Shown: positions 1 through 64,000 of the stretch, one piece after another
Numbering within the stretch: the stretch's first letter is position 1
How the letters are laid out: each line of letters begins with the position of its first letter
Assembly (NCBI GenBank): GCA_964359575.1
Contig: CAYHTV010000001.1
Location: forward strand, 5,547-69,546
DNA length: 64,000 nt
DNA from: an uncultured Planctomycetales bacterium
GTDB lineage: Bacteria > Omnitrophota > Gorgyraeia > Zapsychrales > GWA2-47-8
Direction of reading: 5' to 3'
The notes under the pieces: model-generated
The model's database searches: none
What the model was told of the DNA's origin: nothing
What the model saw: the letters and a program-made list of their open reading frames with translations, nothing else
Program-made: the position numbers and the translations under genes

Positions 1-129
1 GCGAGTTTTTATTATCTGTGTCATTACGAGGAGCCGCAAGGCGACGAAGTAATCTTTTTTCTATTAAAGATTGCTTCGCTTCGCTCGCAATGACACGAAA
101 CTTGCACACGGCGTACAATAGCAATTATT

Positions 130-2361
130 ATGCTCAGTGATTATTTTTGGAAAAGGTTAAGTCATGCGGCCGGCCTTCTCTCAATCAGCGGGATTTGTGC
201 CGTCTTGATCTTGATGGCCAACGTTGAGATTAAGGATTTGGATCTTTGGCTGCATATGGCCATGGGGCGGTTTATTGTCGAGAATGGTTATGTGCCTCAG
301 GTAGACGTCCTCTCTTGCACGATAGCGGGAAAACCGTGGGTCAACCACGAATGGTTGTTTCAAGTGATCGCTTATGCCGCAAATCAATGGCGCGGTCCTG
401 AGGGGCTGATTCTTCTGCAGGTTATCATTGTTGTTCTGACTCTGATCCTTTTGCTCCTGCTCGCTTATAACAAAAACAATCAGCTTGCTACGATTGTTCC
501 GTTTTTTTTGGTCCTTTTTGTTTATCGCGACCGCTTTACGATCCGTCCGGACTTATTCAGTCTGTTTTTTTTAGCATTTTTTCTGTACATTTTGTTTTAC
601 CATATCCACCGGCGGTGGGCCTGGTTTGCTTTGTTCATCATGCAGATCGCGTGGGCGAATATCCACGGATTTTTTATCTTGGGGCCATTGGTTGTTTTGC
701 TTCTTATTGTTTCCCAATGGCTCAAAAGGCGCGCCCCACTTGTGTATCACTGGAATCAGGTTGACCGCCTCGAGGATCAGGAATACCGGTCATTAAAGAA
801 TATTTTTTGGGTTCTCATTGTTGCTTGCCTTTTGAACCCTATGGGGATTCAGGGGGCATGGTATCCGATTAAAATCCTTATCCAGCTCCCTCATGAATCC
901 AAAATATTTTTTGCCAAAATTTTAGAACTGCAAAGACCAATCAATTGGCATGTTCCCTGGGCGCTCACGCCTTACCCGCATTATAAAATTTTGATCATTA
1001 TCTCCTTTTTAAGCTTTGTCGTTAACCGGCGGAAGATTAATCTTGATTTACTTTTATTGTGGATATTTTTTTTGGTCTTTTCGCTTTCTGCCATTCGGAA
1101 TTTGGTGTATTTTTCCTTTATGGCCTATTTTGTCTTTTTTGTAAACTTTTCCAATTTTTCCGGGGAACACATCCCGCTGGTAAAGGCATTCAGCGTTAAA
1201 ATGCGGCACATGCTTTCTCTGGTGGTCAAGGTGATGATCATTTTCTATCTGGTCGATTTTGGAACGCGGCTTTCGTATAACGGATATTATGATTTTGACA
1301 CGTATCAGCGCAAGAGTGAATTTGGCGGGGTGTCGTTACGTAATTTTCCTTACCAGGCCGCGGATTTTTTAATAAAGAATGATATAAAAGGAAATTTTTT
1401 TAACGATTTCAACTCCGGGGCATATCTGGCGGGCCGGTGTTTTCCCAATATCAAGGTTTTTATCGATGGCCGGACGGAATTGTACGGCGCGGAATTTTTT
1501 CAAACTCACGATCAAGCCTGGAAAGGTGATAAACAACTGTTGGATGAGCTCATAGAGAGGTATAAAATTTCCGGCCTTTTTTTGAATTCGGCGATGGCCC
1601 CGATTCCGCAAAAATTGCTTTGGCACATTTCGAAAGATAAAAAATGGGAATTGGTCTACTTGGATTATGACGCGGTCATATTTTTGCGGGTGATCCCGCA
1701 AAACGCGGAGTTCATTAGAAAATATAAAATTGATTTAGCGCGCTGGAAAACGAAGAAAATGGATCTTAAGCGTCTAGGCCTGACCAATGTTAAGCCTTAC
1801 CAAAATGTGCACCGGGCCTATTCCTTGATAGCCATGGATTTTCATGATGCGGCGTTAAAAGAGGCTTACGCGGCCGTGAAAATTATGCCAAATTATGCCG
1901 AGCCCCATAAAATTATCGGCGGCATCTTTTTGAAAAAAGGGTTATCCAAAAAAGCCTTTGAGGCGCTGCGGGTGGCGAGAATCTTGGATCCGCGGAATCC
2001 GGAAGTCCGTTACCAATTGGCGCTTTTCTTTGAAGAGCAAAACGATTTCAAACAGGCTTTGGAGCAGTGCCAAATTGCCGTGGCTTATAAACCGGGATAT
2101 CCGAGCTCGCTTCTTGCGTTAGTTCGGATTCAGGCAAAACAGGGGCAGGATAAAGAAGCGGTGGAAACTTTGAAATCCATTAAAGGGATGAGCGCCTTTG
2201 AGTCGAGTGATTTATTGTCGGTGGGGGATGTTTTTTACAATAATAAGAAATACACCTTGGCTAAAGAGGCTTACGTCATGGGTTTGAGTTTTGATCCAGA
2301 GAATCAAAATTTTAAGCTCCGACTGGATGAATTAAATAAGATGGAAGATAAACATGAGTGA
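130..2361 (+). CDS. Polytopic membrane protein with C-terminal TPR repeats (GT-C glycosyltransferase / O-antigen-ligase-like architecture), paralog 1
   Basis: 743 aa; about 10 hydrophobic segments N-terminally and TPR-like helical repeats C-terminally; about 40% identical in the membrane half to the next ORF (shared motifs DLDLWLH, KPWxNHEWLFQ, FIDGRTE); the stop overlaps the next start by 8 nt. Confidence 0.5.
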   Translation: MLSDYFWKRLSHAAGLLSISGICAVLILMANVEIKDLDLWLHMAMGRFIVENGYVPQVDVLSCTIAGKPWVNHEWLFQVIAYAANQWRGPEGLILLQVIIVVLTLILLLLLAYNKNNQLATIVPFFLVLFVYRDRFTIRPDLFSLFFLAFFLYILFYHIHRRWAWFALFIMQIAWANIHGFFILGPLVVLLLIVSQWLKRRAPLVYHWNQVDRLEDQEYRSLKNIFWVLIVACLLNPMGIQGAWYPIKILIQLPHESKIFFAKILELQRPINWHVPWALTPYPHYKILIIISFLSFVVNRRKINLDLLLLWIFFLVFSLSAIRNLVYFSFMAYFVFFVNFSNFSGEHIPLVKAFSVKMRHMLSLVVKVMIIFYLVDFGTRLSYNGYYDFDTYQRKSEFGGVSLRNFPYQAADFLIKNDIKGNFFNDFNSGAYLAGRCFPNIKVFIDGRTELYGAEFFQTHDQAWKGDKQLLDELIERYKISGLFLNSAMAPIPQKLLWHISKDKKWELVYLDYDAVIFLRVIPQNAEFIRKYKIDLARWKTKKMDLKRLGLTNVKPYQNVHRAYSLIAMDFHDAALKEAYAAVKIMPNYAEPHKIIGGIFLKKGLSKKAFEALRVARILDPRNPEVRYQLALFFEEQNDFKQALEQCQIAVAYKPGYPSSLLALVRIQAKQGQDKEAVETLKSIKGMSAFESSDLLSVGDVFYNNKKYTLAKEAYVMGLSFDPENQNFKLRLDELNKMEDKHE

Positions 2362-4666
2362 TATTTTTTGGCGAAGGGTAAGTTATTTTTGTGGGTTACT
2401 TTCAATAGGGATTTTATTTGGGATTATCGTTTTGATTGCCCATCTGGAAATCCGGGATTTGGATCTCTGGCTGCATTTGGGAATGGGGAAATTTATCGTA
2501 CAGCACGGTTATGTCCCGGATGTCGATATTTTGTCCTACATGGTGGAAGGAAAGCCGTGGATTAATCACGAATGGCTGTTCCAGATTTTCGTGTATTGGA
2601 TTCATAGCTTAAGAGGCGCGGAAGGGCTCATCCGCATGCAGGTCGTGGTGGTTTGGTCCACCATGGTTTTGTTATTGCTCTTGGGATATAACCGCGACAA
2701 ACAATTCATCGTCACCTTTTCTCTCTTATTAGTCCTTTTAATTTACATCACGCGTTTTACCATCCGGCCGGATATTTTTAGCCTGTTATTTTTTGTTCTC
2801 TATATTTATATTTTATCAATTCATATTGATAAACACTGGTCGCTGTTTGTCCTGTTTTTTGTCCAGGTTTTGTGGACCAATATGCATGGGTTTTTCTTTT
2901 TTGGTCCACTCTTTGTGCTGATTGCACTCAGCGCCGAATGGCTCAAGCGGCATGTGAAATTGCCTTACGAATGGAATAAAATCGGACGGTTAACCGACGC
3001 GGAGTACGCCCGGTTAAGGAGAATTTTGCTGGCCGTCATTTTGGCCTGTCTGATTAACCCCGTGACCTTTAAAGGCGCTTGGTACCCGATTGACGTTTTA
3101 CTTGAGCTTCCGGGTAAATCCAAGATATTCTTTGAATATATCCAAGAATTGCAAAAGCCCATCCTTAAAAGCAATGTTTTTTCGATTGAGAATTTGCCGT
3201 TTTATAAACTGATGATTGTCATTTCCATTTATAGTTTTCTTTTTAACCGGCGGAAAATCGATTTAGGGGCACTGCTTTTCTGGCTGATTTTTTTTGCTTT
3301 TTCTTTAGTGGCGGTGAGGAACTTAGTCTTTTTCGCGTTTGCTTCCTATCTCGTGATTGTCACCAACGCGCTCACAATCTCCATGAATGATATTGTACCG
3401 ATCCGTTTTACCCACAAAAGATTTCAATACATTACCGCGGCGCTGTTGAAGATTATCTTAGCGCTGTGGATGATCAATTTTAGCGTGATGATGCGCTCCG
3501 GCGGGTCGTTCGATTTTGATAAATTTGAGATAAAAAGCGATATGGAAGGCATTTCGCTTAAGAATTATCCGAATAAAGCCGTTGATTTTTTGGTGGATAA
3601 TAAGGTGCAGGGGAATATTTTAAATGATTTCAATTCCGGGGCCTATTTGGTTGGGCGATGCTATCCGGATATCAAGGTATTTATCGATGGCCGGACCGAA
3701 GTCTACGGGGCGGATTTTTTTAAAGGTATTTATCAACGGATTTGGCATCAGGGGGATATGGCCTTCTTTGAGCAGCTGGCCAGTGATCGCAATGTCACCA
3801 TCGTTTTGCTCAGCACAATCAATCAGGCAGCGCCAGAAAAAATCCTGGCACATTTTTATTCCAGAGAGGATTGGGTTCCCGTATATTTTAATTACGATGG
3901 GTTTATTTTTGTCAAAAAAGTTCCGGCTCATGAAAAACTCATTGAAAGATTTGCTATCGACTTAACGAAATGGCAGGCGCCTAAATTTGATTTGTATAAG
4001 TTGGGGGCCCGGCGGGTCTCGGCGTATCAATATACTCACCGCGCCTTTTCGTTGGAAACCTTAGGGCTGGAAGAGCCCGCTCTTGATGAAATAAATCAAG
4101 CGCTAAAGATTGATTCTGCGAGCTTCGAGGCGCATAAAATCTTAGGGAAAATTTATGGCAAGCGGGAAGATTTTCAAAAAGCCTTTGAGTATTTTCGGAT
4201 CGCCTCTTCCTTTGATCCAGGCAGCCGGCAGCTAAAGTTCAATCTGGCCCAGGCCTATTATGACTTAGGCGAATATGATTATGCGATTAAACACTATCAA
4301 TCTCTGGCTGAGTCGGATCGCAAAGATGCCAGAGCGCATTTTCTTTTAGCGCGGGCGTATGCGAAAAGCGGCCAATACGATAAGGCGCAGGAGGCGGCGG
4401 CCCGCGCCCATCAGCTGAGTCCCAGCAGCGCGAATGATTTGCTGATGATCGGGGATATCTTTTATGAGCAAAAGCAATTTACCGAGTCACAAAAAATTTA
4501 TCATCTGGTTTTGTCGATGAATAAGGAAACGGCAAAAGTCCGCAATAAGCTGGGATTGAGCTATAACGCCTTAGGAGATAAAGAGAAGGCGCAAGCGGAG
4601 TTTCAAGAGGGATTAAAAGTCGATCCAGAGAATGAGGAATTGAAAAAGAACGAAAAAGAATTATAA
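2354..4666 (+). CDS. Polytopic membrane protein with C-terminal TPR repeats, paralog 2 (tandem duplicate of the previous ORF)
   Basis: 770 aa with the same architecture and conserved motifs as 130-2361; the ATGA overlap suggests translational coupling. Confidence 0.5.
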   Translation: MSDIFWRRVSYFCGLLSIGILFGIIVLIAHLEIRDLDLWLHLGMGKFIVQHGYVPDVDILSYMVEGKPWINHEWLFQIFVYWIHSLRGAEGLIRMQVVVVWSTMVLLLLLGYNRDKQFIVTFSLLLVLLIYITRFTIRPDIFSLLFFVLYIYILSIHIDKHWSLFVLFFVQVLWTNMHGFFFFGPLFVLIALSAEWLKRHVKLPYEWNKIGRLTDAEYARLRRILLAVILACLINPVTFKGAWYPIDVLLELPGKSKIFFEYIQELQKPILKSNVFSIENLPFYKLMIVISIYSFLFNRRKIDLGALLFWLIFFAFSLVAVRNLVFFAFASYLVIVTNALTISMNDIVPIRFTHKRFQYITAALLKIILALWMINFSVMMRSGGSFDFDKFEIKSDMEGISLKNYPNKAVDFLVDNKVQGNILNDFNSGAYLVGRCYPDIKVFIDGRTEVYGADFFKGIYQRIWHQGDMAFFEQLASDRNVTIVLLSTINQAAPEKILAHFYSREDWVPVYFNYDGFIFVKKVPAHEKLIERFAIDLTKWQAPKFDLYKLGARRVSAYQYTHRAFSLETLGLEEPALDEINQALKIDSASFEAHKILGKIYGKREDFQKAFEYFRIASSFDPGSRQLKFNLAQAYYDLGEYDYAIKHYQSLAESDRKDARAHFLLARAYAKSGQYDKAQEAAARAHQLSPSSANDLLMIGDIFYEQKQFTESQKIYHLVLSMNKETAKVRNKLGLSYNALGDKEKAQAEFQEGLKVDPENEELKKNEKEL

Positions 4667-4750
4667 TTTATTTTGATTTTACATCTTTATTTGTTACAAT
4701 AAAAACATTGTTCAAAATAAAAGTCTTCAATACGAAATTTATCAAGATAA

Positions 4751-6340
4751 ATGAAAATCGCCCTTATTAACCCGCCCTATCTTATCATCTACAAAAAGTT
4801 GAATATTGAGCAGGATGCCTCTGTTCCCCTAGGACTTCTCTATGTCGCTGCTATGCTGGAAAGGCATGGCCATGAAGTCAAGGTTTTTGACTTTAATCTT
4901 CACGAAACCCTGCTTCCTGAAATGGCTGAGCAGATTGGCGAATTTCAGCCGCAGATGATCGGAATTACAGCGGTTACACCGACATTTAATTCGGCTCAGG
5001 AGATTGTGGCCAATTTCAAGCAAAGGTTTCCTCAAACCATTTTTGTTATGGGAGGCCCGCATTTAACTTCTTTACCTAAGCAGTCGCTTGAGCAAACACC
5101 AGCCGCCGATTTCGTCATCGCCGGTGAAGGGGAGTATGCCTTAACCGAGCTGGTTAAGGCCATCGAGGCTGGCCAGACCGATTTTTCTTCCATCAACGGG
5201 TTGACTTATCGGAAGGAAGGACAAGTGATTTCCAATCCGCGCGCCTCTATGATTGAGGATCTGGATCAATTGCCTTTTCCCGCGTATCATTTATTGCCGA
5301 TTACAGAATATGCCCCTTCGGTTGTCTTTCGTGTTGCTGAAAAAAGTACATTTATTATGTCCTCGCGGGGATGCGCGGCGTATTGCACGTTTTGCGCCAA
5401 TAACGTCACCGGCCGCCGGCTGCGCGATCACAGTATTGATTATTTTGTCGGCAAGATTAAATATTTACAAGAGACATATGGATTAAGACATTTTCATATT
5501 GTCGATGATAATTTTATGCATGATCAACAGCGCGTGATTGATATCTGCCAGCGCATCATTGACGAGAAATTAAAAATCACCTGGTTCATCTTTGCCCGGC
5601 CGGACCATTGTCAGAACCTGGAGACACTGAAAATGATGAAAAAAGCAGGATGCGTCTATTTGCAATTTGGGATCGAAAGCGGAAGCGAGCTCATTCTGCG
5701 GCAGATGGGAAAGAAAATTGAAAAGTCAGAATTATATCAGGCCTGTATGAACTGTAAAAAGGCAGGACTTGATTATTTTAATTCTTTTATGATCGGTAAT
5801 CCTAAAGAAACCGTTGAGACCGTGCGCGAGACGATTGATTTTGCAATCAAATTGGATGCGATTATGTCCGGCTTTAATATTTTGATTCCATACCCCGGAA
5901 CGGCTATATTCAAAAAATACTATGAGAAAGATTTTATGAATAACACAACGTGGGAAAAGTGGAACCATATCACCCATGAAGTGCCGATTGATTATCGCCA
6001 TACCAAGTTAACGAAAAAAGAGCTCGATGAGTTGCGTAAAGAATGTATCCGTCGTTATTATCTGCGCCCTCGGCACATACTGCGTTTGATTATGTTTTTT
6101 GGTGTTTCGCGTTTGCTATGGAAGTTTACCAGAAGTTCTTGGAAACATATTTTCTTTTTGTTCTCCGGATTCACGTTTAGTTCCACTAAAAAGAGAGTGC
6201 GCGATCTTGTTCGGCTCGAACCAGGACCTCTCGTGCGACCAGGTCTGAGTCAAGAGCCTGCCTTTGTAAAAACACAGGCTCGGAAAGTCTCCAGAATTTC
6301 AGATTTTATTGATTCCTTTCAAAGGGATAGTGTCGCCTAA
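4751..6340 (+). CDS. B12-binding domain radical SAM protein
   Basis: N-terminal Rossmann-like B12-binding-type domain (MKIALINPPY...GLLYVAAMLERHGHEV) followed by SSRGCAAYCTFC, a CxxxCxxC radical SAM cluster motif. Confidence 0.8.
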   Translation: MKIALINPPYLIIYKKLNIEQDASVPLGLLYVAAMLERHGHEVKVFDFNLHETLLPEMAEQIGEFQPQMIGITAVTPTFNSAQEIVANFKQRFPQTIFVMGGPHLTSLPKQSLEQTPAADFVIAGEGEYALTELVKAIEAGQTDFSSINGLTYRKEGQVISNPRASMIEDLDQLPFPAYHLLPITEYAPSVVFRVAEKSTFIMSSRGCAAYCTFCANNVTGRRLRDHSIDYFVGKIKYLQETYGLRHFHIVDDNFMHDQQRVIDICQRIIDEKLKITWFIFARPDHCQNLETLKMMKKAGCVYLQFGIESGSELILRQMGKKIEKSELYQACMNCKKAGLDYFNSFMIGNPKETVETVRETIDFAIKLDAIMSGFNILIPYPGTAIFKKYYEKDFMNNTTWEKWNHITHEVPIDYRHTKLTKKELDELRKECIRRYYLRPRHILRLIMFFGVSRLLWKFTRSSWKHIFFLFSGFTFSSTKKRVRDLVRLEPGPLVRPGLSQEPAFVKTQARKVSRISDFIDSFQRDSVA

Positions 6341-6381
6341 TCAATAAAGCAAAAAATCCTATCATTAAGCCCGCCTTTTTT

Positions 6382-8589
6382 ATGTCGTCTAAAAGTTTAA
6401 CTTCTCACGAAAAACGTTCGCTGGAAATCATTTTTGTCGCAGGTGCCTTTGTTCTGTGGCTTTTTATTTTCCGTGGTTATTTTCTCTATCAGTTAGCCCT
6501 CGGTGGGACAGCGCCGGCTTACTACTACAGGATTAAATATTATTTAGATGGTCTTTGGAATGGTATCTATCCGATGTGGAATCCTTTTCAGTCATGGGGA
6601 TACCCGGATGTTTTGGATATGCGGGTTTTAGGTGAATTTAATCCTTTTCTCTATGTGATCTGGCTTCTCCAAGGAGTCACACAATCGTTTTATCAGGCCT
6701 ATCTCGTTTATTTGGCACTCTATTATTGGTTAGGATTATTAGGGTTTTATTTATTGGCCAAATCAGTTTTGAAAGAATGGCCGCTGGCCTTTGTGGCCTA
6801 TGTGATGGTTATGTTTTCTTCCTTAGGACCAGCGACTTTTACGGAAAACGTCATAAATTTAATTTTTGTGCCACTCGCTTGGTTTTTCTATTTTATGATT
6901 AATTTTTTTAAGCAAGGCGGGCAGCGATTTTTGCTGGGGATGACGCTCGCTTTAATGATTATTCTGACAACGTATTTCCCTTTCTTTTTTGTGACAGTTT
7001 TTGTGATTTTTGCTATCGCTTTTAGCATGATATTTTTCTCTTTGCTCAAGGAAATTTTTGATCGCGGCCTAAAGCAAATTTGGCAATACAAAAAAGTAAC
7101 CATTTTTTGCATCACGGCCGTGTGTCTATCATTAGGGCCTGATCTCCTGTGGTACCGCATGTCCCATGAGGGACAGTTTATGTTTGATTTTCGCCACACG
7201 GGATCTCCTTATCAGGATGTCCTCAGCATGGATCAGGATATGATTAATAACAGCGGCATAAGCGGGGTCGTCACGTGGCGGGGATTGTTTTCGGATTTAG
7301 ATGTTTTTGCCGGAACAGAGCCAATCTTTTTCTACATTCCCATTTTTATTTATCTTATTCTTTTGCTCTCCATTCTGAACCGTGTCAATCGGCTTTTAGC
7401 CCTGCTGGGCACTTTAGGTTTTTTTCTTTTTTTTATAACGTTAGCTGATGCGACACCGATCCATCGTTTTTTGTATGATCATGTTTATTTTTTTAAATTA
7501 TTTAGAAATTTATTTTTTTTGCTGTATTTGTCTATTCCAATTTATGTCCTCTTTGCGATGGAACAATTAAGAATATTTTTGAGTGCTGCACCATTAATAA
7601 AGCAGAAAAAGGGATATTTACTTGTTTTTGTTACTTTTATCCATAGTGTGTTTGCTTTATTTTTGTATCGTTTGGGAAATGTTATGGGGCCTTCGTATCT
7701 CGCTGTTTTTCTGAGCTGGATTAGTTTTGTGCTTTATGGAGCGGGTTTTTTGAAAAGTCGCTTTGTTCTGCTGACTCTTTTATTGAGCATGGCGATTTTA
7801 AGTCAAGGGATTGCGGTCAATTTTTATGTTTGTCGAAATGCAAAACCTTACTTGATACAGATGGACAGTCCGCGGGAGACCCCATCATTTTCGTTTATTC
7901 GGCCGGCTGCGGATCATGATCCTCTTATCCCTGAGGCGCGCGGATATGCCGCTCGACGTAAAGTCATGCGTGATTCTTCCGGGTTTGTCGACAGCGAGTA
8001 TGTGGGGGTGCGATGGTCGCATTTTCTTTTAAATCATGCCGATCGGGAAAAATTAGAAAAATACACACGCTATAAATTTGTGCTTTATGACCGCGTTGAA
8101 TTCTTAAATGACAAAAGCACTGAGGCCGTAGCGGTCAATAAAATTTTTAGCGAGGTTGATAAAACAGCGTATATTTTTGATTCTTTTGCATCATCGGAAA
8201 ATAAGCAGGCTGATCAGCCGCCGAAAGAAGCCCAGTTTATTACGGAAAACTCAGATCAGTTTAAAATTGTTGATTTTAATTTAAATGAACTACGATTGAA
8301 GACCAATTTTCCGGTCCGCCATTTTTTAGTATATAATGACAGCTTTCATAAAGATTGGGCCGCGTTCATCAATGGTCAAAAGGTCAAGGTGTGGCGGGCG
8401 AATTATGCCTTTAAAGGCGTCTGGCTTCCAGCTGGAGAAAATGTTGTTTATTTCCGATACGGCCAGACTTGGTTGTATGGATATTATCTTTTTTTAATTG
8501 CGTTTATGGTATTTTTTTTGGGACGAGTGATTTGGTCGTTTCAACGCAAAAATTTAGGTGCACAATGTTTTATTCTTCAAGAGAATTAG
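6382..8589 (+). CDS. Large polytopic membrane protein, YfhO-like (possible GT-C type glycosyltransferase)
   Basis: 735 aa; many TM helices, a C-terminal soluble region, then a final TM helix; the family assignment rests on architecture only. Confidence 0.4.
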   Translation: MSSKSLTSHEKRSLEIIFVAGAFVLWLFIFRGYFLYQLALGGTAPAYYYRIKYYLDGLWNGIYPMWNPFQSWGYPDVLDMRVLGEFNPFLYVIWLLQGVTQSFYQAYLVYLALYYWLGLLGFYLLAKSVLKEWPLAFVAYVMVMFSSLGPATFTENVINLIFVPLAWFFYFMINFFKQGGQRFLLGMTLALMIILTTYFPFFFVTVFVIFAIAFSMIFFSLLKEIFDRGLKQIWQYKKVTIFCITAVCLSLGPDLLWYRMSHEGQFMFDFRHTGSPYQDVLSMDQDMINNSGISGVVTWRGLFSDLDVFAGTEPIFFYIPIFIYLILLLSILNRVNRLLALLGTLGFFLFFITLADATPIHRFLYDHVYFFKLFRNLFFLLYLSIPIYVLFAMEQLRIFLSAAPLIKQKKGYLLVFVTFIHSVFALFLYRLGNVMGPSYLAVFLSWISFVLYGAGFLKSRFVLLTLLLSMAILSQGIAVNFYVCRNAKPYLIQMDSPRETPSFSFIRPAADHDPLIPEARGYAARRKVMRDSSGFVDSEYVGVRWSHFLLNHADREKLEKYTRYKFVLYDRVEFLNDKSTEAVAVNKIFSEVDKTAYIFDSFASSENKQADQPPKEAQFITENSDQFKIVDFNLNELRLKTNFPVRHFLVYNDSFHKDWAAFINGQKVKVWRANYAFKGVWLPAGENVVYFRYGQTWLYGYYLFLIAFMVFFLGRVIWSFQRKNLGAQCFILQEN

Positions 8590-9434
8590 GGAATTTTCTA
8601 GTCAATATTCTTAAGCTCTCTTTAGTGTCTTATGTGATAGGGATAAGTATTTTATGGATCAGCCTGGATTATCGGGTGGTTCATTCCAGACGGCTTGATT
8701 ATTTAAAAGGATCGGTTGATTATCCGGTTTTATATCTTGATAAAAAAGTTTCCTTGAATCGCCGGTATCTCAAGGAGGTGGTTCGTTATTACCATGAGTT
8801 GATCGCCTTCTTGCCCTATCTTAAAGGAGAAGGCGATCAAGCGATGCCTGCCGCGCGGGCCTATGAAATGCTGGGATTGTGCTATTATTTTTTAGAGGAT
8901 TATTCTAAGGCCAATCTATTTTATCAAAAGGCCTTAAAGAAAAAACCGGATTATATTTGGATGCATTATAATGTGGCGGTACTTTATTTTAAGGAAGCAC
9001 GCTATGATAAATCCTTAGAGGAGCTTTCTTTTATTGCCCTTGACCAAATAGATCAAATAAAAAGCAGCGCCCCAGATAAAATTTTTTCACAAAAGGATCA
9101 AAGCATAAAATTAGAATTTGAGCGGATCAAGAAAAGGGAATTAGGGAGTCTGCGGCTGAAGGTTATCAACTTAACCATTCTTAATCGTCGGGCGTTAAAC
9201 CAGTTTTCTGATGAAGAAGGAACACGGCAAGAAAAAATTCTAAAATTAATGGAGCAAAAAGGGGTTCTGGTTGAACCATGGCTGCATCCTTTGAACCGTT
9301 TTGTGCCAGTGGGACGCGAGCCAATTTTAACGGAAGCTAAGGCCACGGGCTTGCCCGTGGATTTAGCTGCAGTACTTGCCCGTGGTTTTATGCCACGGGC
9401 AAGTGGCGACCCGAAGGGTCGTCCCTTGACATAG
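8564..9434 (+). CDS. TPR repeat-containing protein (hypothetical)
   Basis: The track ORF begins at 8469, inside the upstream gene; the start was trimmed to the ATG at 8564; N-terminal TM segment followed by TPR-like repeats (AYEMLGLCYYFLEDYSKANLFYQKALKKKPDY). Confidence 0.45.
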
Positions 9435-9445
9435 AAGTAGCGATA

Positions 9446-9549
9446 TTATTGACCTTTGTAGAACCAAAAGAATTGAGGTAGTCAATATTGGCCTTTGTCT
9501 CCTCAATGATAAATTAAAATTTTTTTCTTTAGTTGTACAAAGGCCCATA
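9446..9549 (+). mobile_element. MITE-like repeat family 1, copy 1 (~104 bp, imperfect TIRs TTATTGACCTTTGTAGAACC / GGGCCTTTGTACAACTA-rc, internal hairpin ATTGAGG...CCTCAAT)
   Basis: Near-identical sequence at 8 loci in both orientations; three CCTTTGT sub-motifs; intergenic. Confidence 0.8.
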
Positions 9550-9580
9550 AACGAAAATTGAAAAACTTCCAGTCTAAAGA

Positions 9581-9609
9581 TTGCAAAAGCAGATAACTGG
9601 TCGTATAAT
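9581..9609 (+). promoter_or_regulatory. Sigma-70-type promoter upstream of glgC (TTGCAA-17 nt-TATAAT)
   Basis: -35 TTGCAA at 9581-9586 and -10 TATAAT at 9604-9609, with an exact 17-nt spacer, about 50 nt upstream of the glgC start. Confidence 0.55.
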
Positions 9610-9656
9610 AATTGCCGTTTATAGCGGCTTAAGTCTGTCACAAAGAAGGATAAAAG

Positions 9657-10880
9657 ATGCGTGATGTTTTGACGTTTATATTGGCCGGGGGAAAAGGGGA
9701 GCGTTTGGACCCCTTAACGCGGGATCGGGCGAAACCCGCGGTTCCTTTCGGTGGGATTTACCGGATTATCGATTTCACTTTGAGCAATTGCATCAATTCT
9801 GGTTTGCGCAGGGTTTATGTGCTCATTCAATACAAATCGTTTTCTCTACAAAAACATATCCTCGCTGGCTGGGATGTCGTTTCCAGCCAGTTAGGGGAAT
9901 TCATTGATGTGATTCCTGCCCAACAGCGCATCGGTTCCGATTGGTACAAGGGGACCGCGGATGCGATCTATCAAAATATTTACGCAATCCAGGACCTTAA
10001 TGCGCGCATGGTCCTGGTCCTGGCCGGCGATCATATTTATAAAATGAATTACCGCAAGATGATTGATTACCATAAAGCCATGAACGCGGATGTGACGGTG
10101 GCGTGTGTCTTAATGCCCAAGGAAACCGCGAACAATTTTGGGGTCGTGGAGGTTGATTCTAAAAATCAGGTATGCGGTTTTCAGGAAAAGCCGCAAAATC
10201 CCAGAACCCTGCCGCGCGATCCGAGCCAAATTTTTGCCTCGATGGGAATTTATCTTTTTAATAAAGATGTGCTTTTTGAAGAATTAGAGATCGACGCCCA
10301 GTCGAAAATTTCAGAACATGATTTTGGGAAGAACGTGATCCCGCAGATGCTGCAGCATAAACGCAAGATTTATGTGCATAATTTCATTGATGAAAAAAAT
10401 AAGCCTTTGTATTGGCGGGACATTGGAACGCGCGATGCCTATTACCAGGCGAACATGGATTTAGTGCGCGAAAATCCGGCTTTTAATCTTTATGATAAAT
10501 CCTGGCCGGTGAGGACTTATCACGCGCAGTACCCGCCGATCAAGCTGGTCAGCGCGTCCACTCGGCAAAGTGTGAGCCGTGGTTCGGTTCTGGACTCCAT
10601 CATTGCGGGAGGGTGCGTGATCACGGGAGGGCATATTGAGCGGTCGATTCTTTCTCCCAACGTGCGGATTTATCATGAGGCGTCTATCGCGGATTCTATT
10701 TTAATGGAGGGTGTTATTGTGGGAGAGCATTCTAAAATAAAAAACGCGATCATCGACAAAGAAGTGAATATCCCGCCCCGTTCCGTGATCGGTTATGATT
10801 TGGAATTAGATAAAAAGCGTTTTGCCGTGACCACGTCAGGAGTTGTTATTGTGCCCAAAAAAACAGCCATCCCCGAGTAG
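9657..10880 (+). CDS. glgC: Glucose-1-phosphate adenylyltransferase
   Basis: N-terminal ILAGGKGERLDPLTRDRAKPAVPFGG nucleotidyltransferase motif and a C-terminal left-handed beta-helix domain; 407 aa. Confidence 0.9.
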   Translation: MRDVLTFILAGGKGERLDPLTRDRAKPAVPFGGIYRIIDFTLSNCINSGLRRVYVLIQYKSFSLQKHILAGWDVVSSQLGEFIDVIPAQQRIGSDWYKGTADAIYQNIYAIQDLNARMVLVLAGDHIYKMNYRKMIDYHKAMNADVTVACVLMPKETANNFGVVEVDSKNQVCGFQEKPQNPRTLPRDPSQIFASMGIYLFNKDVLFEELEIDAQSKISEHDFGKNVIPQMLQHKRKIYVHNFIDEKNKPLYWRDIGTRDAYYQANMDLVRENPAFNLYDKSWPVRTYHAQYPPIKLVSASTRQSVSRGSVLDSIIAGGCVITGGHIERSILSPNVRIYHEASIADSILMEGVIVGEHSKIKNAIIDKEVNIPPRSVIGYDLELDKKRFAVTTSGVVIVPKKTAIPE

Positions 10881-10894
10881 ATCATCGTTTGTAT

Positions 10895-10998
10895 TATGGG
10901 CCTTTGTACAACTAAAGAAAAAAATTTGGATTTATCATTGAGGAGACAAAGGCCAATATTGACTACCTCAATTCTTTTGGTTCTACAAAGGTCAATAA
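10895..10998 (-). mobile_element. MITE-like repeat family 1, copy 2 (reverse orientation)
   Basis: Reverse complement of the copy-1 sequence; lies between the glgC stop and the fabV RBS. Confidence 0.8.
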
Positions 10999-11016
10999 TA
11001 TAAAAAAGGGAACCTT

Positions 11017-12198
11017 ATGATTATTCAACCAAAAATTCGCGGATTTATTTGCACCACCGCCCACCCCGCCGGATGCGCGGCCAATGTGCAGAAGCAAATC
11101 GATTATGTTAAAGGCCAAGGACCTATTAAAAACGGCCCTACAAAAATTTTAGTGATCGGATCTTCCAACGGCTATGGTTTGGCCTCCCGAATTGTGGCGG
11201 CTTTTGGCTGCCAGGCCGCAACGGTTGGTGTTTTTTTTGAAAAAGAAGCGGAAGAAAAAAGGACAGCCACGGCAGGCTGGTACAATTCTATTGCTTTTGA
11301 TCGAGCCGCGAAAAAGGAAGGGCTGTATACCAAAAACTTCAATGGGGACGCGTTTTCCGATGAGATGAAAAAACAAGTTGTTGAAACAATTAAAAGGGAT
11401 TTGGGATCGGTGGATATGATCATGTACAGCCTGGCCGCTCCCCGACGGACACACCCGAAAACCGGAGGGATTGCGAAATCCGTGCTTAAACCCAAAGCTA
11501 TACCGTATACCAATAAATCTTTAGATTTTGATACGGATAAGCTTATTATGGTCACTTTGCAGCCAGCGAGCGAAGAGGAGATTCGCCAGACGGTTTCAGT
11601 CATGGGCGGGGAAGACTGGGAGATGTGGATTGATGGCCTGGATCAAGCAGGATGTTTAGCCAAAGGATGCATGACGGTTGCCTACTCTTATATTGGGCCG
11701 GACATTACAACCGCGGTTTATCGCAACGGAACGATTGGCGCGGCTAAGGATCACCTGGAAGCTACCGCGAAAAAATTGGATCAGCGGTTTAAAAAGATCG
11801 GCGGAAGGGCTTTTGTTTCCGTTAACAAGGCCTTAGTAACTCAATCCAGTTCCGCGATTCCATTTATCCCGTTATATTTTACAATTTTATCAAAAGTGCT
11901 TCGTGCCAAAGGAATCTACGAGGACTGCGTGCAGCAAATTTACCGTCTCTTTTCGCAGCGGCTTTATAACGGGCAGGGAATTCCGGTTGATGAAAAAGGC
12001 CGCATCCGCATCGATGATTTGGAAATGCGCGAAGATGTCCAGGAGGAAGTTAAAAAACTTTGGCAGCAGATCACGGAAGAAAATATTTCTCAAATAGCCG
12101 ATGTCAAAGGCTATCACGAAGATTTTTTAAAACTTTTTGGTTTTAGAGTTAAGGGTGTCGATTATCAAGCGGATGTTGACGCAGATATAAAGTTTTAG
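11017..12198 (+). CDS. fabV: Enoyl-[acyl-carrier-protein] reductase FabV (trans-2-enoyl-CoA reductase family)
   Basis: MIIQPKIRGFICTTAHPAGC N-terminus and GSSNGYGLASRI, characteristic of FabV/TER; 393 aa. Confidence 0.9.
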   Translation: MIIQPKIRGFICTTAHPAGCAANVQKQIDYVKGQGPIKNGPTKILVIGSSNGYGLASRIVAAFGCQAATVGVFFEKEAEEKRTATAGWYNSIAFDRAAKKEGLYTKNFNGDAFSDEMKKQVVETIKRDLGSVDMIMYSLAAPRRTHPKTGGIAKSVLKPKAIPYTNKSLDFDTDKLIMVTLQPASEEEIRQTVSVMGGEDWEMWIDGLDQAGCLAKGCMTVAYSYIGPDITTAVYRNGTIGAAKDHLEATAKKLDQRFKKIGGRAFVSVNKALVTQSSSAIPFIPLYFTILSKVLRAKGIYEDCVQQIYRLFSQRLYNGQGIPVDEKGRIRIDDLEMREDVQEEVKKLWQQITEENISQIADVKGYHEDFLKLFGFRVKGVDYQADVDADIKF

Positions 12199-12416
12199 CC
12201 TCCTCGCAGTTTTCTTGAATCCATAAAACCCAAATCAGTTAGCACTGTATTCCCTTTTTTACAGAATGTCATTTTATGTTAATAAGTGCGCATATATGCG
12301 GATTTATTGTGTTATGTGTATTAAATGTCAATAAAATAGATAATATAGTATAAAAAGTTAGAATTCCAAAGAAATTGTTGACATCTGTTTATATTTATAA
12401 TAAATTGACAATTGCT

Positions 12417-12523
12417 ATTATTGACCTTTGTAGAACCAAAAGAATTGAGGTAGTCAATATTGGCCTTTGTCTCCTCAATGATAAATCCAAATTTTTTTCT
12501 TTAGTTGTACAAAGGCCCATAAA
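12417..12523 (+). mobile_element. MITE-like repeat family 1, copy 3
   Basis: Same ~104-bp sequence, inside an AT-rich intergenic region. Confidence 0.8.
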
Positions 12524-12578
12524 TGTCTTCAAATCATTGAAAAAATATATGGTTGTGATATTTAGCAGTTAAAATTTT

Positions 12579-12761
12579 ATGCCATACGAAAATTTGCTAA
12601 CAATTGAGGAAGTGGCAAAATATCTCCGCGTGAAAAAGCGGACGATTTACGACTGGGTAAAAAAAGGAAAAATTCCAGCTATTAAAGCGGTCGGACAGTG
12701 GCGGTTTAAACGGGAAACAATCGATGCGTGGCTGGAGAGTATGAAAGAGAGTGTGAAATAA
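12579..12761 (+). CDS. Helix-turn-helix DNA-binding protein, excisionase (Xis/MerR-like) family
   Basis: 60 aa; LTIEEVAKYLRVKKRTIYDWVKKGKIPAIKAVGQWRF matches the excisionase-family HTH signature. Confidence 0.7.
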   Translation: MPYENLLTIEEVAKYLRVKKRTIYDWVKKGKIPAIKAVGQWRFKRETIDAWLESMKESVK

Positions 12762-12772
12762 GGAGGATAAAA

Positions 12773-13033
12773 ATGGCAATAGTAGATATTAATAATGTTG
12801 AAAAGGATATGCGCGAGCTTATCGCGGAAATTTTGGAAGGTGAGCCTTCCGATATCAAAGGGGAGGCCAATTTCGTGAAAGATCTTGGCATGGATTCGAT
12901 GATGGCTTTGGAAGTTTTGGCCGGCATTGAAAAAAAGTATCGTATTGTTATTCCTGAGGATCTGTTACCAAAATTTACCGATTTGAATGCCACGGTCACG
13001 ATCGTAAAAAAATTATTGGCTAATAAGAAATAA
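12773..13033 (+). CDS. Acyl carrier protein
   Basis: The track ORF starts at 12728; trimmed to the ATG at 12773, which is preceded by an AGGAGGA RBS; DLGMDSMMALEVL phosphopantetheine-attachment motif; 86 aa. Confidence 0.8.
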   Translation: MAIVDINNVEKDMRELIAEILEGEPSDIKGEANFVKDLGMDSMMALEVLAGIEKKYRIVIPEDLLPKFTDLNATVTIVKKLLANKK

Positions 13034-13087
13034 ATTTTAATAACTCTCCATTCGCAAGCACAGTAAAGAAAAAGGGAGGAGCGACGA

Positions 13088-16000
13088 ATGTATTTTAAAC
13101 GGCTGGAGATCTTTGGTTTCAAATCATTCGCGGATAAAACAACTCTTAATTTTGAGCCGGGGATCACCGCCATCGTGGGGCCTAATGGATGCGGCAAGAG
13201 CAATGTCTTTGATTCGATCCGCTGGGTTTTAGGAGAACAAAGCGTCAAAGAATTGCGCGGTTCGACGATGGAGGATGTTATTTTTAATGGGACCGATAAA
13301 AAACCTGCCCTGGGATTTGCCGAGGTCAGCCTCACCTTTTCCAATGAAGCGAAAATGTTGCCCATCGAATACGATGAAGTCACGGTGACCCGGCGGCTTT
13401 TCCGTTCGGGAGAAAGCGAATATCTCCTCAATAAAAGTGTCGTGCGTCTGCGCGACATTCAGGAGTTATTTATGGGAACGGGAGTCGGCGCAGAGGCTTA
13501 TTCGCTCGTCCAGCAGGGAAAAGTGGATCTGGTGGTGAGCGCGCGCCCTGAGGACCGCCGCATGATTTTGGACGAGGCCTCCGGCATCACCAAATATAAA
13601 TCCAAGAAAAAAGAGGCCTTGAACCGGCTCAAAGATACCGAAAATAATTTATTGCGCATCAATGACATTATTATCGAAGTCAAGCGGCAGATTGCCTCCA
13701 TTGAACGCCAGGCGACCAAGGCGAGAAAATATAAAGAAGAATTTCAGAAGTTGCAGAGTTTAGAAGTTCAATTGGCCCGGCACCAGTTGAAAAGGAACGC
13801 AGATGAGAAGAGCCAACTGCAGAATCAATTGAATGAGCTGCGCGAGCAAGAGTCGCGGTTGAGCCAAGAATTAACGGAAAATGGCAGTCTTTTAGAGAGC
13901 CAAGGACAATTGCTCAGCGACTTAGAGCAGAAGATCAATGAGCTTCATAGTGAAGATATTAAACTGGAAAGTCAACTGGATATCAATAACCGCCAAATTG
14001 GTTTTAATGAAGAGCGTATTGCGAACTTAACGGATACAGAAGTTCGCCTGGTCGAAAAGAAAACTCAGCTTCTGGAGCGCTGCCGTAAAGAGCAGGAGCG
14101 CATTGAAGAATTAAAGCAGGGTCTGGTGAGGCTAAGCGGCGAGCTGCAAGAAAAGGTGCAAGCCTTGCGCACAAGAAAAGAAAATTTAAATAGCATTACC
14201 ATTTCTGTTGCGGAGGCGCAGAGATCTATCCTCCAGTATGAAGAGAACATTCTCAACGTTACTTCAAAACAGGTGAGTATTAGAAATGAACTCACCGAAG
14301 TGATGAAAGAAATTCAAGGCTGCCTGGCCCGTAACCGCCGTTTGGAATTGGAAAATACCAAAGTTTCTTCAGAAAAACAAGAAGTGGATGAAAAATTACA
14401 GGCGATTTCGCAGCAGCTTCAGAAGGCCTTAGAAATATTGACCGGCCTGAGGGTCGAACAGGAAAACAATAATCAGATTTTAAATGATCTCAACGGCCAG
14501 TTGGGAATCTTGGAGCAGGACATCAACAGTTTGGAAAAAAATAAATTTTCGCTCGAATCGCAAAGGGAATTTATTGAAAAACTGCAAGTGCAATACAAAG
14601 ATATCCCCGATCCGATTATTGAGGGGCGGCTTATCACTTCCACACCGCCTTCAGAAAAGCATACCGGGATTATTGGAAAAGTTAAAGATGTGGTGGAGCT
14701 TGACCCGCAGCGGGCGGAGGTCATTCGTAACAGTTTTCAGGACTCAAATCGGGAGCATCTTTTTGAAGTCTATTGCGAAGCGAAATTTATTGAGCTGGAT
14801 CCCCAGCAGATTATCGACCGGATTCAACGGATACATGAAGAAATTGTCTTAAAACAAGAGCAGCGCCGAGAATGGGTAGCCAAGATCGAAGAACAAAAGT
14901 CCCGCAATGACGAGATCGATAAGGCCATATATGATGAAGAAAAAGTCATCTCAATCCTGGAATCGCAGAAAAAAGACATTCTGGATGATATGAACAAATT
15001 GCTCAATGAGCTGGAGTTGGTCGATAGCGAGCTCGGCGAAGTCAGGGAATCCTTAAATCACTTGAAAAAGAAAGAAGAAGAGTTAATCTTCCATTTTGAT
15101 ACTTTGGCGCAGGATTTGACATCTTACCAGAATAATATTAAAGAACGTCAGAATTTTATCAGTTTTAAGCGCCAGCAGAAGGAAGAGGTTACGGTGGCGA
15201 TTGCGCAACTAGAGACGGAAGTGGAATCGGGACGGGAAAAACAAAAAGCCCAATTGGAAAATTTAAATCTTTTCGAGCAAGGCCTTGATCAGGAGTTAGG
15301 AGAGATTAAGAAATTTGATGATGAACAGGCCGAGTACTTGCAGAAACGGGAACAGTTTCAAAATGAAATTGTTCAGCTGCAAGAAACCATTGAGCGGCTC
15401 AAAGATCAGAAGCAGTCTTTGAAAAATATTCTTATTGAGCAGGAACGTGAGAAGGCGGAAGTTCTTCAACGGCTCAATGGCTTCCGGGCGCATATGGCTT
15501 CACTGGAAGAGGAGATCATTGAAATTAAGCAAGCCTTGCATAGCCAAGAAATGAAGGAGCAGGAAATTTCCTTCAATGAAAGGGGGATTAAAGACCGCTT
15601 AGTACAGGCTTATCGGATTAATCTGGATGAGATGGCGGAGGATGCCTTGCCAGCGCCTGTTGGGGAGATTCCCGTTGGCTCGGATGAATTTATCGGTCAA
15701 GTTGAGCGTCTGAAAAAGCGCTGTGAGTCTTTTGGCTCGGTGAATTTGGTCGCGATTGAAGAATTTGAAGAATTAAAACAGCGGTTTGAGTTTTTAACCA
15801 AGCAGCAAAGCGATCTTTTGGAAGCGAAGGATTCGCTGCATAAAACTATCACGCAGATCAACCGTAAGACCCGTCAGATGTTTATGGAGACCTTCACCCG
15901 GGTCAGCGAAGAATTTAGGATTTATTTCCGGATGCTTTTTGGGGGAGGGGAAGCCCAGTTGGTTTTGTTAGATCAAGAAAATGTTTTAGAATCAGGTATT

Positions 16001-16369
16001 GAGATTGTGGCCCGTCCCCCCGGGAAGAAATTACAGAATATCAGCCTTCTCTCCGGCGGGGAAAAATCTTTAACCGCCATCGCGCTTATCTTCGGAGTTT
16101 TTAAGGTGCGCCCCAGTCCATTTTGCATTCTCGATGAAATCGATGCGGCTTTGGACGAATCTAACGTGGGCCGCTTCAGTTATCTGCTCAAAGACTTTGC
16201 GAAGATCGCCCAATTTATCATTATTACCCACAATAAACGCACCATCGCCAGTTCGGATGTGATGTATGGCATCACCATGCAAGAGACAGGGGTTTCTAGT
16301 ATTGTCTCGGTAAAATTTTCAGAAGAAGAGAAGAATAAGAATCAGGAAGAAGTTGCGGCGGGCGTTTAA
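13088..16369 (+). CDS. smc: Chromosome segregation protein SMC
   Basis: N-terminal Walker A (GPNGCGKSN), long coiled coils, hinge, and a C-terminal signature/Walker B region (LSGGEKSLTAIALIFG...ILDEIDAALD); 1093 aa. Confidence 0.95.
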   Translation: MYFKRLEIFGFKSFADKTTLNFEPGITAIVGPNGCGKSNVFDSIRWVLGEQSVKELRGSTMEDVIFNGTDKKPALGFAEVSLTFSNEAKMLPIEYDEVTVTRRLFRSGESEYLLNKSVVRLRDIQELFMGTGVGAEAYSLVQQGKVDLVVSARPEDRRMILDEASGITKYKSKKKEALNRLKDTENNLLRINDIIIEVKRQIASIERQATKARKYKEEFQKLQSLEVQLARHQLKRNADEKSQLQNQLNELREQESRLSQELTENGSLLESQGQLLSDLEQKINELHSEDIKLESQLDINNRQIGFNEERIANLTDTEVRLVEKKTQLLERCRKEQERIEELKQGLVRLSGELQEKVQALRTRKENLNSITISVAEAQRSILQYEENILNVTSKQVSIRNELTEVMKEIQGCLARNRRLELENTKVSSEKQEVDEKLQAISQQLQKALEILTGLRVEQENNNQILNDLNGQLGILEQDINSLEKNKFSLESQREFIEKLQVQYKDIPDPIIEGRLITSTPPSEKHTGIIGKVKDVVELDPQRAEVIRNSFQDSNREHLFEVYCEAKFIELDPQQIIDRIQRIHEEIVLKQEQRREWVAKIEEQKSRNDEIDKAIYDEEKVISILESQKKDILDDMNKLLNELELVDSELGEVRESLNHLKKKEEELIFHFDTLAQDLTSYQNNIKERQNFISFKRQQKEEVTVAIAQLETEVESGREKQKAQLENLNLFEQGLDQELGEIKKFDDEQAEYLQKREQFQNEIVQLQETIERLKDQKQSLKNILIEQEREKAEVLQRLNGFRAHMASLEEEIIEIKQALHSQEMKEQEISFNERGIKDRLVQAYRINLDEMAEDALPAPVGEIPVGSDEFIGQVERLKKRCESFGSVNLVAIEEFEELKQRFEFLTKQQSDLLEAKDSLHKTITQINRKTRQMFMETFTRVSEEFRIYFRMLFGGGEAQLVLLDQENVLESGIEIVARPPGKKLQNISLLSGGEKSLTAIALIFGVFKVRPSPFCILDEIDAALDESNVGRFSYLLKDFAKIAQFIIITHNKRTIASSDVMYGITMQETGVSSIVSVKFSEEEKNKNQEEVAAGV

Positions 16370-16375
16370 ATCATC

Positions 16376-16479
16376 TATTGACCTTTGTAGAACCAAAAGA
16401 ATTGAGGTAGTCAATATTGGCCTTTGTCTCCTCAATGATAAATCCAAATTTTTTTCTTTAGTTGTACAAAGGCCCATAA
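16376..16479 (+). mobile_element. MITE-like repeat family 1, copy 4
   Basis: Sits between the convergent stops of smc and the GGDEF gene. Confidence 0.8.
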
Positions 16480-16494
16480 GATTTCCAGCTGAGA

Positions 16495-17700
16495 TTAAAT
16501 CTTTTCCTTGTCAGTCACGCAGGTTTGATTCTTTCCGGCAAATTTGGCAATGTACATGGTCTTGTCGGCCTTGGCAATCAACTCTTCCTTGCTCTGGGCA
16601 TCATCGGGGAAAGTGGCTAAGCCAATGCTGACTGTAATATTCAAATTTTGATTCAAATGAAATTTAGAAAAATCGTGATGCGCAATTTCTTCACGCATCC
16701 GTTCGGCGATGTCAAAACCTTGCTCTTTGCTGGTTTGAGTGAGAACAATCGAAAATTCCTCTCCGCCGTAGCGGCAAACGAAATCCCGATCGCGGGATGA
16801 TTTTTTCAATAATGTGGCTAATTCACGCAAGAGGATGTCCCCGTTTTGGTGGCCGTAGGTATCATTGAATTTTTTAAAATTATCGATGTCGATCATCAGT
16901 AAAGTCAATTTTTCGCTGCTCTTTTGGGTCTTTTCCATTTCTTCGGAAAGAATGTGCTGAAAGAATCCGTGATTCCAGACTTGCGTGATGGAATCGGTGT
17001 GGCTTTTTTGGACAACCATTTCATAGAGCTGCGAATTTTCGATGGCAAGTCCTGCCTGGTTGGCTAACATGACAAAAATTTTGACGTCTTGCGGTGTAAT
17101 CGGCTTCTGGGTAAATAAGTTGTCAGCCACAATGAGACCGATGATTTTTTCCTTCCCCTTAAGCGGAGCGACAATCAATTCACTGCTATGAAAAGTTTGC
17201 AGGAGAGGGGAATTGCGGTATGGATCGAGTTCCGGCCCGCGCAGCAGTAAAGGGGTTCCTTTATGAAATGCCATGGCGAGTAAACTGCCGTCACTGGCAT
17301 AAAGCGGAATTTTTAAATTTTTGACGGCCTCATAAAGCGTGGACGAATTTTGTATCAGAGACAATTTGTCAGCGGCGATGAGATCTTCAAGCTTTTGATC
17401 TGACTCTTTGATATAGGTCCAAATTTGATCAGCGTGTTCTCCCGATGCTGGGCCGATGGCCATTTTGGTTTCCAGGCACCTTTCGTGTTTATTGACCAAG
17501 AAAAGAATGGCCCGGTTAAAGCCTAATCCCTCATGAGAGGTCACGCCGGTTAGAATGATGTACATGATATGGTTAAGCTCGAGCGTGGTGCGCATCGCAT
17601 TGCTGATGTCATAAAGGACGGAGAGTTCTTTCTGCGCTTGGTCAAGCTGGCCTTTAAGGCTTTCCATATCTCTGGCTATTGGTTTATCCATGATTTCCAT
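16495..17700 (-). CDS. GAF domain-containing diguanylate cyclase (GGDEF)
   Basis: N-terminal GAF-like region and a C-terminal GGDEF domain (RYGGEEF active-site motif, IDIDNFKKFND). Confidence 0.85.
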   Translation of the reverse strand: MEIMDKPIARDMESLKGQLDQAQKELSVLYDISNAMRTTLELNHIMYIILTGVTSHEGLGFNRAILFLVNKHERCLETKMAIGPASGEHADQIWTYIKESDQKLEDLIAADKLSLIQNSSTLYEAVKNLKIPLYASDGSLLAMAFHKGTPLLLRGPELDPYRNSPLLQTFHSSELIVAPLKGKEKIIGLIVADNLFTQKPITPQDVKIFVMLANQAGLAIENSQLYEMVVQKSHTDSITQVWNHGFFQHILSEEMEKTQKSSEKLTLLMIDIDNFKKFNDTYGHQNGDILLRELATLLKKSSRDRDFVCRYGGEEFSIVLTQTSKEQGFDIAERMREEIAHHDFSKFHLNQNLNITVSIGLATFPDDAQSKEELIAKADKTMYIAKFAGKNQTCVTDKEKI

Positions 17701-17943
17701 AGGTTTTTTGTATTCAATATTTTAACTTATAATTAAGAAATTTATTACTAAAAATAATATTTTTTTGTGACCGCACATACATATCAAAATGGGTAGTTAA
17801 TTATTAGTGCTTTGGAAAGATACCATTTTTCGTTTGCGTTGTCAAGGTCGTGGGCTGTTGCCCCTGGGGAGTAAATATCATAAGGCAATAATTATCAACA
17901 GCTTACAGTCGTTTTAAAGGCGATGTTTCATGTAAGCGTTTTC

Positions 17944-17973
17944 TTGACATTAAACAAGGCTGTATGTTATACT
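17944..17973 (+). promoter_or_regulatory. Candidate sigma-70 promoter for cvpA (TTGACA-18 nt-TATACT)
   Basis: -35 TTGACA at 17944-17949 and -10 TATACT at 17968-17973. Confidence 0.35.
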
Positions 17974-17999
17974 TGAGCACCTAAGGCAGAATTTTATCT

Positions 18000-18590
18000 A
18001 TGATTGATGACTTATTTGTCAATTTTAACTGGATTGACATTCTGATCGTTATTATTATTTTCAGAATTGTTTATTCTGGGATTAAGAGCAATATCCTGGT
18101 AGAGTTTTTGGCTTTACTTGGTGTTGTCATGGCAAATTTTGTGATACTCCACTACTACACACGCTTTTCTGACTTCTTGCATGAAAAGCTTTTTATGCCC
18201 AGGGGTGTACAGGATTTTTTTGCTTTTTTACTCATTTGGTTAACGGTGTATGTGATATTTAAGTTAATTATTAACGGTTGGATGCTGCTTATTAAAGCGC
18301 AGACCCATCCGGCAGTGGATCAGTGGGGAGGAGCTTCTCTTTCCTTTGTGCGCAGTTTGTTTGTGTGCGGTTTGATCTTCATGGTCTTTTTGGTCTCGGG
18401 GAATGAGTATTTTCAAAAAATTTCCAGGCAGTCTTTTTCCGGTTTTTATTTGTTGGATTTTTCGCCAAAAGTGTACCGGTATTGTTATGATAATGTGGTG
18501 GTTAAGTTTTTCCCTGATGAGCAGTTGAATGAACACGCATTTCAGGTATTAGCGCAAGCCCAAAAACAGAGTCACCAGAAGAAAAAGTAG
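18000..18590 (+). CDS. cvpA: CvpA family membrane protein
   Basis: N-terminal NWIDILIVIIIF... TM pattern typical of the colicin V production protein family; 196 aa. Confidence 0.55.
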   Translation: MIDDLFVNFNWIDILIVIIIFRIVYSGIKSNILVEFLALLGVVMANFVILHYYTRFSDFLHEKLFMPRGVQDFFAFLLIWLTVYVIFKLIINGWMLLIKAQTHPAVDQWGGASLSFVRSLFVCGLIFMVFLVSGNEYFQKISRQSFSGFYLLDFSPKVYRYCYDNVVVKFFPDEQLNEHAFQVLAQAQKQSHQKKK

Positions 18591-18627
18591 CATTCATACC
18601 GTTGCAGTGTTTACCCGCGCGCGACAC

Positions 18628-18730
18628 TATGGGCCTTTGTACAACTAAAGAAAAAAATTTGGATTTATCATTGAGGAGACAAAGGCCAATATTGACTACC
18701 TCAATTCTTTTGGTTCTACAAAGGTCAATA
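18628..18730 (-). mobile_element. MITE-like repeat family 1, copy 5 (reverse orientation)
   Basis: Immediately upstream of dnaG. Confidence 0.8.
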
Positions 18731-18744
18731 AGAAATTAATAGCC

Positions 18745-20523
18745 ATGGGAATGATTCCACAAGAAATTATCCGAGAGATCGTAGAGCGCGCCGATATCGT
18801 TACGACAGTGACTGCCTATATCCCGCTTAAACGGGCCGGGCGTAATTATAAGGCATTGTGCCCTTTTCATAATGAAAAGACGCCCTCGTTTGTGGTAAAT
18901 CCGGATAAGCAGATTTTTCATTGTTTTGGTTGCGGCGAAGGAGGAAATGCTATTACCTTTGTCATGAAACAAGAGCATTTGGATTTTCCGGAGGCGGTTC
19001 GCCGGATGGCCGAACGCGCGGGGATCACGATCCCTGAGCGAGAAACAGTCAATCCTCAAGTCAAGGATCGCAAGCAAGCTATCTCCCACGCGCATGAGCT
19101 GGCCGCGCAATTTTTTCATCACCATTTGATGGCCAGCCGGGATGACGCAGCCACACAGGCCAGAGATTATTTGAAGCAGCGCGCGGTAAGCTTGGAAATT
19201 GTTGAAAAGTTTAAGTTGGGTTTTGCGCCGGATCAGTGGGACAGCTTGTTAAATTTTTTGAGAAAGAAAGATATTAATGCCGGCCTCATGGAGAAGGCGG
19301 GGCTCATTATCGCACGCGAGAAGCAGGACGGCCATTATGACCGGTTCCGCAACCGTATTATGTTTCCGATCTTTGATGTTAAAGGGCAGTGTGTCGCGTT
19401 CGGCGGCCGGGCAATAAAAAAGGACGACGCGGCAAAATATATCAATTCGCCAGAGACCGAAATTTATGTGAAGGGCCAGCATTTATACGGCCTGCCGATA
19501 GCTAAGCAGGCGGTGGCGCAGGAAGACGCGGTTGTTGTTGTCGAAGGATATATGGATTTCATTATGCCGTATCAAGCGGGAGTGTCTAATGTGGTGGCCT
19601 CGCTGGGGACAGCCTTAACGGTTGAACAAATCCGGCTGCTCCGGCGCTATACCCGTAATATTATCATGCTGTATGATACGGATAAGGCAGGAGAGTCGGC
19701 TACGCTGCGCAGCCTTGATTTGCTCATTGAGGAGGGAATGAATGTTAAGGTCGCCACTTTGACTCAAGGTGATGATCCGGATTCCTTTGTCCGCAAATTT
19801 GGCGCAGCGGCTTTGCGCGAGCGAATTGAGAAAGCGCAGAGTTTATTTGATTATAAATTGGCGGCTTTAAAGCAGCATTTCGATAGCCGGACGGTGGAAG
19901 GCCGGGCGCAAATATCGGGTGAGATGCTCACCACGATCAATAAGTTTGAGAATGCCATTATCAAATCTGAGTATATGAAGCAATTAGCTCAGGCGTTAGC
20001 AATTTCTCAGGAAGCGTTGATCGCGCAGCTGCAGAAGATGCTTTCCAATTCGCGCCGTGAATCGAAAGAGCTGCCGCGGTCGAGAGTTATCAGTAAGGAA
20101 CCGCCGCGCCGGGTCGAAGAAAGCATCCTCAAATTGCTGATGGAAGGCGAAAATTTTGTCCAATTGACCAAAGAAGAAATTTATTTATCAGATTTTCGCG
20201 ATGAAAATATCCGCGCGATCATCAATGAAATTTTTAAATTGTTTGACGGCGGGAAGGAAATCAATCCCTTGGTGTTAATGAATAGCTTTGACGATCAGCG
20301 CATTCGTAATATCATTGCGGGTTTGACGGTCCACGAAGAAACCATGGTCGTTGATAAAAATAAAATGCACCGCGATTGCTTAGATCGGATTATTCACGAG
20401 CGCCTCAAATCGCAGCGTCAGGAACTGCTGGTGAAAATCCGTTCGGCCGAGGTCACCGGAAATCAGGATATTCTTAACCAGCTAAAAGAGCAGTATAACC
20501 AATTGATTAAAAATAGAGGTTAA
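18745..20523 (+). CDS. dnaG: DNA primase
   Basis: CHC2 zinc finger (CPFHNEKTPSFVVNPDKQIFHCFGCGEGGNAITF) and a TOPRIM domain; 592 aa. Confidence 0.95.
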   Translation: MGMIPQEIIREIVERADIVTTVTAYIPLKRAGRNYKALCPFHNEKTPSFVVNPDKQIFHCFGCGEGGNAITFVMKQEHLDFPEAVRRMAERAGITIPERETVNPQVKDRKQAISHAHELAAQFFHHHLMASRDDAATQARDYLKQRAVSLEIVEKFKLGFAPDQWDSLLNFLRKKDINAGLMEKAGLIIAREKQDGHYDRFRNRIMFPIFDVKGQCVAFGGRAIKKDDAAKYINSPETEIYVKGQHLYGLPIAKQAVAQEDAVVVVEGYMDFIMPYQAGVSNVVASLGTALTVEQIRLLRRYTRNIIMLYDTDKAGESATLRSLDLLIEEGMNVKVATLTQGDDPDSFVRKFGAAALRERIEKAQSLFDYKLAALKQHFDSRTVEGRAQISGEMLTTINKFENAIIKSEYMKQLAQALAISQEALIAQLQKMLSNSRRESKELPRSRVISKEPPRRVEESILKLLMEGENFVQLTKEEIYLSDFRDENIRAIINEIFKLFDGGKEINPLVLMNSFDDQRIRNIIAGLTVHEETMVVDKNKMHRDCLDRIIHERLKSQRQELLVKIRSAEVTGNQDILNQLKEQYNQLIKNRG

Positions 20524-20549
20524 AACTTTTTGGAATTTTTAATTTTTTT

Positions 20550-20682
20550 AGGAAAGCCATACAGCAAAGAAGTTACGACGCACTTACTTTTCTAAAAATT
20601 ATTAGAGGAAGTAAGTGCTGTACTGATTTCCTCTAAAATATTTAAGGGAAAATCAGTACGAACGAAGTGAGGAGTTTTCTTG
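20550..20682 (+). repeat. Structured repeat family 2, copy A (composite: AGGAAAGCCATACAGCAAAGAAG... two inserted hairpins ...GAACGAAGTGAGGAGTTTTCTTG)
   Basis: Shares its 5' module with copy D and the 3' module CGAACGAAGTGAGGAGTTTTCTTG with copies B, C and D; the inserted hairpins have CTAAAA(A)TATT loops. Confidence 0.7.
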
Positions 20683-20734
20683 ATTATGCCACGGCGTATT
20701 CATATATTTGTTAAAGCGCAAATGAAAGGGTCGT

Positions 20735-22345
20735 ATGAAAAAGCAAGTTAAACAATCGAATAAAGCCAGCAGGGACCAAGACTTCAAGCAGGATGTCGAA
20801 AAGCTTGTGACGCTGGGCCAGAAGAAAGGATTCCTGACCTATGAGGATGTGAATACAACCTTATCGGAAGATAATTCCTCGGAGGACATGGACCAAGTTT
20901 TTGACATTCTCGATGGAAATGATATCAAAATCATTGAGTCGGAAGAGGAGCCGGGAGGGGATGCGCTGGAAGATGTAGAATCCCGAGAACAGCAAATCCG
21001 CCGTCTGCGCGAAGCGCAAAATAAAGAAGAAGATGTTTATGCGGATAAGTTCATCCCCCTCGATGACCCTGTCAAGATGTATCTCAAACAGATGGGATCT
21101 ATTCCGCTTTTGTCGCGCGAAGATGAAATCAGCCTCGCTAAGCGCATCGAAGAGACAGAAAATAAATTTGCCGAGGCGCTTTTTAAAACAGCATTCGCAC
21201 GCAAGGAAGCCCTGCGCATCATCAATAGCGTCTTAAAGGAAGAGACTAACGTTGAAGACGTTATCAAAGATGAGTTAGAGCGGCGTCCCAAATTGATCCG
21301 TGATTTAAAAAGAATCATTGAGCGAGTCCGGCACGCGCGGCTGGGGACAGATCAATCCGCCAAGGCCTTAGCCGAATTCAAGCTCACCTCCAACATCAAC
21401 GAAGAAATTGTTGCTAAAATTACCGAGATTATCGATCGTGTGGAGCGGATTGATAGAATATTTAAAGGAAAGCGTAAAGTTGAGAATGTTAAAGAGCTGC
21501 GCAAGGAAAAGGCGAAACTTTTACGCGAGATTGGCGAATCTATCAATAGTGTGAAGGAACAGTTTAAGGGAATTAAAGTCCGCCAAGCCAAATTTAACAA
21601 AGCCAAGAAACTCCTTGTTGAGGCAAACTTAAGATTGGTTGTGAGCATCGCCAAAAAGTATATCAATCGCGGCCTTTCTTTTTTGGATCTTATTCAAGAA
21701 GGGAACATGGGGCTGATCCGCGCGGTGGAGAAATTTGAATATAAACGGGGATATAAATTTTCTACCTATGCCACTTGGTGGATCCGCCAGGCGATCACCC
21801 GTTCCATTGCCGACCAGTCGCGTACGATCCGTATTCCGGTTCACATGACGGAAACGATTAATAAAATTATTCGTGTTTCTCGTCTCTTTGTCCAGGAATA
21901 TGGCCGAGAACCCACCGCTCAAGAAATTGCCAAACAGATGCGCATCCCGATCAGTAAAGTGAAGGAAATTTTAAAGATTTCGCAAGTGCCAATTTCTTTG
22001 CAAACCCCCATCGGGGATGAAGGTGATACGCATTTTGGAGATTTTATTGAGGATCGTAAGGCGGTCTCACCGGCCAATGCGACGGTGCAATCTATGCTGA
22101 AGGAAGAAATATCGTCCGTTTTGTCGACACTTGATGAACGGGAGAGAAAGATTTTGGAATTGCGATTTGGAATTCACGATGGTTCCACCCGCACCTTAGA
22201 GGAAGTTGGCAGTGAGTTTAACGTCACGCGCGAGCGTGTGCGGCAGATCGAATCCAAGGCCTTACGCAAATTGCGCCATCCCACACGTTCTCGACGGATA
22301 AAGGCCTTTCTTGATATGGCATCAAAAGATGAAGGGATTGTCTAA
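20735..22345 (+). CDS. rpoD: RNA polymerase sigma factor RpoD (sigma-70)
   Basis: Region 2 ([37 protein letters not shown]) and region 4 are present; conserved dnaG-rpoD order. Confidence 0.95.
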
Positions 22346-22364
22346 AATAACCGTGTATTAAGTC

Positions 22365-22406
22365 AAAAGCAGCCTGCTCCGCAGCAAGGGGCGGGCTGCT
22401 TTTTTG
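22365..22406 (+). terminator. Rho-independent terminator after rpoD
   Basis: GC-rich hairpin AAAAGCAGCC...GGCTGC followed by TTTTTT. Confidence 0.55.
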
Positions 22407-22416
22407 GAATCAGGGC

Positions 22417-23244
22417 ATGATAAAATTTTGTAAAATTTTAAGATTTTCAATGATTTTATTTGGGATGATCTTAATCTCTCCGGCGTTTGGTGACAATCCA
22501 CCTGTCCTTGACTCCGAGATAAAAGCGATCGCCAATCAAGTCATGCTTAATATTTATGATGAAATCTTAAGAGTTAAAGCTAAGCATCCCGAGCTCGAAC
22601 AGTTTGCCGAACAAACAATGTATGAAAATCAACAAGGGGTTTATGCGATTGTTTATCAACGTCCACAATTGGATGCAAAGATGAAAAGAGAGCCGTATGA
22701 ATTTGCGGTTACGATTGTCCCGATGGATAATCGTATTTTTCAGGAACAAGGCCGGTACGCGTTCAATTTTGCTTTTCCTTTTTTGGACATCAAATTTGCC
22801 GGATATGAAAAAATGACTTATGGCAAAGGGCATTATGATATTTTGAAGGCTATCAATCTCCACGGCGAATTATTGGCCGAGTATCAGCAAAAATTTGTGC
22901 CGTTACAAATGATTTTGAAACCAACGAAAGCCTCCTATAAAGTCAAAGAGCCTATTGAATTCGAAGTAGAGTTGAAAAATGTCACTAACCATCACATGTT
23001 TGTTCATGAGATCAACGAAGCGAGTTTGTATTGTCAGTTTAATAATAAAATTTGGGGCACGCAGCAAAGAGGAAATCTTGGGACAAAAGACCTAGTCGTT
23101 AAATCCAAAGAGTCGGTGCGCCGGACATTTTTGGGAGAAGGGCTCAAAACGCCCGGGCAGCTTAACCTTTCGTGCTCTTATAATATGAGTATTAAAGGGG
23201 TTAAACCTTTTGCCAATCTAAGTGTAAAAGTGGTTAATGAATAG
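22417..23244 (+). CDS. Hypothetical secreted protein
   Basis: N-terminal signal-peptide-like hydrophobic segment; no recognisable motif. Confidence 0.4.
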   Translation: MIKFCKILRFSMILFGMILISPAFGDNPPVLDSEIKAIANQVMLNIYDEILRVKAKHPELEQFAEQTMYENQQGVYAIVYQRPQLDAKMKREPYEFAVTIVPMDNRIFQEQGRYAFNFAFPFLDIKFAGYEKMTYGKGHYDILKAINLHGELLAEYQQKFVPLQMILKPTKASYKVKEPIEFEVELKNVTNHHMFVHEINEASLYCQFNNKIWGTQQRGNLGTKDLVVKSKESVRRTFLGEGLKTPGQLNLSCSYNMSIKGVKPFANLSVKVVNE

Positions 23245-23413
23245 CGTTCGATGAGGCAAAGGTTTGTAACTCATTGATCAATAGTCATTTTTGAACCTCT
23301 TTTTTATTTTCTGGCCTCATTTCCGCGATTAATTCTGTTGAAAAGATATACCGCATATGATATGCTTAAAAATAAATTTTATTCGTAAAAATCGACTGAT
23401 TAGCTATTTATTC

Positions 23414-23487
23414 GGGCCCATAGCTCAGTCGGTCAGAGCAGTTGACTCATAATCAATTGGTCCCTGGTTCGAGTCCAGGTGGGCCCA
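23414..23487 (+). tRNA. tRNA-Met (anticodon CAT; elongator-type, could instead be tRNA-Ile2/lysidine)
   Basis: Cloverleaf with acceptor stem GGGCCCA/TGGGCCC, anticodon loop CTCATAA and TTCGAGT T-loop; G1-C72 pairs, so it is not an initiator; no encoded CCA. Confidence 0.8.
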
Positions 23488-23503
23488 GAGAAAAGTTGTT
23501 TCA

Positions 23504-23580
23504 GGGCGTATAGCTCAGCTGGTTAGAGCGCTGCCCTCACATGGCAGAGGCCGAGGGTTCGAGTCCTTCTATGCCCACCA
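23504..23580 (+). tRNA. tRNA-Val (anticodon CAC)
   Basis: Acceptor stem GGGCGTA/TATGCCC, anticodon stem CTGCC/GGCAG with loop CTCACAT, T-loop TTCGAGT, encoded CCA. Confidence 0.85.
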
Positions 23581-23670
23581 GTCTATTTTCCATGCAAAAA
23601 CGTTAGAAGGATAACAGCGTCTTTTTAAATGCCGCAGATCAAGGCCAATAAATGATAAGGACCATGACAC

Positions 23671-24396
23671 GTGCCACAGGTTTCCATTCGCGATCAAATT
23701 AAGAAGCTCATCGAGCTGCAAAAAATCGATAAAGAAATTTTCGATTACAGAAAGGAATTGGAAGAACGGCCGGCTTTGTTGAGCGAGCTCAAAGAAAAAT
23801 TTGAGAATCAAAAGGCGGCTTTAAAGCAGCTCGAGGAGAAGGTTAAGGCGATCTATTTGGACCGCAAAGCCAAGGAATTGGATCTGAAAACAAAAGAAGA
23901 TGAAATCACGAAAGCCAATTTACAACTTTTCCAAATCAAGACGAACAAAGAATATACTGCCAAGTTAACCGAGATCGAAACGCTTAAGGCCAATAAATCA
24001 ATCTTTGAAGAGAAAATATTGGCTTCGTATGATGAATCCGACGCCATTAATGCTAAAATTGAGAAGGAGAAAGCCTTTCTCGCGGCAGAAGAAAAATTCT
24101 ATTTAGCGCAGAAAAAAGAAATTGAAGATACTGTTAAAATTTTTCAGGATAAGGTCAAAGTTTTACAGAGCCAGCGGAATCAGCAATCTCCGGAGGTTGA
24201 TAAAGAAATTTTGCTGCGGTACGAAAGAATTTTAGAGAAACGAAACGGTATCGCCATTGTTCCGGTGCAGAACGAAGTATGCGGGGGATGTTATATGAAC
24301 GTGACCACCCAATCTGTCAACGAAATCAAGATGCATGAAAAGCTGATGATCTGTGAAATGTGCGCGCGGATTTTATATCTTGAGGATGATCTTTGA
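23671..24396 (+). CDS. Coiled-coil protein with C-terminal C4 zinc ribbon (COG1579-like)
   Basis: Long heptad-rich region, then CGGCY...CEMC zinc-ribbon; overlaps rnhA by 4 nt. Confidence 0.65.
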   Translation: MPQVSIRDQIKKLIELQKIDKEIFDYRKELEERPALLSELKEKFENQKAALKQLEEKVKAIYLDRKAKELDLKTKEDEITKANLQLFQIKTNKEYTAKLTEIETLKANKSIFEEKILASYDESDAINAKIEKEKAFLAAEEKFYLAQKKEIEDTVKIFQDKVKVLQSQRNQQSPEVDKEILLRYERILEKRNGIAIVPVQNEVCGGCYMNVTTQSVNEIKMHEKLMICEMCARILYLEDDL

Positions 24397-24854
24397 TGAA
24401 AGTTTTGGAAATATTTACCGATGGGGCGTGCCGCGGCAATCCGGGGCCGTCAGCCATCGGGGTGGTTATTAAGGAAAACGGCAAGGTTGTTAAAAAGATT
24501 GCACAATCAATAGGGGAAGCCACCAATAATATTGCCGAATACACGGCCTTAGTTTGCGCCCTGAAGGCGGCGGCAGGGCTTAAAGCCCAGCAGTTAAAAA
24601 TTTATACCGATAGTGAACTGCTTTATTATCAGTTGACCGGCACCTATCAGATTAAAAATGAGAATTTGAAATTACTTTTTGCTAAGGCTCAGGAAGCGGG
24701 GAAGAAATTTGAGCATATCCAAATTAAGCGTATTCCCCGTGAGCAAAATCAAGACGCCGATAAGTTGGCGACCCAAGCTATAAAAAAAGAGCAGGCCAAG
24801 GTGGTTGCCTCGGTGTTTTACACCGGGGAGGAAAGTCCGAGCTCCGCAGGATAA
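24393..24854 (+). CDS. rnhA: Ribonuclease HI
   Basis: LEIFTDGACRGNPGPSAIGVV, IAEYTALVCAL and IYTDSELL catalytic motifs of the RNase H fold; the last ~22 codons overlap the rnpB 5' region. Confidence 0.85.
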   Translation: MMKVLEIFTDGACRGNPGPSAIGVVIKENGKVVKKIAQSIGEATNNIAEYTALVCALKAAAGLKAQQLKIYTDSELLYYQLTGTYQIKNENLKLLFAKAQEAGKKFEHIQIKRIPREQNQDADKLATQAIKKEQAKVVASVFYTGEESPSSAG

Positions 24855-25263
24855 TGTATCCCGGTAATGCGGGACGATCCTAGTACTGTGTTTCCGAAAT
24901 TATGTACATAGAGGGACACAGTACTGTACTATGTTCCTCTGAATAAAATTAAAGTAACATAGTACTGGTTTATCGATTGAATAAAATCAATCAGTGGAAA
25001 TCTAGGAACGGATTAGAGCTACAGTGACGATGATCTCGGTGTTTACATCGAGGGAAGTGAAACGAGCAATCTCTACATGGAGCAAGGCCAAATAGGAAGA
25101 GAGCCTTAGCAAAATAATGGGGCACGAATCGATCCGGTTCGTTATTATCTTCGGGTAGGCTGCAAGAGTCAAGAGAGTAATCTCTTAGAGTGAGTGAGAT
25201 AACTACCCCTCATGCCTAAAAACATCATGAGGAACATAACTCGGCTTATTGGTCTGCTCAATT
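24786..25263 (+). ncRNA. rnpB: RNase P RNA (bacterial type A)
   Basis: GGAGGAAAGTCCGAGCTCC (P4 5' strand) at 24826-24844; CCCGGTAATGCGGG; GGAGCAAGGCCAAATAGG at 25079; CGGGTAGGCTGC; ACATAACTCGGCTTATTGG (P4 3' strand) with compensatory change CCGAG/CTCGG relative to E. coli CCGGG/CCCGG; P1 pairing AAGAGCAGGCCAA (24787-24799) with TTGGTCTGCTCAA (25248-25260); about 476 nt including an expansion around 24880-24960. Confidence 0.8.
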
Positions 25264-25266
25264 ATC

Positions 25267-25371
25267 TATGGGCCTTTGTACAACTAAAGAAAAAAATTTG
25301 AATTTATCATTGAGGAGACAAAGGCCAATATTGACTACTTCAATTCTTTTGGTTCTACAAAGGTCAATAAT
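25267..25371 (-). mobile_element. MITE-like repeat family 1, copy 6 (reverse orientation)
   Basis: Lies between the rnpB 3' end and the yebC RBS. Confidence 0.8.
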
Positions 25372-25393
25372 ATAGAAAACAGGAGGAAGTTCG

Positions 25394-26149
25394 ATGTCAG
25401 GTCATTCAAAATGGGCTAAAATTAAGCATAAAAAAGGCGCCACGGATGCTAAAAGAGGAGCGGCCTTTACAAAAATTATACGCGAGGTCACCGCAGCCGC
25501 TAAAGCGGGCGGCGGGGATCCAAATAAAAATCCGCGCCTGCGCACGGCCATTGCCCGTGCCAAGATTATTAATATGCCTGGCTCAAACGTAGAGAACGCG
25601 ATTAAAAAGGGTACCGGAGAACTGCCAGGGGTGGTTTATGAAACGGTTGTCTTTGACGCTTATGGCCCGGGCGGCGTGGCACTTCTTATTGAAGGATTAA
25701 CCGATAACAAGAACCGCACCACCGCAGAAGTGCGTAACATTCTTGCTAAGAAAAATGGGAGTTTGGCCGGCGCTGGGAGCACCGCCTGGATGTTCACAAA
25801 GAAAGGCTTTTTGTCTATCGAGAAAAATAAAATTGGCGAAGAGGAGCTTATGAATATTGTCCTGGATGCAGGCGCTGATGATATTAAATCGGAGGGGAGT
25901 TATTATGAAATCACCTGTGACCCTTCGGTTTTCGAATCCGTCAAGGCAGTCGTGGAAGCAAAAAAAATCATGCCCGACACTGCGGAAATTACGATGATTC
26001 CAAACTCAACAGTGAAAGTTCAAGGCGAAGATGCTAAAAATATTTTAACCCTTTTGGAATTTTTGGAGGATCATGAGGATGTGCAGGCGGTTCATGCGAA
26101 TTTTGATATTTCTGAGGAAGATTTAGAAAAAGTCGCTGGCTCATCATGA
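25394..26149 (+). CDS. yebC: YebC/PmpR family DNA-binding transcriptional regulator
   Basis: MSGHSKWAKIKHKKGATDAKRGAAFTKIIREV is the YebC family signature; 251 aa. Confidence 0.95.
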   Translation: MSGHSKWAKIKHKKGATDAKRGAAFTKIIREVTAAAKAGGGDPNKNPRLRTAIARAKIINMPGSNVENAIKKGTGELPGVVYETVVFDAYGPGGVALLIEGLTDNKNRTTAEVRNILAKKNGSLAGAGSTAWMFTKKGFLSIEKNKIGEEELMNIVLDAGADDIKSEGSYYEITCDPSVFESVKAVVEAKKIMPDTAEITMIPNSTVKVQGEDAKNILTLLEFLEDHEDVQAVHANFDISEEDLEKVAGSS

Positions 26150-26637
26150 GAATCTTAGGGATCGATCCTGGATTAAAAGCAACCGGATATGGTTTTATCG
26201 ATTTTGAAGGACAGCACATGGCAAGCATTAAATTGCGCGAAACAGGAACAATCGAGCCCAAGCAAAACGATTTAATACAAAATAGAATTGCGAAGGTCTA
26301 TCAATATCTCGATGAGCTTCTGGTTGAGCATAAACCGGATGTCATGGTCCTTGAAAAATTATATGCGCATTACAACCACCCGGTCACGGCATGTAAGCTG
26401 GGCCATGTGCGCGGAGTGATTTGCCTTTTATGCGCGCAGCGGAAGATTAAACTTGTGGAGCATAGTGTGAAGCGGATTCGCATCGCCTTAGTGGGAAATG
26501 GCAATGCCTCGAAGCTTCAGACCCAGCAAGTCGTAGCACATATGCTCAAGATTGAGCAAAGTCAACTGACTCCGGATGCCAGTGACGCGTTGGCCTTAGC
26601 GCTGGGATATGTGCATATTCACAGCCGATCACTATGA
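26146..26637 (+). CDS. ruvC: Crossover junction endodeoxyribonuclease RuvC
   Basis: MRILGIDPGLKATGYG N-terminus; conserved yebC-ruvC-ruvA linkage. Confidence 0.95.
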   Translation: MRILGIDPGLKATGYGFIDFEGQHMASIKLRETGTIEPKQNDLIQNRIAKVYQYLDELLVEHKPDVMVLEKLYAHYNHPVTACKLGHVRGVICLLCAQRKIKLVEHSVKRIRIALVGNGNASKLQTQQVVAHMLKIEQSQLTPDASDALALALGYVHIHSRSL

Positions 26638-27269
26638 TTGTTAAACTCTCGGGTAAATTGATTCAAAAGGCAGAGCAGTCGTTGATCCTCAATGTCCAAG
26701 GGGTGCATTACGAGATTTTAGTCCCGGGGTCGGTGTTAAGCCGTATTGATCAGCATTTGAATTCCGACAGCCATGTTGATTTAATTGTTTATCATTATTT
26801 TCAAATCGGGACGGGAAGCGGTTTTCCGGTTATGGTAGGCTTCTTAAACGAAGTGGAACGGGATTTCTTTCTGCAGTTTATTAAAGTTTCCGGCATCGGG
26901 CCGCGCGCGGCGATCAAGGCCTTTAATAAACCTATTTCAGAAATTGCCACGGCTATCGAGGAGGGAAACCATAAATTTCTTCAGACCTTGCCCGGGATAG
27001 GCGTGCAAAAAGCCAGGGAAATTATTGCCAAACTGCAGGGCAAAGTCGGTAAATACGGTTTGATTCAAGATAAAGGTGTAGCTGCCCAGCGAGCTGCCAC
27101 ACAACCCGCTGAGGTTTGGCAGGAAGAAGCACTCGCCGTTCTTTTGCAATTGCAGTATAAACGACTGGAAGCTGCCGAAATGATTCAAAAAGCCCTACAG
27201 CGTTCCACGGGGATCAAAACAGCGGAAGATTTATTAAATGAGATTTATAAACAAAGGATAAAAGCGTAA
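26634..27269 (+). CDS. ruvA: Holliday junction branch migration protein RuvA
   Basis: OB-fold N-terminus and an HhH region (GIGPRAAIKA...LPGIGVQKAREI); 211 aa. Confidence 0.9.
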   Translation: MIVKLSGKLIQKAEQSLILNVQGVHYEILVPGSVLSRIDQHLNSDSHVDLIVYHYFQIGTGSGFPVMVGFLNEVERDFFLQFIKVSGIGPRAAIKAFNKPISEIATAIEEGNHKFLQTLPGIGVQKAREIIAKLQGKVGKYGLIQDKGVAAQRAATQPAEVWQEEALAVLLQLQYKRLEAAEMIQKALQRSTGIKTAEDLLNEIYKQRIKA

Positions 27270-28153
27270 TGGACCAGGCATCGATGGATCATGTCAAAGG
27301 TGTGGTTGAGGCCTTGTTATTTGTTAATGAAAAGCCGGTGACGCTGCAGCAGATGAAAGAGGTCATGGAGGGCGTTAGTGCGGCGGAATTGAAGCAGATC
27401 ATCCAAAATCTCAAAGACGAATCCGAGCAGAAAAAAAGCGGCATGCTGGTCGTTGAAATCGCCGAGGGCTATCAAATGTTGACCAACCCGCTCTATGCCT
27501 CGTATGTGCGCAGTTTTTATAAAACCCGCCATAAGGAGCGTTTATCGAAACCCGCTCTGGAGACTTTAGCCATTATTGCGTATAAACAACCCGTGACGCG
27601 CGCGGATGTGGAATTGATTCGCGGAGTTAATTCGGATGGGGTCATGGTGCATTTGTTAAATAAAGAATTGATTAAAGCTGTTGGGCGAAAAGATATTCCT
27701 GGGCGGCCTTTTCTCTATGGAACGACAAAACAATTTTTAGAATATTTTGGCTTGAAGTCTCTATCCGACCTGCCGAAACTAGAAGAGTTTCCATCACTGC
27801 AGCCTGTTCAAGCTTCTGGAGAGGGCCCAGTTGTCGAGGCGGCTCCACAGGCTCCAGCCGTTGTCGAAACAGGTATCAATAATCCGCCCAGCGTTGTTGA
27901 AATTTTTCAACAACCTGCTGCGCTTGAAGAGCAGGTTTTGGATTCTTCACGATTGGATCAGATTGAAAAGGGAAACCGCGATGACCTGCCCCTCATGGGT
28001 GAGCCTAATTTAAAGGAGGCTATGGAACAGGTTAGCGCGCCAGAAAATAATGACGAGGCGGTCAACTTGCCGCTGGAAGTTCAGCCCGAATCACGTTTGG
28101 CCAATATTCTTAAACAAGAATCAGAATTGTCATCGGATCATGATGAGGCCTAA
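27269..28153 (+). CDS. scpB: Segregation and condensation protein B
   Basis: Two winged-helix repeats (LSKPALETLAIIAYKQPVTRADVELIRGV...) and an acidic C-terminal tail. Confidence 0.85.
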   Translation: MDQASMDHVKGVVEALLFVNEKPVTLQQMKEVMEGVSAAELKQIIQNLKDESEQKKSGMLVVEIAEGYQMLTNPLYASYVRSFYKTRHKERLSKPALETLAIIAYKQPVTRADVELIRGVNSDGVMVHLLNKELIKAVGRKDIPGRPFLYGTTKQFLEYFGLKSLSDLPKLEEFPSLQPVQASGEGPVVEAAPQAPAVVETGINNPPSVVEIFQQPAALEEQVLDSSRLDQIEKGNRDDLPLMGEPNLKEAMEQVSAPENNDEAVNLPLEVQPESRLANILKQESELSSDHDEA

Positions 28154-28155
28154 AT

Positions 28156-29211
28156 ATGAGTATCGAAAGTCTGCGAAAAAAAATTGATGCCCTGGATAAA
28201 AAAATCGTCGCGTTATTAAATGACCGCGCCAAAATCAGCCTTTTGATCGGGCAGGAGAAAATGAGAAGTAAGAAAGGCATTTATTCTCCCGGCCGGGAAA
28301 AACAAGTGCTTAAGCACATCGCCTCACTCAATCAAGGCCCAGTTTCTCTCGAAGCGCTGGATGCTATTTATCGTGAGATTATGTCTTCTTCACTTTCCCT
28401 GGAAAGAATTAAAGATGTTGCTTATTTGGGAACGCAGGGATCATTTACGCATGCCGCCGCTTTAAAAAAGTTTGGCTCTCAGGTGAATTATCAGTCATGC
28501 AATACAATCCTGGAAGTTTTTCAAAAGGTTGAGCGTGACGAATGTGATTATGGGATTGTGCCCATCGAAAATTCTACCGAAGGCGCGGTGACGCACACGT
28601 TAGATATGTTCGTTGATTCGGATCTAAAAATCTGCGCTCAGATTCTCTGCCCAATTTCCCATAATCTTTTATCCAAAGCGCGTTTAGATAAAATCAAAAA
28701 GATTTATTCGAATCCGCAGGTTTTTGGTCAATGCCGGAATTGGCTGCTAGAGCATTTGCCTAAGGCCGGCCAGATTTCTGTTTCTTCAACGACCCAGGCG
28801 GCGCGCACAGCCGTGCACGAAAAAGGTAGTGCAGCCATTGCCTCGGTTTTAGCCGCGGAAGTTTACAAACTGCCGGTTTTGCGCAGGAATATTCAAGACA
28901 TTGCCAATAACACGACGCGATTTTTGGTGATTGGCACCCAAGAGGCTCAGCCAACGGGACATGACCGCACTTCGATTTTATTCTCCATCAAAGATAAGGT
29001 GGGCGCGCTGCACGCGATGATAACTCCTTTTTATCAAAATAAAATTAATCTTACGAAAATTGAATCGCGGCCTTCAAAAAGACGGGCCTGGGATTATTAT
29101 TTTTTTGTGGATTTCGAAGGCCATCGTTTGGATAGAAATGCCAAGCGGGCCCTCGCGAAATTGGAAGATATGTGCAAATATTTAAAAATTTTGGGTTCTT
29201 ACCCGGTGTGA
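28156..29211 (+). CDS. pheA: Bifunctional chorismate mutase / prephenate dehydratase
   Basis: N-terminal chorismate mutase II (LRKKIDALDKKIVALLNDRAKIS), a prephenate dehydratase core (VAYLGTQGSFTHAAA), and a C-terminal ACT domain. Confidence 0.9.
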   Translation: MSIESLRKKIDALDKKIVALLNDRAKISLLIGQEKMRSKKGIYSPGREKQVLKHIASLNQGPVSLEALDAIYREIMSSSLSLERIKDVAYLGTQGSFTHAAALKKFGSQVNYQSCNTILEVFQKVERDECDYGIVPIENSTEGAVTHTLDMFVDSDLKICAQILCPISHNLLSKARLDKIKKIYSNPQVFGQCRNWLLEHLPKAGQISVSSTTQAARTAVHEKGSAAIASVLAAEVYKLPVLRRNIQDIANNTTRFLVIGTQEAQPTGHDRTSILFSIKDKVGALHAMITPFYQNKINLTKIESRPSKRRAWDYYFFVDFEGHRLDRNAKRALAKLEDMCKYLKILGSYPV

Positions 29212-29215
29212 TTTT

Positions 29216-30301
29216 ATGAAAACAATCGTCAATCGGCATGTGCTGCGGGCTGAACCTTATGTCCCGGGAAAACCCATCGCGGAGGTCAAGCGCGAATTGG
29301 GATTAAAACAGGTTGTTAAATTGGCTTCGAATGAAAGTCCATTTGCTCCCTCACCCAAAGTCCTGCAGGCTATCGCTGCCGAGGCAAAAAGTCTTAATCG
29401 TTATCCTGATGGGCAGTGCTTTTATCTCCGGCAAGAGCTTGCCAAACGCCTCAAGGTGGCTCCAGAACAACTCATTTTTGGCAATGGGTCGGATGAGATC
29501 ATTGTTATGGCTATCCGCGCCTTCGTTGAGCCTGGGAATGAAGTCGTGATCGCCAAGCCGTCTTTTCTTATTTATGAAATCGCCGCGAAATTAGCCGGTG
29601 CCAAAATCAAGGCTGTTCCTTTGCGTAATTTTTTTTATGATTTGGACAATATGAAGCGAGCGGTCACGGAAAAGACCAAAATGATCTTTATTGGTAATCC
29701 CGATAATCCGGCCGGGACATATGTCACGCACAGCGAAATTTTAGATTTTTTAAGCAATCTTCGACGTGATATTATTATTTTTTTCGATGAGGCCTATTTT
29801 GAATATGTGTTGGAAAAAGATTATCCCGATACGCTTAAATTGTTGAGTGATTATAAAAATGTCATTATCACGCGGACGTTTTCAAAGCTTTACGGTTTGG
29901 CAGGATTGCGGGTGGGGTATGGCATCGCCGATAAGGAAGTTGTTGAGATCTTAAATCGGGTACGGGAACCGTTCAATGTGAATTCCGTAGCACAGGCGGC
30001 GGCCTTGGCGTGCTTGAAAGATCAGGCGTATTATCAGCGCGTTGTCCGGTATACTCACAAACAAAAAAAGATTATTTATGCCGCACTGGAAAAACTGAAT
30101 TTATTGTTTAGGGAAAGCGCGGCAAATTTTATTTTGCTTGATGTGAAACGCAATAGCAGCGAAGTGGCAAGGGAAATGCTCAAGCGAGGGGTCATTGTGC
30201 GCGACATGTCTCCTTGGGGATTGCGGAATTTTATCCGTCTGACGATTGGAATGGAAAACGAAAATAAGCGATTTTTGGAGGTTTTGAAGGAGGTCTTATG
30301 A
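29216..30301 (+). CDS. hisC: Histidinol-phosphate / aromatic-amino-acid aminotransferase (class II PLP enzyme)
   Basis: LASNESPFAPSP, NRYPDG and FSKLYGLAGLRVGY motifs; sits in an aromatic amino-acid context. Confidence 0.8.
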   Translation: MKTIVNRHVLRAEPYVPGKPIAEVKRELGLKQVVKLASNESPFAPSPKVLQAIAAEAKSLNRYPDGQCFYLRQELAKRLKVAPEQLIFGNGSDEIIVMAIRAFVEPGNEVVIAKPSFLIYEIAAKLAGAKIKAVPLRNFFYDLDNMKRAVTEKTKMIFIGNPDNPAGTYVTHSEILDFLSNLRRDIIIFFDEAYFEYVLEKDYPDTLKLLSDYKNVIITRTFSKLYGLAGLRVGYGIADKEVVEILNRVREPFNVNSVAQAAALACLKDQAYYQRVVRYTHKQKKIIYAALEKLNLLFRESAANFILLDVKRNSSEVAREMLKRGVIVRDMSPWGLRNFIRLTIGMENENKRFLEVLKEVL

Positions 30302-31314
30302 TTATTATTCTTAAACCCGACGCAACGGAACAGCAGATTCAGCATATCATTGAAAAAGCCGAGAAATTAGGGCTGAGCGCTCATATCTCGCGCGGGGTGG
30401 AGCGGACGATTATTGGCTTTATCGGACCCGAAGATGTATTACGCAATACGCCTTTGGAAATATTCCCGGGAGTGGAACGGGTCATGCCCGTCTTAGCGCC
30501 GTATAAACTTGTTTCGCGTGAATTCAAAAGAGAAGACACGATTGTTTCCATCGGCAAAGATGTGAAGGTGGGCGGCAAAAAAATTGTGCTCATGGCTGGG
30601 CCGTGCTCGATCGAGGATTTTGATTCTTTATTGTCCTTGGCCACTCAAGTGAAGCGGGCAGGGGCAACGGTTTTGCGCGGTGGTGCCTTTAAGCCCAGAA
30701 CCTCACCTTATGATTTTCAGGGTCTGGGTGAGGAAGGATTGAAATATTTGGCCGATGTTGGCAAACAGGTCGGCATTGCCACGGTCACGGAAGTTATGGA
30801 TCCGCGCGATGTGGGGCTCATCGCTAAATACGTGGATGTCTTTCAAATAGGGGCAAGAAATATGCAAAATTTTTCACTCCTCAAAGAAGTCGGCTTGACC
30901 CAAAAACCCGTGATGCTCAAACGCGGTATGAGTGCTACGATTAAAGATTTGTTGATGTCGGCGGAGTATATCCTTTCGCAGGGGAATTTTAATGTGATAT
31001 TGTGTGAACGGGGAATCCGGACATTTGAAACAGCTACCCGCAACACCTTGGATATTAACGCTGTTGCGGTTGTGAAGCAATTGTCTCATTTACCAATTGT
31101 CGTGGATCCAAGCCATGCAACCGGGCGGTGGGGATTAGTGCCCAGCGCGGCCAAGGCGGCCGTCGCTGCCGGATGTGATGGCTTAATGATTGAAGTGCAT
31201 GAAAATCCTGAGGAGGCATTATCGGATGGGCCGCAGTCTTTGATTCCGGAAAATTTTAGCGTGCTCGTCAAGGATCTGCAATTAATCGCGACAGCTGTCT
31301 CGCGTGAAATTTAG
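30298..31314 (+). CDS. aroF: 3-deoxy-7-phosphoheptulonate (DAHP) synthase, class I-beta with N-terminal regulatory domain
   Basis: N-terminal ferredoxin-like domain, then [12 protein letters not shown]...[13 protein letters not shown]...LPIVVDPSH. Confidence 0.85.
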
Positions 31315-31355
31315 TTTAGCATCGTAGATTTGTTAATTTAATCAAGGAGCCAGCT

Positions 31356-32246
31356 GTGTTAGGACACATTTTTAAATCTTCTATGCCTTTGCGCACGCCA
31401 TTATTTCGAAGGATTTCCATTATCGGGGTTGGGCTGATTGGCGGCTCTTTAGGGCTCGCGATCAAAAAACAGAATGTGGCTCGCGAGATTGTGGGTTTCT
31501 CTCATACCGCCGCATCTCTCAATTACGCCTTGGAGCATAAAATCATTGATCATGCGGCGCAGGATTTAAAGACGGCTGTGCATAACGCCGATTTAGTTAT
31601 TTTAGCGACACCGGTTAAAACGATTATCAATTTAATGCCGTTGATTGCTTCCTATTTGAGCCGGTATTGCATCGTCACGGATGTTGGGAGCACCAAGGCC
31701 TCGATCGTGGAAGCCGCACAAAAGAATTTGCCATCTTATCCGATGTTCGTGGGGTCACATCCTTTGGCCGGGTCTGAGAAAAAAGGGCCCACCCATGCCA
31801 GCGCAGAGTTGTTCGAGGGCGCAGTTTGTATCATGACGCCGATGGATCAAACCAACCGTCTGGCCAAGGAGAAAGTGAAACATTTTTGGACGAATTTGGG
31901 ATCCCATGTAAAATTTCTAGCACCCGATCAACATGACAAAATTTTAGCTTATATCAGCCATCTCCCGCATGCCGTTGCCTATTCCTTGGTCGAAACGATT
32001 CCGGCAGAATATTTGGAATTTTCCGTCCAAGGGTTTAAGGACACAACACGCATTGCGTCCTCCTCGCCGCAGATGTGGACTGATATCTGTCTGGCGAATC
32101 CCAAAAATATCGTTAAGTCCCTCGATGAGGTTGTAAAAAATCTTTCCGCAATCCGCAAAATGATTTTAGCGAAAGATGAGCAGGGGCTAAACGACCATTT
32201 TCAGAAATCCAAAACCAAACGCGACAGTATTGAAAAACGTGAGTAG
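31356..32246 (+). CDS. tyrA: Prephenate/arogenate dehydrogenase
   Basis: Rossmann motif ISIIGVGLIGGS, catalytic SHPLAGSE, and a C-terminal dimerisation domain. Confidence 0.8.
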   Translation: MLGHIFKSSMPLRTPLFRRISIIGVGLIGGSLGLAIKKQNVAREIVGFSHTAASLNYALEHKIIDHAAQDLKTAVHNADLVILATPVKTIINLMPLIASYLSRYCIVTDVGSTKASIVEAAQKNLPSYPMFVGSHPLAGSEKKGPTHASAELFEGAVCIMTPMDQTNRLAKEKVKHFWTNLGSHVKFLAPDQHDKILAYISHLPHAVAYSLVETIPAEYLEFSVQGFKDTTRIASSSPQMWTDICLANPKNIVKSLDEVVKNLSAIRKMILAKDEQGLNDHFQKSKTKRDSIEKRE

Positions 32247-32919
32247 TGCGGTGCGAACAACGGTGGTCACAATCGATGGGCCAGCCGGAGCAGGGAAAAG
32301 CACGGTGGCCAAACAATTGGCCCGGCGGCTGCTTTTTTCTTATCTCGATACCGGTGCGATGTACCGCGCCTTGACACTCAAAGCGCTGCAGCTTAAGGCG
32401 GATCTGGAGGATGAAAGCGCGCTGGTTATTTTGGCAATGGGAACGGCGATTGATTTTAAAGAAGACAGCCAAAATGGTTTGCGTGTCTTGTTGGACGGGA
32501 GGGACGTTACTGAAGCGATCCGCACACTGGAGGTGACCAATAATACGTTTTATATTGCCCGTGCGTCAAAGGTGCGCGCGATCATGGTGGACTGGCAGCG
32601 GCAAATTGGCACAAAGCATAATGTTGTTGCCGAAGGCCGGGATGTCGGTACAGTGGTTTTTCCCAATGCCGCGTACAAATTTTATTTGGATGCCAATTTT
32701 GCGGAGCGGGCCCATCGCAGGATTCGAGAATTGGAAGAAAAAGGCCAAAGTGTCGAAGCCAAAAAATTGAAGCAAGAATTGCAAGAGCGTGACCAAAAAG
32801 ATTTGACGCGTAAAGTTGGGCCCTTGAAGAAGGCGGACGATGCGGTTTTTATTGATTCCACGAACTTCTCCGTTGAGGAAGTGGTGGGGATGATGATGAA
32901 ATATATTAAAAAGCAATAA
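32230..32919 (+). CDS. cmk: (d)CMP kinase
   Basis: VTIDGPAGAGKSTVAK P-loop and YLDTGAMYRA motif; 229 aa. Confidence 0.95.
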   Translation: MKNVSSAVRTTVVTIDGPAGAGKSTVAKQLARRLLFSYLDTGAMYRALTLKALQLKADLEDESALVILAMGTAIDFKEDSQNGLRVLLDGRDVTEAIRTLEVTNNTFYIARASKVRAIMVDWQRQIGTKHNVVAEGRDVGTVVFPNAAYKFYLDANFAERAHRRIRELEEKGQSVEAKKLKQELQERDQKDLTRKVGPLKKADDAVFIDSTNFSVEEVVGMMMKYIKKQ

Positions 32920-33003
32920 ATCATCAGCCGTCAGCCTTCAGTCATCAGCCAAGTGCTTTTAGCTGAAGACTGAAGACTGAAAACTGATAGCCGAAAGTTA
33001 AAC

Positions 33004-34794
33004 ATGGACAAATCACTTATTCGAAATTTTTCGATTATCGCGCACATTGATCACGGGAAATCCACCCTCGCGGATCGGCTATTGCTTTTTTCCGGGGCCA
33101 TCGACGAACGAAAATTCAGAAATCAAGTGCTGGATGATATGGACTTAGAGCGCGAGCGCGGTATTACGATCAAGGCCTCAGCGGTACGCCTGGATTACAA
33201 AGCCAATGACGGCAGATTTTATATTTTTAATCTTATCGACACGCCGGGCCATGTGGATTTTACCTATGAAGTTGAAAAATCCCTGCGCGCCTGTGAAGGG
33301 GCGCTTTTGGTTGTTGATGTTTCGCAGGGAGTTGAGTCGCAAACCGTGGCCAATTATTATTTGGCGATTGATAACAATTTGGAAATTTTGCCCGTAATTA
33401 ACAAGATTGATATCGTTAACGCCGATATTGAATTGTCAAAAAAAGAAATGGTTGAGGCGCTCGGTTTTAAGGAAAAGGACATTCAACTGGTTTCCGCCAA
33501 AGAAGGCATTGGGGTCAAAGAACTTTTCGAAAAGATTCTTGCCTTTATTCCTCATCCAGAAGGCGATGAAAATGCGCCCCTGCAGGCGTTTATCTTTGAT
33601 ATGAAATATGATATTTATAAAGGGATCATCATTTATGTGCGGATTATGAATGGTATTCTAAAACCGGATATGCGCATCCGGATGATGCATCGGAATAAAG
33701 AATTCTCCGTTGAAGAAGTTGGCGTTTTCCGCCCTGAGGCGGTTAAGGTCAACGAATTATCGTGCGGGGAGGTTGGGTACATGACCTGCAATATTCACAA
33801 TCCGCAGGAGGTTAAAGTTGGCGATACAATTACGGCGGCGGAAAATCCTGCCCCAAAGCCGCTGCCTGGTTACCGGCAATTGAAGCCTTTAGTTTTCTGC
33901 GGGGTTTATCCGGTCAACGCCGCGGATTTCATGAATCTGCGTGAGGCGATTGAAAAATTGCGACTGAATGACCCGAGTTTTGTCCACGAGCCGGAGACGT
34001 CCGAATCTTTTGGCCATGGGTTTCGCTGCGGGTTTCTGGGATTGCTGCACATGGAAGTGATCCAAGAGCGGCTGCAGCGCGAATATGATTTGAATCTCAT
34101 TCTTACGACACCGAACGTTGGATATCGCGTTATCATGAAAGAAAAAAAAGTGATTCAGTTAGAGAATCCTTCGCAGCTCCCCGGTGCCAGTGATATGGAC
34201 AGTATCGAAGAGCCGTATTTAAAAGTTTCCATCCTCACTCCGGTTTCGTCGATGGATAAAGTCATGGAATTGGCCAAGGCCAAGCGCGGGATTTTCCAAA
34301 AAAGCGAATTCGTCTCGGATAGAATGCGGATTGTTTTTGATATCCCACTCTCGGAAGTCATTGTGGATTTTAACGACCAGATCAAATCCGTGACCCGCGG
34401 TTATGGATCGATCGACTATGAATTCAAGGGTTACCTGCCGGCGAAGATTGCGAAGTTGGATATTTTGATTAACGATAAAGTGTGCGATGCCTTTTCGTGC
34501 TTGGTTCACAAGGAGCGCGCGTATGAAAAAGGGTTAGCCTTGGTGACCAAACTCAAAGATCTCATCCCGCAGCAATTGTTCGAAGTTAAAATTCAGGCCA
34601 GCGCCGATGGGAGAATTATTTCCAGTGCCAAGGTAAAGGCCATGGGCAAAAATGTCACGGCCAAATGTTACGGCGGCGATATTACCCGTAAGCGTAAACT
34701 TTGGGAAAAGCAAAAAGAGGGGAAGAAGAAGCTTAAACAAATCGGCAATGTCGAGGTTCCGCAGGAAGCCTTTTTGGCCGCGCTCAAAATATAG
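33004..34794 (+). CDS. lepA: Elongation factor 4 (LepA)
   Basis: IRNFSIIAHIDHGKSTLADRLL and DTPGHVDF GTPase motifs; 596 aa. Confidence 0.95.
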   Translation: MDKSLIRNFSIIAHIDHGKSTLADRLLLFSGAIDERKFRNQVLDDMDLERERGITIKASAVRLDYKANDGRFYIFNLIDTPGHVDFTYEVEKSLRACEGALLVVDVSQGVESQTVANYYLAIDNNLEILPVINKIDIVNADIELSKKEMVEALGFKEKDIQLVSAKEGIGVKELFEKILAFIPHPEGDENAPLQAFIFDMKYDIYKGIIIYVRIMNGILKPDMRIRMMHRNKEFSVEEVGVFRPEAVKVNELSCGEVGYMTCNIHNPQEVKVGDTITAAENPAPKPLPGYRQLKPLVFCGVYPVNAADFMNLREAIEKLRLNDPSFVHEPETSESFGHGFRCGFLGLLHMEVIQERLQREYDLNLILTTPNVGYRVIMKEKKVIQLENPSQLPGASDMDSIEEPYLKVSILTPVSSMDKVMELAKAKRGIFQKSEFVSDRMRIVFDIPLSEVIVDFNDQIKSVTRGYGSIDYEFKGYLPAKIAKLDILINDKVCDAFSCLVHKERAYEKGLALVTKLKDLIPQQLFEVKIQASADGRIISSAKVKAMGKNVTAKCYGGDITRKRKLWEKQKEGKKKLKQIGNVEVPQEAFLAALKI

Positions 34795-34805
34795 AGGGAA
34801 AAATC

Positions 34806-35414
34806 ATGTTTAAGAAGATAAACCAATGGCTCACAAAAGTTTTAGGCCCTAAGAATTCAACGCTTCGCGAGTGGGTCGAATCGATTGTTGTCGCTTTTAT
34901 TATGGCGATGTTTATCCGCACCTTTATGGTGCAGGCTTTTAAAATTCCCAGCGGCTCCATGCGCATGACCCTTTTGGAAGGAGACCGCCTGCTGGTTAAT
35001 AAGCTGCGTTATGGGGCTAAAATTCCCTTTACCGACAAACGGCTTCCTGGCTTCAGTAAACCCAGCCGCGGGGACATTATTGTTTTTGTCTATCCCGAGG
35101 ACCCGAAACGGGATTTTATTAAACGCCTTATTGCCTTTGGGGGCGAAACCATCGAGATTAGATACGGGGACATATACATCAATGATCAGCTGATTGAAGA
35201 TCCACGGATCAACAATATGTATTATTACAATCGCGGGATGTATAGCGATGTTGGAAAAAAGATCAAAGTCCCGCCGGGTTTTCTTTTTGTTCTCGGAGAT
35301 AATAGCGCTTCCAGCCATGACAGCCGTTTTTGGGGATTTGTTCCGGAAAAAAATGTTGTGGGCCGGGCCGAATTGATTTACTGGCCGCTTCAGCGGATTC
35401 GATTTATCCATTGA
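34806..35414 (+). CDS. lepB: Signal peptidase I
   Basis: Catalytic SGSM (Ser) and KRLIAFGGE (Lys) boxes plus GDNSASSHDSRFWGFV; conserved lepA-lepB order. Confidence 0.9.
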   Translation: MFKKINQWLTKVLGPKNSTLREWVESIVVAFIMAMFIRTFMVQAFKIPSGSMRMTLLEGDRLLVNKLRYGAKIPFTDKRLPGFSKPSRGDIIVFVYPEDPKRDFIKRLIAFGGETIEIRYGDIYINDQLIEDPRINNMYYYNRGMYSDVGKKIKVPPGFLFVLGDNSASSHDSRFWGFVPEKNVVGRAELIYWPLQRIRFIH

Positions 35415-35415
35415 T

Positions 35416-35781
35416 ATGACGCGAGGACATTATTTTTCAGTTATAATTTTTTTATTCGTGCTGGCAGGGTGCGCAACGTCGGCGAATAAAAAAAATGTCC
35501 GGCAGGCGGCTTCTGCCGAGAGCGCCGAAGAAGTGTCGGCCGCGCTGCAGTCCATCGTGGGAGCGGTGAGCGGACAAAAGGTCGATGAGAAAAAACTCCG
35601 GGATCTCGCACAGGAGATGAAAAAGGATAAAACCACCGAGGCCGCGGTTCAGTCCGTTACCGAGGCCTTGACCGGGACGAACCGCGTTATCAAATATTGC
35701 CCGGTCGATGGGAAACGTTTCGGCGGTAAAGTGGAAACCTGTCCGGAACATAATGTTTTATTAGAAAATTTGGAAGAATAG
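35416..35781 (+). CDS. Hypothetical lipoprotein with C-terminal CPxDG...CPEH zinc-ribbon-like motif
   Basis: Lipobox LAGC; C-terminal CPVDGKRFGGKVETCPEHN. Confidence 0.45.
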   Translation: MTRGHYFSVIIFLFVLAGCATSANKKNVRQAASAESAEEVSAALQSIVGAVSGQKVDEKKLRDLAQEMKKDKTTEAAVQSVTEALTGTNRVIKYCPVDGKRFGGKVETCPEHNVLLENLEE

Positions 35782-35784
35782 TTT

Positions 35785-36363
35785 TTGGAAATACATATGG
35801 GTTTGACTTTTGCCAATAAAGTGACGATCGGGCGGATTTTGGCGGTGCCTTTTTTTATTGCCGCGGTTTTGTATTATTCCCCCGAGCGTGATTACTTAAG
35901 GTATGTGGCCTTAGGCGTATTCCTTTTCGCCGTGATTTCAGATGTGATCGATGGGTATATTGCACGAACGAGGAATCAAAAGACCCAAGCCGGCGCGATC
36001 CTTGATCCCTTGGCCGATAAAATTCTTATCATTAGCGCGTTTCTGTGTTTGTATAAAATCGGTACTTATTTTCCGGGGCCGGGTGGTGTGCAGTTTCCGA
36101 TATGGCTGGTGGTGGCCGTGATTAGCCGCGATGTCATCCTGCTTTTGGGATCGATGATCATCCATTTGGTCCGCGGAGAATTTAATGTGAATCCCACAAA
36201 ATGGGGGAAGGTTACCACATTTTTTCAAGTTTTTTGTGTCTTAGGGATACTTTTGCAGTGGTCCTTTTCAGCGGCCATTTGGTATGTTACGGTAGTTTTT
36301 ACTGTTATTTCGGGGTTAGGATATATCCGTAAAGGAATTAAAATTTTAAACGAAAATGTTTAG
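35785..36363 (+). CDS. pgsA: CDP-diacylglycerol--glycerol-3-phosphate 3-phosphatidyltransferase
   Basis: CDP-alcohol phosphatidyltransferase motif DGYIAR...GAILDPLADK. Confidence 0.8.
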   Translation: MEIHMGLTFANKVTIGRILAVPFFIAAVLYYSPERDYLRYVALGVFLFAVISDVIDGYIARTRNQKTQAGAILDPLADKILIISAFLCLYKIGTYFPGPGGVQFPIWLVVAVISRDVILLLGSMIIHLVRGEFNVNPTKWGKVTTFFQVFCVLGILLQWSFSAAIWYVTVVFTVISGLGYIRKGIKILNENV

Positions 36364-36988
36364 TCAAATCATTATTGCCGTTATTCTGAGCTATCTTTTG
36401 GGATCCATTCCTACTGCGTATATTTTTGGCCGGGTTTTCAAGGGCATTGATATCCGCGGGCACGGCTCCGGTAACGTCGGAGCCACCAATGCCTTCCGCG
36501 TTTTGGGGAAGGGACAGGGGAGTGCGGTACTTTTGATTGATATTTGCAAGGGAATTTTGGCAACTACGCTTTTGCCGAATGTCTTAGGATTGAGCAAAAT
36601 TTGGCAGTATGTCCTTCTCTCCTTGGTCGTTGTCTGCGGCCACAATTGGACGATTTTTTTAAATTTTAAAGGTGGAAAAGGAATTGCTACCAGTTTAGGA
36701 GTCTTGATTGGATTGACTATTCAGATTGCCGCGATACGGCCGGTGTTGCTTGCCACGGTGCTTATTTGGGGCAGCATTTTTTTAGTTACGGGATTGGTGT
36801 CGCTTGCGTCAATTGTCGCGGCAAGTTTTTTGCCCATTATTATGGTGCTGACCAACCAGTCAACGGCTATCGTGGTCTTGGGAGTCATTTTCTGTCTCTT
36901 GGTCGTGCTGCGTCACCGTAACAATATCAAACGCCTCCTTAAAGGCGAAGAGCCGCGGGTTATTTTTCCTTTCCCAAAGCGTCGGTAA
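36356..36988 (+). CDS. plsY: Glycerol-3-phosphate acyltransferase PlsY
   Basis: LLGSIPTAYIFGR...GSGNVGATNAFR signature; 210 aa. Confidence 0.95.
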   Translation: MFSQIIIAVILSYLLGSIPTAYIFGRVFKGIDIRGHGSGNVGATNAFRVLGKGQGSAVLLIDICKGILATTLLPNVLGLSKIWQYVLLSLVVVCGHNWTIFLNFKGGKGIATSLGVLIGLTIQIAAIRPVLLATVLIWGSIFLVTGLVSLASIVAASFLPIIMVLTNQSTAIVVLGVIFCLLVVLRHRNNIKRLLKGEEPRVIFPFPKRR

Positions 36989-37176
36989 TCCTGCATTCTT
37001 AATATTGTGTCGTAACCTCCTCTCAATCCATACGTTAGAAGTTCTGTTAAATCTGAAAACGTTTTCCCCAAACGGCCTTATCCATCTTGTTTGCCGGTTG
37101 ATGGGTGTTATACTTTCATCATCGGTAACATAGAGGAGTTTAAAACGGCTATGTTACTCAAATTGAGGAAAATCCT

Positions 37177-37530
37177 ATGCGAAAAATTTTTTACCGTAAG
37201 CGGCATTCGTTAAAAAATCGGCATAAAATGATGTCGATCTGCGAAACTTCCGATGAGCAGGATTGCCAAACATCGGTGCGCAAGCATTTTATATATGTTG
37301 TCAGCAAAGAAGATAAAATTGAACAGCATATCAGCCCGCCACGGATTGATATTAAGAAATACTTAAATAGCAAAACCAGGGAGGAGAGATTCCATTTCAG
37401 GGTGAAGGGATATTTTTATATCTCGCGCGAACAGTCTTTATTCAAAGTCCGCTTTTGTCACTCGCTCAAAATCGGGATCATTTGGAAGTCTAAGGAGCTC
37501 TCCCCCAAAAAGTCAGCGACCCTGACTTAA
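37177..37530 (+). CDS. Hypothetical small basic protein (doubtful)
   Basis: 117-aa ORF with no motif, inside an AT-rich 750-nt gap; a hairpin lies upstream and a strong terminator downstream. Confidence 0.25.
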   Translation: MRKIFYRKRHSLKNRHKMMSICETSDEQDCQTSVRKHFIYVVSKEDKIEQHISPPRIDIKKYLNSKTREERFHFRVKGYFYISREQSLFKVRFCHSLKIGIIWKSKELSPKKSATLT

Positions 37531-37554
37531 CATGCGTGCTGAAAAAGCACGTCT

Positions 37555-37591
37555 GACCAGCGGAAGCCAAAAGCCTCCGCTGGTCTTTTTT
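37555..37591 (+). terminator. Rho-independent terminator
   Basis: GACCAGCGGA / TCCGCTGGTC stem followed by TTTTTT. Confidence 0.65.
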
Positions 37592-37744
37592 GCCCCGCCA
37601 AAATTCTTAAAAATTCTTAAAAAATTCTTCAAGAATCGATTTCCATAAAAAAACTTTATGCTACAATACGGGTGTTAACAAATTTTAAAAATATCGATAA
37701 GGGGTAATTTCTTAAGTCATAACATTTCAGCAAAGGAGGAAGAC

Positions 37745-38194
37745 GTGTTAGCAAAATTATTCGTTATGATGATGTTGACCACGACTCTGGTGGGATGCGC
37801 TTCAACGCAGCAAAAAACAGCGCTTAACCAGTTGCAAATGCAGGTTGCGGACTTGGAGCGCCAAGTAGGGGAAAAGGATGATGAAATCGCTGACCTGCAG
37901 GATGAGGTGGATCGTTTGAATGTAGATCTGCAAAAAAAGACAAAAATGGCAAGCGAGGAAGCTATAAAACCGTTGAGCAAAAAGGACGGTGAAATTATTC
38001 GTGTCGGGGCAAGCGTGGGACAAGTTCAGATCGCCTTAAAAAAAGCCGGGTATTATGACGGCGCTATCGATAGCAAGTTAGGAGAAAATACCAAGCGCGC
38101 TATTGTTCAATTCCAAAAAGATAATAATCTTAATGCTGATGGGCTTCTTGGAAAAAAGACCTGGGAAAAGTTAAAGACTTATTTTGAAGAATAG
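37745..38194 (+). CDS. Lipoprotein with coiled-coil and peptidoglycan-binding (PG_binding_1) domain
   Basis: GTG start after an AAAGGAGGA RBS; LVGC lipobox; C-terminal GQVQIALKKAGYYDGAIDSKLGENTKRAIVQFQKDNNL. Confidence 0.7.
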   Translation: MLAKLFVMMMLTTTLVGCASTQQKTALNQLQMQVADLERQVGEKDDEIADLQDEVDRLNVDLQKKTKMASEEAIKPLSKKDGEIIRVGASVGQVQIALKKAGYYDGAIDSKLGENTKRAIVQFQKDNNLNADGLLGKKTWEKLKTYFEE

Positions 38195-38303
38195 TTTAGA
38201 AAAATAGCTTGATGCCATTTCGGATTGTCAGTGTTTTGGGGTGTGGTTGGTTAGGATTTTTGCATCTCCTCCATTGCCATCCGGATATAAACGGAAAAGA
38301 CAT

Positions 38304-38942
38304 TTACAATAGTGAGGGTTGGGCAAGTACTGACCATTTGCTTGTTTTAAGATCAAGTTCCGAAACGGCATGATAATTGTGGCGCTCACGGATGTGCTTA
38401 AGAAAGTCCTTGAGCGTTGTGGTGTGTGTTTTTCTTAATTCCGCGTTGTCAAACCAAAAATAATACCCATCGGCTTGAAAAGCGCAAATCGCATGCGCTC
38501 GATGGTTTTTTCTCACCGCTAAAAAACGCGGCTGGTAGCCTAAAACCTGTAAAACCTCTGCGTTTAAAAAAGTGTAATCCTCGCAATCGCCCTTTTTTAT
38601 GTTGAGAGTTTCCTCTGGTGTAGCCCAGTGATCTTGTGTTTCATCCGTTGTGTAATGGATATTTTGCTTGAGCCAGCCGGCGTAATCTTCTAAGGAACGG
38701 ATATGATGAGCTTGAATAAGGTTGATAATTTTGAAGTCAATGGATTTAGGGCGGACGATAAGAACGCCATCTTTATGTCTGATTTTTTCCTGCTGAATAT
38801 GAAATCGTGAAGCTGGAAGCGAGGTCGCCGCGCTCACTGAAACGGTGAGAACGGTTGTAGAAAATAGAAAAAAGAATGTGCTGCTAGAAATTTTTAAGGG
38901 CATGGGGCATAAGTCCGTTTTGAGAGTAAATCTCATGGACAT
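38304..38942 (-). CDS. Secreted transglutaminase-like (papain-fold) cysteine peptidase-domain protein
   Basis: Signal peptide; GDCEDYTFLNAEVLQVLGYQPRF (TGc Cys motif) followed by a His (HAICAF) and an Asp (FDN). Confidence 0.5.
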   Translation of the reverse strand: MSMRFTLKTDLCPMPLKISSSTFFFLFSTTVLTVSVSAATSLPASRFHIQQEKIRHKDGVLIVRPKSIDFKIINLIQAHHIRSLEDYAGWLKQNIHYTTDETQDHWATPEETLNIKKGDCEDYTFLNAEVLQVLGYQPRFLAVRKNHRAHAICAFQADGYYFWFDNAELRKTHTTTLKDFLKHIRERHNYHAVSELDLKTSKWSVLAQPSLL

Positions 38943-39032
38943 TTGCCTGCGGCTTGATTAGAATGATTCCACTATTCATGAAATTGTACTAAATAAATTT
39001 TAGCAGTCCGCCAGCAGAAAAAAAAGCTTTTT

Positions 39033-39977
39033 ATGAAAAAATTTGTTTTGACCGTTACCTTAAATCCGGCCGTGGATGAAGTGCTGCAAATTAAAAAATG
39101 CGTATCTCCTAGAGGGTTTTTTGTTGAACGAAGGCTGCAGAGTGCCGGTGGCAAAGGTATCAATGTCTCGCGTGTCTTGACACGTTTGGGCACGCCGACA
39201 TTGGCCACGGGATTGCTGGGCGGCCCCACGGGAGAATTTATAATAAGAGAATTGGATCACGAAGGCGTCAAAAACGATTTTGTTGAAAGTGCCGTTCCTG
39301 CCAGGATCAATTTAACGATTCTGTTTGCCCAGCCGCATAAAATGACTCGTTGTGTGGAAGATGGTTTGCCGGTTTCCTATTTGGATATTCAAAGATTTAA
39401 AAAGAAATTTAAGATATTGTTGAAAAAGTGTTCGTGGGTCGTATTCGCGGGACGGATTCCTCGTGATGCAGGAGAAAGGCTTTACGCCAACTTGATTTAT
39501 ATTGCCCAGCGGGAAGGAGTGCGAACATTTTTAGACAGCCAAGGCCGAGCATTGGCAGCAGGCCTGAAAGCCAAGCCAATGTACATTAAGCCGAATCTCC
39601 AAGAGGCACAGCAGTTTTTACGGCAGCAGCTTAATTCCAAAGGAAAATTAAAGGAAGCGGTCCGTTGCTTTTTATGTTTAGGCGTTCAAAATGTTTTTAT
39701 TACTTTAGGCTCGCGCGGGGCGGTGGGTTCGGATGGCCGCCAGTTATGGTTAGCCAGGCCGCCGCGGGTTCAATGTGTCAATCCTGTTGGCGGCGGGGAT
39801 GCATTTATTGGCGGATTTATTAGCGCTTTTGAAAGGAATAAAGATTTTTGGCAGGCTTTAAAGAGCGCTGTGGCCGCGGGCACGGCTAATGCCTTGAGCT
39901 TACAGCCGGGGACGGTTGCGAAAAATATTGTTCACAAAATAGCCGCAAAGGTTAGAATAGAAGCAATAAAATTTTAA
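39033..39977 (+). CDS. PfkB-family carbohydrate kinase (1-phosphofructokinase/tagatose-6-P kinase-like)
   Basis: N-terminal VTLNPAVDE...GGKGINVS and C-terminal NPVGGGDAFIGGF anion-hole motif. Confidence 0.85.
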   Translation: MKKFVLTVTLNPAVDEVLQIKKCVSPRGFFVERRLQSAGGKGINVSRVLTRLGTPTLATGLLGGPTGEFIIRELDHEGVKNDFVESAVPARINLTILFAQPHKMTRCVEDGLPVSYLDIQRFKKKFKILLKKCSWVVFAGRIPRDAGERLYANLIYIAQREGVRTFLDSQGRALAAGLKAKPMYIKPNLQEAQQFLRQQLNSKGKLKEAVRCFLCLGVQNVFITLGSRGAVGSDGRQLWLARPPRVQCVNPVGGGDAFIGGFISAFERNKDFWQALKSAVAAGTANALSLQPGTVAKNIVHKIAAKVRIEAIKF

Positions 39978-39994
39978 ACGAAACGGAGAAAGAT

Positions 39995-40651
39995 ATGGCA
40001 ACATTTGATGCGACACTGTATGACGGCAAAAAACAACAGAAAATTCCCGATGTGTTGAGCGATACCTTGCGCGAGCAGCTGTTGCAATACGCTAAGGATT
40101 TTAAAACTTCCTGGGTGAACCTTGGACAGAATCTTTATAGCGTTTGGCGGGATAAATTGTATTACACTTGGGGTTATGAGAAGTTTGAGCATTATACCCA
40201 GGAAGAGTTAGGGATGCAAAAGCCGCTGGCCATCAAATTGCTCAAGACGTATTTTTTCTTGGAGCAGGAAGAACCGGCGTACCTTAAAGAAGAATTCACG
40301 CAGTCGCGGTCGCCGGTTGCGGTGCCAGGTTATGAAGCTGTTAACATCCTGCGGTTGGCTAAGAAAAATAAGGATCTGAATAAAAGCGATTACATCAAAT
40401 TAAAAAAAGATATTTTTGAAAACGGTAAAGATGCCGCCGCCATTCGTAAGGATTTAACGGCATTAATAAAAGAGCGCAAGGTTGTGGACCCCGAGGAAGA
40501 GCGGGAAAGGCGCAGTGAACTGACTGTCCGCAAATTGCTCAACGCGATCCGTTTGTTTACGAAGGACGCGGAGGCCTTAAAATTATTGCCGGCGAATTTG
40601 ATTACCGAGGCCGAAGGGCTTATGGAAAAATTGGAAGCCGAGATCGCCTAA
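39995..40651 (+). CDS. Hypothetical acidic helical protein (first gene of the peptidase/ATP-grasp operon)
   Basis: No recognisable motif; 4-nt gap to the next gene. Confidence 0.4.
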   Translation: MATFDATLYDGKKQQKIPDVLSDTLREQLLQYAKDFKTSWVNLGQNLYSVWRDKLYYTWGYEKFEHYTQEELGMQKPLAIKLLKTYFFLEQEEPAYLKEEFTQSRSPVAVPGYEAVNILRLAKKNKDLNKSDYIKLKKDIFENGKDAAAIRKDLTALIKERKVVDPEEERERRSELTVRKLLNAIRLFTKDAEALKLLPANLITEAEGLMEKLEAEIA

Positions 40652-40654
40652 CGT

Positions 40655-41722
40655 ATGGAAACGCAAACCATCCCGCCTGCGGAAATTAAATATCCTATGG
40701 ATATCGCCATCATTTCAGAAGAGGATTTGCTGAATACCCGCATTTGTGACTTGCCCGTTAAAATCGAGGGGACCTGGCTGGAAGAATGTATCGCTCAACT
40801 TTACCAGGAACTTGCCGCGAAGGGATTGCAATTTTATCCGGCGTGTTATCTTGCCGATGAATGGCTGACCCCGCAGAACGAAACCGTGATCGGCATCCCA
40901 TTTTATTTAGCGCATTCCCGCTTGACGGCCCTCGAACGGAAGATGATGCTGGAAGCTGAAGGGGAAACCAAAGACTGGTGCATGAAACTTTTGCGCCACG
41001 AGACCGGGCACGCGATCAGTTACGCCTACAATTTGTATAAGCGCAAGAAATGGCAAAATATTTTTGGCTCTCCCCGCGCAGAGTATAAAGACACCTACCG
41101 TTTCCGGCCGTATAGCAAAAATTATGTTCGGCATCTCGAGGCGTATTATGCCCAGTATCATCCAGACGAAGATTTTGTTGAGACCTTTGCTGTCTGGTTG
41201 ACACCCCATATGGATTGGCGCAATCAATATGGGGGATGGGGCGCGCTAGAAAAGCTCATCTATGTCGATGAGGTGATGGCCGAGATCCAAGGCCAAGCGC
41301 CGATTGTCAAAAGCCAGCAGAAATTTTGGCGGCTTTCGACTTTAAAAATTACCTTGGCAAATTATTATAAGAAGAAAAGGGAATACCGCGCCGAAGATTT
41401 CCTGGATTTTCACGATGGAAATTTGAAGAAAATTTTTAGTGAAAAAGGTCCCGAAGGCCAGCCTGTTTTCTTAGCCGCCGATATTATAGAAAAGTATCAG
41501 CGGGAAATTTTAAAAAGTTCTGCCCTTTGGACCGGTGAGAAGAAATATATCATTAATCAGCTTATTAAGACGATTCAAAAACGCTGTCAGGAATTGAAAT
41601 TGGCTGCCGCTGATCCAGAGCCCATGGCCGTGTTGCGATTAACGACTTATATCACGACTCTGGTCATGAACTATCTCTATACTGGCTGGTTTCGCGGCGA
41701 GAAGAGCAAGAAGAAAAAATGA
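40655..41722 (+). CDS. Putative zinc-dependent peptidase-like protein (HExxH)
   Basis: LRHETGHAISY (HExxH) with a downstream acidic residue in HPDEDFVETFAVW; its stop overlaps the ATP-grasp start. Confidence 0.5.
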   Translation: METQTIPPAEIKYPMDIAIISEEDLLNTRICDLPVKIEGTWLEECIAQLYQELAAKGLQFYPACYLADEWLTPQNETVIGIPFYLAHSRLTALERKMMLEAEGETKDWCMKLLRHETGHAISYAYNLYKRKKWQNIFGSPRAEYKDTYRFRPYSKNYVRHLEAYYAQYHPDEDFVETFAVWLTPHMDWRNQYGGWGALEKLIYVDEVMAEIQGQAPIVKSQQKFWRLSTLKITLANYYKKKREYRAEDFLDFHDGNLKKIFSEKGPEGQPVFLAADIIEKYQREILKSSALWTGEKKYIINQLIKTIQKRCQELKLAAADPEPMAVLRLTTYITTLVMNYLYTGWFRGEKSKKKK

Positions 41723-42744
41723 AAAAGAAATTAAAAATTTTGCTTTTGTTCAATAGCCCGTATCAAAAGCCGCGCGGCTATGATTATAAAGATGAGATGT
41801 CTGACCCAGAGAATATGTATACGGAAAGAGATGTCTTAGGGGCGCTGCAGGCCAATGGCTATGAAGTAAGAATTCTTGGTATTTTTAATGATGCCACGCC
41901 ATTATTTGAGGAAATCAAAGAGTTTCCGCCCGATGTGATTTTTAATATGGTGGAAATTTTTCAGGATAAAGCGCACCTGGATAAAAATATCGCCGCAATT
42001 TTGGAAATGCTCAATATCCCTTACACAGGCGCTTCCTTGGGCAGTTTATTTTTATGCAATAACAAAGCGTTGAGCAAAAAAATTTTGAGTTTTCACCGGA
42101 TTAAAGTCCCGTGGTTTTATACGTTTTACCGCGGCAAAAGGGTTTGGCTTCCTAAAAAGATGAAACTTCCGGTGGTCATTAAGCCTTTGTGCGAGGAGGC
42201 CTCGCGCGGAATTTCCCAGGCCTCGGTTGTAGATAACGAGGAGGCTTTTATCGAACGCATCCGATTTATCCACGAAAGCATGAGCATGGATGCGATTGCC
42301 GAAGAGTATGTACAGGGGCGAGAGCTTTATGTGAGCGTTTTGGGGAGTAAAAGATTAAACGTTTTTCCGCCGCGCGAATTAAAGTTTGGCCAATTGCCTG
42401 AGGACGAGCCGCGGATTGCCACTTACCGTGCCAAATGGGATGATGATTACCGCGACCGCTGGGGGATCAAGAGTGTTTTTCCGGGCAAACTCGCCGATGG
42501 TGTTGAAGAGGAAATCCACGCGGTGTGCAAGCGGGCTTTCCGGGCGCTGGATTTGGATGGCTATGTGCGTTTTGATATCCGCGTGACACCGGAAGGGAAG
42601 ATATATATCATCGAACCTAATGCGAATCCGTGCATTGCCAAAATTGATGAAATGGCACAATCCGCCAACAAAATTGGGATCACTTACGAAGAGTTAATCC
42701 GCAAAATTGTTATGGTGGGCTTTCAGCGAAATATGAGATCATGA
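41719..42744 (+). CDS. ATP-grasp ligase, D-alanine--D-alanine ligase family
   Basis: Pre-ATP-grasp N domain, LPVVIKP, EEYVQGRELYVSVLG, IIEPNANPC; 341 aa. Confidence 0.8.
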   Translation: MKKKLKILLLFNSPYQKPRGYDYKDEMSDPENMYTERDVLGALQANGYEVRILGIFNDATPLFEEIKEFPPDVIFNMVEIFQDKAHLDKNIAAILEMLNIPYTGASLGSLFLCNNKALSKKILSFHRIKVPWFYTFYRGKRVWLPKKMKLPVVIKPLCEEASRGISQASVVDNEEAFIERIRFIHESMSMDAIAEEYVQGRELYVSVLGSKRLNVFPPRELKFGQLPEDEPRIATYRAKWDDDYRDRWGIKSVFPGKLADGVEEEIHAVCKRAFRALDLDGYVRFDIRVTPEGKIYIIEPNANPCIAKIDEMAQSANKIGITYEELIRKIVMVGFQRNMRS

Positions 42745-42747
42745 GCT

Positions 42748-43998
42748 ATGACTGATAAAATTTCAGAATTTATCAACAATAATTTTGAATTGCTCCTCTG
42801 GCTGAACATTGCCTGGCTGTTATTTTTTGTTGTGATGCTGGTCCTCCTGAAAATTCAGGATATCGCGGGTGATCGGCCGCGGACGTTGATTCCCAAAGTC
42901 TTGCTGATTTTTGTGGTCATGGGGCAGATAGCCTTGGTACTCTTGTCCGGTTATATTTATTGGTTCAATTATCAGCGCAAAAGTGTCGCAACATTCAGCC
43001 AGCGGCTTATTCCAGGGACCCATTGGGTCAAAGAGGACTTGATGGTTTATTTTATTTCCGGCAGGGATTTAATTTCCATTCATGCCAATGGCTCGAATAA
43101 GCAAAAGATTTTTCAGTCTCCCGATAAAATCCGGGAATATCATTTCTCGCCGGATGGTCAATATCTGTTGGTTGTGACCGAACGGGAACTTTATCAAGTC
43201 AATCTGGCCACTTTACACCGCGAACTCATCGATTTCATCCCCATTGCTGATCCTGGAAAGCAGTTAAGCGGTGTCATCGGGAGAATCAGTTGGTCGCCGG
43301 ATAGCCAAAGATTTTGTTATGAAATCACCAAATGGTCGAATGTCTCCTCCTATAATCAATTTTATATTTATCATGTGCAAAATAAGCAGAAGCAGCCGCT
43401 GCGAAAATTAACCAAGAAGATTTCCTACTTGTTTTGGGATAAAAAAGCAACCAGCCTTTACTTTTTTCAGCAAGAGGCCATGGATACTTCGCGGTATCCG
43501 TATCCCTATAAAATAAAGATTTATAAAATTCCTTTATCGACTCTGACTGCCGAAATGGTCGCGGAGGTGTTAACGAAAAAGGCGGAAATCTCTCGGCTGG
43601 AGGTGACGGGCCGTGGCATTAATCTTTTTTGGAAAGGAAATAATTTTTCTTTTAACCGTTCCGGCCAGCGGGATTACGATTGGGTGTCGGAAACCGGTGC
43701 GCGGCTGGGAATCGATGAGGATGACTTCCTCTATTATATTAAGAACCGCTGGTGGCGAAAGCGACTGTTTCGGGTGCCGCGCGATCCTCTCCCCGGTGAT
43801 TTTAACCGTTACCAATTTAGTGGAGGGATGCTTTCGGTTGGGCATCTGCGCTGGCTGCCGGGGGGGCGTTATGTGATTATGGGGCACAGCACCATGGGCA
43901 TTTTGATATTGGAGCCAAGCACAGGAAAAATCGGACGATTGACGGATACGCCCGGGTATACCTTTGGGTGGTATCAAGAACTTAAAACTCAAAATTAA
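42748..43998 (+). CDS. Membrane-anchored PD40/TolB-like beta-propeller protein
   Basis: N-terminal TM helices, then repeated SPDGQYLL / WSPDSQRF PD40 motifs. Confidence 0.55.
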   Translation: MTDKISEFINNNFELLLWLNIAWLLFFVVMLVLLKIQDIAGDRPRTLIPKVLLIFVVMGQIALVLLSGYIYWFNYQRKSVATFSQRLIPGTHWVKEDLMVYFISGRDLISIHANGSNKQKIFQSPDKIREYHFSPDGQYLLVVTERELYQVNLATLHRELIDFIPIADPGKQLSGVIGRISWSPDSQRFCYEITKWSNVSSYNQFYIYHVQNKQKQPLRKLTKKISYLFWDKKATSLYFFQQEAMDTSRYPYPYKIKIYKIPLSTLTAEMVAEVLTKKAEISRLEVTGRGINLFWKGNNFSFNRSGQRDYDWVSETGARLGIDEDDFLYYIKNRWWRKRLFRVPRDPLPGDFNRYQFSGGMLSVGHLRWLPGGRYVIMGHSTMGILILEPSTGKIGRLTDTPGYTFGWYQELKTQN

Positions 43999-44327
43999 AA
44001 AGTCAAGACAGAGAGACGCTTCGCGACACCACAATTTTACCTTTTGCGTTTTAAATTTTAAGTTCATTATAAAAAGGAGCTAAGATGGACTTGCCAAATC
44101 CTTTACAAAAATCAAAAACTCAATACCAGGAAACAATCAACGTGATTCAGTCGGATGCCTCGCCCGTTGGGATTGATCCGCAATACACCCATGCGATTAT
44201 CATCGAATTCTTAAAGCAAATTTCTGCCCGCTTGGATCGTCTCGAAACAATCATGAGGTGCGATAAAAAATGAGATGAAAAGGGTTGTTTTGTATTGACA
44301 ATCAAGACCATTTTGCCATAATAAAAA

Positions 44328-44951
44328 TTGTCGAGAAATTTAATTTTTTCAAAAAAAAGGAGAACTTATATGGGAAGCGAAAAAAATCAATGGATGTTGT
44401 GGGTGATTGTCATTGGGGTGGTTATTATCACGTTGATCGCTTTTAATTATCACGGTGATAAATCAGACTCAATCCCTTTAAGTGAGATTTTCCCAGAAGA
44501 AATGGGGACGCAGGAAGGACAAAATATTGAGTATGAGTTTGTCGACAGTAAACCGGCGCAAACCCAAGCCGCAGCGCCTGCGCTAGCGGGTGGTAAGCTG
44601 GTTCTCGCTAAGCCAGCCGTTTCTAAAGCTGTCGCTGTTCCCGCAGCGCCGGCAAAGACTTCCCCAGCTGTTCCCGCGGCCGCGCCAGTAACTGTTTCTC
44701 CGTCCACGAGGGGAGACTACTCAATCCAGGTGTTGTCCTCCAAAGATAAGGCCGCCACGGAGAAATCTTTGGAAAGAATAAAAGCCAAAGGGCATGCCGC
44801 TTATCTGGTAACCCGGGATCTCGGGGAGAAGGGAATTTGGTACCGTGTGAACATCGGTCCGTTTGAAACGAAACAGCAGGCTGAGGCGTATTTGCCAAAA
44901 ATTCAAGCGGATTATAAAAGTAGTTTTGTAATTAGTGGAAAGAAAGAATAG
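44328..44951 (+). CDS. SPOR domain-containing protein
   Basis: N-terminal TM anchor, Ala/Pro-rich linker, and a C-terminal SPOR fold (YSIQVLSSKDKAATE...YRVNIGPFETKQQAEA). Confidence 0.75.
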   Translation: MSRNLIFSKKRRTYMGSEKNQWMLWVIVIGVVIITLIAFNYHGDKSDSIPLSEIFPEEMGTQEGQNIEYEFVDSKPAQTQAAAPALAGGKLVLAKPAVSKAVAVPAAPAKTSPAVPAAAPVTVSPSTRGDYSIQVLSSKDKAATEKSLERIKAKGHAAYLVTRDLGEKGIWYRVNIGPFETKQQAEAYLPKIQADYKSSFVISGKKE

Positions 44952-44974
44952 TCTAAAAATTTACGGAGTGGACC

Positions 44975-45274
44975 ATGCGAAGTTTTTTCATTTTAGTCTT
45001 AGTAGCATTGGTAGCATTGGTAGCTGGCTGCACAACGGCTCAAAAAGGAGCGGCGGTTGGCGCGCTGGGGGGTGGGGCGTTGGGTGGCATTATCGGCCAT
45101 CAGTCCGGCCACGGCGGGACAGGAGCGGCGATTGGGGCCGCTGCCGGTGCGATAACCGGGGTAATTGTCGCTGAGAAAATGGCTGATAAATTCTGTCCGG
45201 TTTGCGGCGCAACTTATACAAATAGCACAGAGTTTTGCCCCAAGGATGGGACGGAATTAAAAGAGAAGCAATAA
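44975..45274 (+). CDS. Glycine-zipper lipoprotein with C-terminal CPxCG...CP zinc-ribbon-like motif
   Basis: LVAGC lipobox, a GxxxG-rich zipper, and C-terminal CPVCGATYTNSTEFCPKDG. Confidence 0.55.
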   Translation: MRSFFILVLVALVALVAGCTTAQKGAAVGALGGGALGGIIGHQSGHGGTGAAIGAAAGAITGVIVAEKMADKFCPVCGATYTNSTEFCPKDGTELKEKQ

Positions 45275-45328
45275 GAAAAAAAGGTTAATGTCATTATGTA
45301 CCGCGCAAACTAGAAATAAAACCTCATT

Positions 45329-45874
45329 ATGCACCAAAATATCAAAATACTATTAACCTGTTCTATTTTGATTCATGGCGGGATCAACTTGTTGGCGCCG
45401 ATATACGCTATTTTTATAAGAAATATTGGCGGAACAATCTTTGATGCCGGCGCGACCATTGGATGTTATGCTTTCTTAAAGGGAATATTTTATTTTCTTT
45501 TTCGAAAGCTTAAGGAAAGTAGATTCAGCCGGAAATGTATGATCTCTGCCGGTTATTTTTTGTTCTTTGTTGGCTATATTTTTTATTTATTTGCTTCTAA
45601 TATTTTTCATGTGGTAGCGATCCAGGCATTGTTGGCCTGTGCCGAGGTGATTATAAATCCTTCATGGAGTGCGGTTATTGCCAACGCTCTTGATCAAGGA
45701 AAGGAGCGGACGATTTACTCTAATTTTTACGGATACAGATCTCTCTTTGAAGGAATCGCGGCTATTTTGGGCGGGATCGTTGCTTCCAGTTTAGGTTTTT
45801 ATTTTCTTTTTAGTTTAATGGCCGCTTTTGCTTTAACCGCCAGTATCTTGGCATTATTTCTGACGGACAATTAG
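45329..45874 (+). CDS. Hypothetical membrane protein (MFS-half-like)
   Basis: About 6 TM segments; no motif. Confidence 0.3.
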   Translation: MHQNIKILLTCSILIHGGINLLAPIYAIFIRNIGGTIFDAGATIGCYAFLKGIFYFLFRKLKESRFSRKCMISAGYFLFFVGYIFYLFASNIFHVVAIQALLACAEVIINPSWSAVIANALDQGKERTIYSNFYGYRSLFEGIAAILGGIVASSLGFYFLFSLMAAFALTASILALFLTDN

Positions 45875-46249
45875 GGGTACAGAGCAGTATTGAACTGGTT
45901 GAGAAAAAAGGGCCGCAATTTTTTCCTATGAATAAAATCCGCATTATTCTGCGTTGGCTGCACATTATCATCGGCCTCATCCTTTTGTGCTATATTTACT
46001 CGCCTTTTTCCAAGTACGCGGCCTTCCAAATTTTTGTTAAATTTATTGCCATTCCTATCGTTGTGATAAGCGGTCTGTGGATTTGGAAATTTACTGCCTT
46101 CAATAAATTTTTACGGGCCCGCTGGAGCATTCTTGCGGGATATAGAGGGAACGAAATTTCTTGAAGATTTATTGAAGATTTATGTTGCCAAAGCAGTTTG
46201 CAGTGTGTATAATCCCGCCTGTCAATATGGTTGAAAGGAAGCCCCCAAT

Positions 46250-47893
46250 ATGAACCCAGTTGTCATGTCATCGCCGCTTGAAAAATTTTTGCACAGTATT
46301 GGGATTAAACAGTGGAAAAATCTTTTCTATGCGCTATCCCATGATGAACTTTTTAGCCACGAAACTGATCCGTCCTTAGAAGGTTATGAGCGGGCAATTG
46401 TCACCACGACCGGCGCGGTCGCCGTTGATACCGGCAAATTTACCGGACGTTCCCCCAAAGACAAATATATCGTAAAAGAGCCAAGCTCGCAGGATAGTGT
46501 ATGGTGGTCTGATGACCCTTGCGCGGGTTCTGACAACAAATCACTTTCCCCAGAAGCCTGGGCGCATCTTAAAAGTATTTCTCTCCAGCAACTCAACGGC
46601 AAAAAATTATATGTGATGGATGGTTTTTGCGGGACGAATCCGCAAACCCGCATTTGTGTCCGGCTGGTGACCGAGGTTGCCTGGATGGCGCATTTTTTTA
46701 AAAATATGTTCATTCGGCCTACCGCTGATGAATTGAAAAATTTTAAGCCTGACTGGACCATCCTTAATGCCTGTAAGACGTCGTGCGTTGATTTTGCCAA
46801 GTATGGATTGCGATCGGAAGTTTTCGTCGCCTTTCACATTAAGGAGCGCATGACAGTCATTGGCGGCACCTGGTACGGCGGTGAAATCAAAAAAGGCATT
46901 TTTTCGATCATGAATTATTTTTTGCCGCTGCAAGGCATCGGCGCGTTTCATTGTTCGGCGAATATGGGTGAAAGGGGTGACACGGCTTTATTTTTTGGTT
47001 TATCCGGGACCGGTAAGACTTCGCTTTCGACCGACCCCAAGCGGGCGCTGATTGGCGACGACGAGCATGGCTGGGACAATGACGGTGTGTTTAATTTTGA
47101 GGGCGGATGCTATGCCAAATGCATCGGGTTAACCCGCGAGCGGGAACCGGAAATCTTTGATGCGATCCGCCGGGATGCTTTATTAGAGAACGTTGATATG
47201 AATGCGAACGGTCAAGTAGATTTTGCCTCAAAGAAAAAAACGGAAAACACCCGCGTTTCGTATCCACTGGATCACATTCAAAATATTGTTAAGCCCATTT
47301 CAAAGGGCGGCCATCCAAAATATATTATTTTTCTTACGTGCGATGCCTTTGGAATTTTGCCGCATGTTTCTAAGCTCACCAAAGAGCAGGCGATGTACCA
47401 TTATTTGAGCGGTTATACAGCGAAAGTGGCGGGAACAGAGTTGGGCGTCACTGAGCCAAAGGCCGCGTTCTCCTCGTGTTTTGGCCAGGCGTTTTTGCTG
47501 GTTCATCCAACCCAATACGCGGATATTTTAGGTAAGAAAATGGATGAGCACGGCTCTCAGGCGTATCTTGTCAATACCGGCTGGATTGGTGGAAAATACG
47601 GTGTGGGCAAACGTATGCCATTGGCGGAAAACCGCCGGTCCATTGACGCGATCTTTAGCGGCGCGTTTGCTAAAGCGGAATTTGAAACATTGCCGATTTT
47701 TAATTTGCAGTTCCCCAGGGCACTCCCCGGTGTCTCCCCCGAGACACTGCATCCTCGCAACAGCTGGGCCAATAAAGAAGAATACGATCAGACGGCCCGC
47801 AAACTCGCCCAAATGTTCAGCGACAACTTCAAAAAATTTGAGACAACCGAGAAAGGCCGCGCCCTCGCCGCTGTGGCCGGGCCGAAGTTGTAA
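46250..47893 (+). CDS. pckA: Phosphoenolpyruvate carboxykinase (ATP)
   Basis: [12 protein letters not shown], kinase-1a [11 protein letters not shown], and IGDDEHGW motifs; 547 aa. Confidence 0.95.
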
Positions 47894-48042
47894 AATCCAA
47901 GTTTTGCTTAATCATTTCTTTAGTTTTAAATAATTAGGGTAATTAGGGTAATTTGAGCCGTAATCAAAATTTGAATTTACCAATCCCTCTTTTGTGCTAA
48001 AATAAAATTCAAATTATTCACCCTTTTCGTTCATTTCCGGAG

Positions 48043-48696
48043 ATGATTATGCCCAAAAAAATTCAACCCCCAAAAATTTCTAAGAAAAGTTTTACGCTTA
48101 TTTTGATTTTGACTGCGGCAGCCGCTGTTTTAGGCGTGCGCTGGTATTTGGAGTCGTCCCGCTCTGCTGTTCAGACAACGCAGACACGCGCCAAAGGCCA
48201 TCCTAACGCGCCGATTCAAATCAGCGAGTACATTGATTTTCAATGCTCGGCCTGCGCCGCCGGGGCCAAACAATTAAAAGAGTATCTCGCGCAATATCCG
48301 GATAAGATTCATCTGGAAATGCGCTATTATCCGCTCGTCAACATGCACCCGCATGCCTTGCCGGCGGCCCGTTATGCCCAATGCGCCGCAAAACAGGGAA
48401 AATTTTGGTCGCTGCACGATCTTTTGATTGAACGGCAGAATGAATGGAAAGTTTTAACCAATGCCGACTCGGCTTTCTTACAGATGGCCAAGGAAGTACC
48501 ATTGGATATGAAATCTCTGGAAGTCTGCCTGCAGGATGAGAATATTGTCAAAACGATTTTTGAAGAAAAAGATCAAGGCAGTTCTTTGGGCGTTCAGTCA
48601 ACCCCGACGTATTTTATTAATGGAAAAATGGTGGTGGGGGTTAAATCGTTAACCGATATGTTATTGCCGCTTTTGCAAGATGATACAAAAAAATAA
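48043..48696 (+). CDS. DsbA-family thioredoxin-fold protein (CxxC)
   Basis: Signal anchor; DFQCSACA CxxC active site; thioredoxin-like fold. Confidence 0.75.
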   Translation: MIMPKKIQPPKISKKSFTLILILTAAAAVLGVRWYLESSRSAVQTTQTRAKGHPNAPIQISEYIDFQCSACAAGAKQLKEYLAQYPDKIHLEMRYYPLVNMHPHALPAARYAQCAAKQGKFWSLHDLLIERQNEWKVLTNADSAFLQMAKEVPLDMKSLEVCLQDENIVKTIFEEKDQGSSLGVQSTPTYFINGKMVVGVKSLTDMLLPLLQDDTKK

Positions 48697-49135
48697 TATT
48701 GTGGTCATTGCGCGTATTCTTCTCGGGACGATTTTTATTGTCTCGGGAATCGAAAAACTCCTGAGTCCCTACCAGAATTTTCTTTATGTCATCCAAAATT
48801 ATGAGGTGATTGGCCCGCCGTGGGATGAAATAACCGCGAAATTTTTTCCCTGGCTGGAATTTCTTTCAGGTTTATTTTGCTTTTTGGGTTTATGGTTACG
48901 GCAGGCGCTGACCGGCGCCTTAGTCCTTTTGACAGTTTTTATCGGCGTTGTGGGGCAGGCGCTCATCCGGCAGTTACCCATTGTGGAATGCGGGTGTTTT
49001 GGCAGCCTTTTTTCAATTCCGCTGGAGGCGGTGCTGGTAATGGACAGCAGTCTTTGGCTGTTATCCTCATGGCTGCTTTCCAGGATACCCCAGGCTTCCC
49101 GCTTCAGTCTCGATGAATATTTTGGAACCAAATAA
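48680..49135 (+). CDS. MauE/DoxX-family membrane protein
   Basis: Four TM helices and a CGCFG motif typical of the MauE family; overlaps the DsbA-like gene by 17 nt. Confidence 0.7.
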   Translation: MIQKNNIVVIARILLGTIFIVSGIEKLLSPYQNFLYVIQNYEVIGPPWDEITAKFFPWLEFLSGLFCFLGLWLRQALTGALVLLTVFIGVVGQALIRQLPIVECGCFGSLFSIPLEAVLVMDSSLWLLSSWLLSRIPQASRFSLDEYFGTK

Positions 49136-49140
49136 TATTT

Positions 49141-50739
49141 TTGCCAAGACTATGCTCGCGAGGGTCTATGAAAAAATTTTTAATCATTATGTTAGGACTG
49201 GCAGCGATGATTCCATTCGGTTTTGCAAATTCAGAAATTAAAGAACCCAATGTCAGCGGGAAATTTTATGATGCCGACCCCAAGCGTCTGGCTGCTGCGG
49301 TTGATACTTTTATTAACCGCGCCGAGGTTGCGGACTTGGATAAAAATATCGCGATGATTATTGCTCCGCACGCTGGGTATATTTATTCCGGCGCGGTTGC
49401 GGGATACAGTTTTAAGGCAGCGCGCCGCGGGCAATATAAGACGATCGTTATTATCGCGCCGAGTCATTTTTATGGATTTGACGGAATTTCGATTTGGCCG
49501 GAAGGAGGGTTTCAAACACCGCTGGGAATCGCGCCGGTCGATCACGATTTTACGCAGAAGCTCATCGGCCGTAATGAAAAATTTTATTTTGACGCCTTGG
49601 CGTTTGAGCAAGAGCATGCGCTGGAGGTCGAAATCCCATTTTTGCAAAGAACCTTCAGTGATTTTAAGATTGTGCCGGTCGTGATGGGACAGCCGACATT
49701 TCAGACATGCGAGGCCTTTGCCGCGGCGTTAAAAGAAAACATTGGCGAGCGAGATGATGTCTTGGTTGTGGTCAGCACAGATTTGTCGCATTATCACGAT
49801 GATACCTTTGCCCGCGCAATGGATCAGCGGACGTTAGCCATGGTCAAGGCAGGCGACGCGAAGGAATTGTGGAAACAGTGCCGCCTGGGAACAATGGAGA
49901 TGTGCGGCTTTGTGCCGGTCACCACGGCATTATTGTACGCCAAGCTGCAAGGTTTGCGGGATGTGGAAATCGCGCGTTATGCCAATTCTGGGGATGTGAC
50001 CGGTGATCGGCACAGCGTGGTGGGGTATGCGTCGGTTATTTTTTACAGCATAGGAAAGTATAAAACTTTCCTAGCTGCTAAAAACTCCTTTCCTATGCAG
50101 CAAAGAAGATGCGACGAACGAAGTGAGGAGTTTTCTTGTGCGCCGGCCGCTGGAGACCAAGAGGGGCTGCTCAGTCTGGAACAAAAGAAAAAATTATTAT
50201 CGATCGCGCGTAAATCCATTGAAAACCACGTGCGCACTGGCACAAAATTGGGGATAGAGGAATCTGATCCTCGTCTTTTCAAAGAGGAAGGGGCTTTTGT
50301 GACGATTCATCGGCAGGGACGATTGCGTGGGTGCATCGGGAATATTATTGGGCAGGGTCCATTGTATCTTACTGTGCGCGACATGGCGATTACCGCGGCT
50401 TCGCGTGATCCGCGATTTCAACCCGTGAGCGAGGAAGAATTGAAAGATATTACGGTCGAGGTCTCGGTTCTCTCGGAGCCCAAACCCGTCAAGGACATGG
50501 ACGAAATTGTCATGGGTGTGCATGGCGTTATTGTGAGCCGAGGAGCGCATCATGGAGTTTTTTTGCCGCAGGTAGCGACCGAAACCGGCTGGAGCCAAGA
50601 AGAGTTCCTCGCACAGCTGTGTGAACAAAAAGCCGGCCTGCCGCGGGACTGCTGGAAAGACCATCAAACGCGTTTAGAAATTTTCACCGCCCAAGTTTTT
50701 GCCGAGAAAGATATAAATTATGGGCCTTTGTACAACTAA
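49141..50739 (+). CDS. Memo-like (AmmeMemoRadiSam system protein B) fused in frame to an AMMECR1 domain (protein A); real start probably the ATG at 49168
   Basis: N-terminal half has IIAPHAGYIYSG...APSHFY...DLSHYHDD (MEMO1/extradiol-dioxygenase-like); C-terminal half has GAFVTIHRQGRLRGCIG...HGVIVSRGAHHGVFLPQV (AMMECR1); the 94-bp repeat family 2 copy B is translated in frame between them; the stop codon lies inside MITE copy 7. Confidence 0.7.
   Translation: MPRLCSRGSMKKFLIIMLGLAAMIPFGFANSEIKEPNVSGKFYDADPKRLAAAVDTFINRAEVADLDKNIAMIIAPHAGYIYSGAVAGYSFKAARRGQYKTIVIIAPSHFYGFDGISIWPEGGFQTPLGIAPVDHDFTQKLIGRNEKFYFDALAFEQEHALEVEIPFLQRTFSDFKIVPVVMGQPTFQTCEAFAAALKENIGERDDVLVVVSTDLSHYHDDTFARAMDQRTLAMVKAGDAKELWKQCRLGTMEMCGFVPVTTALLYAKLQGLRDVEIARYANSGDVTGDRHSVVGYASVIFYSIGKYKTFLAAKNSFPMQQRRCDERSEEFSCAPAAGDQEGLLSLEQKKKLLSIARKSIENHVRTGTKLGIEESDPRLFKEEGAFVTIHRQGRLRGCIGNIIGQGPLYLTVRDMAITAASRDPRFQPVSEEELKDITVEVSVLSEPKPVKDMDEIVMGVHGVIVSRGAHHGVFLPQVATETGWSQEEFLAQLCEQKAGLPRDCWKDHQTRLEIFTAQVFAEKDINYGPLYN
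50045..50138 (+). repeat. Structured repeat family 2, copy B (inside CDS, in frame)
   Basis: ACAGCATAGGAAAGTATAAAACTTTCCTAGCTGCTAAAAACTCC...CGAACGAAGTGAGGAGTTTTCTTG; translated as SIGKYKTFLAAKNSFPMQQRRCDERSEEFS; contains an internal ATG and a GAGGAG-7nt-GTG arrangement. Confidence 0.75.
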
Positions 50740-50823
50740 AGAAAAAAATTTGAATTTATCATTGAGGAGACAAAGGCCAATATTGACTACCTCAATTCTT
50801 TTGGTTCTACAAAGGTCAATAAA
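50719..50823 (-). mobile_element. MITE-like repeat family 1, copy 7 (reverse orientation)
   Basis: Its first 21 nt encode the last 6 codons and the stop (YGPLYN*) of the Memo-AMMECR1 ORF. Confidence 0.8.
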
Positions 50824-50853
50824 ATCAAAAATTGAAATTTAAAAATCAAAATT

Positions 50854-51324
50854 TTGAAACGCGATACCATTATCTCTATCTTTGTTGTCCTCTGGCTTTT
50901 GGTTTTTAACTATGAGTCTATTCACCGTTATTATTTGGAGCCGTGGCTGAAGCGCCCGCTGCCAAAACTGAAGCTGCTTTTTCCGCCAGTGGGCTGGATT
51001 ATGTTTTATGATGTGGGTGATGAATACAGTTGCGCGGAGATTTATGGTGTCAACGCGGACGGGATTCAGCAAATCGATCCGCATGAAATTTTAGCCACCA
51101 GGACATTTGGGTTTGATAATATTCACCGCAATGTTCTTTCCATCGTTTTTGCCGACAGTATGCAGTCGCCCGTGTGCCGTTTCTTGGAGCACAAGTTCCC
51201 GGAATTTGAGAATTTTTTGATTACCGCGGTTCATTATCCCTCGGTGACCCAAACGCCGCATAAACGATTGCAGCGGGTGATGTATCAGTGTCAAGATAAG
51301 GAAGAAGTAAAAACTAAAAACTAA
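50854..51324 (+). CDS. Hypothetical protein upstream of the HTTM gene
   Basis: N-terminal TM helix; no motif. Confidence 0.35.
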   Translation: MKRDTIISIFVVLWLLVFNYESIHRYYLEPWLKRPLPKLKLLFPPVGWIMFYDVGDEYSCAEIYGVNADGIQQIDPHEILATRTFGFDNIHRNVLSIVFADSMQSPVCRFLEHKFPEFENFLITAVHYPSVTQTPHKRLQRVMYQCQDKEEVKTKN

Positions 51325-51393
51325 AAAGTCAAAAGTAAGACAGATCGCGAAGCGATGCCACAGTTTTTAGTTTTAATTTTTGAGTTTTAACTT

Positions 51394-52686
51394 ATGCGAT
51401 ATATTTCAAAAATCTGGCATCGTTTATTCCTCATTGAGCGCCCCTCGCTCAGCTTATCCTTGTTTCGCGTCGCTGTGGCAATCACGGTTGGCGCGCATGT
51501 CATTCCAACACTGTTTAATCTGCCGGACAACTATTATTCGACGGCCCTCAAAACGTATAATTTTGATTTTTTTACTCCGCGGATGATTGAATGCGTCCAG
51601 CGCAGCCCGGATCAGGTGGTTTTGTTTTTTGTTATCTTCTTTTATGTTACCTGGCTCTTCTTTTTCATTGGCCTTTTTAGCCAGATCAGCTGCATTTTCA
51701 TGACCTTGGCATGTTATTATTTTTATGCGCTCAACTCCCTGCATGTGGGTACACTTTCGTGGGATATCCTGCTGGTGACGCTTTTTTTAATGTGCTTAAC
51801 GCCGTATCACGGCGATTATTTCTCGGTTGATGCCCTGAGGAGGGGAGACCCGGAAAGTTATAAAAGGAAACGGCCGTTTTTTATCCAGCGTCTTTTACAA
51901 ATCCAAATTGCCCTGACATTTTTTTATACTGCGCTTTATAAAATCACAGGCGCCGGCAATTGGCTTAAGGATAATCCCATCCATTATTTGATGAATTATC
52001 CGCCAGCCGGCGTGACCAAATGGTTTCTGTTGCGGGATTTCTTTAGGGATAAGCCGGAGTTGTGTTATGCGACAGGTCTTTTGATTGTGGCGATTGAAAT
52101 CTCCATGCCGGTTTTGCTGTTTCTTAGGCGAGCACGATTATCAGCGATTTACTTAGGGTGCTTTTTCCATCTCACTTTAATTCTCACGCTGGATGTGCCG
52201 GCCATATTCTTTTTTCTGTTTCCACCCCAGCTTTTTTTATTTATTAATCCTGATCATATCGTCCGTTGGATTGAGCAAAAACGTTGCGTGAATGCACAAA
52301 CGCCGCAGAGCCAGCTCATCTACGATGGGCATTGCGGATTCTGCCAAAAAAGCGTACAGCAATTGCGCGTGATGGATTTGTTCAACGCGGTTAAAATGGT
52401 GGATTTTCAAAGCCATCCGCATCTGGAGCAATTGCATCCGCAGCTGACTCAAGAGCACTGCGCCAGCCAGCTGCATTTGCGGGAGCCCGATGGAACGTTA
52501 TACGGCGGGTTTGTTGTTTTTAAGCGGTTGTGTTTCGTCATGCCGATGCTGTATCCGCTCATTCTGCTATTTTATTTTCCCGGTGCCGGAATTGTTGGCC
52601 CATGGGTTTACCGCTGGGTTGCAAAAAACCGCTATCTTTTTCATTTTAATAAAATGTGTAAGGGTAATGCCTGTTTTCGTTATTGA
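51394..52686 (+). CDS. HTTM domain (vitamin K gamma-carboxylase-like) membrane protein fused to a DCC-family thiol-disulfide oxidoreductase domain
   Basis: N-terminal multi-TM HTTM-like region; C-terminal LIYDGHCGFCQKSVQ (CxxC of the DCC/DUF393 family). Confidence 0.7.
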   Translation: MRYISKIWHRLFLIERPSLSLSLFRVAVAITVGAHVIPTLFNLPDNYYSTALKTYNFDFFTPRMIECVQRSPDQVVLFFVIFFYVTWLFFFIGLFSQISCIFMTLACYYFYALNSLHVGTLSWDILLVTLFLMCLTPYHGDYFSVDALRRGDPESYKRKRPFFIQRLLQIQIALTFFYTALYKITGAGNWLKDNPIHYLMNYPPAGVTKWFLLRDFFRDKPELCYATGLLIVAIEISMPVLLFLRRARLSAIYLGCFFHLTLILTLDVPAIFFFLFPPQLFLFINPDHIVRWIEQKRCVNAQTPQSQLIYDGHCGFCQKSVQQLRVMDLFNAVKMVDFQSHPHLEQLHPQLTQEHCASQLHLREPDGTLYGGFVVFKRLCFVMPMLYPLILLFYFPGAGIVGPWVYRWVAKNRYLFHFNKMCKGNACFRY

Positions 52687-52695
52687 TTTTTTTTT

Positions 52696-52789
52696 ACAGC
52701 ATAGGAAAGTATAAAACTTTCCTAGCTGCTAAAAACTCCTCTCCTATGCAGCAAAGAAGTTACGACGAACGAAGTGAGGAGTTTTCTTG
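52696..52789 (+). repeat. Structured repeat family 2, copy C
   Basis: Near-identical to copy B; intergenic. Confidence 0.75.
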
Positions 52790-52846
52790 TTAATAATAAA
52801 AGCGGTGTGGTAATATAGCGATGGATTTAAAAATAAGGGGCTGTCC

Positions 52847-53314
52847 ATGCAACTTCCAATTATTATGACGATAATATTTTTTTGTTTAAACTCCGCTGCT
52901 TCGGCCGATGAGATATCAGAGAGAACACTGAAAGAATTTGAGCAAGCCTACCGCAGAGAAAAGACGCAGCAGACGGAAAAACAAAAATTGCTTAAAAGTC
53001 AAAAGAATTTTGAGGCACAAAATAAGAAACGGTTCGATGAGCAATACCAACAGCGCATGAAAAAAATGGCGCAAGAACGGCAAGGGCAATTAGGAGAGCG
53101 GTTTAAGGATCGGCAAAAAAATATTCGTCAAGAACGCGCCAAAATTAAGAGAGAAATGACCGAGGCCGTGGACCCGATGTACAAAGAGGCGCTGCAGGCC
53201 TACAAAGCCAAAGATTATTCCAGGGCGCAAGCGATATTCGCTGAAATTGAGCAGCTGTTGCCTGGTTATAAACAAACCCAAGAGTATTTAGCCCGGAGGG
53301 AGTCGCAGAGGTGA
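52847..53314 (+). CDS. Hypothetical secreted coiled-coil protein (K/E/Q-rich)
   Basis: Signal peptide followed by a charged helical sequence. Confidence 0.35.
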   Translation: MQLPIIMTIIFFCLNSAASADEISERTLKEFEQAYRREKTQQTEKQKLLKSQKNFEAQNKKRFDEQYQQRMKKMAQERQGQLGERFKDRQKNIRQERAKIKREMTEAVDPMYKEALQAYKAKDYSRAQAIFAEIEQLLPGYKQTQEYLARRESQR

Positions 53315-53315
53315 A

Positions 53316-53660
53316 ATGATGAGCCGTAAAAATTTTTTAATCATGCTTTTTATTTTGGAATTTTCTGGCGCGGCCTGGGCGGTCCCGCCATCGAAAATTG
53401 AACTGAGCTATGATCCGGAAAAAAAGAATTTGCACATCGAAGTGGACCACGTGACGCGGAAAAACCGCAAGCATTATATCCGCTATATTAATGTTTATCA
53501 AAACGATGCGGAAGTCAAATCCTTTCATTATGTTGTGCAGGAGCAATCGTCCAGCGTCGCGGAGGATTTGTTTTTAGAAGCGAACAAAGCCGACGTGGTC
53601 CGTGTCAAAGCCCAGTGCACGGAATCCGGCCCTAAAGAGGAAGCATTGGTCATTCCTTAG
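53316..53660 (+). CDS. Hypothetical small secreted protein
   Basis: Signal peptide; no motif. Confidence 0.35.
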
Positions 53661-55792
53661 TGAAATATCAATCTCCCAATAAACTCATCCAAGAAAAGAG
53701 TCCCTATCTTCTCCAGCATGCCCATAATCCGGTGGATTGGTATCCCTGGGGAAAGGAAGCCTTTGCTAAAGCAAAAAAAGAAAATAAACCGGTATTCCTT
53801 TCCATCGGCTATTCAACCTGCCATTGGTGCCATGTGATGGCGCACGAATCTTTTGAGGATAAAGAAATCGCTAATTTGCTAAATGAATATTTTGTACCCA
53901 TTAAAGTGGATCGGGAAGAGCGCCCTGATTTGGATAATATTTATATGACCGCGGTGACGGCCTTGACGGGAAGCGGAGGCTGGCCATTGTCGGTTTTTCT
54001 CACTCCTGATAAAAAGCCTTTTTTCGGAGGGACTTATTTTCCTCCGCAAGCCCGCTGGGGCGCGGTAGGATTTAAGGATGTGCTTCTTTCTATTCATAGC
54101 AGCTGGCAGACCCAACACGCAGAGATTCTGAAATCCGGTCAATCGATCACGCAAGCCTTGCAAGAACGATCTTCGGCCCGGCAGGGAGAAAAAATTGATT
54201 TGGATGTTCAACTGCTGCGCGGCGGCTATCAGGAGTTGGCTGCCAATTATGATGCCCGTTTCGGCGGATTTGGGCAGGCGCCCAAATTTCCGATGGGGCA
54301 CAGTTTGTCTTTTTTGCTGCGGTATTGGAAACGCTCTGGCGAGCCTCAGGCCTTGGCCATGGTCGAAAAAACCCTGACGGCCATGGCGCAGGGCGGGATG
54401 TACGATCAGCTAGGCGGCGGTTTTCATCGGTATTCGACGGATCAGATTTGGCAAGTTCCCCATTTTGAAAAAATGTTGTACGACCAGGCGATTTTGGCGC
54501 GGGCGTATTTAGAAAGTTATCAATCTACGGGTCAGGAATTTTATGCGCGCATCGCCCGTGAGACTTTGGATTATGTCCTGCGGGATATGCAGTCACCGGA
54601 GGGGGGATTTTTTTCCGCACAGGACGCCGACAGCCTTGAGTCATCCACCGGGAAAGAAAGCGGAGAAAAAAAAGAGGGGGCCTTTTATATCTGGGATGCG
54701 GCTGAAATCAACACTGTTCTGGATGCCCAAGAGGCGGAAATTTTTAACCATTACTTTGGGATTGAAAAAAACGGCAATGCCCAGTTGGATCCCCATGGCG
54801 AATTCACCGGAAAAAATATTCTTTTTGTCGCTCATGCGCCTGAAGAAAGCGCGCCGAAATTTCATAAAACGCCGTCCGACATGGAAAAAGTCATCCAGCA
54901 GGCCAAGCAAAAATTATCCACCGTCCGGACAAAGCGGCCGCGTCCGCATCTTGATGATAAAATTTTGGTTGATTGGAACGGCTTAATGATTTCGAGCCTG
55001 GCCTTTGCTTCTTCGGTCCTGGATGAGCCGCGCTACCGGCAGGCGGCCCAGCGAGCGGCAGATTTTATTCTAAAAAATCTTGTCAATTCTCAGAGACGTT
55101 TGCTGCACCGGTTTCGCGATGGGGAGGCGGCGATTTTGGGGACGATCGAAGACTATGCCTTTTTTATTTCTGGCCTCATTGAGCTTTATGAGGCGACATT
55201 TGAGGTGAAGTATTTTCAGGAAGCCAGGCGCCTGGCCGAGGAGATGCTGCATCTCTTTTGGGATGAAGAGTACGGCGGGTTCTTTTTTACCGCGGCGGAC
55301 AGCGAAGACTTACTCTTTCGGCAAAAGGAAGTTTATGACGGGGCGATCCCTTCGGGAAATTCGGTGGCGGCGTTGGATCTTCTGCGTTTGGCCCGGATGA
55401 GTGGGGATAAAACTCTCGCTGATAAGGCTGAGGTGCTTTTACAATTTTTTGGGATGGAAATCCTTAAGCGGCCCAGCGCCTACACGCAGCTGTTGATAGC
55501 TTTAAATTTTGCTTTGGGTCCGACGCGGGAGATTGTGCTCGCCGGCCCCAACACGGAAGATCCGCGGGTGAGGGATATGTTGAAAATCATTAGAGCATTT
55601 TTTATGCCGAACGCTGTTATATTACTTCGGCCTAGTGATAAGCAAAAGCTAACGGAGCTCGTTGAACTGTCGCCTTTTGTGGAAAATCAAGCCCCCTTAA
55701 ACGGCCAGCCAACCGCCTATGTCTGTCAAAATTATGTCTGTGAGCTGCCTACCTCAGCGAGCGAAAAACTCAAAGAGTTTTTATCCCGTTAG
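53660..55792 (+). CDS. Thioredoxin-domain protein of the DUF255/YyaL family (thioredoxin fold plus six-hairpin glycosidase-like domain)
   Basis: [22 protein letters not shown]...[15 protein letters not shown] signature; 710 aa. Confidence 0.9.
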
Positions 55793-55813
55793 AGAACTGC
55801 GTTCTCTAACGGG
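55785..55813 (+). promoter_or_regulatory. Perfect 13-bp stem hairpin overlapping the stop codon of the DUF255 gene, followed by tandem TAACGGGATTGC x2
   Basis: CCCGTTAGAGAAC-TGC-GTTCTCTAACGGG; no T-run follows; possibly a terminator or a protein-binding site. Confidence 0.4.
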
Positions 55814-55842
55814 ATTGCTAACGGGATTGCTGGACTTTGCAA

Positions 55843-55871
55843 TTGACAAAGCCTATGGCCGCTCTTAAAAT
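55843..55871 (+). promoter_or_regulatory. Sigma-70-type promoter upstream of asmA (TTGACA-17 nt-TAAAAT)
   Basis: -35 at 55843-55848 and -10 at 55866-55871. Confidence 0.5.
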
Positions 55872-55907
55872 AACGGGGGTTTGCGAAAAGTATATATAAG
55901 GAAATCC

Positions 55908-57770
55908 ATGAAAAGTCTTAAAATTGCAGTAACGATTATTTTTAGTCTTTTGGCGGTACTCTTGGCGGCCGTGTTCTTTTTTCTCAAGACGGTGGATATC
56001 AATAATTTCAAATCCCAGATCATTGCCCAATTGGAGGCGGCCGTGGGGCGGGACGTATCAATTCAGAACATGGCCTTTTCGCTGTCTTTTCAAAAAGGTA
56101 TTATTTTGAATGTCGAGGGGCTAACGATGGCCAATGATCCTGGGGAAGTTGAAAAGAATTTTCTTGAAGTGGAACGCATTGGCGTGGAAGTGGATTTTAT
56201 GGCGTTGTTGCGCGAACGGAAGATTTCCGTCAAAAGTGTGCAGGTCCATTCCCCTAAGATTGTGATTATTCGCTCAGAGGCAAATGTCTTGAATGTCCAG
56301 ACATTAGGCAATGCGTCTGCGGCTAAAGCAGTAGCAGCCGCGAATAATGTTCCTGTGCCATCTCCTTCACCGGTACCCCTAAGTGACATTTCCACTAAAA
56401 CCATTAACCTCGACACCTTGCCGGCCTTGCTCGTTAAGTCCATGGCCCTGGATAACGGAACTTTGGTTTATATTGATCGAGCTATAAAACCAGAGATGTC
56501 GATTGTTGTTTCAAAGATTGATGTAGAAGTGGCAAATTTTTCGCTTAAGGACAAATTCCATTTTTCTGTGGCAGGCGCGATTTTGGGAAAACAGCAAAAC
56601 GTACATATAGAAGGTCAAGCGCAATTGGATTTAATAAATTCGCAGGCCCGTTTGGAGAGGACAAAAATAGCCGTGGATTTATCGCAGCTGCTGCGCGATG
56701 AGCTCATGCAGATAGGGCCGATGCTGGATAGTCTCGAACTGGTCGGGCAGTGGAGCGGCCTGCTGGAGGCGGATTTAAATCAAATGGTCGCTGGAGCGCA
56801 AGGGATTATGGCGTTGTCTTTGGAAGGTCAGCTTAAAGAGGGAAGGGCGAGCGTCAATGTTTTAGCCAAGCCGTTAGAAAATATTCATGCTGTTTTTAGC
56901 GCGACCGAAGCGGATTTTACAATTAAAGATTATTCGCTCAATATCGGCACGGGGAAAATTTTTGGAGAAGCGAAGTTGAGCGATTATCTTGAAGCGGCGA
57001 ATTCCAGCCTCACCATCAATTTAGAGGACATTAAGATTGAAGAAGTGCATGATGCCGAGACGCTGCCGGTGAAAGCGCAAGGGAATATTTTTGGCCAGTT
57101 TAAAATTCAGGCGCGAGGATTGGATCCAAAAGTATTTTTACAAACCTTGACCGCCGATGGCGCAGCGGAAGTCCGCGAGGGGAAAATTGTTGATATCAAC
57201 GTGTTGAGCTCGGTGTTGGATAAACTTTCCGTTGTGCCGCCTTTGGCCGGTATTAAAGATAAAATTCAGGCGGGCCTGCCGGAGAAGTATCGCGGCGTTT
57301 TAGAGCAAAGGGATACCAATTTCCAAAAAATTCAATGTGCGGTTAATGTGAAAAATGAGACTGCCAGCCTTACCCGCGTCAATATTCAATCTGATGGCTT
57401 TGGAATGGCGGCCAACGGCACGTGTGATTTTAAACAAATTCTGCATCTGGAATCAGCGTTTGCGATAGCGCAGGATCTCTCGGCTGCTATGGGGACGGCA
57501 ATTCCGGAATTGCAGTTGTTATTTGATCAAGCCGGACAAATTTATATTCCCATGACGACCTACGATGGGCCGGCGGCCAAAATGAAGGTCTTCCCGGATC
57601 CGGTTTATTTAGTGAAGCGCGTCATTGCCAATAGGGGACAAGAGGAGCTGCAAAAATTGATCAACAAGGCGTTAGGGACAGAGGAATCGTCCGAAGAACC
57701 TTCTTCCGGCGAAGAGAAACCCTCGGAACAAAAAATCATTAGCGATATCTTACAGTCGATCTTCCAATAA
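55908..57770 (+). CDS. asmA: AsmA family protein
   Basis: The track ORF starts at 55881; the ATG at 55908 is preferred because it follows an RBS and the predicted promoter; N-terminal TM anchor and a long beta-rich periplasmic domain typical of AsmA. Confidence 0.65.
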   Translation: MKSLKIAVTIIFSLLAVLLAAVFFFLKTVDINNFKSQIIAQLEAAVGRDVSIQNMAFSLSFQKGIILNVEGLTMANDPGEVEKNFLEVERIGVEVDFMALLRERKISVKSVQVHSPKIVIIRSEANVLNVQTLGNASAAKAVAAANNVPVPSPSPVPLSDISTKTINLDTLPALLVKSMALDNGTLVYIDRAIKPEMSIVVSKIDVEVANFSLKDKFHFSVAGAILGKQQNVHIEGQAQLDLINSQARLERTKIAVDLSQLLRDELMQIGPMLDSLELVGQWSGLLEADLNQMVAGAQGIMALSLEGQLKEGRASVNVLAKPLENIHAVFSATEADFTIKDYSLNIGTGKIFGEAKLSDYLEAANSSLTINLEDIKIEEVHDAETLPVKAQGNIFGQFKIQARGLDPKVFLQTLTADGAAEVREGKIVDINVLSSVLDKLSVVPPLAGIKDKIQAGLPEKYRGVLEQRDTNFQKIQCAVNVKNETASLTRVNIQSDGFGMAANGTCDFKQILHLESAFAIAQDLSAAMGTAIPELQLLFDQAGQIYIPMTTYDGPAAKMKVFPDPVYLVKRVIANRGQEELQKLINKALGTEESSEEPSSGEEKPSEQKIISDILQSIFQ

Positions 57771-57814
57771 ACCCCGATAGAGAGCGCAGTTTTCTATCGG
57801 GATAAATTCCATCC

Positions 57815-58321
57815 ATGAAGAATTTTAAATTTCGAGGGAAAGTCATTACCGTCACGCGCAAAAGAGCGCGCCTGCCCAACGGTCATGTGAGCGAACTTGA
57901 TTTGGTTGAGCATCCAGGCGCGGTACTGCTCGTGCCCTTTGTCAATGCGCGAGAGATTTTGCTGCTGCGGCAGTACCGGCCGGTGATTGGGAAATACCTT
58001 TATGAATTACCTGCGGGAACTTTAAAGCCTAAGGAAAGCGCCCTCTCCTGCGCTCAGCGTGAATTAGCCGAAGAGACGGGTTACGCGGCTAGGAAAATTT
58101 CGCTGTTGGGAAGGATTTATCCAGTGCCTGGTTATTCGACGGAAATTATTTTTATTTACCAAGCAACACAGCTTATCGAAAAGGCGCTTCCCAAAGAACC
58201 GGATGAAGTGATTGCGGTGCATCGTTTTGGGAAAGCGCGGGTTGTCGAAATGTTTAAACGCGGCCAGATCAGCGATGCCAAGACGATTTGCGCGCTTGCC
58301 TTCTGCGGCTGGCTCAATTGA
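57815..58321 (+). CDS. NUDIX hydrolase (ADP-ribose pyrophosphatase-like)
   Basis: Nudix box GTLKPKESALSCAQRELAEETGY. Confidence 0.85.
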   Translation: MKNFKFRGKVITVTRKRARLPNGHVSELDLVEHPGAVLLVPFVNAREILLLRQYRPVIGKYLYELPAGTLKPKESALSCAQRELAEETGYAARKISLLGRIYPVPGYSTEIIFIYQATQLIEKALPKEPDEVIAVHRFGKARVVEMFKRGQISDAKTICALAFCGWLN

Positions 58322-58332
58322 GGAAAATTCAA

Positions 58333-58836
58333 ATGAAAGAACCGTATCTGTGTATCGCCAACGATGTGAAGCTGGGAAAGAATGTGAAGCTTTCCAAATT
58401 TATTAATTTGTACGGCTGCACCATTCAAGACAATACAAAAATAGGCGCTTTCGTGGAAATCCAAAAAGGCGCGGTCATCGGAAAAAATTGCAAAATTTCG
58501 TCGCACACGTTTATTTGCGAGGGCGTTACCATCGGGGAAGGGTCTTTTGTCGGGCATGCGGTGGTATTTATCAATGACAATCATCCGCGCGCAGTCAATC
58601 GTTGGGGAATTTTAGAGAATGAAAAGGAATGGAAACCCCGCTTTGTGAAAACCAAAATCGGAGAGCAGGTTTCGATCGGCAGCAATGTCACAATTTTGGG
58701 AGGGATCATGATTGGCGATGGTGCTGTGGTTGGTGCCGGATGTGTTGTCACAAAGAATATCCCGGCCGGCGAGGTCTGGGTCGGCAATCCCGCGCGCTTT
58801 TTGCGGAAGGTTGAGAAAAAAAATCTGCACATTTAA
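58333..58836 (+). CDS. Hexapeptide-repeat (left-handed beta-helix) acetyltransferase
   Basis: The track ORF starts at 58288, inside the NUDIX gene; trimmed to the ATG at 58333 after a GAGGAAA RBS; repeated [LIV]G-x4 hexapeptides (IGKNCKI, IGEGSFVG, IGDGAVVGAG). Confidence 0.8.
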   Translation: MKEPYLCIANDVKLGKNVKLSKFINLYGCTIQDNTKIGAFVEIQKGAVIGKNCKISSHTFICEGVTIGEGSFVGHAVVFINDNHPRAVNRWGILENEKEWKPRFVKTKIGEQVSIGSNVTILGGIMIGDGAVVGAGCVVTKNIPAGEVWVGNPARFLRKVEKKNLHI

Positions 58837-58978
58837 AATCTCCTTGTCATTTTGCCAGGGTGGGCGTATACTTGTTTTCCAGATGATGGCCACCATGTCA
58901 GAAATCAATTTGCCACCCAGGGGCCTTCAGACATAAAATTTATCAGAAATACACATTTGAAAAAGGAGTAATGAAGAA

Positions 58979-60028
58979 ATGAGCTGGGATGCACAAAGTA
59001 CTGTCACTGAAATGCGCCGTGGTTTAAGAATTAAAGAGAGTTTGCCAGTCAGATGGTCCACTCCCGAAGGTGAAACAGGCGAGGGAAAAATATTAAATAT
59101 TAGCACCTCGGGCCTGCTCTTAGATACCAATAAAGATTTTTCTCCGGTCGAGCAGGCCAGATTTTCTTTAGAATCACTGGGACTTAGCAATGGCCATTTC
59201 CTTCCTCAAGAGGGGCGCCTCGTTTGGTCCAAGAGCCAAGGAGCACGCAATAATCGTTTGTGTGGAATTGAGTTTGTCCAGCCGGAAGAGAAGGTCGTCT
59301 CTCACTTGCGCGAAAGAGTGCAAAACGGAATTACCAAAGCCGCCAATACCCGCCGCGTTCACAGCATTATCGGAACCATCCTGTTTATCATCATGACTGG
59401 CTTAACAATTTTTTCTCTCTATCAGTACAATAAAAATTATCGTAATATTGACCAAACCAATCAGGCATTAACCAGCGCGTACGAACAGCAAGCGGCTTTG
59501 TCAAAATATTATGCGGATGAAGTGGCATCCACCAAAATTTTATTGGCCCAAGCGGAAAAAGATTTGGAAGAAGCCAAACAGGACAATGACCAGCTTAAGA
59601 ACTTAGTCAGCGCGCGCGATAATGAAATTACTCAAAATAAAATTGTGATTGAGCAGCTTAAGAACTTAGTCAGCGCGCGCGATAATGAAATTACTCAAAA
59701 TAAAATTGTGATTGAACAGCTTAACACGGAAATTCAGACGATTAAGGAACGGCTGCGTATTTTAGAAGGTGATGTGGTGAATCTCGATGAAGGCCGCTCA
59801 ACGGTGGCCCTTTATAAGCAAAAGGTTCATAAAGTTAAAGGAAAAATTCATGAATTTAAGGAGCAGGCCCACGCCGCCAGAGTCGCCGCTCAAAAAGAGC
59901 GAGACCGCATAGCAGTCGCCTTAGGCAATAACGGTTATCTTATTAAAGGTGGAAAACCTTTTAACCCCAATTATTCCGCGGTTAAATCTCCCCAAAATAT
60001 CGAAATTAACGTTGAGTTTGTAAAGTAA
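58979..60028 (+). CDS. PilZ domain protein with TM segment and coiled-coil containing a 21-codon tandem duplication
   Basis: PilZ motifs RRGLR...NISTSGLLL; TM helix; 63-bp near-perfect tandem repeat at 59591-59716. Confidence 0.65.
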   Translation: MSWDAQSTVTEMRRGLRIKESLPVRWSTPEGETGEGKILNISTSGLLLDTNKDFSPVEQARFSLESLGLSNGHFLPQEGRLVWSKSQGARNNRLCGIEFVQPEEKVVSHLRERVQNGITKAANTRRVHSIIGTILFIIMTGLTIFSLYQYNKNYRNIDQTNQALTSAYEQQAALSKYYADEVASTKILLAQAEKDLEEAKQDNDQLKNLVSARDNEITQNKIVIEQLKNLVSARDNEITQNKIVIEQLNTEIQTIKERLRILEGDVVNLDEGRSTVALYKQKVHKVKGKIHEFKEQAHAARVAAQKERDRIAVALGNNGYLIKGGKPFNPNYSAVKSPQNIEINVEFVK

Positions 60029-60150
60029 TTGAAGATTTATTTCCTCGTTTGAAAAAGGCAGATGGAAACAGTTGCCTTTTTTATTTCTATAAATATAATA
60101 AGCACGTGCCTTTATTTGAAGAATCCCGCCAGTTATTTTCCGTTTCGGGT

Positions 60151-60861
60151 ATGGCCATTCCATATACGCTGAGGCATTCGTCTAAGCGTCAAAGTCTAGC
60201 AATCAGAATTGAAGAGGATGGCGGGGTGCGCGTTTTGGCGCCGGCACGGTTGGATGAACCGGTGATTGAGCGTTTTCTGCAGCAAAAACATAATTGGATT
60301 CATAAAAAAGTTGGCCAGGCGAAAGCGCGTTTTCAATATCTTAGCCAGCGTGCTTTTAGCGATGGACAAGAGTTTCCGTTTTTGGGGCGAAAATTTAGAA
60401 TTACAATTGATAGAGCCAATATCGCGCGAGTTCAAGTGATTTTTGACGGCAGTCAATGGCTGATTCGCCTGCCGGAAGTTGAATCAGGCGAGCCGCACCG
60501 CACGCACATCCGGCCCAAAATGATTCAATGGTATCAGCAGCAGGCCAAAGAGATCATTGGCGGGCGCGTTTGGCATTACGCGCGGATTATGAATGTGCAG
60601 CCGCAGACAATTGCCATCCGAAATCAACGAAGGATTTGGGGGAGCTGTGATTACCGTAAAAAAAGTATTCGGTTGAATTGGCAGATTGTGATGACGCCGC
60701 TTTCGGTGATTGATTATGTTGTTGTTCATGAATTGTGCCATTTGGCGGTCCCCAACCATTCGCCGCGTTTCTGGAGAAAAGTCGCGCAGGTCATACCGGA
60801 TTATCTGCATCGGCAAAAATGGTTAAAAGACAATGCGTGGGAGTTGATCCTGCCCTCATGA
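60151..60861 (+). CDS. YgjP-like metal-dependent hydrolase (DUF45/M48-like, HExxH)
   Basis: VVHELCHLAVPNHSPRFW signature; start trimmed from 60049 to the ATG at 60151. Confidence 0.7.
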   Translation: MAIPYTLRHSSKRQSLAIRIEEDGGVRVLAPARLDEPVIERFLQQKHNWIHKKVGQAKARFQYLSQRAFSDGQEFPFLGRKFRITIDRANIARVQVIFDGSQWLIRLPEVESGEPHRTHIRPKMIQWYQQQAKEIIGGRVWHYARIMNVQPQTIAIRNQRRIWGSCDYRKKSIRLNWQIVMTPLSVIDYVVVHELCHLAVPNHSPRFWRKVAQVIPDYLHRQKWLKDNAWELILPS

Positions 60862-60903
60862 ACCTCGAAGTCAAAGTGATCCCGCAAGCCAGAAAGAATT
60901 CCA

Positions 60904-61038
60904 TTATGGGCCTTTGTACAACCATTAGCAATAATTTTAAGAGAACAAAGCGACCTGCCTGATGAGCTCGTCTTATGACGAGCTCATCAGGCAGGAATAT
61001 TGACTACCTTCTGCTTTTAGTTAAGCAAAGGTCAATAA
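60904..61038 (-). mobile_element. MITE-like repeat family 1, copy 8 (diverged, with an inserted 40-bp perfect palindrome)
   Basis: Termini TATGGGCCTTTGTACAAC and AATATTGACTACC...CAAAGGTCAATAA are conserved; the interior carries CCTGCCTGATGAGCTCGTC-TTAT-GACGAGCTCATCAGGCAGG. Confidence 0.65.
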
Positions 61039-61188
61039 GAATATCCAGAGGAAATTAGGACTATCCCTATTTCCTCTGACGATATTAAGGAAAATAGGGG
61101 TTGAAATCCCGCAGGAAAACAATTATCATAAATGCCTAAATTAGCCATCAGCTATCGGTCGTCAGCCATCAGTAACCAAAAGTTTTTC

Positions 61189-61359
61189 ACAGCATAGAAA
61201 AGTATAAAACTTTCCTAGTACTAGCTGCTAAAAACTCCTCTCCTATGCAGGCCGACTTTCCTAAAGAATTAGAAGAAGTCGGCACAGTAATGGCTTCCTC
61301 TAAAATTTTAGGAAAGCCATACAGCAAAGAAGGTACGAACGAAGTGAGGAGTTTTCTTG
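61189..61359 (+). repeat. Structured repeat family 2, copy D (composite with inserted hairpins)
   Basis: 5' module ACAGCATAGAAAAGTATAAAACTTTCCT...CCTATGCAG, then two hairpins (GCCGACTT...AAGTCGGC; ATGGCTTCCT...AGGAAAGCCAT), then CAAAGAAGGTACGAACGAAGTGAGGAGTTTTCTTG. Confidence 0.7.
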
Positions 61360-61399
61360 ACTGAACGCTAATGGCTGGAAGCTAAAATCGGAGGTTTAT

Positions 61400-61849
61400 A
61401 TGCTGCAAGACAAAATCGATCATGATTATAAAAAAGCGATGCTCGCCAGAGATCAATTGAAATCTTCCACGTTAAGTTTTTTAAGAGCGCAATTGAAGAA
61501 TGTGATCATTGATAAAAAAATGGATAAACTACCGGATGAAGAAGTAGTGGCGGTCATTAAAAAGCAGGTCAAGCAGCGGCAGGATTCGATTGAGCAATTT
61601 GCCAAAGGAGGACGCGCGGACTTGGTGGAAAAAGAAAAGGCAGAATGGAATATCCTTGTGAGCTATCTGCCGGCTGAGATGCCTGATGGAGAATTGAAAA
61701 GTGCTGTCGAGGGTGCGATTAGGGATGCGCAGGCGGCAGGCATGAAAGACATGGGAAAGGTTATGAAGGTTTTGCTGCCGCAGGTGGCGGGAAAGGCGGA
61801 CGGAAAACGGGTGAGCGATCTGGTCAAGGAGTTATTATCTAAGATGTAG
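61400..61849 (+). CDS. yqeY: GatB/YqeY domain-containing protein
   Basis: AMLARDQLKSSTLSFLRAQLKN...LVSYLP motif pattern; 149 aa. Confidence 0.85.
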   Translation: MLQDKIDHDYKKAMLARDQLKSSTLSFLRAQLKNVIIDKKMDKLPDEEVVAVIKKQVKQRQDSIEQFAKGGRADLVEKEKAEWNILVSYLPAEMPDGELKSAVEGAIRDAQAAGMKDMGKVMKVLLPQVAGKADGKRVSDLVKELLSKM

Positions 61850-61891
61850 TTTTTGTGATTTTGTTTCATGGTGTCATGACAAAGGATCAAC

Positions 61892-62674
61892 ATGAAGAGG
61901 TTTTGGCTTATTGCATTTTCTCTGCTGCCTTTGATTGGTGGGTTGTCATTTTGGGTTTCCAATCAATACGTTGTCCCGGTCGTTATGTACCATAGCGTTC
62001 ATCAAGTCGCTACGCCGCATTTACAAAATGCCGTCACGACCAGCACGGATTCTCTTAAATATCATTTTGATTTTCTCAAGAAAAATAAATATGATGTTAT
62101 CACAGTGGAAGAATTAGTTGCTGGAATCAAGACGGGCAGGCATTTTTTGCACCGAACCATAGCGCTTACTTTTGATGACGGGTATGAAGACAATTATATA
62201 AATGCTTTTCCCTTGCTTAAAGAATATCAATTTCCCGCCGCGATATTTGTTGTTGCTAAATATATCGGTGAGAAGGAATATTTGAATTGGGATCAAGTCA
62301 TAGAAATGGTCAAAAGTGGCTGGGTGACAATTGGAAATCATTCGCACTCGCATGCCTATTTGCCGGGGGTCTTGCCGGATCAGCAGCATGAAGAAATTCT
62401 CAAGAGCAAGGAATTCTTAGAAAGAAAAATAGGACGCTCAGTTGATTATTTTAGTTATCCCGTGGGTGGATTTAACAAACAGATCATCGAAATTGTTCAG
62501 CGGGCGGGATACCAGGCCGCCTTTACAACCAATCGCGGCTATAATCGTTATAATAAGGATGTGTATTCCTTAAAGCGTATTCGCCTTTCGGATAAAGACA
62601 ACTCGGATATGATCCTGTGGTTTAAATTATCCGGATTTTATAATTTTTTTAGGGCCGAAAGACCTTCGGATTAA
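61892..62674 (+). CDS. Polysaccharide deacetylase (NodB homology domain) family protein
   Basis: Signal anchor; LTFDDGYEDNY (Asp-Asp metal motif) and GNHSHSH (His motifs). Confidence 0.85.
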   Translation: MKRFWLIAFSLLPLIGGLSFWVSNQYVVPVVMYHSVHQVATPHLQNAVTTSTDSLKYHFDFLKKNKYDVITVEELVAGIKTGRHFLHRTIALTFDDGYEDNYINAFPLLKEYQFPAAIFVVAKYIGEKEYLNWDQVIEMVKSGWVTIGNHSHSHAYLPGVLPDQQHEEILKSKEFLERKIGRSVDYFSYPVGGFNKQIIEIVQRAGYQAAFTTNRGYNRYNKDVYSLKRIRLSDKDNSDMILWFKLSGFYNFFRAERPSD

Positions 62675-62695
62675 TCGACTTCGGCAGTCATAACA

Positions 62696-64000
62696 ATGCA
62701 CACAACGGCTGATATAAAATATTCCCTTGATGATCAAGGATGTTTTGTCATCGAGAATTATAATCGCGCAAAAGCGTTTAGTAATTTTTTTCCCGGCATT
62801 GCGGGATTGTGGGGGACTCCGATGTGGGTCTTTTATGTCAACCGCGGCCAGTGTATTTCGAGTTTCGGGATACAAGGGAAAGACAAATCCATCTTAGAAT
62901 TTCAGCCGGCCAATAAAGCCTACCGGTTAACCTCTCTGCAAGGCTTTCGAACATTTTTAAAATTAAAATCTGGCAGTAAGACGATTTTTTGGGAACCCTT
63001 TCAGAATCAATTCTGCGGGAGTCGTTTTAAAACAAAACAGAAGATGCGCATGACCTCGCATGATTTAACCATTGAAGAGGAAAATGCCTCGCTAGGATTG
63101 ACGATCCGTGTCAATTATTTCACCCTTGCGCAGGAGCCTTTGGCAGCTTTGGTCCGGCGCGTCACGCTTTTGAATTCTGGACGAAAAAAATGGAATGTTG
63201 AGATGATTGATGGACTTCCGGTGATTTTTCCATATGGTTTAAATGACTGGGCGGCCAAAAATATGTCCCGCACGGTTGAGGCCTGGGTCAATGTGCGTAA
63301 TCTTAAAAGAAAAGTTCCTTATTATCACTTGAAGGTCGAGGTAGCCGATACCCCACAGGTAAAACATATTAAGGAAGGAAATTTTTATTTCGCCTTTGAA
63401 CAAGGCAGCGCGAAAGCAAAATTGTTGGAACCGATCGTTGAGGCAGCGTGTGTCTTTGGGAGTTCTTTGGACTTTGTTCAGCCGGAAATATTTTTGAATA
63501 CTGGAAAATTTGAGGTACCGCGCACCCAGCAGACCAGCAACCGGACCCCAGCGGCGATGAGTTTTAGCCGTTTTTCATTGGCGCGGGGAATGAAGAAGGA
63601 TTTTATATCGGTTGCCGGTTTTGCTTATAACGAGACCCAGTTAAATCAATTTGTGGCAAAGGCCGTACGAAAAAAATTTATTGCCCAAAAGGCCGAGCAA
63701 AATAAAAATATTGTTAACGACATTAAACATTTTACTTTCACGCAGAGTTCTTCGCCACAGTTTGACCTCTATTGCCAGCAGACGTTCTTAGATAATATTT
63801 TGCGCGGCGGACTGCCGGTCTCACTAAAAACTCAAGAAGCGGCAGTTGTCTTTAACGTATTCAGCCGTAAGCACGGAGACTTAGAGCGCGATTACAATTG
63901 GTTTGTTCTTGCGCCGACATATTTTTCGCAGGGCAACGGCAATTACCGGGATGTCAACCAAAACCGGCGCAATGACGTTTGGTTTAATGCCGATGTGCGG
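62696..64000 (+). CDS. Hypothetical protein, 5'-partial view (ORF continues past the window end); possible glycoside hydrolase/phosphorylase-like
   Basis: 435 codons open from the ATG at 62696 to the window edge with no stop; absent from the ORF track because unterminated; no firm motif. Confidence 0.4.
   Translation, partial: MHTTADIKYSLDDQGCFVIENYNRAKAFSNFFPGIAGLWGTPMWVFYVNRGQCISSFGIQGKDKSILEFQPANKAYRLTSLQGFRTFLKLKSGSKTIFWEPFQNQFCGSRFKTKQKMRMTSHDLTIEEENASLGLTIRVNYFTLAQEPLAALVRRVTLLNSGRKKWNVEMIDGLPVIFPYGLNDWAAKNMSRTVEAWVNVRNLKRKVPYYHLKVEVADTPQVKHIKEGNFYFAFEQGSAKAKLLEPIVEAACVFGSSLDFVQPEIFLNTGKFEVPRTQQTSNRTPAAMSFSRFSLARGMKKDFISVAGFAYNETQLNQFVAKAVRKKFIAQKAEQNKNIVNDIKHFTFTQSSSPQFDLYCQQTFLDNILRGGLPVSLKTQEAAVVFNVFSRKHGDLERDYNWFVLAPTYFSQGNGNYRDVNQNRRNDVWFNADVR

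Follow-up and report, generated by a model that had tools for sequence, protein, structure and literature searches.

Three predicted membrane glycosyltransferases encoded in two probably unrelated gene pieces at one Omnitrophota locus

Results

Analysis of a 64-kb window (the whole stretch of 64,000 nt studied here) from an Omnitrophota genome revealed a locus encoding three predicted membrane glycosyltransferases, designated A, B, and D, in two unrelated gene pieces. The region is probably a composite of two independent units, namely the duplicate A/B and an inserted module of three genes comprising a radical SAM gene, D, and E. An ORF check of the window placed all five ORFs on the + strand with short gaps, as described in the first-pass annotation, which had read them as a candidate envelope glycosylation cluster. 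Its glycosylation-type reading held up at the level of the individual genes, but a single functional cluster was not supported.

Paralog A (130..2361, + strand) encodes 743 aa with a GT-C membrane domain, a periplasmic domain, and C-terminal TPRs, followed by paralog B (2354..4666, + strand, 770 aa), the core-type copy. In B, the membrane GT-C domain comprises aa 1-381 (2354-3496), the periplasmic alpha/beta domain aa 384-550 (3503-4003), and the TPR array aa 558-769 (4025-4660). After a gap of 84 nt, B is followed by a gene for a cobalamin-dependent (class B) radical SAM enzyme (4751..6340, + strand, 529 aa), the first gene of the inserted module, and after another 41 nt by D (6382..8589, + strand, 735 aa), a divergent YfhO-family GT-C glycosyltransferase. 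D overlaps by 25 nt with E (8565..9434, + strand, 289 aa), which encodes a TPR protein and conserved partner of D. For E, the ATG at 8565, giving 289 aa, is a likelier start than the TTG at 8469, and public gene calls also begin at 8565. At a distance of 222 nt from E lies glgC (9657..10880, + strand) for glucose-1-phosphate adenylyltransferase (TIGR02091, 479.5 bits, cut-off 424.9), the backbone gene usually found directly after B. A search against Rfam gave no match in the region. Upstream of A, a palindromic intergenic repeat (1..105, unstranded) separates this gene from an oppF-like ABC ATPase gene located outside the window. The repeat folds at -47 kcal/mol (z = -5.9), an identical second copy lies at the very point at which the sister assembly L001 diverges from the window, and its core also occurs in genomes L041 and L046.

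Sequence and predicted fold of the tandem paralogs

Comparison of A and B revealed 41% identity over 745 aa (E = 0) and a real overlap of 8 nt (ATGAGTGA, 2354-2361), matching the proposed pair of overlapping paralogs with about 40% identity. The four motifs that had been pointed out as distinctive, namely DLDLWLH, KPWxNHEWLFQ, NDFNSGAYL, and FIDGRTE, were all present in both proteins and were invariant or nearly so in 50 relatives. Their cores (D37, W39, H41, W69, W74, N424, G429, Y431, D445, G446, and R447) were kept in 30 relatives of 22-51% identity, and among relatives in this range D37, W39, H41, R134, R138, P139, N176, E265, R322, N323, N424, G429, D445, and R447 of B were invariant or at least 90% conserved. 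A search for an acidic motif in the first outer loop, suggested as a check, was successful: B carries a conserved D35xD37, with E32, D35, and D37 directly after helix 1, where D37 is invariant in the 30 relatives, W39 and H41 reaching at least 90% conservation. A keeps all family-invariant residues, including D36xD38 and H42. It represents an extra, more divergent, upstream copy with a clear ortholog (74%) only in genome L011, and a tandem upstream copy was identified in about 23 of 79 genomes.

The AlphaFold (AF2) model of B (pLDDT 88.6) displayed a GT-C fold of 11 helices together with an alpha/beta domain in the periplasm and an array of TPRs, and Pfam confirmed the C-terminal TPRs of both proteins, so that the suggested architecture of a polytopic domain with C-terminal TPRs was borne out. 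With 11 predicted helices, the C-terminus would lie outside. TPR proteins aside, the nearest structures to B were STT3B, PglB, AglB, DPY19, and Pmt4; Foldseek returned AglB with E = 4.8e-7 and DPY19 with E = 1.2e-6. Based on the polytopic GT-C fold of the model and the acidic motif in the first loop, A and B are predicted members of the GT-C (fold A) superfamily.

At the sequence level, homology of A and B to any characterised GT-C family was not significant. Searches of the full proteins against Pfam and NCBIfam gave nothing beyond TPR families, and Pfam searches with aa 1-560 of nine family members likewise detected TPR families only. Neither the full proteins (Pfam) nor these nine N-terminal parts matched the O-mannosyltransferase profiles PMT, PMT_2, and TMTC (DUF1736) (GT39/GT105) or Wzy_C (O-antigen ligase/polymerase), and the proposed kinship to O-antigen ligases gave way to oligosaccharyltransferases as the nearest folds outside the TPR proteins. 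Among PDB sequences, phmmer and profile hmmsearch found no match to the membrane domain, and the family profile retrieved no oligosaccharyltransferase chain at E <= 10. The glycosyltransferase reading was not refuted by the profile searches, because no transporter family turned up for the membrane domains.

The structural neighbours raise the question of whether A and B are true oligosaccharyltransferases (GT66) that would transfer a lipid-pyrophosphate-linked glycan en bloc to asparagine of periplasmic proteins, an explanation which we consider highly improbable. STT3B, PglB, and AglB were the best matches to B apart from TPR proteins, with 423-457 residues aligned structurally. Alignment by hhalign of B 286-461 with PglB 337-496, spanning the last four helices and the WWDYG-DGG segment, sets NDFNSGAY...DGRTE of B on WWDYGY...DGGKH of PglB and R322 of B on R371 of PglB, one helical turn from R375. 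Yet this only match, obtained with a diverse profile against the single PglB sequence, stayed below significance (probability 35%, E = 4e-4, 158 columns), and shallow A/B family profiles reached a probability of only 6-8% against the same sequence. Within the WWDYG-DGG segment, the common residues are limited to Y431 (Y468 in PglB) and D445-G446 (D481-G482), whereas the sequon-binding WWD of the oligosaccharyltransferases is not conserved, the position of W463-W464-D465 in PglB being occupied by D425-F426-N427 in B. Further points against this assignment are the lack of a Pfam STT3 match even at E <= 10 in the nine family members and the 11 predicted helices instead of 13.

Family size and conserved backbone

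Searches for relatives of A and B yielded 24,126 clusters at E <= 1e-3, 14,053 at 1e-10, and 2,249 at 1e-30, the last value counting clusters at 50% identity, and relatives are encoded in at least 529 species genomes. The TPR tail is retained in distant members, whose membrane part has no Pfam match. Named relatives, which originate from PVC, Elusimicrobiota, Nitrospinota, and Tritonobacter, are labelled "TPR protein" or "hypothetical protein", and a literature search retrieved no paper on the family. In 79 Omnitrophota genomes, we identified a fixed backbone oppD-oppF-X-glgC-fabV-smc, in which X is the A/B gene in one or two copies. The gap between oppF and X has a median of 16 nt and is at most 150 nt in 67 of 72 cases, and glgC follows X at a median distance of 69 nt, lying no more than 300 nt away in 63 of 65 genomes. 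The A/B gene is a core gene of the Omnitrophota that is tandemly duplicated here.

This tight linkage to oppF, with often overlapping genes and gaps of 10 nt or less in 27 of 72 cases, would also fit A and B as non-enzymatic proteins, in which a degenerate GT-C fold anchors a TPR scaffold or chaperone in the membrane, acting, e.g., for the ABC importer or in outer-membrane or pilus assembly, and public databases name proteins of this type TPR proteins only. Such a role appears very unlikely to us, since conservation is highest at acidic and basic residues of the outer loops, where the active sites of GT-C enzymes are located, and since the membrane domain is more conserved across the family than the TPR part.

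Insertion of the radical SAM gene, D, and E

The stretch 4751-9434, with the radical SAM gene, D, and E, was inserted beside A/B specifically in this lineage. In all 79 other Omnitrophota genomes, the three genes were absent within 10 kb of the A/B gene, and in the closest relatives (81% and 64% identity) the tandem A/B pair leads directly into glgC. At the right edge of the insertion, we identified a copy of a dispersed repeat of about 103 nt (9443..9550, unstranded), which occurs in seven near-identical copies in the 64-kb window, is absent from the spacer between B and glgC in genomes L006 and L008, and forms a 108-nt inverted repeat (98%) around glgC together with 10894-11001. The backbone resumes at a conserved promoter-like site upstream of glgC (TTGCAA-17-TATAAT, 9581..9609, + strand), the surroundings of which align with the B-glgC spacers of L006 and L008; across genomes, this promoter region is alignable only from about 9570 onward. 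Screening both ends of the insertion for direct or inverted repeats gave no convincing candidate on the left and only the dispersed repeat on the right; neither flanking direct repeats nor a mobility gene were detected. D and E showed a GC3 of 0.40 compared to 0.51-0.54 in the flanking genes, which could reflect membrane-protein composition rather than foreign origin. An insert of 6.3 kb at the same junction in genome L027 was considered as a similar module and rejected, its genes encoding HtrA proteases, a GDSL-like protein, and an IS110 transposase.

These data bear directly on the proposed single cluster, according to which all five genes would form one operon for a single envelope glycosylation pathway, in which A, B, and D would act on a glycan or lipid modified by the radical SAM enzyme. 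The common strand, the gaps of 84, 41, and -25 nt, the lack of any terminator-like site among the five genes, and the GT-C nature of A, B, and D are all in line with this idea, which we nevertheless regard as unlikely. The trio accompanies the A/B gene in none of the 79 genomes, is missing where the closest relatives pass from B straight to glgC, and has other partners elsewhere, and the junction is occupied by unrelated genes in L027. In addition, a strong promoter-like site (TTGAAA-16-TATAAT, 4640..4667, + strand) lies where B ends, 84 nt ahead of the radical SAM gene, with 11 of 12 consensus matches, though as a consensus match only, the total count of such sites in the region not being above that of shuffled sequences. 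For the preferred composite of two units, co-transcription of all five genes, and even functional cooperation, may still occur in this lineage.

Genes of the inserted module

The predicted class B radical SAM enzyme was recovered by profile searches, in which both the B12-binding domain (PF02310, 92.2 bits, cut-off 32.1) and the Radical_SAM domain (PF04055, 76.6 bits, cut-off 29.5) scored above cut-off. The translation contains CAAYCTFC (C208-x3-C212-x2-C215) as a CX3CX2C motif, and together with the radical SAM core and the B12-binding domain at the N-terminus this classifies the protein as a putative cobalamin-dependent enzyme of this class. It is 78% identical to the product of a gene upstream of D/E homologs in locus L009 and belongs to a group of close relatives of 61-78% identity, the next relatives being at 43%. 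Close relatives also occur in another recurrent cassette with genes for a GT2 glycosyltransferase, a methyltransferase, an amine oxidase, and a SPASM radical SAM enzyme, none of which was found in the 64-kb window. The membrane proteins of about 720 aa that end such cassettes in L172 and L173 were evaluated as homologs of D or A/B and rejected, being homologous only to each other (33%).

D itself matched Pfam YfhO (PF09586) weakly and only with its C-terminus (E = 1.2e-4; 21.1 bits, below the cut-off of 28.5). Within its family, 19 of 27 members matched this profile with a best E of 1.2e-10, so that the YfhO-like character suggested before was recovered at family level, and a GT-C fold was found for D. 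Besides its polytopic domain, D has a beta-rich domain on the outside and a last helix at the C-terminus. D is supported as a divergent YfhO-type GT-C enzyme that belongs to the YfhO family at this level. E revealed one N-terminal hydrophobic helix (aa 11-34) and TPR matches in Pfam, and is homologous to genes downstream of D homologs in L009 and L010. In 62 of 70 metagenomic loci, D has an E-like TPR gene no more than 450 nt downstream. Elsewhere, D and E are located in sugar-activation and glycan clusters, with neighbours that include genes for GT2, LPG_synthase_TM, DegT, and further YfhO proteins.

Discussion

The first unit (130-4666) would have arisen by tandem duplication of an Omnitrophota core gene, which encodes a GT-C (fold A) glycosyltransferase of the inner membrane from a large uncurated family. 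The enzyme is predicted to cross the membrane with 11 helices, its first outer loop opening with a conserved D-x-D...H; the last helix would lead into a periplasmic alpha/beta domain and this into about six TPRs, likewise in the periplasm. From this arrangement, we infer that, on the outer side of the inner membrane, the enzyme may take sugar from a donor linked to polyprenyl phosphate and pass it to a periplasmic acceptor, which the TPR array would recruit and which is most likely a protein or an envelope polymer. The unit is probably transcribed together with the upstream genes for an Opp/Dpp-type ABC importer. The second unit (about 4667-9565) would be a three-gene module which only this lineage carries between B and the promoter of glgC, encoding the B12-dependent radical SAM enzyme, D, and the usual membrane-anchored TPR partner of D, E. 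D and E would thereby repeat the transferase-plus-TPR logic of A and B as two polypeptides, and the radical SAM enzyme most likely modifies, probably by methylation, a sugar or a lipid-linked intermediate.

A bolder proposal, which we put forward tentatively as possible but rather doubtful, is that the A/B family constitutes a new class of enzymes, widespread among bacteria, that glycosylate proteins in the periplasm, and represents a distant branch of the oligosaccharyltransferases in which the WWD was replaced and acceptor choice passed to fused TPRs. It would be encoded by a single-copy core gene of the Omnitrophota co-transcribed with a peptide-type ABC importer, occur also in Elusimicrobiota, Nitrospinota, and PVC, and be contained in no protein-family database.

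Thousands of entries named "tetratricopeptide repeat protein" conceal a large, strongly conserved GT-C domain without a family model. Recognition of this domain would correct annotation at scale and add a deep branch beside the oligosaccharyltransferases; it also points to a step of envelope or protein glycosylation that appears indispensable in the Omnitrophota, which are mostly uncultured and have very small cells. The occurrence of transferase and TPRs in fused (A/B) and split (D and E) form suggests a general route of acceptor selection for GT-C enzymes. The locus further illustrates that a tidy row of genes on the same strand can be a recent juxtaposition. A lead of its own towards an unknown modification of sugars or lipids comes from the recurrent cassette in which several radical SAM enzymes, a SPASM enzyme among them, are encoded together with GT2, methyltransferase, and amine oxidase.

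Comparison with known systems

For the radical SAM enzyme, the best curated families were HpnJ and BchE, which have the B12-binding and radical SAM domains and CX3CX2C in common with it. Its scores (HpnJ 223.6 bits, cut-off 577.6; BchE 197.4 bits, cut-off 481.35) show that it is not an equivalog, and its relatives' context of GT2, SAM methyltransferases, amine oxidase, and a SPASM radical SAM enzyme also differs from that of HpnJ and BchE.

Presumably, the outer beta-rich domain of D followed by the last helix corresponds to the layout of YfhO proteins, and we take the GT2 and flippase-like genes near D homologs to recall the three-component systems described for YfhO. Teichoic acid synthesis is not expected in the host phylum. 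The reference protein is the lipoteichoic acid GlcNAc transferase of Bacillus subtilis (PMC5836110, PMC8035078), from whose family D differs by staying below the Pfam cut-off itself and by having a dedicated TPR partner gene.

As to A and B, the likeness to STT3, PglB, and AglB (CAZy GT66) lies in the periplasmic alpha/beta domain after the last helix, as seen in B, whereas these enzymes are devoid of the C-terminal TPR array. With regard to Wzy_C proteins, the listed structural neighbours of B are TPR-type repeat proteins and GT-C enzymes. In the eukaryotic TMTC1-4 (PMC7801869), a membrane region of the GT-C/PMT clan is joined to TPRs as in A and B, and the pilin arabinosyltransferase TfpW of Pseudomonas aeruginosa is a GT-C enzyme with a TPR domain (bioRxiv 10.1101/2020.04.19.049825). 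Compared to both, A and B possess an extra alpha/beta domain of 170 residues between membrane part and TPRs, match none of the PMT, PMT_2, and TMTC profiles, and do not adjoin a pilin gene. Nevertheless, TfpW displays the overall architecture of A and B, since its N-terminus lies in the cytoplasm, 11 helices are predicted, one outer loop carries an acidic GT-C motif, and the C-terminal TPRs are extracytoplasmic (bioRxiv 10.1101/2020.04.19.049825). TfpW and TMTC1-4 are reported to glycosylate specific proteins, and the acceptor proposed above for A and B is based on this.

Gene content and origin of the region

Region 130–9434 carried five open reading frames on the forward strand, all of them present as the first-pass annotation had described, namely A (130–2361, 743 aa), B (2354–4666, 770 aa), a radical SAM gene (4751–6340, 529 aa), D (6382–8589, 735 aa), and a TPR gene, E (289 aa), for which public gene calls place the start at 8565 and not at the TTG at 8469. 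A and B are paralogs (41% identity across 745 residues) that overlap by 8 nt (ATGAGTGA). The loop motif set noted earlier was found in both, and Pfam agreed with their C-terminal TPRs. Pfam also matched the B12-binding and Radical_SAM domains of the radical SAM gene product. For D, described as YfhO-like, there was a Pfam YfhO match, but it was sub-threshold for D itself. Contigs from Hainich groundwater metagenomes contained the identical locus. Among relatives that have a name, Omnitrophica WOR_2 is the closest (B 81% identical). The GC content of the window is 40–49%. The window is a fragment of an Omnitrophota genome. Many third-party assembled bins with an Omnitrophota-type backbone carry the deposit name "uncultured Planctomycetales bacterium", which looks like a taxonomic mislabel.

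A/B is a core gene of Omnitrophota and part of a large family

Our main result is a large unannotated GT-C family with a TPR array, represented in Omnitrophota by a core gene. Using one genome per species, a relative of A/B was found to be encoded in at least 529 genomes. The best 80 matches yielded 79 loci, most of them with Omnitrophota names and many others from bins deposited as "uncultured Planctomycetales", and here the gene order oppD-oppF-X-glgC-fabV-smc, with X being the A/B-type gene, was almost universal. The gap between oppF and X had a median of 16 nt (at most 150 nt in 67 of 72), with many 4-nt overlaps, and that between X and the bona fide glgC a median of 69 nt (at most 300 nt in 63 of 65). 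A tandem X pair occurred in about 23 of the 79 loci, the glgC-proximal copy being the conserved one (49–81% identical to B) and the upstream copy more divergent; a clear ortholog of A was present, within these loci, in the WOR_2 genome only. The conserved order and short gaps mark A/B as a core gene, present as a duplicate in some genomes and probably co-transcribed with the peptide-type ABC importer.

Besides the usual copy behind oppF, locus L051 harbored a second gene upstream of oppD (7049–8461), distantly related to the A/B membrane domain (24% identity). L003, L004, and L005 revealed a Wzy_C gene of the O-antigen ligase/O-oligosaccharyltransferase type about 9 kb upstream of X within the same conserved backbone, directly before pgk-tpiA-secG and the opp genes.

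An exhaustive profile search, counted in clusters at 50% identity, resulted in 24,126 clusters at E ≤ 1e-3, 14,053 at ≤ 1e-10, and 2,249 at ≤ 1e-30. Ten distant members were checked, and all ten displayed a membrane domain followed by a TPR tail, with no Pfam match on the membrane part in any. Four of them carried a source name (PVC-group, Elusimicrobiota, Nitrospinota, and Tritonobacter genomes) and were labelled "TPR protein" or "hypothetical protein". For this large family there is no curated model.

Predicted structure and conserved residues of A/B

Residues 1–560 of A, B, and seven relatives gave no Pfam or NCBIfam match even at E ≤ 10, and neither phmmer nor the family profile matched A/B to a solved membrane protein among the PDB sequences, so that sequence methods recognized the TPRs alone. 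A confident AlphaFold model of B, based on an alignment of 50 homologs (pLDDT 88.6, pTM 0.78), revealed 11 helices in the membrane, an alpha/beta domain of 170 residues, and about six TPRs. Because of the odd number of helices and the loop charges, this model puts the alpha/beta domain and the TPRs outside the cytoplasm. An acidic motif in the first loop, proposed earlier as a check, was identified in B as E32, D35, D37, and H41, with D37 being invariant even in relatives at 22–51% identity. Also invariant or nearly so in these relatives were R134, R138, P139, W174, N176, E265, R322, N323, N424, G429, D445, and R447.

The radical SAM gene, D, and E as a separate unit

Though its gene-level calls were good, the first-pass annotation had combined all five genes into one candidate envelope glycosylation cluster, which we replace by juxtaposition: the radical SAM gene, D, and E were all absent within 10 kb at the 79 X loci. 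In the 81% and 64% relatives, both paralogs were followed directly by glgC. The conserved promoter-like region of glgC (TTGCAA-17-TATAAT) could be aligned between genomes and starts again at about 9570. The extra DNA spans about 4667–9565; it opens with a strong promoter-like site (4640–4667), and at its right end lies one copy of a dispersed repeat of roughly 103 nt. GC3 was 0.40 for D and E versus 0.51–0.54 for flanking genes, and another genome carried an unrelated insert at the same junction (HtrA proteases, a GDSL protein, and an IS110 transposase). To judge from these comparisons, the three genes are an insertion. Since no terminator-like site was detected between A-B and the trio, the two units may be co-transcribed.

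The intergenic repeat (TTATTGACCTTTGTAGAACC...GTACAAAGGCCCATA) occurs in seven near-identical copies in the 64 kb (9443–9550, 10894–11001, and about 12419, 16376, 18628, 25267, and 50719). Two inverted copies bracket glgC, forming a 108-nt, 98% inverted repeat. Its RNA fold scored z = -3.7. The repeat resembles elements of the MITE or REP type. A strongly folding palindromic element between oppF and A (1–105; -47 kcal/mol, z = -5.9) has an identical copy in the sister assembly L001 (about 12980–13090), exactly where that contig leaves the window after glgC (window 11002), which points either to a rearrangement or to a join made at a repeat during assembly. The core of the element was also found in L041 and L046. 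The window also contains an RNase P RNA of the bacterial class A type (137.7 bits), 477 nt long where the model has 367 positions, and, close to it, tRNA-Met and tRNA-Val (24788–25264; 23414–23580).

Pfam YfhO was matched by 19 of 27 D homologs, and D is, as far as its sequence indicates, a divergent YfhO-type transferase; YfhO is a lipoteichoic acid GlcNAc transferase in Bacillus (PMC5836110). E, displaying a single N-terminal hydrophobic helix, is homologous to TPR genes downstream of D homologs. Among 80 metagenomic loci, 70 offered enough sequence, and in 62 of these an E-like gene followed D within 450 nt. D-E-D-E tandem arrays, or an additional E-like gene upstream, were seen in L100, L105, L137, L095, L104, L109, and L110; repeated duplication of the pair is suggested. 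The neighborhoods of these loci contained GT2, LPG_synthase_TM, DegT, oxidoreductase, acetyltransferase, and more YfhO genes. The transferase and the TPRs that A/B combines in one polypeptide are thus divided between two proteins in D and E.

The radical SAM enzyme is of class B, with HpnJ and BchE as best curated matches, both far below cut-off. The proteins nearest to it cluster tightly (61–78% identity), and the next relatives are only 43% identical. In three genomes, close relatives were located in a recurrent Omnitrophota cassette of somewhat varying gene order (L172, 4206–14587; L173, 1–10518; L009, 1412–12919), encoding radical SAM, GT2, SAM methyltransferase, FAD amine oxidase, B12 radical SAM, second methyltransferase, and SPASM radical SAM proteins as well as a large membrane protein (roughly 720 aa) without Pfam match. 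This large protein is D, followed by E, only in L009 (one locus with L090, recovered twice) and the window; its counterpart in L172 and L173 was rejected as D, belonging to a different family. The remaining cassette genes were not found in the 64-kb window, and an orthologous radical SAM gene stood beside D in 1 of the 70 metagenomic loci.

Relation to known GT-C enzymes

Compared by hhalign with the C. lari PglB sequence (checked against PDB 3RCE), shallow A/B family profiles gave one weak match (6–8% probability), and a diverse profile also matched weakly (35% probability, E = 4e-4, 158 columns), aligning B 286–461 with PglB 337–496, a stretch that comprises the final four helices and the beginning of the periplasmic domain. 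In this weak alignment, R322 of B lies opposite PglB R371, one helical turn away from the pyrophosphate-binding residue R375, while D425-F-N427, Y431, and D445-G lie opposite W463-W-D465, Y468, and D481-G, respectively. The family appears to be distantly related to the oligosaccharyltransferases. Membership in GT66 was rejected, as the WWD motif is gone, with D-F-N in its place in B, 11 helices stand against 13, and no STT3 profile matched.

We consider the folds, motif conservation, family sizes, synteny, insertion, and D-E pairing established, and the recognition of this GT-C family the most valuable outcome of the analysis. As a mechanism, A/B and D would use polyprenyl-phosphate donors to transfer sugars on the outer side of the inner membrane, the TPR modules would recruit acceptors, and the radical SAM enzyme might methylate or rearrange a sugar or lipid-linked intermediate.

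The fold of A/B is similar to that of the oligosaccharyltransferases, but the motifs that define these enzymes are missing, and A/B carries a TPR array. In the latter respect it is like TMTC1-4, in which a GT-C domain is likewise combined with TPRs outside the cytoplasm (PMC7801869), and like the pilin arabinosyltransferase TfpW, a GT-C protein of 11 helices whose TPRs lie in the periplasm (bioRxiv 10.1101/2020.04.19.049825). By analogy with these GT-C enzymes joined to extracytoplasmic TPRs, the TPRs of A/B most likely select the acceptor.

Follow-up and report, generated by a model that had tools for sequence, protein, structure and literature searches.

What is the repeat of about 100 nt that recurs across a genome segment of an uncultured Omnitrophota bacterium from Hainich groundwater, and how did its copies come to occupy their sites? 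In the segment analyzed here (64 kb; hereafter, the window), repeat finding, alignment and nhmmer all recovered the same 8 loci and none further, and a 50-nt element probe matched 7 sites with at most one mismatch, vs 0 expected (100 shuffles). The seven main copies (Table 1) are 97–100% identical and are found in both orientations, with a TA on either side of a 99-nt core in each; variation among them is confined to 3 of the 103 TA-inclusive positions, and four copies are identical. Including the eighth copy, 3 are on the plus strand and 5 on the minus strand, at a density of about 1 per 8 kb that rises to 1 per 2.7 kb in the densest 16 kb, into which six copies are packed. We consider it highly probable that the repeat is a non-autonomous, TA-inserting DNA transposon (MITE) of this bacterium that has spread recently. 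Like prokaryotic MITEs in general, it is small (<300 bp), non-coding and multi-copy, has terminal inverted repeats (TIRs), is present or absent at orthologous sites and is flanked by a target-site duplication.

Table 1 Copies of the element in the window and the two sub-units of copy 1. Coordinates of the copies are TA-inclusive (TA + 99-nt core + TA in the main copies); the sub-units were parsed by inspection.
Feature	Coordinates	Strand	Setting or content
MITE copy 1	9447..9549	+	13 nt past the stop of a TPR gene; the conserved glgC promoter lies downstream
MITE copy 2	10895..10997	-	occupies the glgC-ter gap
MITE copy 3	12419..12521	+	just downstream of the promoter of a small HTH_17 gene
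MITE copy 4	16376..16478	+	between convergent SMC-like and GGDEF genes
MITE copy 5	18628..18730	-	between cvpA and dnaG
MITE copy 6	25267..25369	-	between the Rfam RNase P RNA match and yebC
MITE copy 7	50719..50821	-	at the end of the Memo-AMMECR1 gene, in its TAA stop codon
Variant-subfamily copy	60905..61037	-	129-nt core, termini as in the main copies, interior diverged
Sub-unit 1, copy 1	9449..9485	+	hairpin TTGACCT...AGGTAGTCAA
Sub-unit 2, copy 1	9488..9547	+	TTGGCCTTTGT...ACAAAGGCCCA

The original prediction placed the copies within 1–2 nt of these coordinates and described eight copies with more than 95% identity, which holds for the seven main ones, whereas the copy that it located at 60904 belongs to a diverged subfamily. 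This variant keeps the termini and the GTAGTCAATATT core of the main copies and contains a perfect palindrome of 42 nt with a 19-bp stem (60954–60995). Outside the window, the same population carries further copies at new sites, in L024 and in contig L041, the latter being a second variant-subfamily copy 3.7 kb past the window end.

The similarity among the copies breaks off sharply at TA/TTGACC on one side and at GGCCCA/TA on the other, in 8/8 copies. The outer ends are imperfect TIRs (TTGACCTTTGTAGAAC... and ...GTTGTACAAAGGCCCA), with 17/21 positions matching between TTATTGACCTTTGTAGAACCA and TTATGGGCCTTTGTACAACTA; these repeats, the three (G)CCTTTGT motifs and the internal ATTGAGG/CCTCAAT stem all read in the element as originally described. 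Sub-unit 1 is a 37-nt imperfect palindrome that bears the outer left terminal motif TTGACCTTTGTAGAAC, contains GTAG and, in copy 1, is directly followed by an internal TA. It is the portion of the element that is kept across genera, the 19-nt left terminus being common to different genera. Sub-unit 2 has a terminal inverted repeat of its own (10/11) and houses the second and third CCTTTGT motifs; TTGACCTTTGT and ACAAAGGCCCA are the outer motifs and TTGGCCTTTGT the inner one. The element contains no ORF, and coding read-through amounts to 6 codons at one site only.

Evidence of insertion comes from Omnitrophica WOR_2 RIFCSPHIGHO2_02_FULL_48_11 (contig MHGP01000073.1, denoted L035; DnaG 79% identical), in which the gene order is the same as in the window and 0/6 copies are present across the shared 22 kb. 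The glgC-ter gap is 136 nt long in the window vs 30 nt in this relative, and the gap between the SMC-like and GGDEF genes is 125 nt vs 18 nt. When the element and one TA are taken out, the window reads GTAT-TA-ATATAAAAAAGGG at the first site, compared with GCGTTAATTATCAAAGGG in the relative, and CATC-TA-AGATT at the second site, compared with TTCTTAAGTG, and matches the relative's 30- and 18-nt gaps. At two more sites, a flank is conserved on one side, namely, the promoter of the HTH gene upstream of copy 3 and the RNase P 3' end beside copy 6. Altogether, seven window sites are empty in the relatives L035, L034 or L037, and the copy 6 site is empty in two relatives; these empty sites belong to a different species (a related genus or species) rather than to the Hainich population, in which a search for polymorphic empty sites found all contigs with glgC, ter, Memo or yebC filled. 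The reciprocal case is a related 185-nt element between two ABC ATPase genes in a Rifle genome, the corresponding site being empty in the Hainich contig L038 (TAA GTAAA ATG). Empty sites have a single TA and filled sites have TA at both ends of the element, the window flanks being T-TA ... TA-A/G in 8/8 copies. On the strength of these comparisons, the junctions demonstrate insertion at a TA dinucleotide, usually in the T-TA-A context. Both the TA-type target and the mobile, MITE-like nature that had been proposed are borne out by these defined junctions, and the boundaries fit insertion with duplication of the TA.

The insertion of copy 7 changed a protein. The Memo-AMMECR1 gene (ORF 49141–50739) has this copy inserted at the TA of its TAA stop codon and takes from it the codons for YGPLYN and a new stop at 50737–50739; the original claim that every copy is intergenic accordingly fails at this site, where the ORF owes its last six codons and its stop to the element. 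All but two of 44 orthologs, among the matches listed, end 1–2 residues past a conserved K/E-D/N-V/I motif, whereas the window protein runs on past this motif with the element-encoded residues. In relative L034 (71% identical), a TAA is located at exactly the insertion point, and 11 nt separate it from the next gene, which is orthologous. Removal of copy 7 together with one TA restores AAT TAA, and recovery of the stop needs exactly one TA.

The near-identity of copies at unrelated sites and in both orientations, together with the empty sites, demonstrates that the element spread recently in this lineage. Given that none of the six copies in the shared 22 kb occurs in the syntenic relative, we read the high identity as lineage-specific recent spread rather than as a property of ancient repeats, the first of the two possibilities originally suggested. 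Old repeats homogenized by gene conversion, that is, concerted maintenance in place of recent transposition, could also yield near-identical copies, and short-range conversion could contribute among the six copies within 16 kb, four of which are identical. However, relatives have no element at the six clustered sites or at the Memo site, and their junctions there are precise and contain a single TA; the insertions are therefore younger than the split from those lineages, and we regard concerted maintenance as a very unlikely account of the family.

The settings of the other copies bear on the possibility that the repeat is a functional structured RNA or a cis-regulatory module (a terminator, leader or sRNA) whose near-identity is kept by selection. 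The predicted fold of either strand is a long, stable hairpin (z about -4), the copies lie 2–40 nt from start or stop codons, and different genera have the 19-nt left terminus in common, all of which would suit such a role. Copy 6 fills the stretch from 2 nt past the RNase P RNA match to 24 nt ahead of yebC. The HTH_17 gene (12579–12761) has a conserved, TTGACA-17-TATAAT-like promoter, shortly downstream of which copy 3 is inserted, so that the copy is predicted to be part of the 5' leader of that gene. Nevertheless, the copies occur in both orientations with respect to the flanking genes, in the window as well as in the Rifle genome. Moreover, relatives lack the element at the orthologous positions, which indicates that it is no conserved regulatory feature of those genes. 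A promoter and terminator scan of the element found no consensus promoter, outward promoter or canonical terminator geometry, on which grounds we rejected an outward promoter or terminator function. The Rfam search yielded no match at the gathering score, and a permissive search gave only generic hairpins at noise level (12–25 bits vs cut-offs of 44–249); because the hairpin stems are invariant among the relatives found, covariation is uninformative. We consider selection on an RNA or regulatory module extremely improbable as the source of the family. At the copy 5 locus, a NIF3/DUF34 gene that is present between cvpA and dnaG in relatives is absent, so that the insertion coincides with gene loss, and deletion of a neighboring gene is possibly a by-product of insertion.

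We take the flanking TA dinucleotides to be a 2-bp duplication of the target site, but the same pattern would arise if one TA belonged to the element and insertion took place beside another TA, and the filled and empty sites alone fit either scheme. Under the latter scheme, the repeat could be a REP/BIME-like or IS200/IS605-derived palindrome mobilized by a Y1 transposase (RAYT/TnpA), through single-stranded DNA and 3' of TTA, with no duplication. REP units are palindromes of 20–40 nt with a conserved 5' GTAG-type tetranucleotide; the 37-nt size of sub-unit 1 is REP-like, it is an imperfect palindrome with GTAG, and the element family is mosaic and modular, as BIMEs are. Against this, true TIRs are present, GTAG is not kept in the Rifle relatives, and both flanks are constrained symmetrically (T-TA ... 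TA-A), an A following the right-hand TA in 16/16 Rifle-type elements with a right end in the fetched sequence (L003–L006, L009–L012, L021, L023, L025–L027, L029, L031 and L032). Such symmetric flanks fit recognition of a palindromic TTAA/TA target and do not fit a one-sided single-stranded target. The single-stranded DNA transposons linked to BIME/REP insert with strand bias; here, we detected no orientation bias relative to genes or within the single replichore (3 plus, 5 minus; monotonic GC skew). No Y1 transposase was seen in the window and the short contigs. We give this scheme very little credence, and an IS200/IS605-type PATE, with its sub-terminal hairpins in place of TIRs, one-sided target and strand-biased insertion, was rejected on the TIRs, the symmetric flanks and the 3:5 orientation in one replichore. 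Also discarded were attC sites, whose core motifs do not fit and where the neighbors are housekeeping genes, and a piggyBac-type TTAA duplication or a 3-bp TWA duplication, given that the TTA...TAA flanks are inverted, not direct.

A TA-inserting MITE would depend on a transposase encoded elsewhere, and we found no candidate in the sequences covered. As originally noted, the tested ORFs of the window include none with a transposase domain (Pfam), nor do the few short contigs of the same organism, and no autonomous element with these termini is present in the window or in about 270 kb of fetched loci. Exact-pattern TIR scans of 185,579 species genomes, JGI metagenomes and IMG/VR, which miss diverged TIRs, yielded no parent element and no long-range TIR pairs but only 50–200-nt elements and chance matches; in IMG/VR, there were 47 chance matches, 0 of which were confirmed by nhmmer. 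An approximate TIR search of all fetched loci found no pairs 0.7–3 kb apart, and a BLASTN search of plasmids and phages gave no match. Four hits (L014, L015, L016 and L018) have only the 19-mer in common with the element, apparently by chance, and the ORFs neighboring L014 appear unlike an IS630-type transposase. In L016, a second ATTGACCTTTG lies 44 nt further in, where the contig ends.

In sister genomes, related elements are built as mosaics from small palindromic modules, the number of which varies, and extra small TA-bounded modules are nested at the sub-unit junctions. By its own anatomy, the window element appears to be made up of two palindromic sub-units, each bounded by TA. The repeated GRCCTTTGT terminal motif would be bound by a transposase from another part of the genome, which would move the element in trans by cut-and-paste. 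As no autonomous partner was found, the enzyme family can be suggested by analogy only: other TA-duplicating elements point to an IS630/Tc1-mariner-type DDE enzyme as the most likely one. The six-codon gene extension and the placement of a long hairpin in operon spacers and a 5' leader are by-products of insertion. A broader scheme, which we consider unlikely, is an Omnitrophota-wide orphan MITE superfamily in which a conserved, TA-bounded hairpin of about 36 nt (TTGACCTTTGTACAAC-N10-AAGGWAGTCAA) recruits a transposase that has ceased to belong to any recognizable IS, for example, a host-resident or domesticated one, while TA-bounded modules stack at the duplicated TA into mosaics. If it existed, such a superfamily would be a DDE-type counterpart of the REP/RAYT-BIME system.

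A large census of prokaryotic MITEs does not mention Omnitrophota (PMC11602168), and our literature search for MITEs in this phylum found nothing. The element is of an ordinary kind and leaves the understanding of how MITEs work unchanged, but the family has not been previously described in Omnitrophota, and its copies record an apparently recent expansion of MITEs in a phylum that is known mostly through metagenome bins. These repeats break short-read assemblies, and metagenome assemblies break in the element: both ends of contig L001 fall within copies, and L038 appears to be chimeric across one. Knowledge of the family aids binning and scaffolding of these genomes. The insertions altered the C-terminus of a protein and placed a strong hairpin between co-transcribed genes and between a promoter and its gene, and the copies could help to tell strains apart in the Hainich groundwater time series.

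Stowaway MITEs of eukaryotes are small, Tc1/mariner-derived elements with TIRs, TA target-site duplication and hairpin potential. The Omnitrophota element resembles them in duplication, size, TIRs and hairpin, a likeness that suggests a link by mechanism only. Among bacterial elements, the Correia (NEMIS, CREE) repeats of Neisseria measure about 107 nt in the short form and more in longer forms, which are set apart by an internal block. Their ends carry inverted repeats and TA, with duplication of the target; they reside mostly between genes, often near coding ends, give transcripts that form a long hairpin and have no known cognate transposase (PMC2229807). The two are alike in size, TIRs, TA duplication, hairpin and intergenic position. 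The hosts, however, belong to unrelated phyla, and no sequence resemblance was apparent on inspection; neither the IHF site nor the outward promoters known from Correia were found in the Omnitrophota element, and its TIRs are shorter and imperfect (17/21), with the terminal motif occurring a third time inside. RUP of Streptococcus pneumoniae is an IS630-Spn1-dependent, non-coding MITE of 107 bp that is found between genes at TA targets, whose highly similar copies are read as recent mobility and whose TIRs match a known IS630-family element of the same genome (PMC2229807). Size, TA target, non-coding nature and similar copies are common to both, whereas no IS630 partner was found for the Omnitrophota element. 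RAYT enzymes are associated with BIME/REP units, which insert without duplicating a target (PMC2817692). Of the two resemblances originally proposed, that to Correia stands by function (size, TA duplication and hairpin), with no homology implied, and that to BIME is not supported, given the target duplication and the absence of strand bias. Like the relatives of the Omnitrophota element, BOX of pneumococcus and BIME of enterobacteria are modular mosaics; in the Omnitrophota element, every module is TA-bounded, and the whole unit carries the TA duplication at empty-site junctions.

The window carries seven copies of a short repeat and an eighth, variant copy, each bounded by TA. Searched with a 50-nt stretch of the element, the window yields seven matches with no more than one mismatch, none being expected from 100 shuffles, and repeat finding, multiple alignment with flanks and nhmmer with three family queries recover the same eight loci and no additional diverged copies in the window. 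The 99-nt core varies at only three positions among the seven main copies, four of which are identical, so that the more than 95% identity of the original prediction holds for these but not for the eighth copy, which has the termini and the GTAGTCAATATT core in common with them but a diverged interior containing a perfect palindrome whose stem is 19 bp long. Alignment with flanks gives sharp edges, TA/TTGACC on one side and GGCCCA/TA on the other (slash, element boundary). The imperfect terminal inverted repeats (TIRs; 17 of 21 positions match), the three (G)CCTTTGT sub-motifs (GRCCTTTGT) and the internal stem ATTGAGG/CCTCAAT are all present as predicted, and a Pfam search detected no transposase domain in any window ORF tested.

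Copies of the main element, related elements and other repeats
Feature	Location	Strand	Remark
Main element copy	9447-9549	+	flanking TA included
Main element copy	10895-10997	-	flanking TA included
Main element copy	12419-12521	+	flanking TA included
Main element copy	16376-16478	+	flanking TA included
Main element copy	18628-18730	-	flanking TA included
Main element copy	25267-25369	-	flanking TA included
Main element copy	50719-50821	-	flanking TA included
Variant element copy	60905-61037	-	flanking TA included
Further Hainich copy	L024, new site		exact-pattern scan
Related elements	nine contigs, same Rifle MAG		exact-pattern scan
Related elements	another WOR_2 MAG		exact-pattern scan
Related elements	two MAGs labelled Planctomycetales		exact-pattern scan
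Related elements	several JGI metagenome contigs		exact-pattern scan
Second repeat family	window 1-114; L024; L038 12976-13095		begins upstream of window start
Third repeat family	50036-50139, 52687-52790, 20518-20682, 61183-61359

Proteins identical to those encoded in the window are found on Hainich groundwater well contigs (ENA ERZ129262x, "Hain_H52") and on a 74,101-nt NCBI contig, and the nearest named relatives are Omnitrophota/Omnitrophica MAGs. Nearly all housekeeping genes lie on the + strand with a steadily positive GC skew, and the RNA genes are a class A RNase P RNA and two tRNA genes. A DnaG search led to Omnitrophica WOR_2 bacterium RIFCSPHIGHO2_02_FULL_48_11 (79% identity), and the syntenic relative contig MHGP01000073.1 (L035) has the gene order of window positions ~9-31 kb (TPR, glgC, ter, HTH, acpP, SMC, GGDEF(-), cvpA, NIF3, dnaG, rpoD ... 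RNase P RNA, yebC, ruvC, ruvA), except that NIF3 is absent from the window.

No member of the element family was detected with nhmmer in L035 and two other relatives. The glgC-ter gap is 136 nt in the window versus 30 nt in L035, and with the element and one TA removed the window reads GTAT-TA-ATATAAAAAAGGG against GCGTTAATTATCAAAGGG in L035; the SMC/GGDEF gap is 125 nt versus 18 nt, and the same removal gives CATC-TA-AGATT against TTCTTAAGTG. At the HTH gene, both genomes retain the upstream promoter and the AAATTGACAATTG that comes next, with the window element directly after, and the element next to the RNase P RNA starts within 9 nt of the conserved 3' end CGGCTTATTGGTCTGCTC, where both relatives have an ordinary spacer. 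The insertions are discrete and occur at TA, usually in the context T-TA-A, with TA on each side when filled versus a single TA when empty, which bears out the predicted mobile MITE-like element with a TA target. These empty sites come from species other than that of the window; all Hainich contigs examined carry filled sites. The near-identity of the copies had been ascribed to recent spread or concerted maintenance; recent spread stands, whereas the absence of the insertions from the relatives speaks against ancient repeats kept alike by concerted homogenisation.

Two relatives encode a NIF3/DUF34 protein (~320 aa) between cvpA and dnaG (L035 9048-10001; L037, another relative's locus, 851-1816), and neither the gene nor a remnant was found in the whole window (junction 18591-18744). 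Copy 5 (18628) occupies this junction, and a connection between the element and the deletion is possible. Separately, the RNase P RNA match (24788-25264) spans 477 nt versus a 367-position model, and this region has long extra helices in L035 and L037 too, which in L037 include AT-rich palindromes; lineage-specific insertions appear to be present in the gene.

The prediction that every copy is intergenic fails for copy 50719, which supplies codons and the stop of ORF 49141-50739, a Memo-AMMECR1 fusion with the C-terminus ...AEKDIN-YGPLYN. All but two of the 44 orthologues listed end one or two residues past the conserved K/E-D/N-V/I motif, the typical end corresponding to ...DIN-stop in the window protein. 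A 71%-identical relative (L034) has a TAA stop exactly at the window's TA/TGGGCC, 11 nt before the orthologous next gene (78% identical), and with the element and one TA taken out, the window again reads GAT ATA AAT TAA, indicating that the TA of the gene's stop codon was where the element inserted. As read from the sequence, copy 50719 now gives this gene six codons and a new stop.

The main element can be parsed as TA, sub-unit 1 (TTGACCT...AGGTAGTCAA, a 37-nt hairpin), TA, sub-unit 2 (TTGGCCTTTGT...ACAAAGGCCCA, its own inverted ends matching at 10/11) and TA, which explains the three CCTTTGT motifs as outer-left, inner-left and outer-right copies of one terminal motif. Rifle elements follow the same plan, with sub-unit 1, TA and a second TIR-bounded unit, CCAGGTCTTTTC...GAAAAGACCAG; in some, the TA junction holds an extra nested unit of 68 nt that is likewise bounded by TIRs, CATGCCTT...AAGCCATG, and a 50-nt deletion form (L003/L023) and a solo sub-unit 1 (L007) also occur. 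From these sequences, we infer that TA-targeting units would stack at the duplicated TA, the composite then moving via its outer ends. The variant subfamily has a second copy on a Hainich contig (L041), 3.7 kb past the window end, with the palindrome loop flipped and a different right tip. The 42-nt perfect palindrome (60954-60995; L041 6440-6481) has the 4-nt loop ATAA in the former and TTAT in the latter, so the two differ either in the orientation of the whole palindrome or in that of the loop alone.

Whichever strand is taken, and whether as RNA or as DNA, the whole element is predicted to fold into a long hairpin (z about -4), as a functional RNA or regulatory module might. Such a role is disfavoured by the occurrence of both orientations, the empty orthologous sites and the Rfam results, which are limited to weak generic-hairpin matches; inside the element, a consensus scan picked up neither a promoter nor a terminator.

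Scanning for exact matches to the terminal motif identified related elements of 50-200 nt that have in common the left terminus TTATTGACCTTTGTACAAC and an AAGGWAGTCAA arm, the rest of the sequence being different, with flanks TTA/.../TAA wherever the fetched sequence includes both ends. One of these (L006) separates two ABC ATPase genes, the upstream one taking its stop codon from the element; the orthologous site in Hainich contig L038 reads TAA GTAAA ATG, with no insertion. Together with the window insertions, this shows that the family inserted independently in both lineages. The exact-match scans, which diverged ends would escape, yielded no transposon parent with the terminal motif, and BLASTN found no element match in plasmid and phage collections.

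The element would be mobilised by cut-and-paste, by a transposase acting in trans and binding the GRCCTTTGT termini. IS630/Tc1-mariner elements and MITEs of that kind, for example, RUP (PMC2229807), characteristically duplicate TA, which makes this family the best guess for the predicted transposase, although, the partner element not having been found, we would put the assignment at about an even chance. A single-strand mechanism of the REP/BIME-like or IS200/IS605 type is disfavoured because the flanks are constrained symmetrically, the element has true TIRs and strand bias is absent: three copies are on + and five on -, within a single replichore, and orientation relative to flanking genes is mixed in both genomes.

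Other repeats were noticed. A second palindromic MITE-like family of about 125 nt (ACGTCATGTGCGAGTTT...GTGTCATTACGAGGAGCCGCAAGGCGACGAAGTAATC...GATTGCTTCGCTTCGCTCGCAATGACAC...AAACTTGCACACGGCGT) is 100% identical at at least three places in Hainich contigs and adjoins a main-element copy in L024 and L038. After copy 2 (10895), L038 departs from the window and, at 12973-13240, runs first into this repeat and next into a further MITE copy whose flanks differ; L038 was probably misassembled into a chimera across repeats, failing which the arrangement is a genuine alternative. A third structured family has two hairpins, CAGCATAGGAAAGT/ACTTTCCTAGCTG and AAAACTCCTC/GAGGAGTTTT, with two 104-nt copies 96% identical and longer relatives upstream of rpoD and yqeY. 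One 104-nt copy lies inside the Memo-AMMECR1 ORF, in the inter-domain linker, and is read in frame (...YSIGKYKTFLAAKNSFPMQQRRCDERSEEFSC...); this linker exceeds those of orthologues by about 20-30 residues, which looks like a tolerated intragenic insertion. A PilZ-domain ORF (58979-60028) contains an in-frame 63-bp tandem repeat (59587-59712; two copies, 98% identical). Across this repeat, the alignment of L040, a contig of the same population, has an overlap of 75 nt, suggesting that copy number varies between strains or assemblies.

Hainich short-read contigs break inside the main element: L001, for instance, is identical to window positions 9496-12470, and both its ends fall within element copies. 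The finding is chiefly of use for assembly and strain-tracking of these uncultured genomes, and it provides a documented case of a stop codon rewritten by a MITE. A literature search found no paper on MITEs in Omnitrophota, and a 2024 RefSeq-based prokaryotic MITE census does not mention the phylum (PMC11602168); we consider the finding of modest interest and the element one of a known kind. Its closest analogues are Correia/NEMIS of Neisseria and RUP of pneumococcus, both ~107 bp, which similarly have TIRs, terminal TA and a long hairpin and lie near genes; Correia elements, too, are without a known transposase (PMC2229807). The likeness appears to be one of working and does not imply homology.

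Follow-up and report, generated by a model that had tools for sequence, protein, structure and literature searches.

Non-autonomous derivatives of the IS200/IS605 family (palindrome-associated transposable elements, PATEs, moved by the HUH Y1 transposase TnpA) are small, have no terminal inverted repeats (TIRs) and cause no target duplication. They insert 3' of a short specific motif, 4-5 nt in the studied members, which abuts one fixed end, and they exhibit strand bias. Hairpins are present at both ends, and the cleavage sites are paired by element-internal sequence, in the studied members by two separate 4-nt guides (the traits that define the family are taken from PMC7290912). The RPEs of Rickettsia are short palindromic repeats that have inserted recurrently and in frame in unrelated protein genes, where they encode a conserved peptide (PMC10969869). 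REP/BIME sequences (RAYT) are palindromes, imperfect and some 40 nt in length, whose 4-nt head is conserved; they are found singly, in pairs or in clusters in transcribed intergenic DNA. The BOX elements of Streptococcus pneumoniae are intergenic; their 5' and 3' modules are fixed, the internal ones vary in number, the predicted hairpins are stable and no transposase is encoded. Finally, CTTG| is the nick or target tetranucleotide of the IS91/rolling-circle (HUH Y2), pC194/phiX174-type group.

In the window analysed here, a stretch of 64,000 nt, four loci (copies A to D, Table) share an exact 24-nt 3' module, CGAACGAAGTGAGGAGTTTTCTTG, at 20659, 50115, 52766 and 61336, all on the + strand. The module is not expected by chance and was matched in none of 100 shuffles, so the four copies to which a sequence-only reading had drawn attention are real. 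We consider it likely, with a probability of roughly 0.6, that they arose by insertion of a small mobile DNA element of Omnitrophota that is non-autonomous. The modules are composed of a 93-nt core and nested hairpin pairs. A 44-nt 5' module is exact at 50045 and 52696 (copies B and C), and the copy at 61189 (D) has a variant of it with one substitution and a 6-nt insertion. The other 5' module of the sequence-only reading, AGGAAAGCCATACAGCAAAGAAG, is indeed exact at 20550 and 61310, in A and D, but copy A has a truncated or degraded 5' end and is not an alternative combination of modules. The additional hairpins described in A (20580-20659) and D (61251-61324) were confirmed.

Table. Element copies, their parts and related hairpins in the window.
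Feature	Position	Strand	Model match
Copy A left-flank motif TTTTTTTA, target-like T-run with final A	20543..20550	+	
Copy A, 132 nt, between dnaG and rpoD	20551..20682	+	R1, 80 bits
Copy A, 3' half of hairpin Hb	20551-20564	+	
Copy A, linker CAAAGAAGTTACGAC	20565-20579	+	
Copy A, hairpin pair M4-M5	20580-20659	+	
Copy A, 3' module	20660-20682	+	
Hairpin pair, M4-M5 family, within helix P9 of the RNase P RNA gene	24883..24965	+	R1, 65 bits
Copy B target TTTTTTA, host sequence	50039..50045	+	
Copy B, 93-nt core, in Memo-AMMECR1 fusion gene (49141-50739)	50046..50138	+	R2, 107 bits
Copy B, 5' end CAGC	50046-50049	+	
Copy B, internal guide G1	50073-50088	+	
Copy B, P1 3' arm	50089-50100	+	
Copy B, purine linker G2	50101-50115	+	
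Copy B, 3' module	50116-50138	+	
Copy C target T-run TTTTTTTTTA, begins 1 nt past the stop codon of a DCC1-like gene	52687..52696	+	
Copy C, 93-nt core, intergenic, ATG at 52847 57 nt downstream	52697..52789	+	
Solitary hairpin module CCCTATTTCC-TCTGACGATATTAA-GGAAAATAGGG, copy D 90 nt downstream	61066..61100	+	
Copy D target-like flank TTTTTCA	61183..61189	+	
Copy D, 170 nt, core and nested hairpin pair, yqeY 40 nt downstream	61190..61359	+	
Copy D, nested hairpin Ha	61251-61283	+	
Copy D, nested hairpin Hb	61284-61324	+	
Copy D, linker without GAC	61325-61336	+	
Copy D, 3' module	61337-61359	+	

The minimal unit is the 93-nt core, CAGCATAGG...GAGGAGTTTTCTTG, whose conservation stops sharply at CAGC on the 5' side and at CTTG on the 3' side. 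Its length is 88-95 nt in intergenic copies, and 93 nt in all four clean single copies inside ORFs. An exact 20-mer of the element was found in four other Omnitrophota genome assemblies and at about 15 real metagenome loci, and the element as such occurs in no fewer than four further Omnitrophota genomes and on numerous metagenome contigs. The copies have no match in Rfam, and no description of Omnitrophota repeats was found in the searchable literature. In three to four truncated copies, the 5' end is variable and the 3' end intact. This polarity may be an artefact, since the search used the 3' module.

A filled site in an O-antigen ligase gene (locus L009) places the 93 nt between GTG TTT TAC and GGG CTC. 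Orthologues encoding proteins that are 81-83% identical have the empty sites TTT TAC|GGG (L037) and TTT TGC|GGG (L038), and target duplication is absent. The comparison, the only one with an empty site at the nucleotide level, identifies the element as mobile and non-autonomous. The base after the element is T instead of the C of the orthologue, and the exact cut position is therefore uncertain by one base. On this evidence, the core integrates precisely, with neither target duplication nor terminal inverted repeats. The left flanks of 29 copies have T at positions -7 to -3 in 26, 25, 26, 22 and 26 cases, and Y in 27 and A in 23 at the last two positions (to -1); the right flank is variable, with a mild preference for T at +1 (15/29). 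The flanks indicate that the core lands directly 3' of a host TTTTTYA, in an orientation that is fixed relative to the motif. TTTTTYA is equally common on the two strands of the window (66 versus 73 occurrences), and all four copies are on the + strand.

The same data bear on a classical MITE, i.e. a deletion derivative of an IS with a DDE transposase that is cut and pasted via its TIRs. The element is small, multicopy, AT-rich and partly palindromic, and a true TIR-type MITE family coexists with it in the window, but neither terminus (CAGCATAGG, GGAGTTTTCTTG) is the inverted repeat of the other, the empty site shows no duplication, and the inverted repeats are internal and covary as helices. 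Ends and empty site refute this origin, to which we attach next to no credence. What survives of the earlier suggestion of a second MITE carrying a ribosome binding site is the mobile, non-autonomous character; the GGAG is mainly one strand of a conserved helix.

Folding predicts a AAAACTCCTC/GAGGAGTTTT helix of 10 bp in copies C and D and of 9 bp in B; copy A lacks the 5' partner. Three helices keep their pairing via compensatory changes. In the helix at the 3' end, C>T is accompanied by G>A in two relatives (L040, L041a), and in the helix at the 5' end (CAGY:RCTG), CG is replaced by UA in three sequences. Helix P1 (GCATAGGAA/TTCCTATGC) is 97.5% paired, with 5 of its 10 pairs changed on both sides, which was reached in 0 of 500 shuffles. 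CAGY at the beginning of the element and GGARTTTTCT at its end pair with adjacent halves of an internal guide, RCTG-CT-AGAAAAYTCC, and the predicted pairing would hold both ends side by side. Reverse-complemented, the guide reads GGAGTTTTCTAGCAGCAT and agrees at 17 of 18 positions with GGAGTTTTCTTG|CAGCAT, the sequence of the joined ends; this match co-varies in L007r. Both ends lie within covarying helices, the one at the right end being long-range, and these helices include the termini instead of leaving them outside. P1 and the pairing of the termini with the guide are mutually exclusive, resulting in two conserved foldings. Both P1 and the purine tract (CAAAGAAG) can base-pair with the T-rich flank together with the 5' end, the tract being complementary to this flank as well as to the 3' end. 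The long form folds with z = -7.75. The structure could equally suit an RNA intermediate or an RNA function.

In the mechanism that we propose, the element would move as a folded single DNA strand. A trans-acting HUH-type enzyme would cleave behind the T-rich flank and behind the element's 3' end, itself T-rich (TTTTCTTG), and would re-join the element in the IS200/IS605-like 'peel and paste' manner. Movement would take place preferentially on the strand exposed in lagging-strand synthesis, which would generate the orientation bias. The mobilising enzyme is probably of the HUH (IS200/IS605-like) type. The resemblance to non-autonomous IS200/IS605 derivatives comprises the small size, the absence of TIRs and target duplication, and insertion 3' of a short motif abutting one fixed end; the strand bias, the helices at both ends and the predicted pairing of cleavage sites with internal sequence may be further points in common. 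In contrast to these systems, the target has 7 nt, both termini pair with one contiguous guide of 16-18 nt by long Watson-Crick pairing, in a geometry other than that of IS608, the termini are inside helices, the left and right hairpins are not copies of each other, and neither tnpA nor an autonomous parent was seen in the window and the fetched loci. No transposase turned up among the window ORFs that were examined, on the minus strand or otherwise, nor did the gene tables of the fetched loci list one. An autonomous copy with the same ends was not seen among the loci examined, and neither these loci nor viral contigs contained a circle junction or a tandem copy. The element also resembles the IS91/pC194/phiX174 group in its ...TCTTG| 3' end, the lack of target duplication and the intact 3' and variable 5' ends. 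However, CTTG/GTTC belongs to the target of IS91, and the empty site is without it.

Instead of an HUH enzyme, an RNA intermediate or RNA/DNA-guided recombination might be responsible, either by reverse splicing or retrohoming in trans, or through an IS110-like recombinase with a guide that pairs with the joined ends (donor) and the T-rich target. We consider this quite unlikely. In its favour, the joined 3'|5' ends have a complement in the guide and the T-rich flank has one in a second purine tract, target duplication is absent, recognition confined to the 5' flank, apart from the mild +1 T preference, recalls IBS1/IBS3 of group II introns, and a group II intron domain V is located near one copy (L010). 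Yet there is no Rfam match to group II introns, group I introns or small ribozymes, 93 nt is far below the size of self-splicing introns, the CAGC...CTTG ends are not intron-like, the copies in ORFs are all open and multiples of three in length, and no reverse transcriptase or IS110 gene was seen beside any copy. A group II intron as such was rejected: it needs a 5' GUGYG, domain V, a 3' AY and several hundred nt, and the 93-nt CAGC...CTTG element has no Intron_gpII match at its copies.

Going beyond the IS200/IS605 model, the core might be a minimal 'self-guided' mobile element, although we regard this as unlikely. By pairing within one strand, the guide would specify the joined ends and a paralogous purine-rich segment TTTTTYA, the enzyme would represent a new HUH lineage or another recombinase, and the ~40-nt hairpins would form a second mobile layer that colonises structured RNAs (RNase P). 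If true, this would be a new transposition architecture, and not an IS200/IS605 variant.

The genes adjoining the copies are unrelated (rpoD, yqeY, map, and genes for a secreted protein, glycosyltransferases, O-antigen ligase and an NYN nuclease). The copies are mostly intergenic, and are found at gene 3' ends, between co-transcribed genes and inside ORFs; at three loci, the element is antisense to both neighbours. Copy B does lie inside the Memo-AMMECR1 ORF, as described earlier, and is in frame there. Co-orientation with transcription applies to all four window copies, but is nearly uninformative, because the real genes of the window are, with few exceptions, on the + strand; GC skew is positive throughout. 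The element is on the G-rich strand at about 20 of 23 loci and on the opposite strand at 3 (~85% sense/G-rich), a bias that is strong, but not absolute. As the GC skew is flipped in the three antisense loci as well, and gene orientation confounds, the bias is not assignable to replication versus transcription.

In the window, the downstream genes start 52, 57 and 40 nt past the element, each with its own purine-rich site, and GAGGAG is therefore not their ribosome binding site. The predicted helix that would sequester this Shine-Dalgarno-like sequence is real and covaries. Outside the window, the start codons of map (L001) and of a glycosyltransferase gene (L011) follow 0-6 nt after the element, and judging from this spacing the GGAG may serve there as a co-opted Shine-Dalgarno sequence. 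The element has no consistent promoter or terminator signal. A multicopy sRNA or a riboswitch-like, cis-regulatory 5'-UTR whose Shine-Dalgarno sequence is masked by the AAAACTCC:GGAGTTTT helix is thus largely refuted and very improbable, even though the helix co-varies, two mutually exclusive foldings are conserved and all four window copies face a downstream gene. Those genes are unrelated and have their own sites 40-57 nt further on, other copies are in ORFs, at gene 3' ends or antisense, copy A lacks the 5' half, orthologues exhibit precise presence/absence polymorphism, and there is no Rfam family and no promoter or terminator signal. The structured 5'-UTR/sRNA module of the sequence-only reading is not supported on these grounds.

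It is rather unlikely that the elements, irrespective of how they arose, function today as RNA within operon transcripts, like REP/BIME or BOX. The hairpins could buffer mRNA decay, make processing sites or tune translation of flanking cistrons, and selection at this level would account for both the sense-strand bias and the extreme sequence conservation. The ~85% sense/G-rich share, the copies at gene ends and between co-transcribed genes, the helices kept by covariation, the tolerance of RNase P RNA for the same hairpins, and the usable distance of the GGAG from the next start codon in L001 and L011 all fit. The neighbouring genes, however, have no common function, copies in ORFs are translated in frame, three loci are antisense to both neighbours, and terminator and promoter signals are lacking; the TTTTTYA flank and the pairing of both termini with one guide are left unexplained. 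A role in RNA is compatible with the interpretation as a mobile element, and does not exclude it.

The mobile element also enters proteins. Copy B adds 31 codons in frame (SIGKYKTFLAAKNSFPMQQRRCDERSEEFSC) to the linker of the Memo-AMMECR1 fusion. The additional residues directly follow the conserved VIFY and are absent from 13 homologues, and the target together with the element's first base encodes the conserved I-F-Y. With phmmer, the 31-residue peptide was also detected in an O-antigen ligase, a membrane/TPR protein, an NYN_YacP protein (twice) and a Tex_N-TPR read-through; the conserved peptide, SIGKYK...DERSEEFSC, is present in at least five proteins. Only one sense frame of the core is open. 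Since the copies in ORFs are all multiples of three and open, we argue that they are translated and not spliced out. The effects on genes are by-products: protein loops that tolerate it gain 31 residues in frame, and the GGAG faces outwards, where some genes downstream may make use of it. The recurrent in-frame insertion of a conserved peptide in unrelated ORFs is reminiscent of the Rickettsia RPEs, but the resemblance is behavioural only: the host phylum and the sequence differ, and the element described here is mostly intergenic, with a defined target and an empty site.

The ~40-nt hairpins nested in the long copies A and D form a paralogous family with stem covariation. They have the form GYAC...GTRC, with a conserved apical TTCC-AT-rich loop-GGAA and a variable basal stem. 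Their positions differ between L007r and L005, and they are clustered without the core in L007:1370-1680. With its hairpin pair, helix P9 of the RNase P RNA has 134 nt, compared to 13 in the model. We suggest that the hairpins nest, usually as pairs, in single-stranded joints of the core, and that short direct repeats (CAG, TAC) would permit their loss. Their length, conserved head and single, paired or clustered occurrence in transcribed intergenic DNA are similar to REP/BIME. In contrast to REP, the head is GYAC/GTAC and not GTAG, the apical part is conserved and the basal stem is not, and the hairpins occur inside another repeat and in RNase P RNA. The modular build, with fixed ends and variable internal number, predicted hairpins, intergenic location and no encoded transposase, is shared with BOX. 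However, the sequences are unrelated, BOX lacks a defined target motif and shown empty sites of this type, and the internal modules here are an independent hairpin family.

Omnitrophota are uncultured, and the element family follows clear rules, with a 7-nt target, no target duplication and three covarying helices. It is an unusually well-defined tiny element, with an internal guide that would keep its two ends together. Should its mobilising enzyme come to light, a compact, sequence-programmable single-strand insertion system would be available for study. The element reshapes proteins by recurrent 31-residue in-frame insertions, as in Rickettsia, and the accompanying hairpins do so with a ribozyme gene, in P9 of RNase P. 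Metagenome assemblies break at element copies, which is relevant for the binning and annotation of these genomes.

The four element copies of the window (A between dnaG and rpoD, B inside the Memo-AMMECR1 ORF, C before a secreted-protein gene and D before yqeY) are modular, as the sequence-only reading had described them. Direct reading of the loci and the repeat table confirm a 24-nt 3' module common to all four, a 44-nt 5' module in B and C, and an alternative 5' module in A and D. Matches to the 3' module were absent from 100 dinucleotide-preserving shuffles. Copies B and C, each a 93-nt unit (the core), are 96% alike. Copy D is this unit with two additional hairpins after CCTATGCAG, and copy A has the distal part only, with two other hairpins preceding the 3' module. 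The reported co-orientation with transcription stands insofar as all four copies lie on the + strand, but carries little weight, because nearly all plausible genes of the window are on this strand and the GC skew is positive over all 64 kb. The GAGGAG of the element had been taken for a possible ribosome binding site. It does not serve the genes downstream of A, C and D, where the next start codon lies 52, 57 and 40 nt past the copy and has a purine-rich site to itself.

The family extends beyond the window, which derives from an Omnitrophota population of the Hainich groundwater. A 20-mer of the 3' module marks 10 loci in four further Omnitrophota genome assemblies and about 15 genuine metagenome loci; eight other metagenome matches and one from Lachnospiraceae are due to chance, the rest of the element being absent. 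In an alignment of 14 short copies, conservation begins at CAGCATAGG and ends after TTTTCTTG. Even between genomes with only 55-80% identity in orthologous proteins, the distal ~55 nt do not vary. Replicate assemblies of the source population are identical at the element copies, and presence/absence polymorphism was not found among them at copies B, C and D. Several metagenome contigs (L006, L018, L046) start inside the element, and the repeat thus breaks assemblies of these genomes. No Rfam family was found at any copy, at the gathering score or at E up to 5, and the only weak match nearby, to a fungal snoRNA (61147-61246, minus strand), is noise. A literature search for Omnitrophota repeats found no paper. 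BLAST with the element consensus gave only a 28-nt chance match (Bacillus) among plasmids and no match among phages. In viral contigs, the 3' module has one chance match, in a giant-virus contig, and the P1b-linker none; a core-model scan of 227 kb found no additional copies.

Insertion can be read from the copies inside genes. The Memo-AMMECR1 fusion is ancestral in Omnitrophota. In the window protein, Memo ends at residue 299 and AMMECR1 begins at residue 354 (Pfam), and alignment with 13 homologues places an extra block, SIGKYKTFLAAKNSFPMQQRRCDERSEEFSC, right after the conserved VIFY. By this alignment, copy B is a 31-codon in-frame insertion, and the preceding TTTTTTA is host coding sequence. 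An O-antigen-ligase gene outside the window (L009) contains a 93-nt copy in the same frame as copy B, and exactly those 31 residues are missing from its orthologues (proteins 81-83% identical). The filled site reads GTG TTT TAC + 93 nt + GGG CTC, and the empty sites read CTG TTT TAC/GGG CTT (L037) and GTG TTT TGC/GGG CTT (L038). Target duplication is absent, and the T-run is already in the empty site. When the 31-residue peptide was searched exhaustively with phmmer, further in-frame copies came up: one in a membrane/TPR protein (L040), where it too follows IFY, two inside the domain of a NYN_YacP protein (P0241), and a long form in an ORF (P0248) where it lies between a Tex N-terminal fragment and a TPR protein. 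The joining of these two may reflect an element-mediated rearrangement or gene-calling read-through. The hits P0245 and P0242 are unrelated tandem-repeat proteins, and the DNA of P0245 (L044) consists of a 162-nt repeat that is rich in GC and dissimilar to the element. The element has only one open sense frame. Clean single cores within ORFs measure 93 nt in 4 of 4 cases, and intergenic cores 88-95 nt; the uniformity within ORFs would be expected if translated insertions are under selection. The idea that the element supplies an N-terminal tag was discarded, as its ATG is out of frame with the downstream genes in L001 and L006. Recurrent in-frame insertion into protein genes is a likeness to the Rickettsia palindromic elements (RPEs, PMC10969869).

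Among 29 non-redundant copies, the left flank has the consensus TTTTTYA (from -7 to -1: T in 26, 25, 26, 22 and 26 copies, Y in 27 and A in 23), and the right flank is variable save for a mild T preference at +1 (15/29). A T-run with a final A also precedes the three 5'-truncated copies (A, L026 and L031); the start of copy A could alternatively be explained by a degraded hairpin half. TTTTTYA is as common on one strand of the window as on the other (66 and 73 occurrences), yet the element copies are on the + strand in 4 of 4 cases. In a wider sample, the element is on the G-rich, sense strand at about 20 loci. At the three exceptions it is antisense to both neighbours, and the GC skew is reversed. 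The strand bias is strong but not absolute, and replication and transcription are confounded here.

Covariation in the core is supplied by the diverged subfamilies L007r, L040/L043 and L041a. The conserved core helix P1 (GCATAGGAA with TTCCTATGC) is 97.5% paired, with both sides changed in 5 of 10 pairs, values reached by 0 of 500 shuffles. In the 5'-end helix (CAGY with RCTG), CG is changed to UA in three sequences. The pairing proposed from the sequence alone corresponds to the 3'-end helix (AAAAYTCC with GGARTTTT), where C>T is compensated by G>A. The two terminal helices draw on neighbouring halves of a single internal segment. The reverse complement of this segment, GGAGTTTTCTAGCAGCAT, is identical to the joined ends GGAGTTTTCTTG/CAGCAT at 17 of 18 positions, and the segment co-varies with the joined ends in L007r. 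In the folded single strand, such complementarity would hold the two termini next to each other, with the internal segment as a splint. P1 and the 5'-end helix compete for the same bases, and an imperfect extension of P1 into the T-rich flank runs through the purine tract CAAAGAAG, which is also able to pair with the T-rich 3' end. The core thus has two alternative conserved foldings.

The long copies (up to 251 nt in L004 and 316 nt in L005) contain nested hairpins of ~40 nt. The tops of these hairpins, TTCC-(AT-rich loop)-GGAA, are conserved, their basal stems, GYAC...GTRC, vary, and stem covariation is abundant in this paralogous family; the folding z of the long form is -7.75. The nested hairpins are found only in joints between core helices, at positions that vary by lineage (L005, L007r). 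Repeats of 3 nt (CAG, TAG, TAC) flank them and also explain hairpin loss in copy D, L028 and L010. A covariance model of the hairpin pair located further settings: core-less clusters, a solitary unit and a pair inside the RNase P RNA gene. GYAC...GTRC modules alone or in clusters without the core suggest independent spread, and the hairpins are therefore a second, REP-like repeat layer, separate from the core. In the RNase P RNA (477 nt), helix P9 has 134 nt versus 13 in the Rfam model and is expanded by three hairpins, two of which are of the same family as M4-M5, the hairpin pair of copy A. The P12 region of this RNA (43 model positions) is absent in the cmscan alignment.

Coordinates of the element modules and of other features (window positions unless a locus is named)
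Feature	Position	Strand	Remark
3' module	20659, 50115, 52766, 61336	+	exact
44-nt 5' module	50045, 52696		exact
Alternative 5' module	20550, 61310		exact
NYN_YacP protein P0241	L041:88-780
Tex_N-TPR ORF P0248	L043:2130-3542
Core-less hairpin clusters	L007:1370-1680; L029:764-855		covariance model
Solitary hairpin unit	61066-61100		covariance model
Hairpin pair in RNase P RNA gene	helix P9		covariance model
RNase P RNA gene	24788-25264
P9 insert	24876-25009
TIR-type repeat	10893-11017, 18626-18750, 25265-25389, 50717-50841	+
TIR-type repeat	9444-9551, 12416-12523, 16373-16480	reverse
TIR-type repeat, partial copy	60891-61041
19-bp hairpin	60954-60995
Heptamer arrays/runs	32922-32988, 51296-51395, 61140-61180; L006:6850-6905
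63-nt repeat	59587-59724		in ORF 58979-60028
Group II intron domain V/VI match	L010:4159-4230	-	46 bits
Large ORF	62696-64000 onward
Large ORF, length variants	L045:10805-13537 vs L046:1413-4658

Other repeats occur nearby. A separate family of ~110-125 nt, called the MITE family in the sequence-only reading, has true TIRs (TATGGGCCTTTGTACAAC ... GTTCTACAAAGGTCAATA) and occurs in both orientations. The RNase P gene is directly followed by one copy, and the partial copy, which lies 150 nt upstream of copy D, contains a perfect 19-bp hairpin (CCTGCCTGATGAGCTCGTC / GACGAGCTCATCAGGCAGG). Intergenic spacers contain palindromic heptamer arrays (CATCAGC x4 facing CTGAAGA x3.6; TAAAAAC facing AGTTTTA), and two element copies have similar runs of GACTGAA / CAGCCAT heptamers immediately upstream. 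A 63-nt unit present 2.2 times within an ORF (97% identity) amounts to an in-frame duplication of 21 residues. Replicate assemblies differ in the length of the large ORF that follows the polysaccharide deacetylase gene (910 versus 1081 aa), suggesting a protein of variable length that is probably repetitive. In an Omnitrophota contig, a group II intron match lies ~2 kb from an element copy.

The element combines precise, duplication-free insertion after TTTTTYA with a lack of TIRs, conserved helices that involve both termini and a strand bias. Its mobile form would be a folded single DNA strand that is cut behind the T-rich flank and again behind its own T-rich 3' end, and then re-joined, probably by a trans-acting HUH enzyme, as in the 'peel and paste' of the IS200/IS605 family (traits as given in PMC7290912). 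The element differs from studied members of that family in its 7-nt target and its single long guide. An HUH gene or autonomous copy was not found in the window ORFs checked or in the gene tables of the other loci examined, and minus-strand window ORFs considered as transposase candidates encode instead GGDEF, transglutaminase-like and unknown proteins. A search that included viral contigs found no circle junction. Possibly, an RNA intermediate or another recombinase moves the element instead.

The element resembles IS200/IS605 derivatives in insertion behaviour, RPEs in in-frame insertions, and REP/BIME and BOX repeats in modularity, likenesses from which membership in any of these classes is not demonstrable. 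Promoter or terminator signals were not found in the element copies. A putative Shine-Dalgarno sequence may plausibly be borrowed from the element at two loci outside the window (L001 map, L011), and RNA-level side effects, for example on mRNA stability, would also be plausible. The original observation is genuine; a new family of structured, non-autonomous mobile elements is a better description of it than a regulatory leader.

Follow-up and report, generated by a model that had tools for sequence, protein, structure and literature searches.

The locus described here raises the question whether a protein-coding gene can truly end inside the RNA gene that follows it and, if so, whether the protein segment read from the ribozyme gene is a functional or a passive addition. 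In the window, i.e., the whole stretch of 64 kb that was analyzed, the RNase HI-family gene rnhA runs into rnpB, the gene of the RNase P RNA. A sequence-only reading had proposed the RNA gene at 24786-25263 and had left two options, a true overlap of both genes or a misread stop codon of rnhA. The explanation which accounts best for the whole locus, and which we regard as very probable, comprises a class-A-derived RNase P RNA, a true overlap with rnhA, and a passive protein tail.

The RNase P RNA gene and its overlap with rnhA

The Rfam covariance-model search, which had been recommended as a check, gave a match to RF00010 at 24788-25264 on the + strand, covering the full length of the model (1-367 of 367) with 137.7 bits and an E-value of 3.7e-42 against a gathering threshold of 100 bits. 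This bears out the proposed gene, which is the only RNase P match of the Rfam scan in the 64-kb window; an Omnitrophota-like bacterium thus encodes a true RNase P RNA here. The RNA has a length of 477 nt, very close to the predicted value of about 476 nt; the description as long has to be qualified, since the RNAs of its clade range from 302 to 678 nt and 477 nt is not an extreme value among them. The five type-A hallmark blocks were each found exactly once and in the expected order, namely GGAGGAAAGTCCGAGCTCC (24827-24845), CCCGGTAATGCGGG (24860-24873), GGAGCAAGGCCAAATAGG (25079-25096), CGGGTAGGCTGC (25152-25163) and ACATAACTCGGCTTATTGG (25234-25252). The conserved regions CR-I to CR-V are represented by GGAGGAAAGUCCGAGCUCC at 24827, ACAGUGA at 25022, GUGAAA at 25057, GGAGCAAGGCCAAAUAGG at 25079, CGGGUAGGCUGC at 25152 and ACAUAACUCGGCUUAU at 25234. 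Every helix of rnpB that was tested pairs, all core blocks are intact, and the RNA is presumably catalytically active.

Helices P1, P3, and P4 were analyzed by counting pairs on a concatenated alignment of the 5′ and 3′ ends of rnpB from 23 relatives. The 5′ strand of P1 (GAGCAGGCCAA, 24789-24799, + strand) pairs with 25249-25259 (UUGGUCUGCUC, + strand) over 11 bp including one G-U, which is shifted by only 1-2 nt from the pairing suggested before (24787-24799 with 25248-25260), and 10 of the 11 pairs are altered on both sides among the relatives. The P3 hairpin, as placed by the RF00010 alignment (24808-24828, + strand; CCUCGGUG/UUUUA/CACCGGGG), consists of 8 bp, seven of them altered on both sides. 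P4 is formed by AAG(U)CCGAG with a bulged U24836 (24833-24841, + strand) and CUCGGCUU (25240-25247, + strand), comprises 8 bp and is paired in 100% of the cells. The compensatory change in P4 (CCGAG/CUCGG) noticed in the sequence-only reading is a true swap from G-C to A-U: the pair A24840-U25241 is A-U in 15 and G-C in 8 of the relatives, and a wider locus set contains 44 loci with A-U, 36 with G-C, 5 with G-U and none with A-C. Altogether, the three helices are paired in 91.4% of the cells, compared with 34-50% in slid controls, a conservative figure because the 3′ strand of P1 is slightly off register in some distant sequences. Both sides are altered in 18 of the 27 pairs (129 cells), and none of 500 shuffles attained the observed covariation values.

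The gene rnhA (24396-24854, + strand) encodes an RNase HI-family protein of 152 amino acids. Matches to the RNase HI family models (Pfam PF00075/PF13456), i.e., to RVT_3 (1.2e-23, 83.8 bits, cut-off 21.6) and RNase_H (2.5e-17, 63.8 bits, cut-off 25.8), cover residues 3-129, and the folded domain extends from residue 1 to about 130, up to which the AlphaFold pLDDT is 93-98. Four acidic residues (D9, E48, D72, and D122) do not vary across an alignment with 25 homologues. The first in-frame stop codon of rnhA is the TAA at 24852-24854 (+ strand), which in the RNA falls on the boundary of J5/7 and P7, with none earlier. The overlap therefore measures 67 nt (24788-24854, + strand), consisting of 1 nt of the K131 codon, 21 sense codons and the stop, in agreement with the last 22 or so codons which had been assigned to the RNA gene. 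It spans the 5′ strands of P1 and P2, P3, the 5′ strand of P4 (CR-I) and J5/7. The tail encoded by rnpB, E132-G152, reads EQAKVVASVFYTGEESPSSAG, and its C-terminal tryptic peptide is VVASVFYTGEESPSSAG.

The overlap is real, and the option of a misread stop codon was discarded. The same read-through is present in at least 31 fetched contigs, which are independent and belong to different studies; in 30 fetched relatives, the closest of which were gathered by exact-protein look-ups, the stop lies at the identical position (d = -26), and only in L004 is it found 6 nt later. The tail occurs in most of the best 120 protein homologues at 98-100% coverage, is kept in an alignment of 25 homologues with identities as low as 55%, and ends in more than 100 homologues in the motif GEESPSSxG, a translation of the RNase P core. 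CR-I is read through in the same frame in 19 of 80 loci found by the RNase HI domain alone, among the matches listed, and 32 of the 97 loci of the tree set carry the tail. These locus samples are drawn from the 600 matches listed by each scan, and their frequencies are not population estimates.

An overlap of an RNase P subunit gene with a neighboring protein gene that is kept within a clade has a counterpart in Thermus, where rpmH and rnpA reportedly overlap extensively in two reading frames. There it is the gene of the protein subunit, whereas in the window the ribozyme gene itself is overlapped.

The protein tail read from rnpB

The tail seems to have arisen passively when a stop codon was lost, and to be tolerated without having gained a new function. 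In many relatives the stop of rnhA abuts the +1 of rnpB, and one large clade, which includes the genome of the window, has probably lost this stop. Translation would then continue for 21 codons along the 5′ strands of P1, P2, P3, and P4 to the TAA at the J5/7-P7 boundary, and the tail is presumably translated in cells.

The alternative is a true dual coding, in which the 21 residues contribute to the function of RNase HI and are under selection, e.g., as a linker or a peptide contacting the RNase P RNA or another partner, and in which P1-P4 are constrained as RNA and as protein at once. Its wide distribution among the homologues and in the tree set, together with the constant stop position in all carriers except L004, would fit such a function, and so would the indels in P3, which within the clade preserve the frame and add one or four residues. 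However, the alignment of the rnhA C-terminus, which had been called for to decide on the overlap, shows that the tail is conserved in 25 homologues but fails as evidence of a functional protein, as it is the nucleotides that are conserved, in accordance with the base-pairing of the RNA. Among identical residues, the fraction of identical codons is 0.84-0.86 in the tail and 0.41-0.42 in the RNase HI domain; along the protein it is level at 0.29-0.58 as far as residue 128, after which it climbs to 0.62, 0.73, and 1.0. Synonymous sites are thus about twice as conserved in the tail as in the domain, as expected of an RNA gene. The residues themselves vary freely where P1 and P3 covary, EQAK being changed with compensatory substitutions in these helices to EPAQ (L119), KQTD (L001) or AGQD (L087).

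Furthermore, at least seven relatives inside the read-through clade (L081, L086, L093, L117, L084, L085, and L160) have an earlier stop or a frameshift, and in L116 this RNA is translated in a different frame. The open frame as such was rejected as a sign of selection, since in these 75 nt frames 1 and 2 are stop-free as well and an open frame consequently needs no selection. The tail is probably disordered according to the AlphaFold model, in which its pLDDT is low (39-56). Codon identity, RNA covariation, pLDDT and the truncated or frameshifted relatives did not reveal selection at the protein level for this overprinted segment, and true dual coding is quite unlikely. The tail or its frame may be under weak selection, because most members of the large clade keep the read-through and their length changes in P3 are multiples of three.

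For the passive tail this means that it seems conserved because the RNA from which it is read is conserved, and the locus illustrates clearly how a protein tail can owe its conservation wholly to an overlapping ribozyme. In annotation, gene callers stretch the RNase HI ORF into rnpB, which leads to a spuriously "conserved" GEESPSS C-terminus in more than 100 database proteins.

The gene cluster and the origin of the transcript

The cluster has the order tRNA, tRNA, Zn-ribbon gene, RNase HI gene, and rnpB at its 3′ end. It is headed by tRNA-Met(CAU) (23414-23487, + strand) and tRNA-Val(CAC) (23504-23580, + strand); in the relatives scanned one or two tRNAs were found upstream, in most cases two. 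The following gene (23671-24396, + strand) encodes a Zn-ribbon coiled-coil protein similar to CdsZ/CT398 (Pfam Zn_ribbon_9, 4.8e-10; NCBIfam CdsZ 85 bits, which is below the cut-off of 275), and its TGA stop shares one base with the ATG of rnhA. Among the matches listed by tblastn, a homologue of the Zn-ribbon gene is located upstream of rnhA on the same strand in 39 of 80 genome loci and 78 of 80 metagenome loci, where it mostly abuts rnhA directly.

The adjacency of the RNase HI gene and rnpB, usually behind the Zn-ribbon gene, extends over about 12 taxon labels among the matches listed. The first Rfam batch yielded matches in 16 loci (about 10 taxon labels), and in each of them the distance between the stop codon and rnpB is at most 51 nt, the extremes being an overlap of 71 nt and a gap of 50 nt. 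A description of an RNase HI-rnpB linkage, of an rnpB overlapping a coding sequence or of the RNase P of Omnitrophica was not found in the searchable literature. The tblastn search of the 64-kb window for rnpA, with an approximate E. coli RnpA sequence as query, was without a match.

A promoter-like site (TTGAAA-17-TATGCT with TG) is located at 23338-23366 (+ strand) upstream of the tRNAs and is a possible promoter of the cluster; such sites were as frequent in the scan as expected from shuffled sequences, and their E. coli-type consensus may not fit this phylum. With the same type of consensus, which carries the same restriction, no sigma-70-type site was found within 150 nt upstream of the +1 of rnpB. 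There is also no terminator between rnhA and rnpB, and over the 50 nt that precede the +1 the synonymous sites are not conserved more than elsewhere. An rnpB promoter inside rnhA is unsupported, as neither a sigma-70-type site nor an unusual synonymous conservation precedes the +1. Downstream of rnpB no intrinsic terminator was predicted, the nearest one (25124-25142) being an internal hairpin of the P17 region.

The arrangement suggests a co-transcription of the RNase HI gene and rnpB. The RNase P RNA would then be made by processing of the cluster transcript and not from a promoter of its own, with its 5′ end presumably at 24788. Stable RNAs that derive from mRNA 3′ ends and dual-function RNAs are known, e.g., CpxQ, SgrS/SgrT and RNAIII/hld. 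As in these cases, a stable RNA shares its sequence with the 3′ end of an mRNA and is probably released from it; in contrast to these regulatory RNAs, the RNA of the window is an essential housekeeping ribozyme which shares its catalytic core, and its processing is deduced from the gene arrangement. The linkage of RNase HI and rnpB leads to the hypothesis that an mRNA 3′ end is the source of the RNase P RNA in many bacteria.

A more far-reaching proposal takes the Zn-ribbon gene, the RNase HI gene, and rnpB as an ancient functional unit, in which maturation of the RNase P RNA starts from the RNase HI mRNA and its 3′ end, and in which either the read-through, in the clade that has it, actively couples RNase HI synthesis to the biogenesis of the RNase P RNA or the Zn-ribbon or RNase HI proteins act on or together with this RNA. 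We consider this unlikely, though somewhat less so than a functional tail. The overlap could also serve a regulatory coupling by making translation of rnhA and maturation of the RNase P RNA mutually exclusive on each transcript: P1-P4 would be opened by translating ribosomes, an rnhA mRNA cleaved at +1 would lack its stop codon, and the level of RNase HI or of RNase P would be tuned in this way. The tight linkage across about 12 taxon labels, the lack of separate promoter or terminator signals between both genes and the persistence of the overlap in a large clade are in line with it. However, this coupling is itself deduced, relatives in which the stop lies outside or barely inside rnpB are linked equally tightly, which makes a long overlap unneeded, and a mechanism that cells depend on would hardly have been given up repeatedly, as the read-through has been within the clade, so that we regard it as very unlikely.

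Peripheral helices and relation to known RNase P RNAs

Downstream of the overlap, the RF00010 alignment places the P8 hairpin at 24860-24873 (+ strand). It is followed by an expansion of P9 with 134 nt (24876-25009, + strand), where the model has 13 positions. The expansion containing AGTACTG repeats that had been noticed at about 24880-24960 exists, but it is larger than supposed; three copies of AGTACTG lie in it (24882, 24920, and 24961) and two others elsewhere in the 64 kb. Its predicted fold consists of a basal stem (24878-24882 with 25003-25007) closing three hairpins at 24883-24924, 24926-24965, and 24969-24998, with an energy of -42.1 kcal/mol (z = -4.65) and a GC content of 34%, and is thus AT-rich. 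The expansion is missing or different in L161, L162, L164, and L165, and it is absent or replaced by unrelated sequence in relatives with RNase HI proteins of 66-83% identity. As judged from these comparisons, it is lineage-specific, even the closest relatives lacking it. By blastn no further copy was found in the 64-kb window or the loci L001-L165, and for 24860-25025 Rfam contained no family, the sole match being a chance miRNA (E = 0.79); an origin of the insert from a mobile element or repeat was rejected on these grounds.

That an error in sequencing or assembly removed the stop, or that this rnpB copy is a decaying pseudogene in view of its 134-nt insertion and low score, is hardly credible: the score is only 38 bits above the threshold and the insert is lineage-unique and AT-rich, but the read-through recurs in independent contigs, the core is intact and its helices pair, relatives with other insertions score alike (126-175 bits), and the insertion lies in a peripheral helix that ranges from about 12 to 134 nt within the clade.

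The region 25010-25078 (+ strand) comprises P10/P11, J11/12 (ACAGUGA), P12 (about 25033-25054), J12/13 (GUGAAA, 25057-25062) and the P11′/P10′ strand, which follows directly after J12/13 in the RF00010 alignment. The T-loop recognition module of P10/11, J11/12, P12, and J12/13 is aligned with high posterior probability. P13 and P14 are absent: 43 model positions stand against 0 nt after GUGAAA, and each of the eight relatives checked has the same deletion. The plain type-A assignment made before is therefore corrected to that of a class-A derivative lacking P13/P14. The absence of both helices had been overlooked in the first reading of the sequence. CR-II/III and the P15-P17 region extend over 25079-25163 (+ strand), including an extra segment of about 24 nt at about 25106-25129 in P16/17. 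In class-A RNAs a GGU in the P15 loop pairs with the 3′-CCA of the tRNA, and a GGU that may correspond to it is located at 25154-25156 in the P15/16 loop, within the CR block at 25152-25163. P18 (25166-25191, + strand) carries a GUAA loop of the GNRA type.

Compared with class A (RF00010; E. coli M1 RNA), the RNA of the window shares the full-length match, CR-I to CR-V, the bulged U of P4, the helices P1-P3, P5, P7-P12, and P15-P18, the GGU of the P15 loop and the GNRA loop on P18. It differs by the lack of P13/P14, by a branched 134-nt expansion in place of the short GNRA hairpin of P9, by about 24 additional nt in P16/17 and about 10 before the 3′ strand of P4, and by the 67 nt at its 5′ end which double as coding sequence. 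The class-A RNAs of E. coli and Thermotoga form the contacts L9-P1 and L14-P8; these are impossible here in the same manner because P13/P14 are gone and P9 is replaced.

Class-B RNAs of the Bacillus type likewise have no P13/P14 and carry the helices P5.1, P10.1 (at the P10/P11 junction) and P15.1. The RNA of the window resembles them in the missing helices, and its relatives L002 and L004 have an insertion at the P10/P11 junction; its own insertion, however, lies between P8 and P10 (P9) and is not P10.1, a P16/P17-type architecture is kept, and clan competition in cmscan retained class A as the best match. The absence of P13/P14, although both are typical of class A, does not exclude membership in this class, because published class-A-derived RNAs also lack both. 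RNase P RNAs of CPR bacteria without P13, P14, P16 or P17, with large helix extensions and low RF00010 scores have been described, such helix losses being "not unusual" (Lui, Nielsen and Arkin, 2021; PMC8172020). The RNA of the window is likewise class-A-derived with missing helices, extensions, and a low score, but it is Omnitrophota-like and keeps P12, P16/17, and the GGU, and no overlap with a protein gene was reported for the CPR RNAs (PMC8172020). Variation of both kinds, the loss of P13/P14 and the expansion of helices, is thus known from other bacterial RNase P RNAs.

Within the RF00010 family 137.7 bits is a low score, which results from the P13/P14 deletion and the insertions. The RNAs of most relatives scanned reach about 125-175 bits, with two at 191 and 225. 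For annotation, rnpB of this phylum mostly has to be sought at about 125-175 bits, since P13/P14 are gone and private insertions occupy peripheral helices.

The RNase P RNA gene and the end of rnhA

When the whole window was scanned against all Rfam families, three matches exceeded the threshold, including one to the bacterial class A RNase P RNA (RF00010) at 24788-25264 on the forward strand. This match covers the entire model (1-367 of 367) with 137.7 bits (gathering threshold 100) and E = 3.7e-42. The five conserved blocks by which the sequence-only reading had recognized the rnpB gene occur once each and in the order it gave, at 24827, 24860, 25079, 25152, and 25234. On the same strand, helix P1 is formed by 24789-24799 and 25249-25259 (11 bp with one G-U pair), P3 by 24808-24815 and 24821-24828, and P4 by AAG(U)CCGAG at 24833-24841, in which U24836 is bulged, and CUCGGCUU at 25240-25247. 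Both the GGU in the P15 loop (25154-25156) and the GNRA-type loop capping P18 are retained.

For pair counting, 23 related RNase P RNAs were aligned after concatenation of their 5′ and 3′ ends. Standard pairs were found in 91.4% of the cells, compared to 34-50% when the partner strand was slid by 1-3 columns. Changes on both sides were observed for 10 of 11 pairs in P1 and 7 of 8 pairs in P3, and the observed covariation of the helices was reached by none of 500 shuffles. The compensatory change proposed for P4 was confirmed, as the pair is A-U in 15 and G-C in 8 of these sequences; among all fetched loci it is A-U in 44, G-C in 36, G-U in 5, and A-C in none. The window encodes an RNase P RNA whose base pairs are strongly constrained, and rnpB itself is an ordinary housekeeping gene. 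The sequence-only reading is upheld both in what it observed and in how it interpreted this.

The rnhA ORF (24396-24854, forward strand, 152 amino acids) encodes a protein of the RNase HI family. Since its first in-frame stop is the TAA at 24852-24854, rnhA and rnpB do overlap, by 67 nt, and the first 67 nt of rnpB are also the end of the RNase HI ORF. Both Pfam RNase_H and RVT_3 match its residues 3-129, as do archaeal/actinobacterial-type RNase HI models. A search of 5.8 billion proteins identified 1,959 homologues, of which the best 120 are nearly all 152-157 amino acids long with 98-100% coverage; the sole taxon-named entry among these 120 is Candidatus Omnitrophica.

Conservation of the C-terminal tail

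The tail of the protein (residues 132-152) is encoded by the 5′ region of rnpB. An alignment of the C-terminus, suggested earlier as a way to judge the overlap, showed that the tail residues are indeed conserved, with the consensus KKEQAKVVAxxFxxGEESPSSxG and several invariant positions in 25 homologues of at least 55% identity, but codon identity points to the RNA as the conserved entity. In 15 codon-aligned genes, identical residues share the same codon in 84-86% of pairs in the tail vs. 41% in the domain, and along rnhA this value is flat (0.29-0.58) through residue 128, followed by 0.62, 0.73, and 1.0. The GEESPSS motif is the in-frame reading of GGGGAGGAAAGUCCGAGCUCC. Furthermore, tail residues shift together with the covariation of P1 or P3, reading EQAK in the window, EPAQ in the related locus L119, KQTD in L001, KQGK in L083, and AGQD in L087. 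The AlphaFold pLDDT, based on a 25-sequence alignment, is 93-98 in the domain, 56 for residues 131-140, and 39-41 for further residues. Within the first 75 nt of rnpB, frame 0 is open for 22 codons up to the TAA, and frames 1 and 2 are also free of stops; openness of the frame is thus inherent to these G+C-rich helices and does not require selection. On present evidence, the ORF extension is a neutral passenger and the overlap is passive.

Spread, gene neighborhood and expression

Among the matches listed, 80 metagenome loci were retrieved with the RNase H domain only (residues 1-130), so that the sample is unbiased regarding the tail. The CR-I motif of the rnpB core was found on the same strand, -55 to +207 nt from the RNase HI stop, in 69 of these 80 loci. 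The frame of the window reads through CR-I to the same stop position in 19 of the 80, and one further locus (L116) reads through in another frame with an overlap of 96 nt. The stop lies within P2/P3 in eight (overlap of 31-33 nt in the four with Rfam coordinates), and at rnpB +1 or shortly before in the remaining CR-I-bearing loci. A full-length rnpB was detected by Rfam in 34 of 40 loci scanned in two batches; in L081 and L093, which gave no match, the RNA runs into the contig edge, and no RNase P match was obtained in L005, L009, L013, and L029. A neighbor-joining tree of the domain, which is rough as it comprises 125 residues, groups the read-through genes together in a single large cluster, which includes seven members with secondarily truncated or frameshifted tails. 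L004, from a Planctomycetales-labelled MAG, and L116 are separate cases outside of it. The overlap is real and clade-wide.

In the ancestral state, the RNase HI stop codon probably abutted rnpB +1. The stop would have been lost in the ancestor of the read-through clade, and the frame would then have extended as far as the J5/7-P7 boundary, where the next stop lies.

The conserved gene order in the window (23414-25264) and the loci L001-L171 is tRNA, tRNA, Zn-ribbon (CdsZ/CT398-like), RNase HI, and rnpB. The tRNAs of the window were detected by Rfam and typed by ARAGORN as tRNA-Met(CAU) (23414-23487) and tRNA-Val(CAC) (23504-23577); relatives scanned have one or two, mostly two. Close relatives carry yebC and ruvC downstream of rnpB.

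No sigma-70-like site was found just upstream of rnpB +1 using the E. coli-type consensus, which may not fit the phylum, no terminator was found between rnhA and rnpB, and rnhA shows no extra synonymous-site conservation before rnpB +1. In addition, the stop of the Zn-ribbon gene (23671-24396) shares one base with the rnhA start codon. Together, these features point to a release of rnpB from the cluster transcript by processing. If this is the case, rnhA of the read-through clade would be left as a non-stop mRNA after cleavage, which would evidently be a tolerated cost. The 129 nt spacer between rnpB and yebC (25265-25393) contains no canonical terminator; a long-range inverted repeat (GGCCTTTGT ... 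ACAAAGGCC) is located at about 25274-25326.

In a sample of 80 loci from GTDB species, rnpB follows a gene of this RNase HI family at a distance of at most 250 nt in 20 cases, and the gap measured from the stop spans -71 to +50 nt in those with Rfam coordinates. Taxon labels of these loci include Omnitrophota, Planctomycetales, Bacteroidota, Thermodesulfobacteriota, Deltaproteobacteria, Syntrophales, Eisenbacteria, Saccharibacteria, Actinomycetota, Chloroflexi, and Gemmatimonadota. A Zn-ribbon homologue lies upstream of the RNase HI gene on the same strand in 39/80 genome loci, which come from many phyla, and in 78/80 metagenome loci, mostly abutting it directly. A description of this cross-phylum linkage of RNase HI and rnpB, usually with the Zn-ribbon gene upstream, was not found in the searchable literature, and it is the most useful lead. 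In actinobacterial loci with a bifunctional RNase H/acid phosphatase, CR-I is located ~1.5 kb downstream (L047, L072) or is absent from the flank.

Structural variation of the RNase P RNA

In the covariance model alignment, P9 of the window RNA carries an insertion of 134 nt (24876-25009) vs. 13 model positions, P13 and P14 are absent (43 consensus positions without counterpart after GUGAAA at 25057-25062), the P16/17 region has ~24 extra nt, and ~10 additional nt precede the P4 3′ strand. Folded alone, 24874-25011 is predicted to form a basal stem (24878-24882 / 25003-25007) enclosing three hairpins (-42.1 kcal/mol, z = -4.65 vs. shuffles). The insert has a G+C content of 34% vs. 48% in the remainder of rnpB, matches no Rfam family, and is found nowhere else in the window or in the loci L001-L165. 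Judged from these sequences, it is private to the lineage of the window: in L161 (RNase HI 83% identical), P9 has an unrelated insert of 67 nt and P12 is very long, in L162 (72%) P9 has ~70 nt of different sequence, and in L164 and L165 (66%) P9 is a short hairpin. In other clade members, P9 mostly has 5-6 bp with a GNRA loop.

The length of 477 nt (~476 nt in the sequence-only reading) is not extreme, since RNase P RNAs of the clade span 302-678 nt. P13/P14 are missing in 8/8 relatives checked by alignment or S-domain sequence. According to Lui et al. (2021, PMC8172020), it is "not unusual" for diverged bacterial RNase P RNAs to have lost P13, P14, P16, or P17 or to carry large helix extensions; the window RNA resembles them in lacking P13/P14 and having a large helix extension. 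Its structural oddities are thus of already known types.

Further variants were observed among the relatives. The Omnitrophota-like RNase P RNAs of L116 (2409-2755) and L131 (2397-2747) appear to lack P12 entirely, with J11/12 (ACAGAGACGA) followed by 3-5 nt and GUGAAAC and the flanking junction modules retained; P12 loss is "highly unusual" in bacteria (Lui et al., 2021, PMC8172020). L133 shares the RNase HI tail of these loci. In the 302-nt RNA of L091 (2381-2682), 101 model positions are replaced by 4 nt (GGAUUAGAGCU|CUCUGCAU); P11, J11/12, P12, J12/13, and P13/14 are missing and are present in its siblings L087 and L092. Possible explanations are a one-off deletion, an assembly artefact, and a minimal variant. 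L002 (2914-3307) and L004 (2916-3274) are class-A-derived without P13/P14 and carry ~60-70 nt inserted between P10 and P11, the P10.1 position of class-B RNase P RNAs, which may represent convergence on the class-B solution. The largest RNA of the set, with 678 nt, is found in L100 (2392-3069) and has a P12 of ~250 nt and an ~80-nt insertion ahead of the P4 3′ strand. Finally, similar GCGGATAGCG / GCTAAACGCTGAA-type motifs occur in the P9 insert of L162 (1980-2060) and in its post-rnpB spacer (2330-2400), which suggests that this genome has a short repeat family from which the P9 expansion may have originated.
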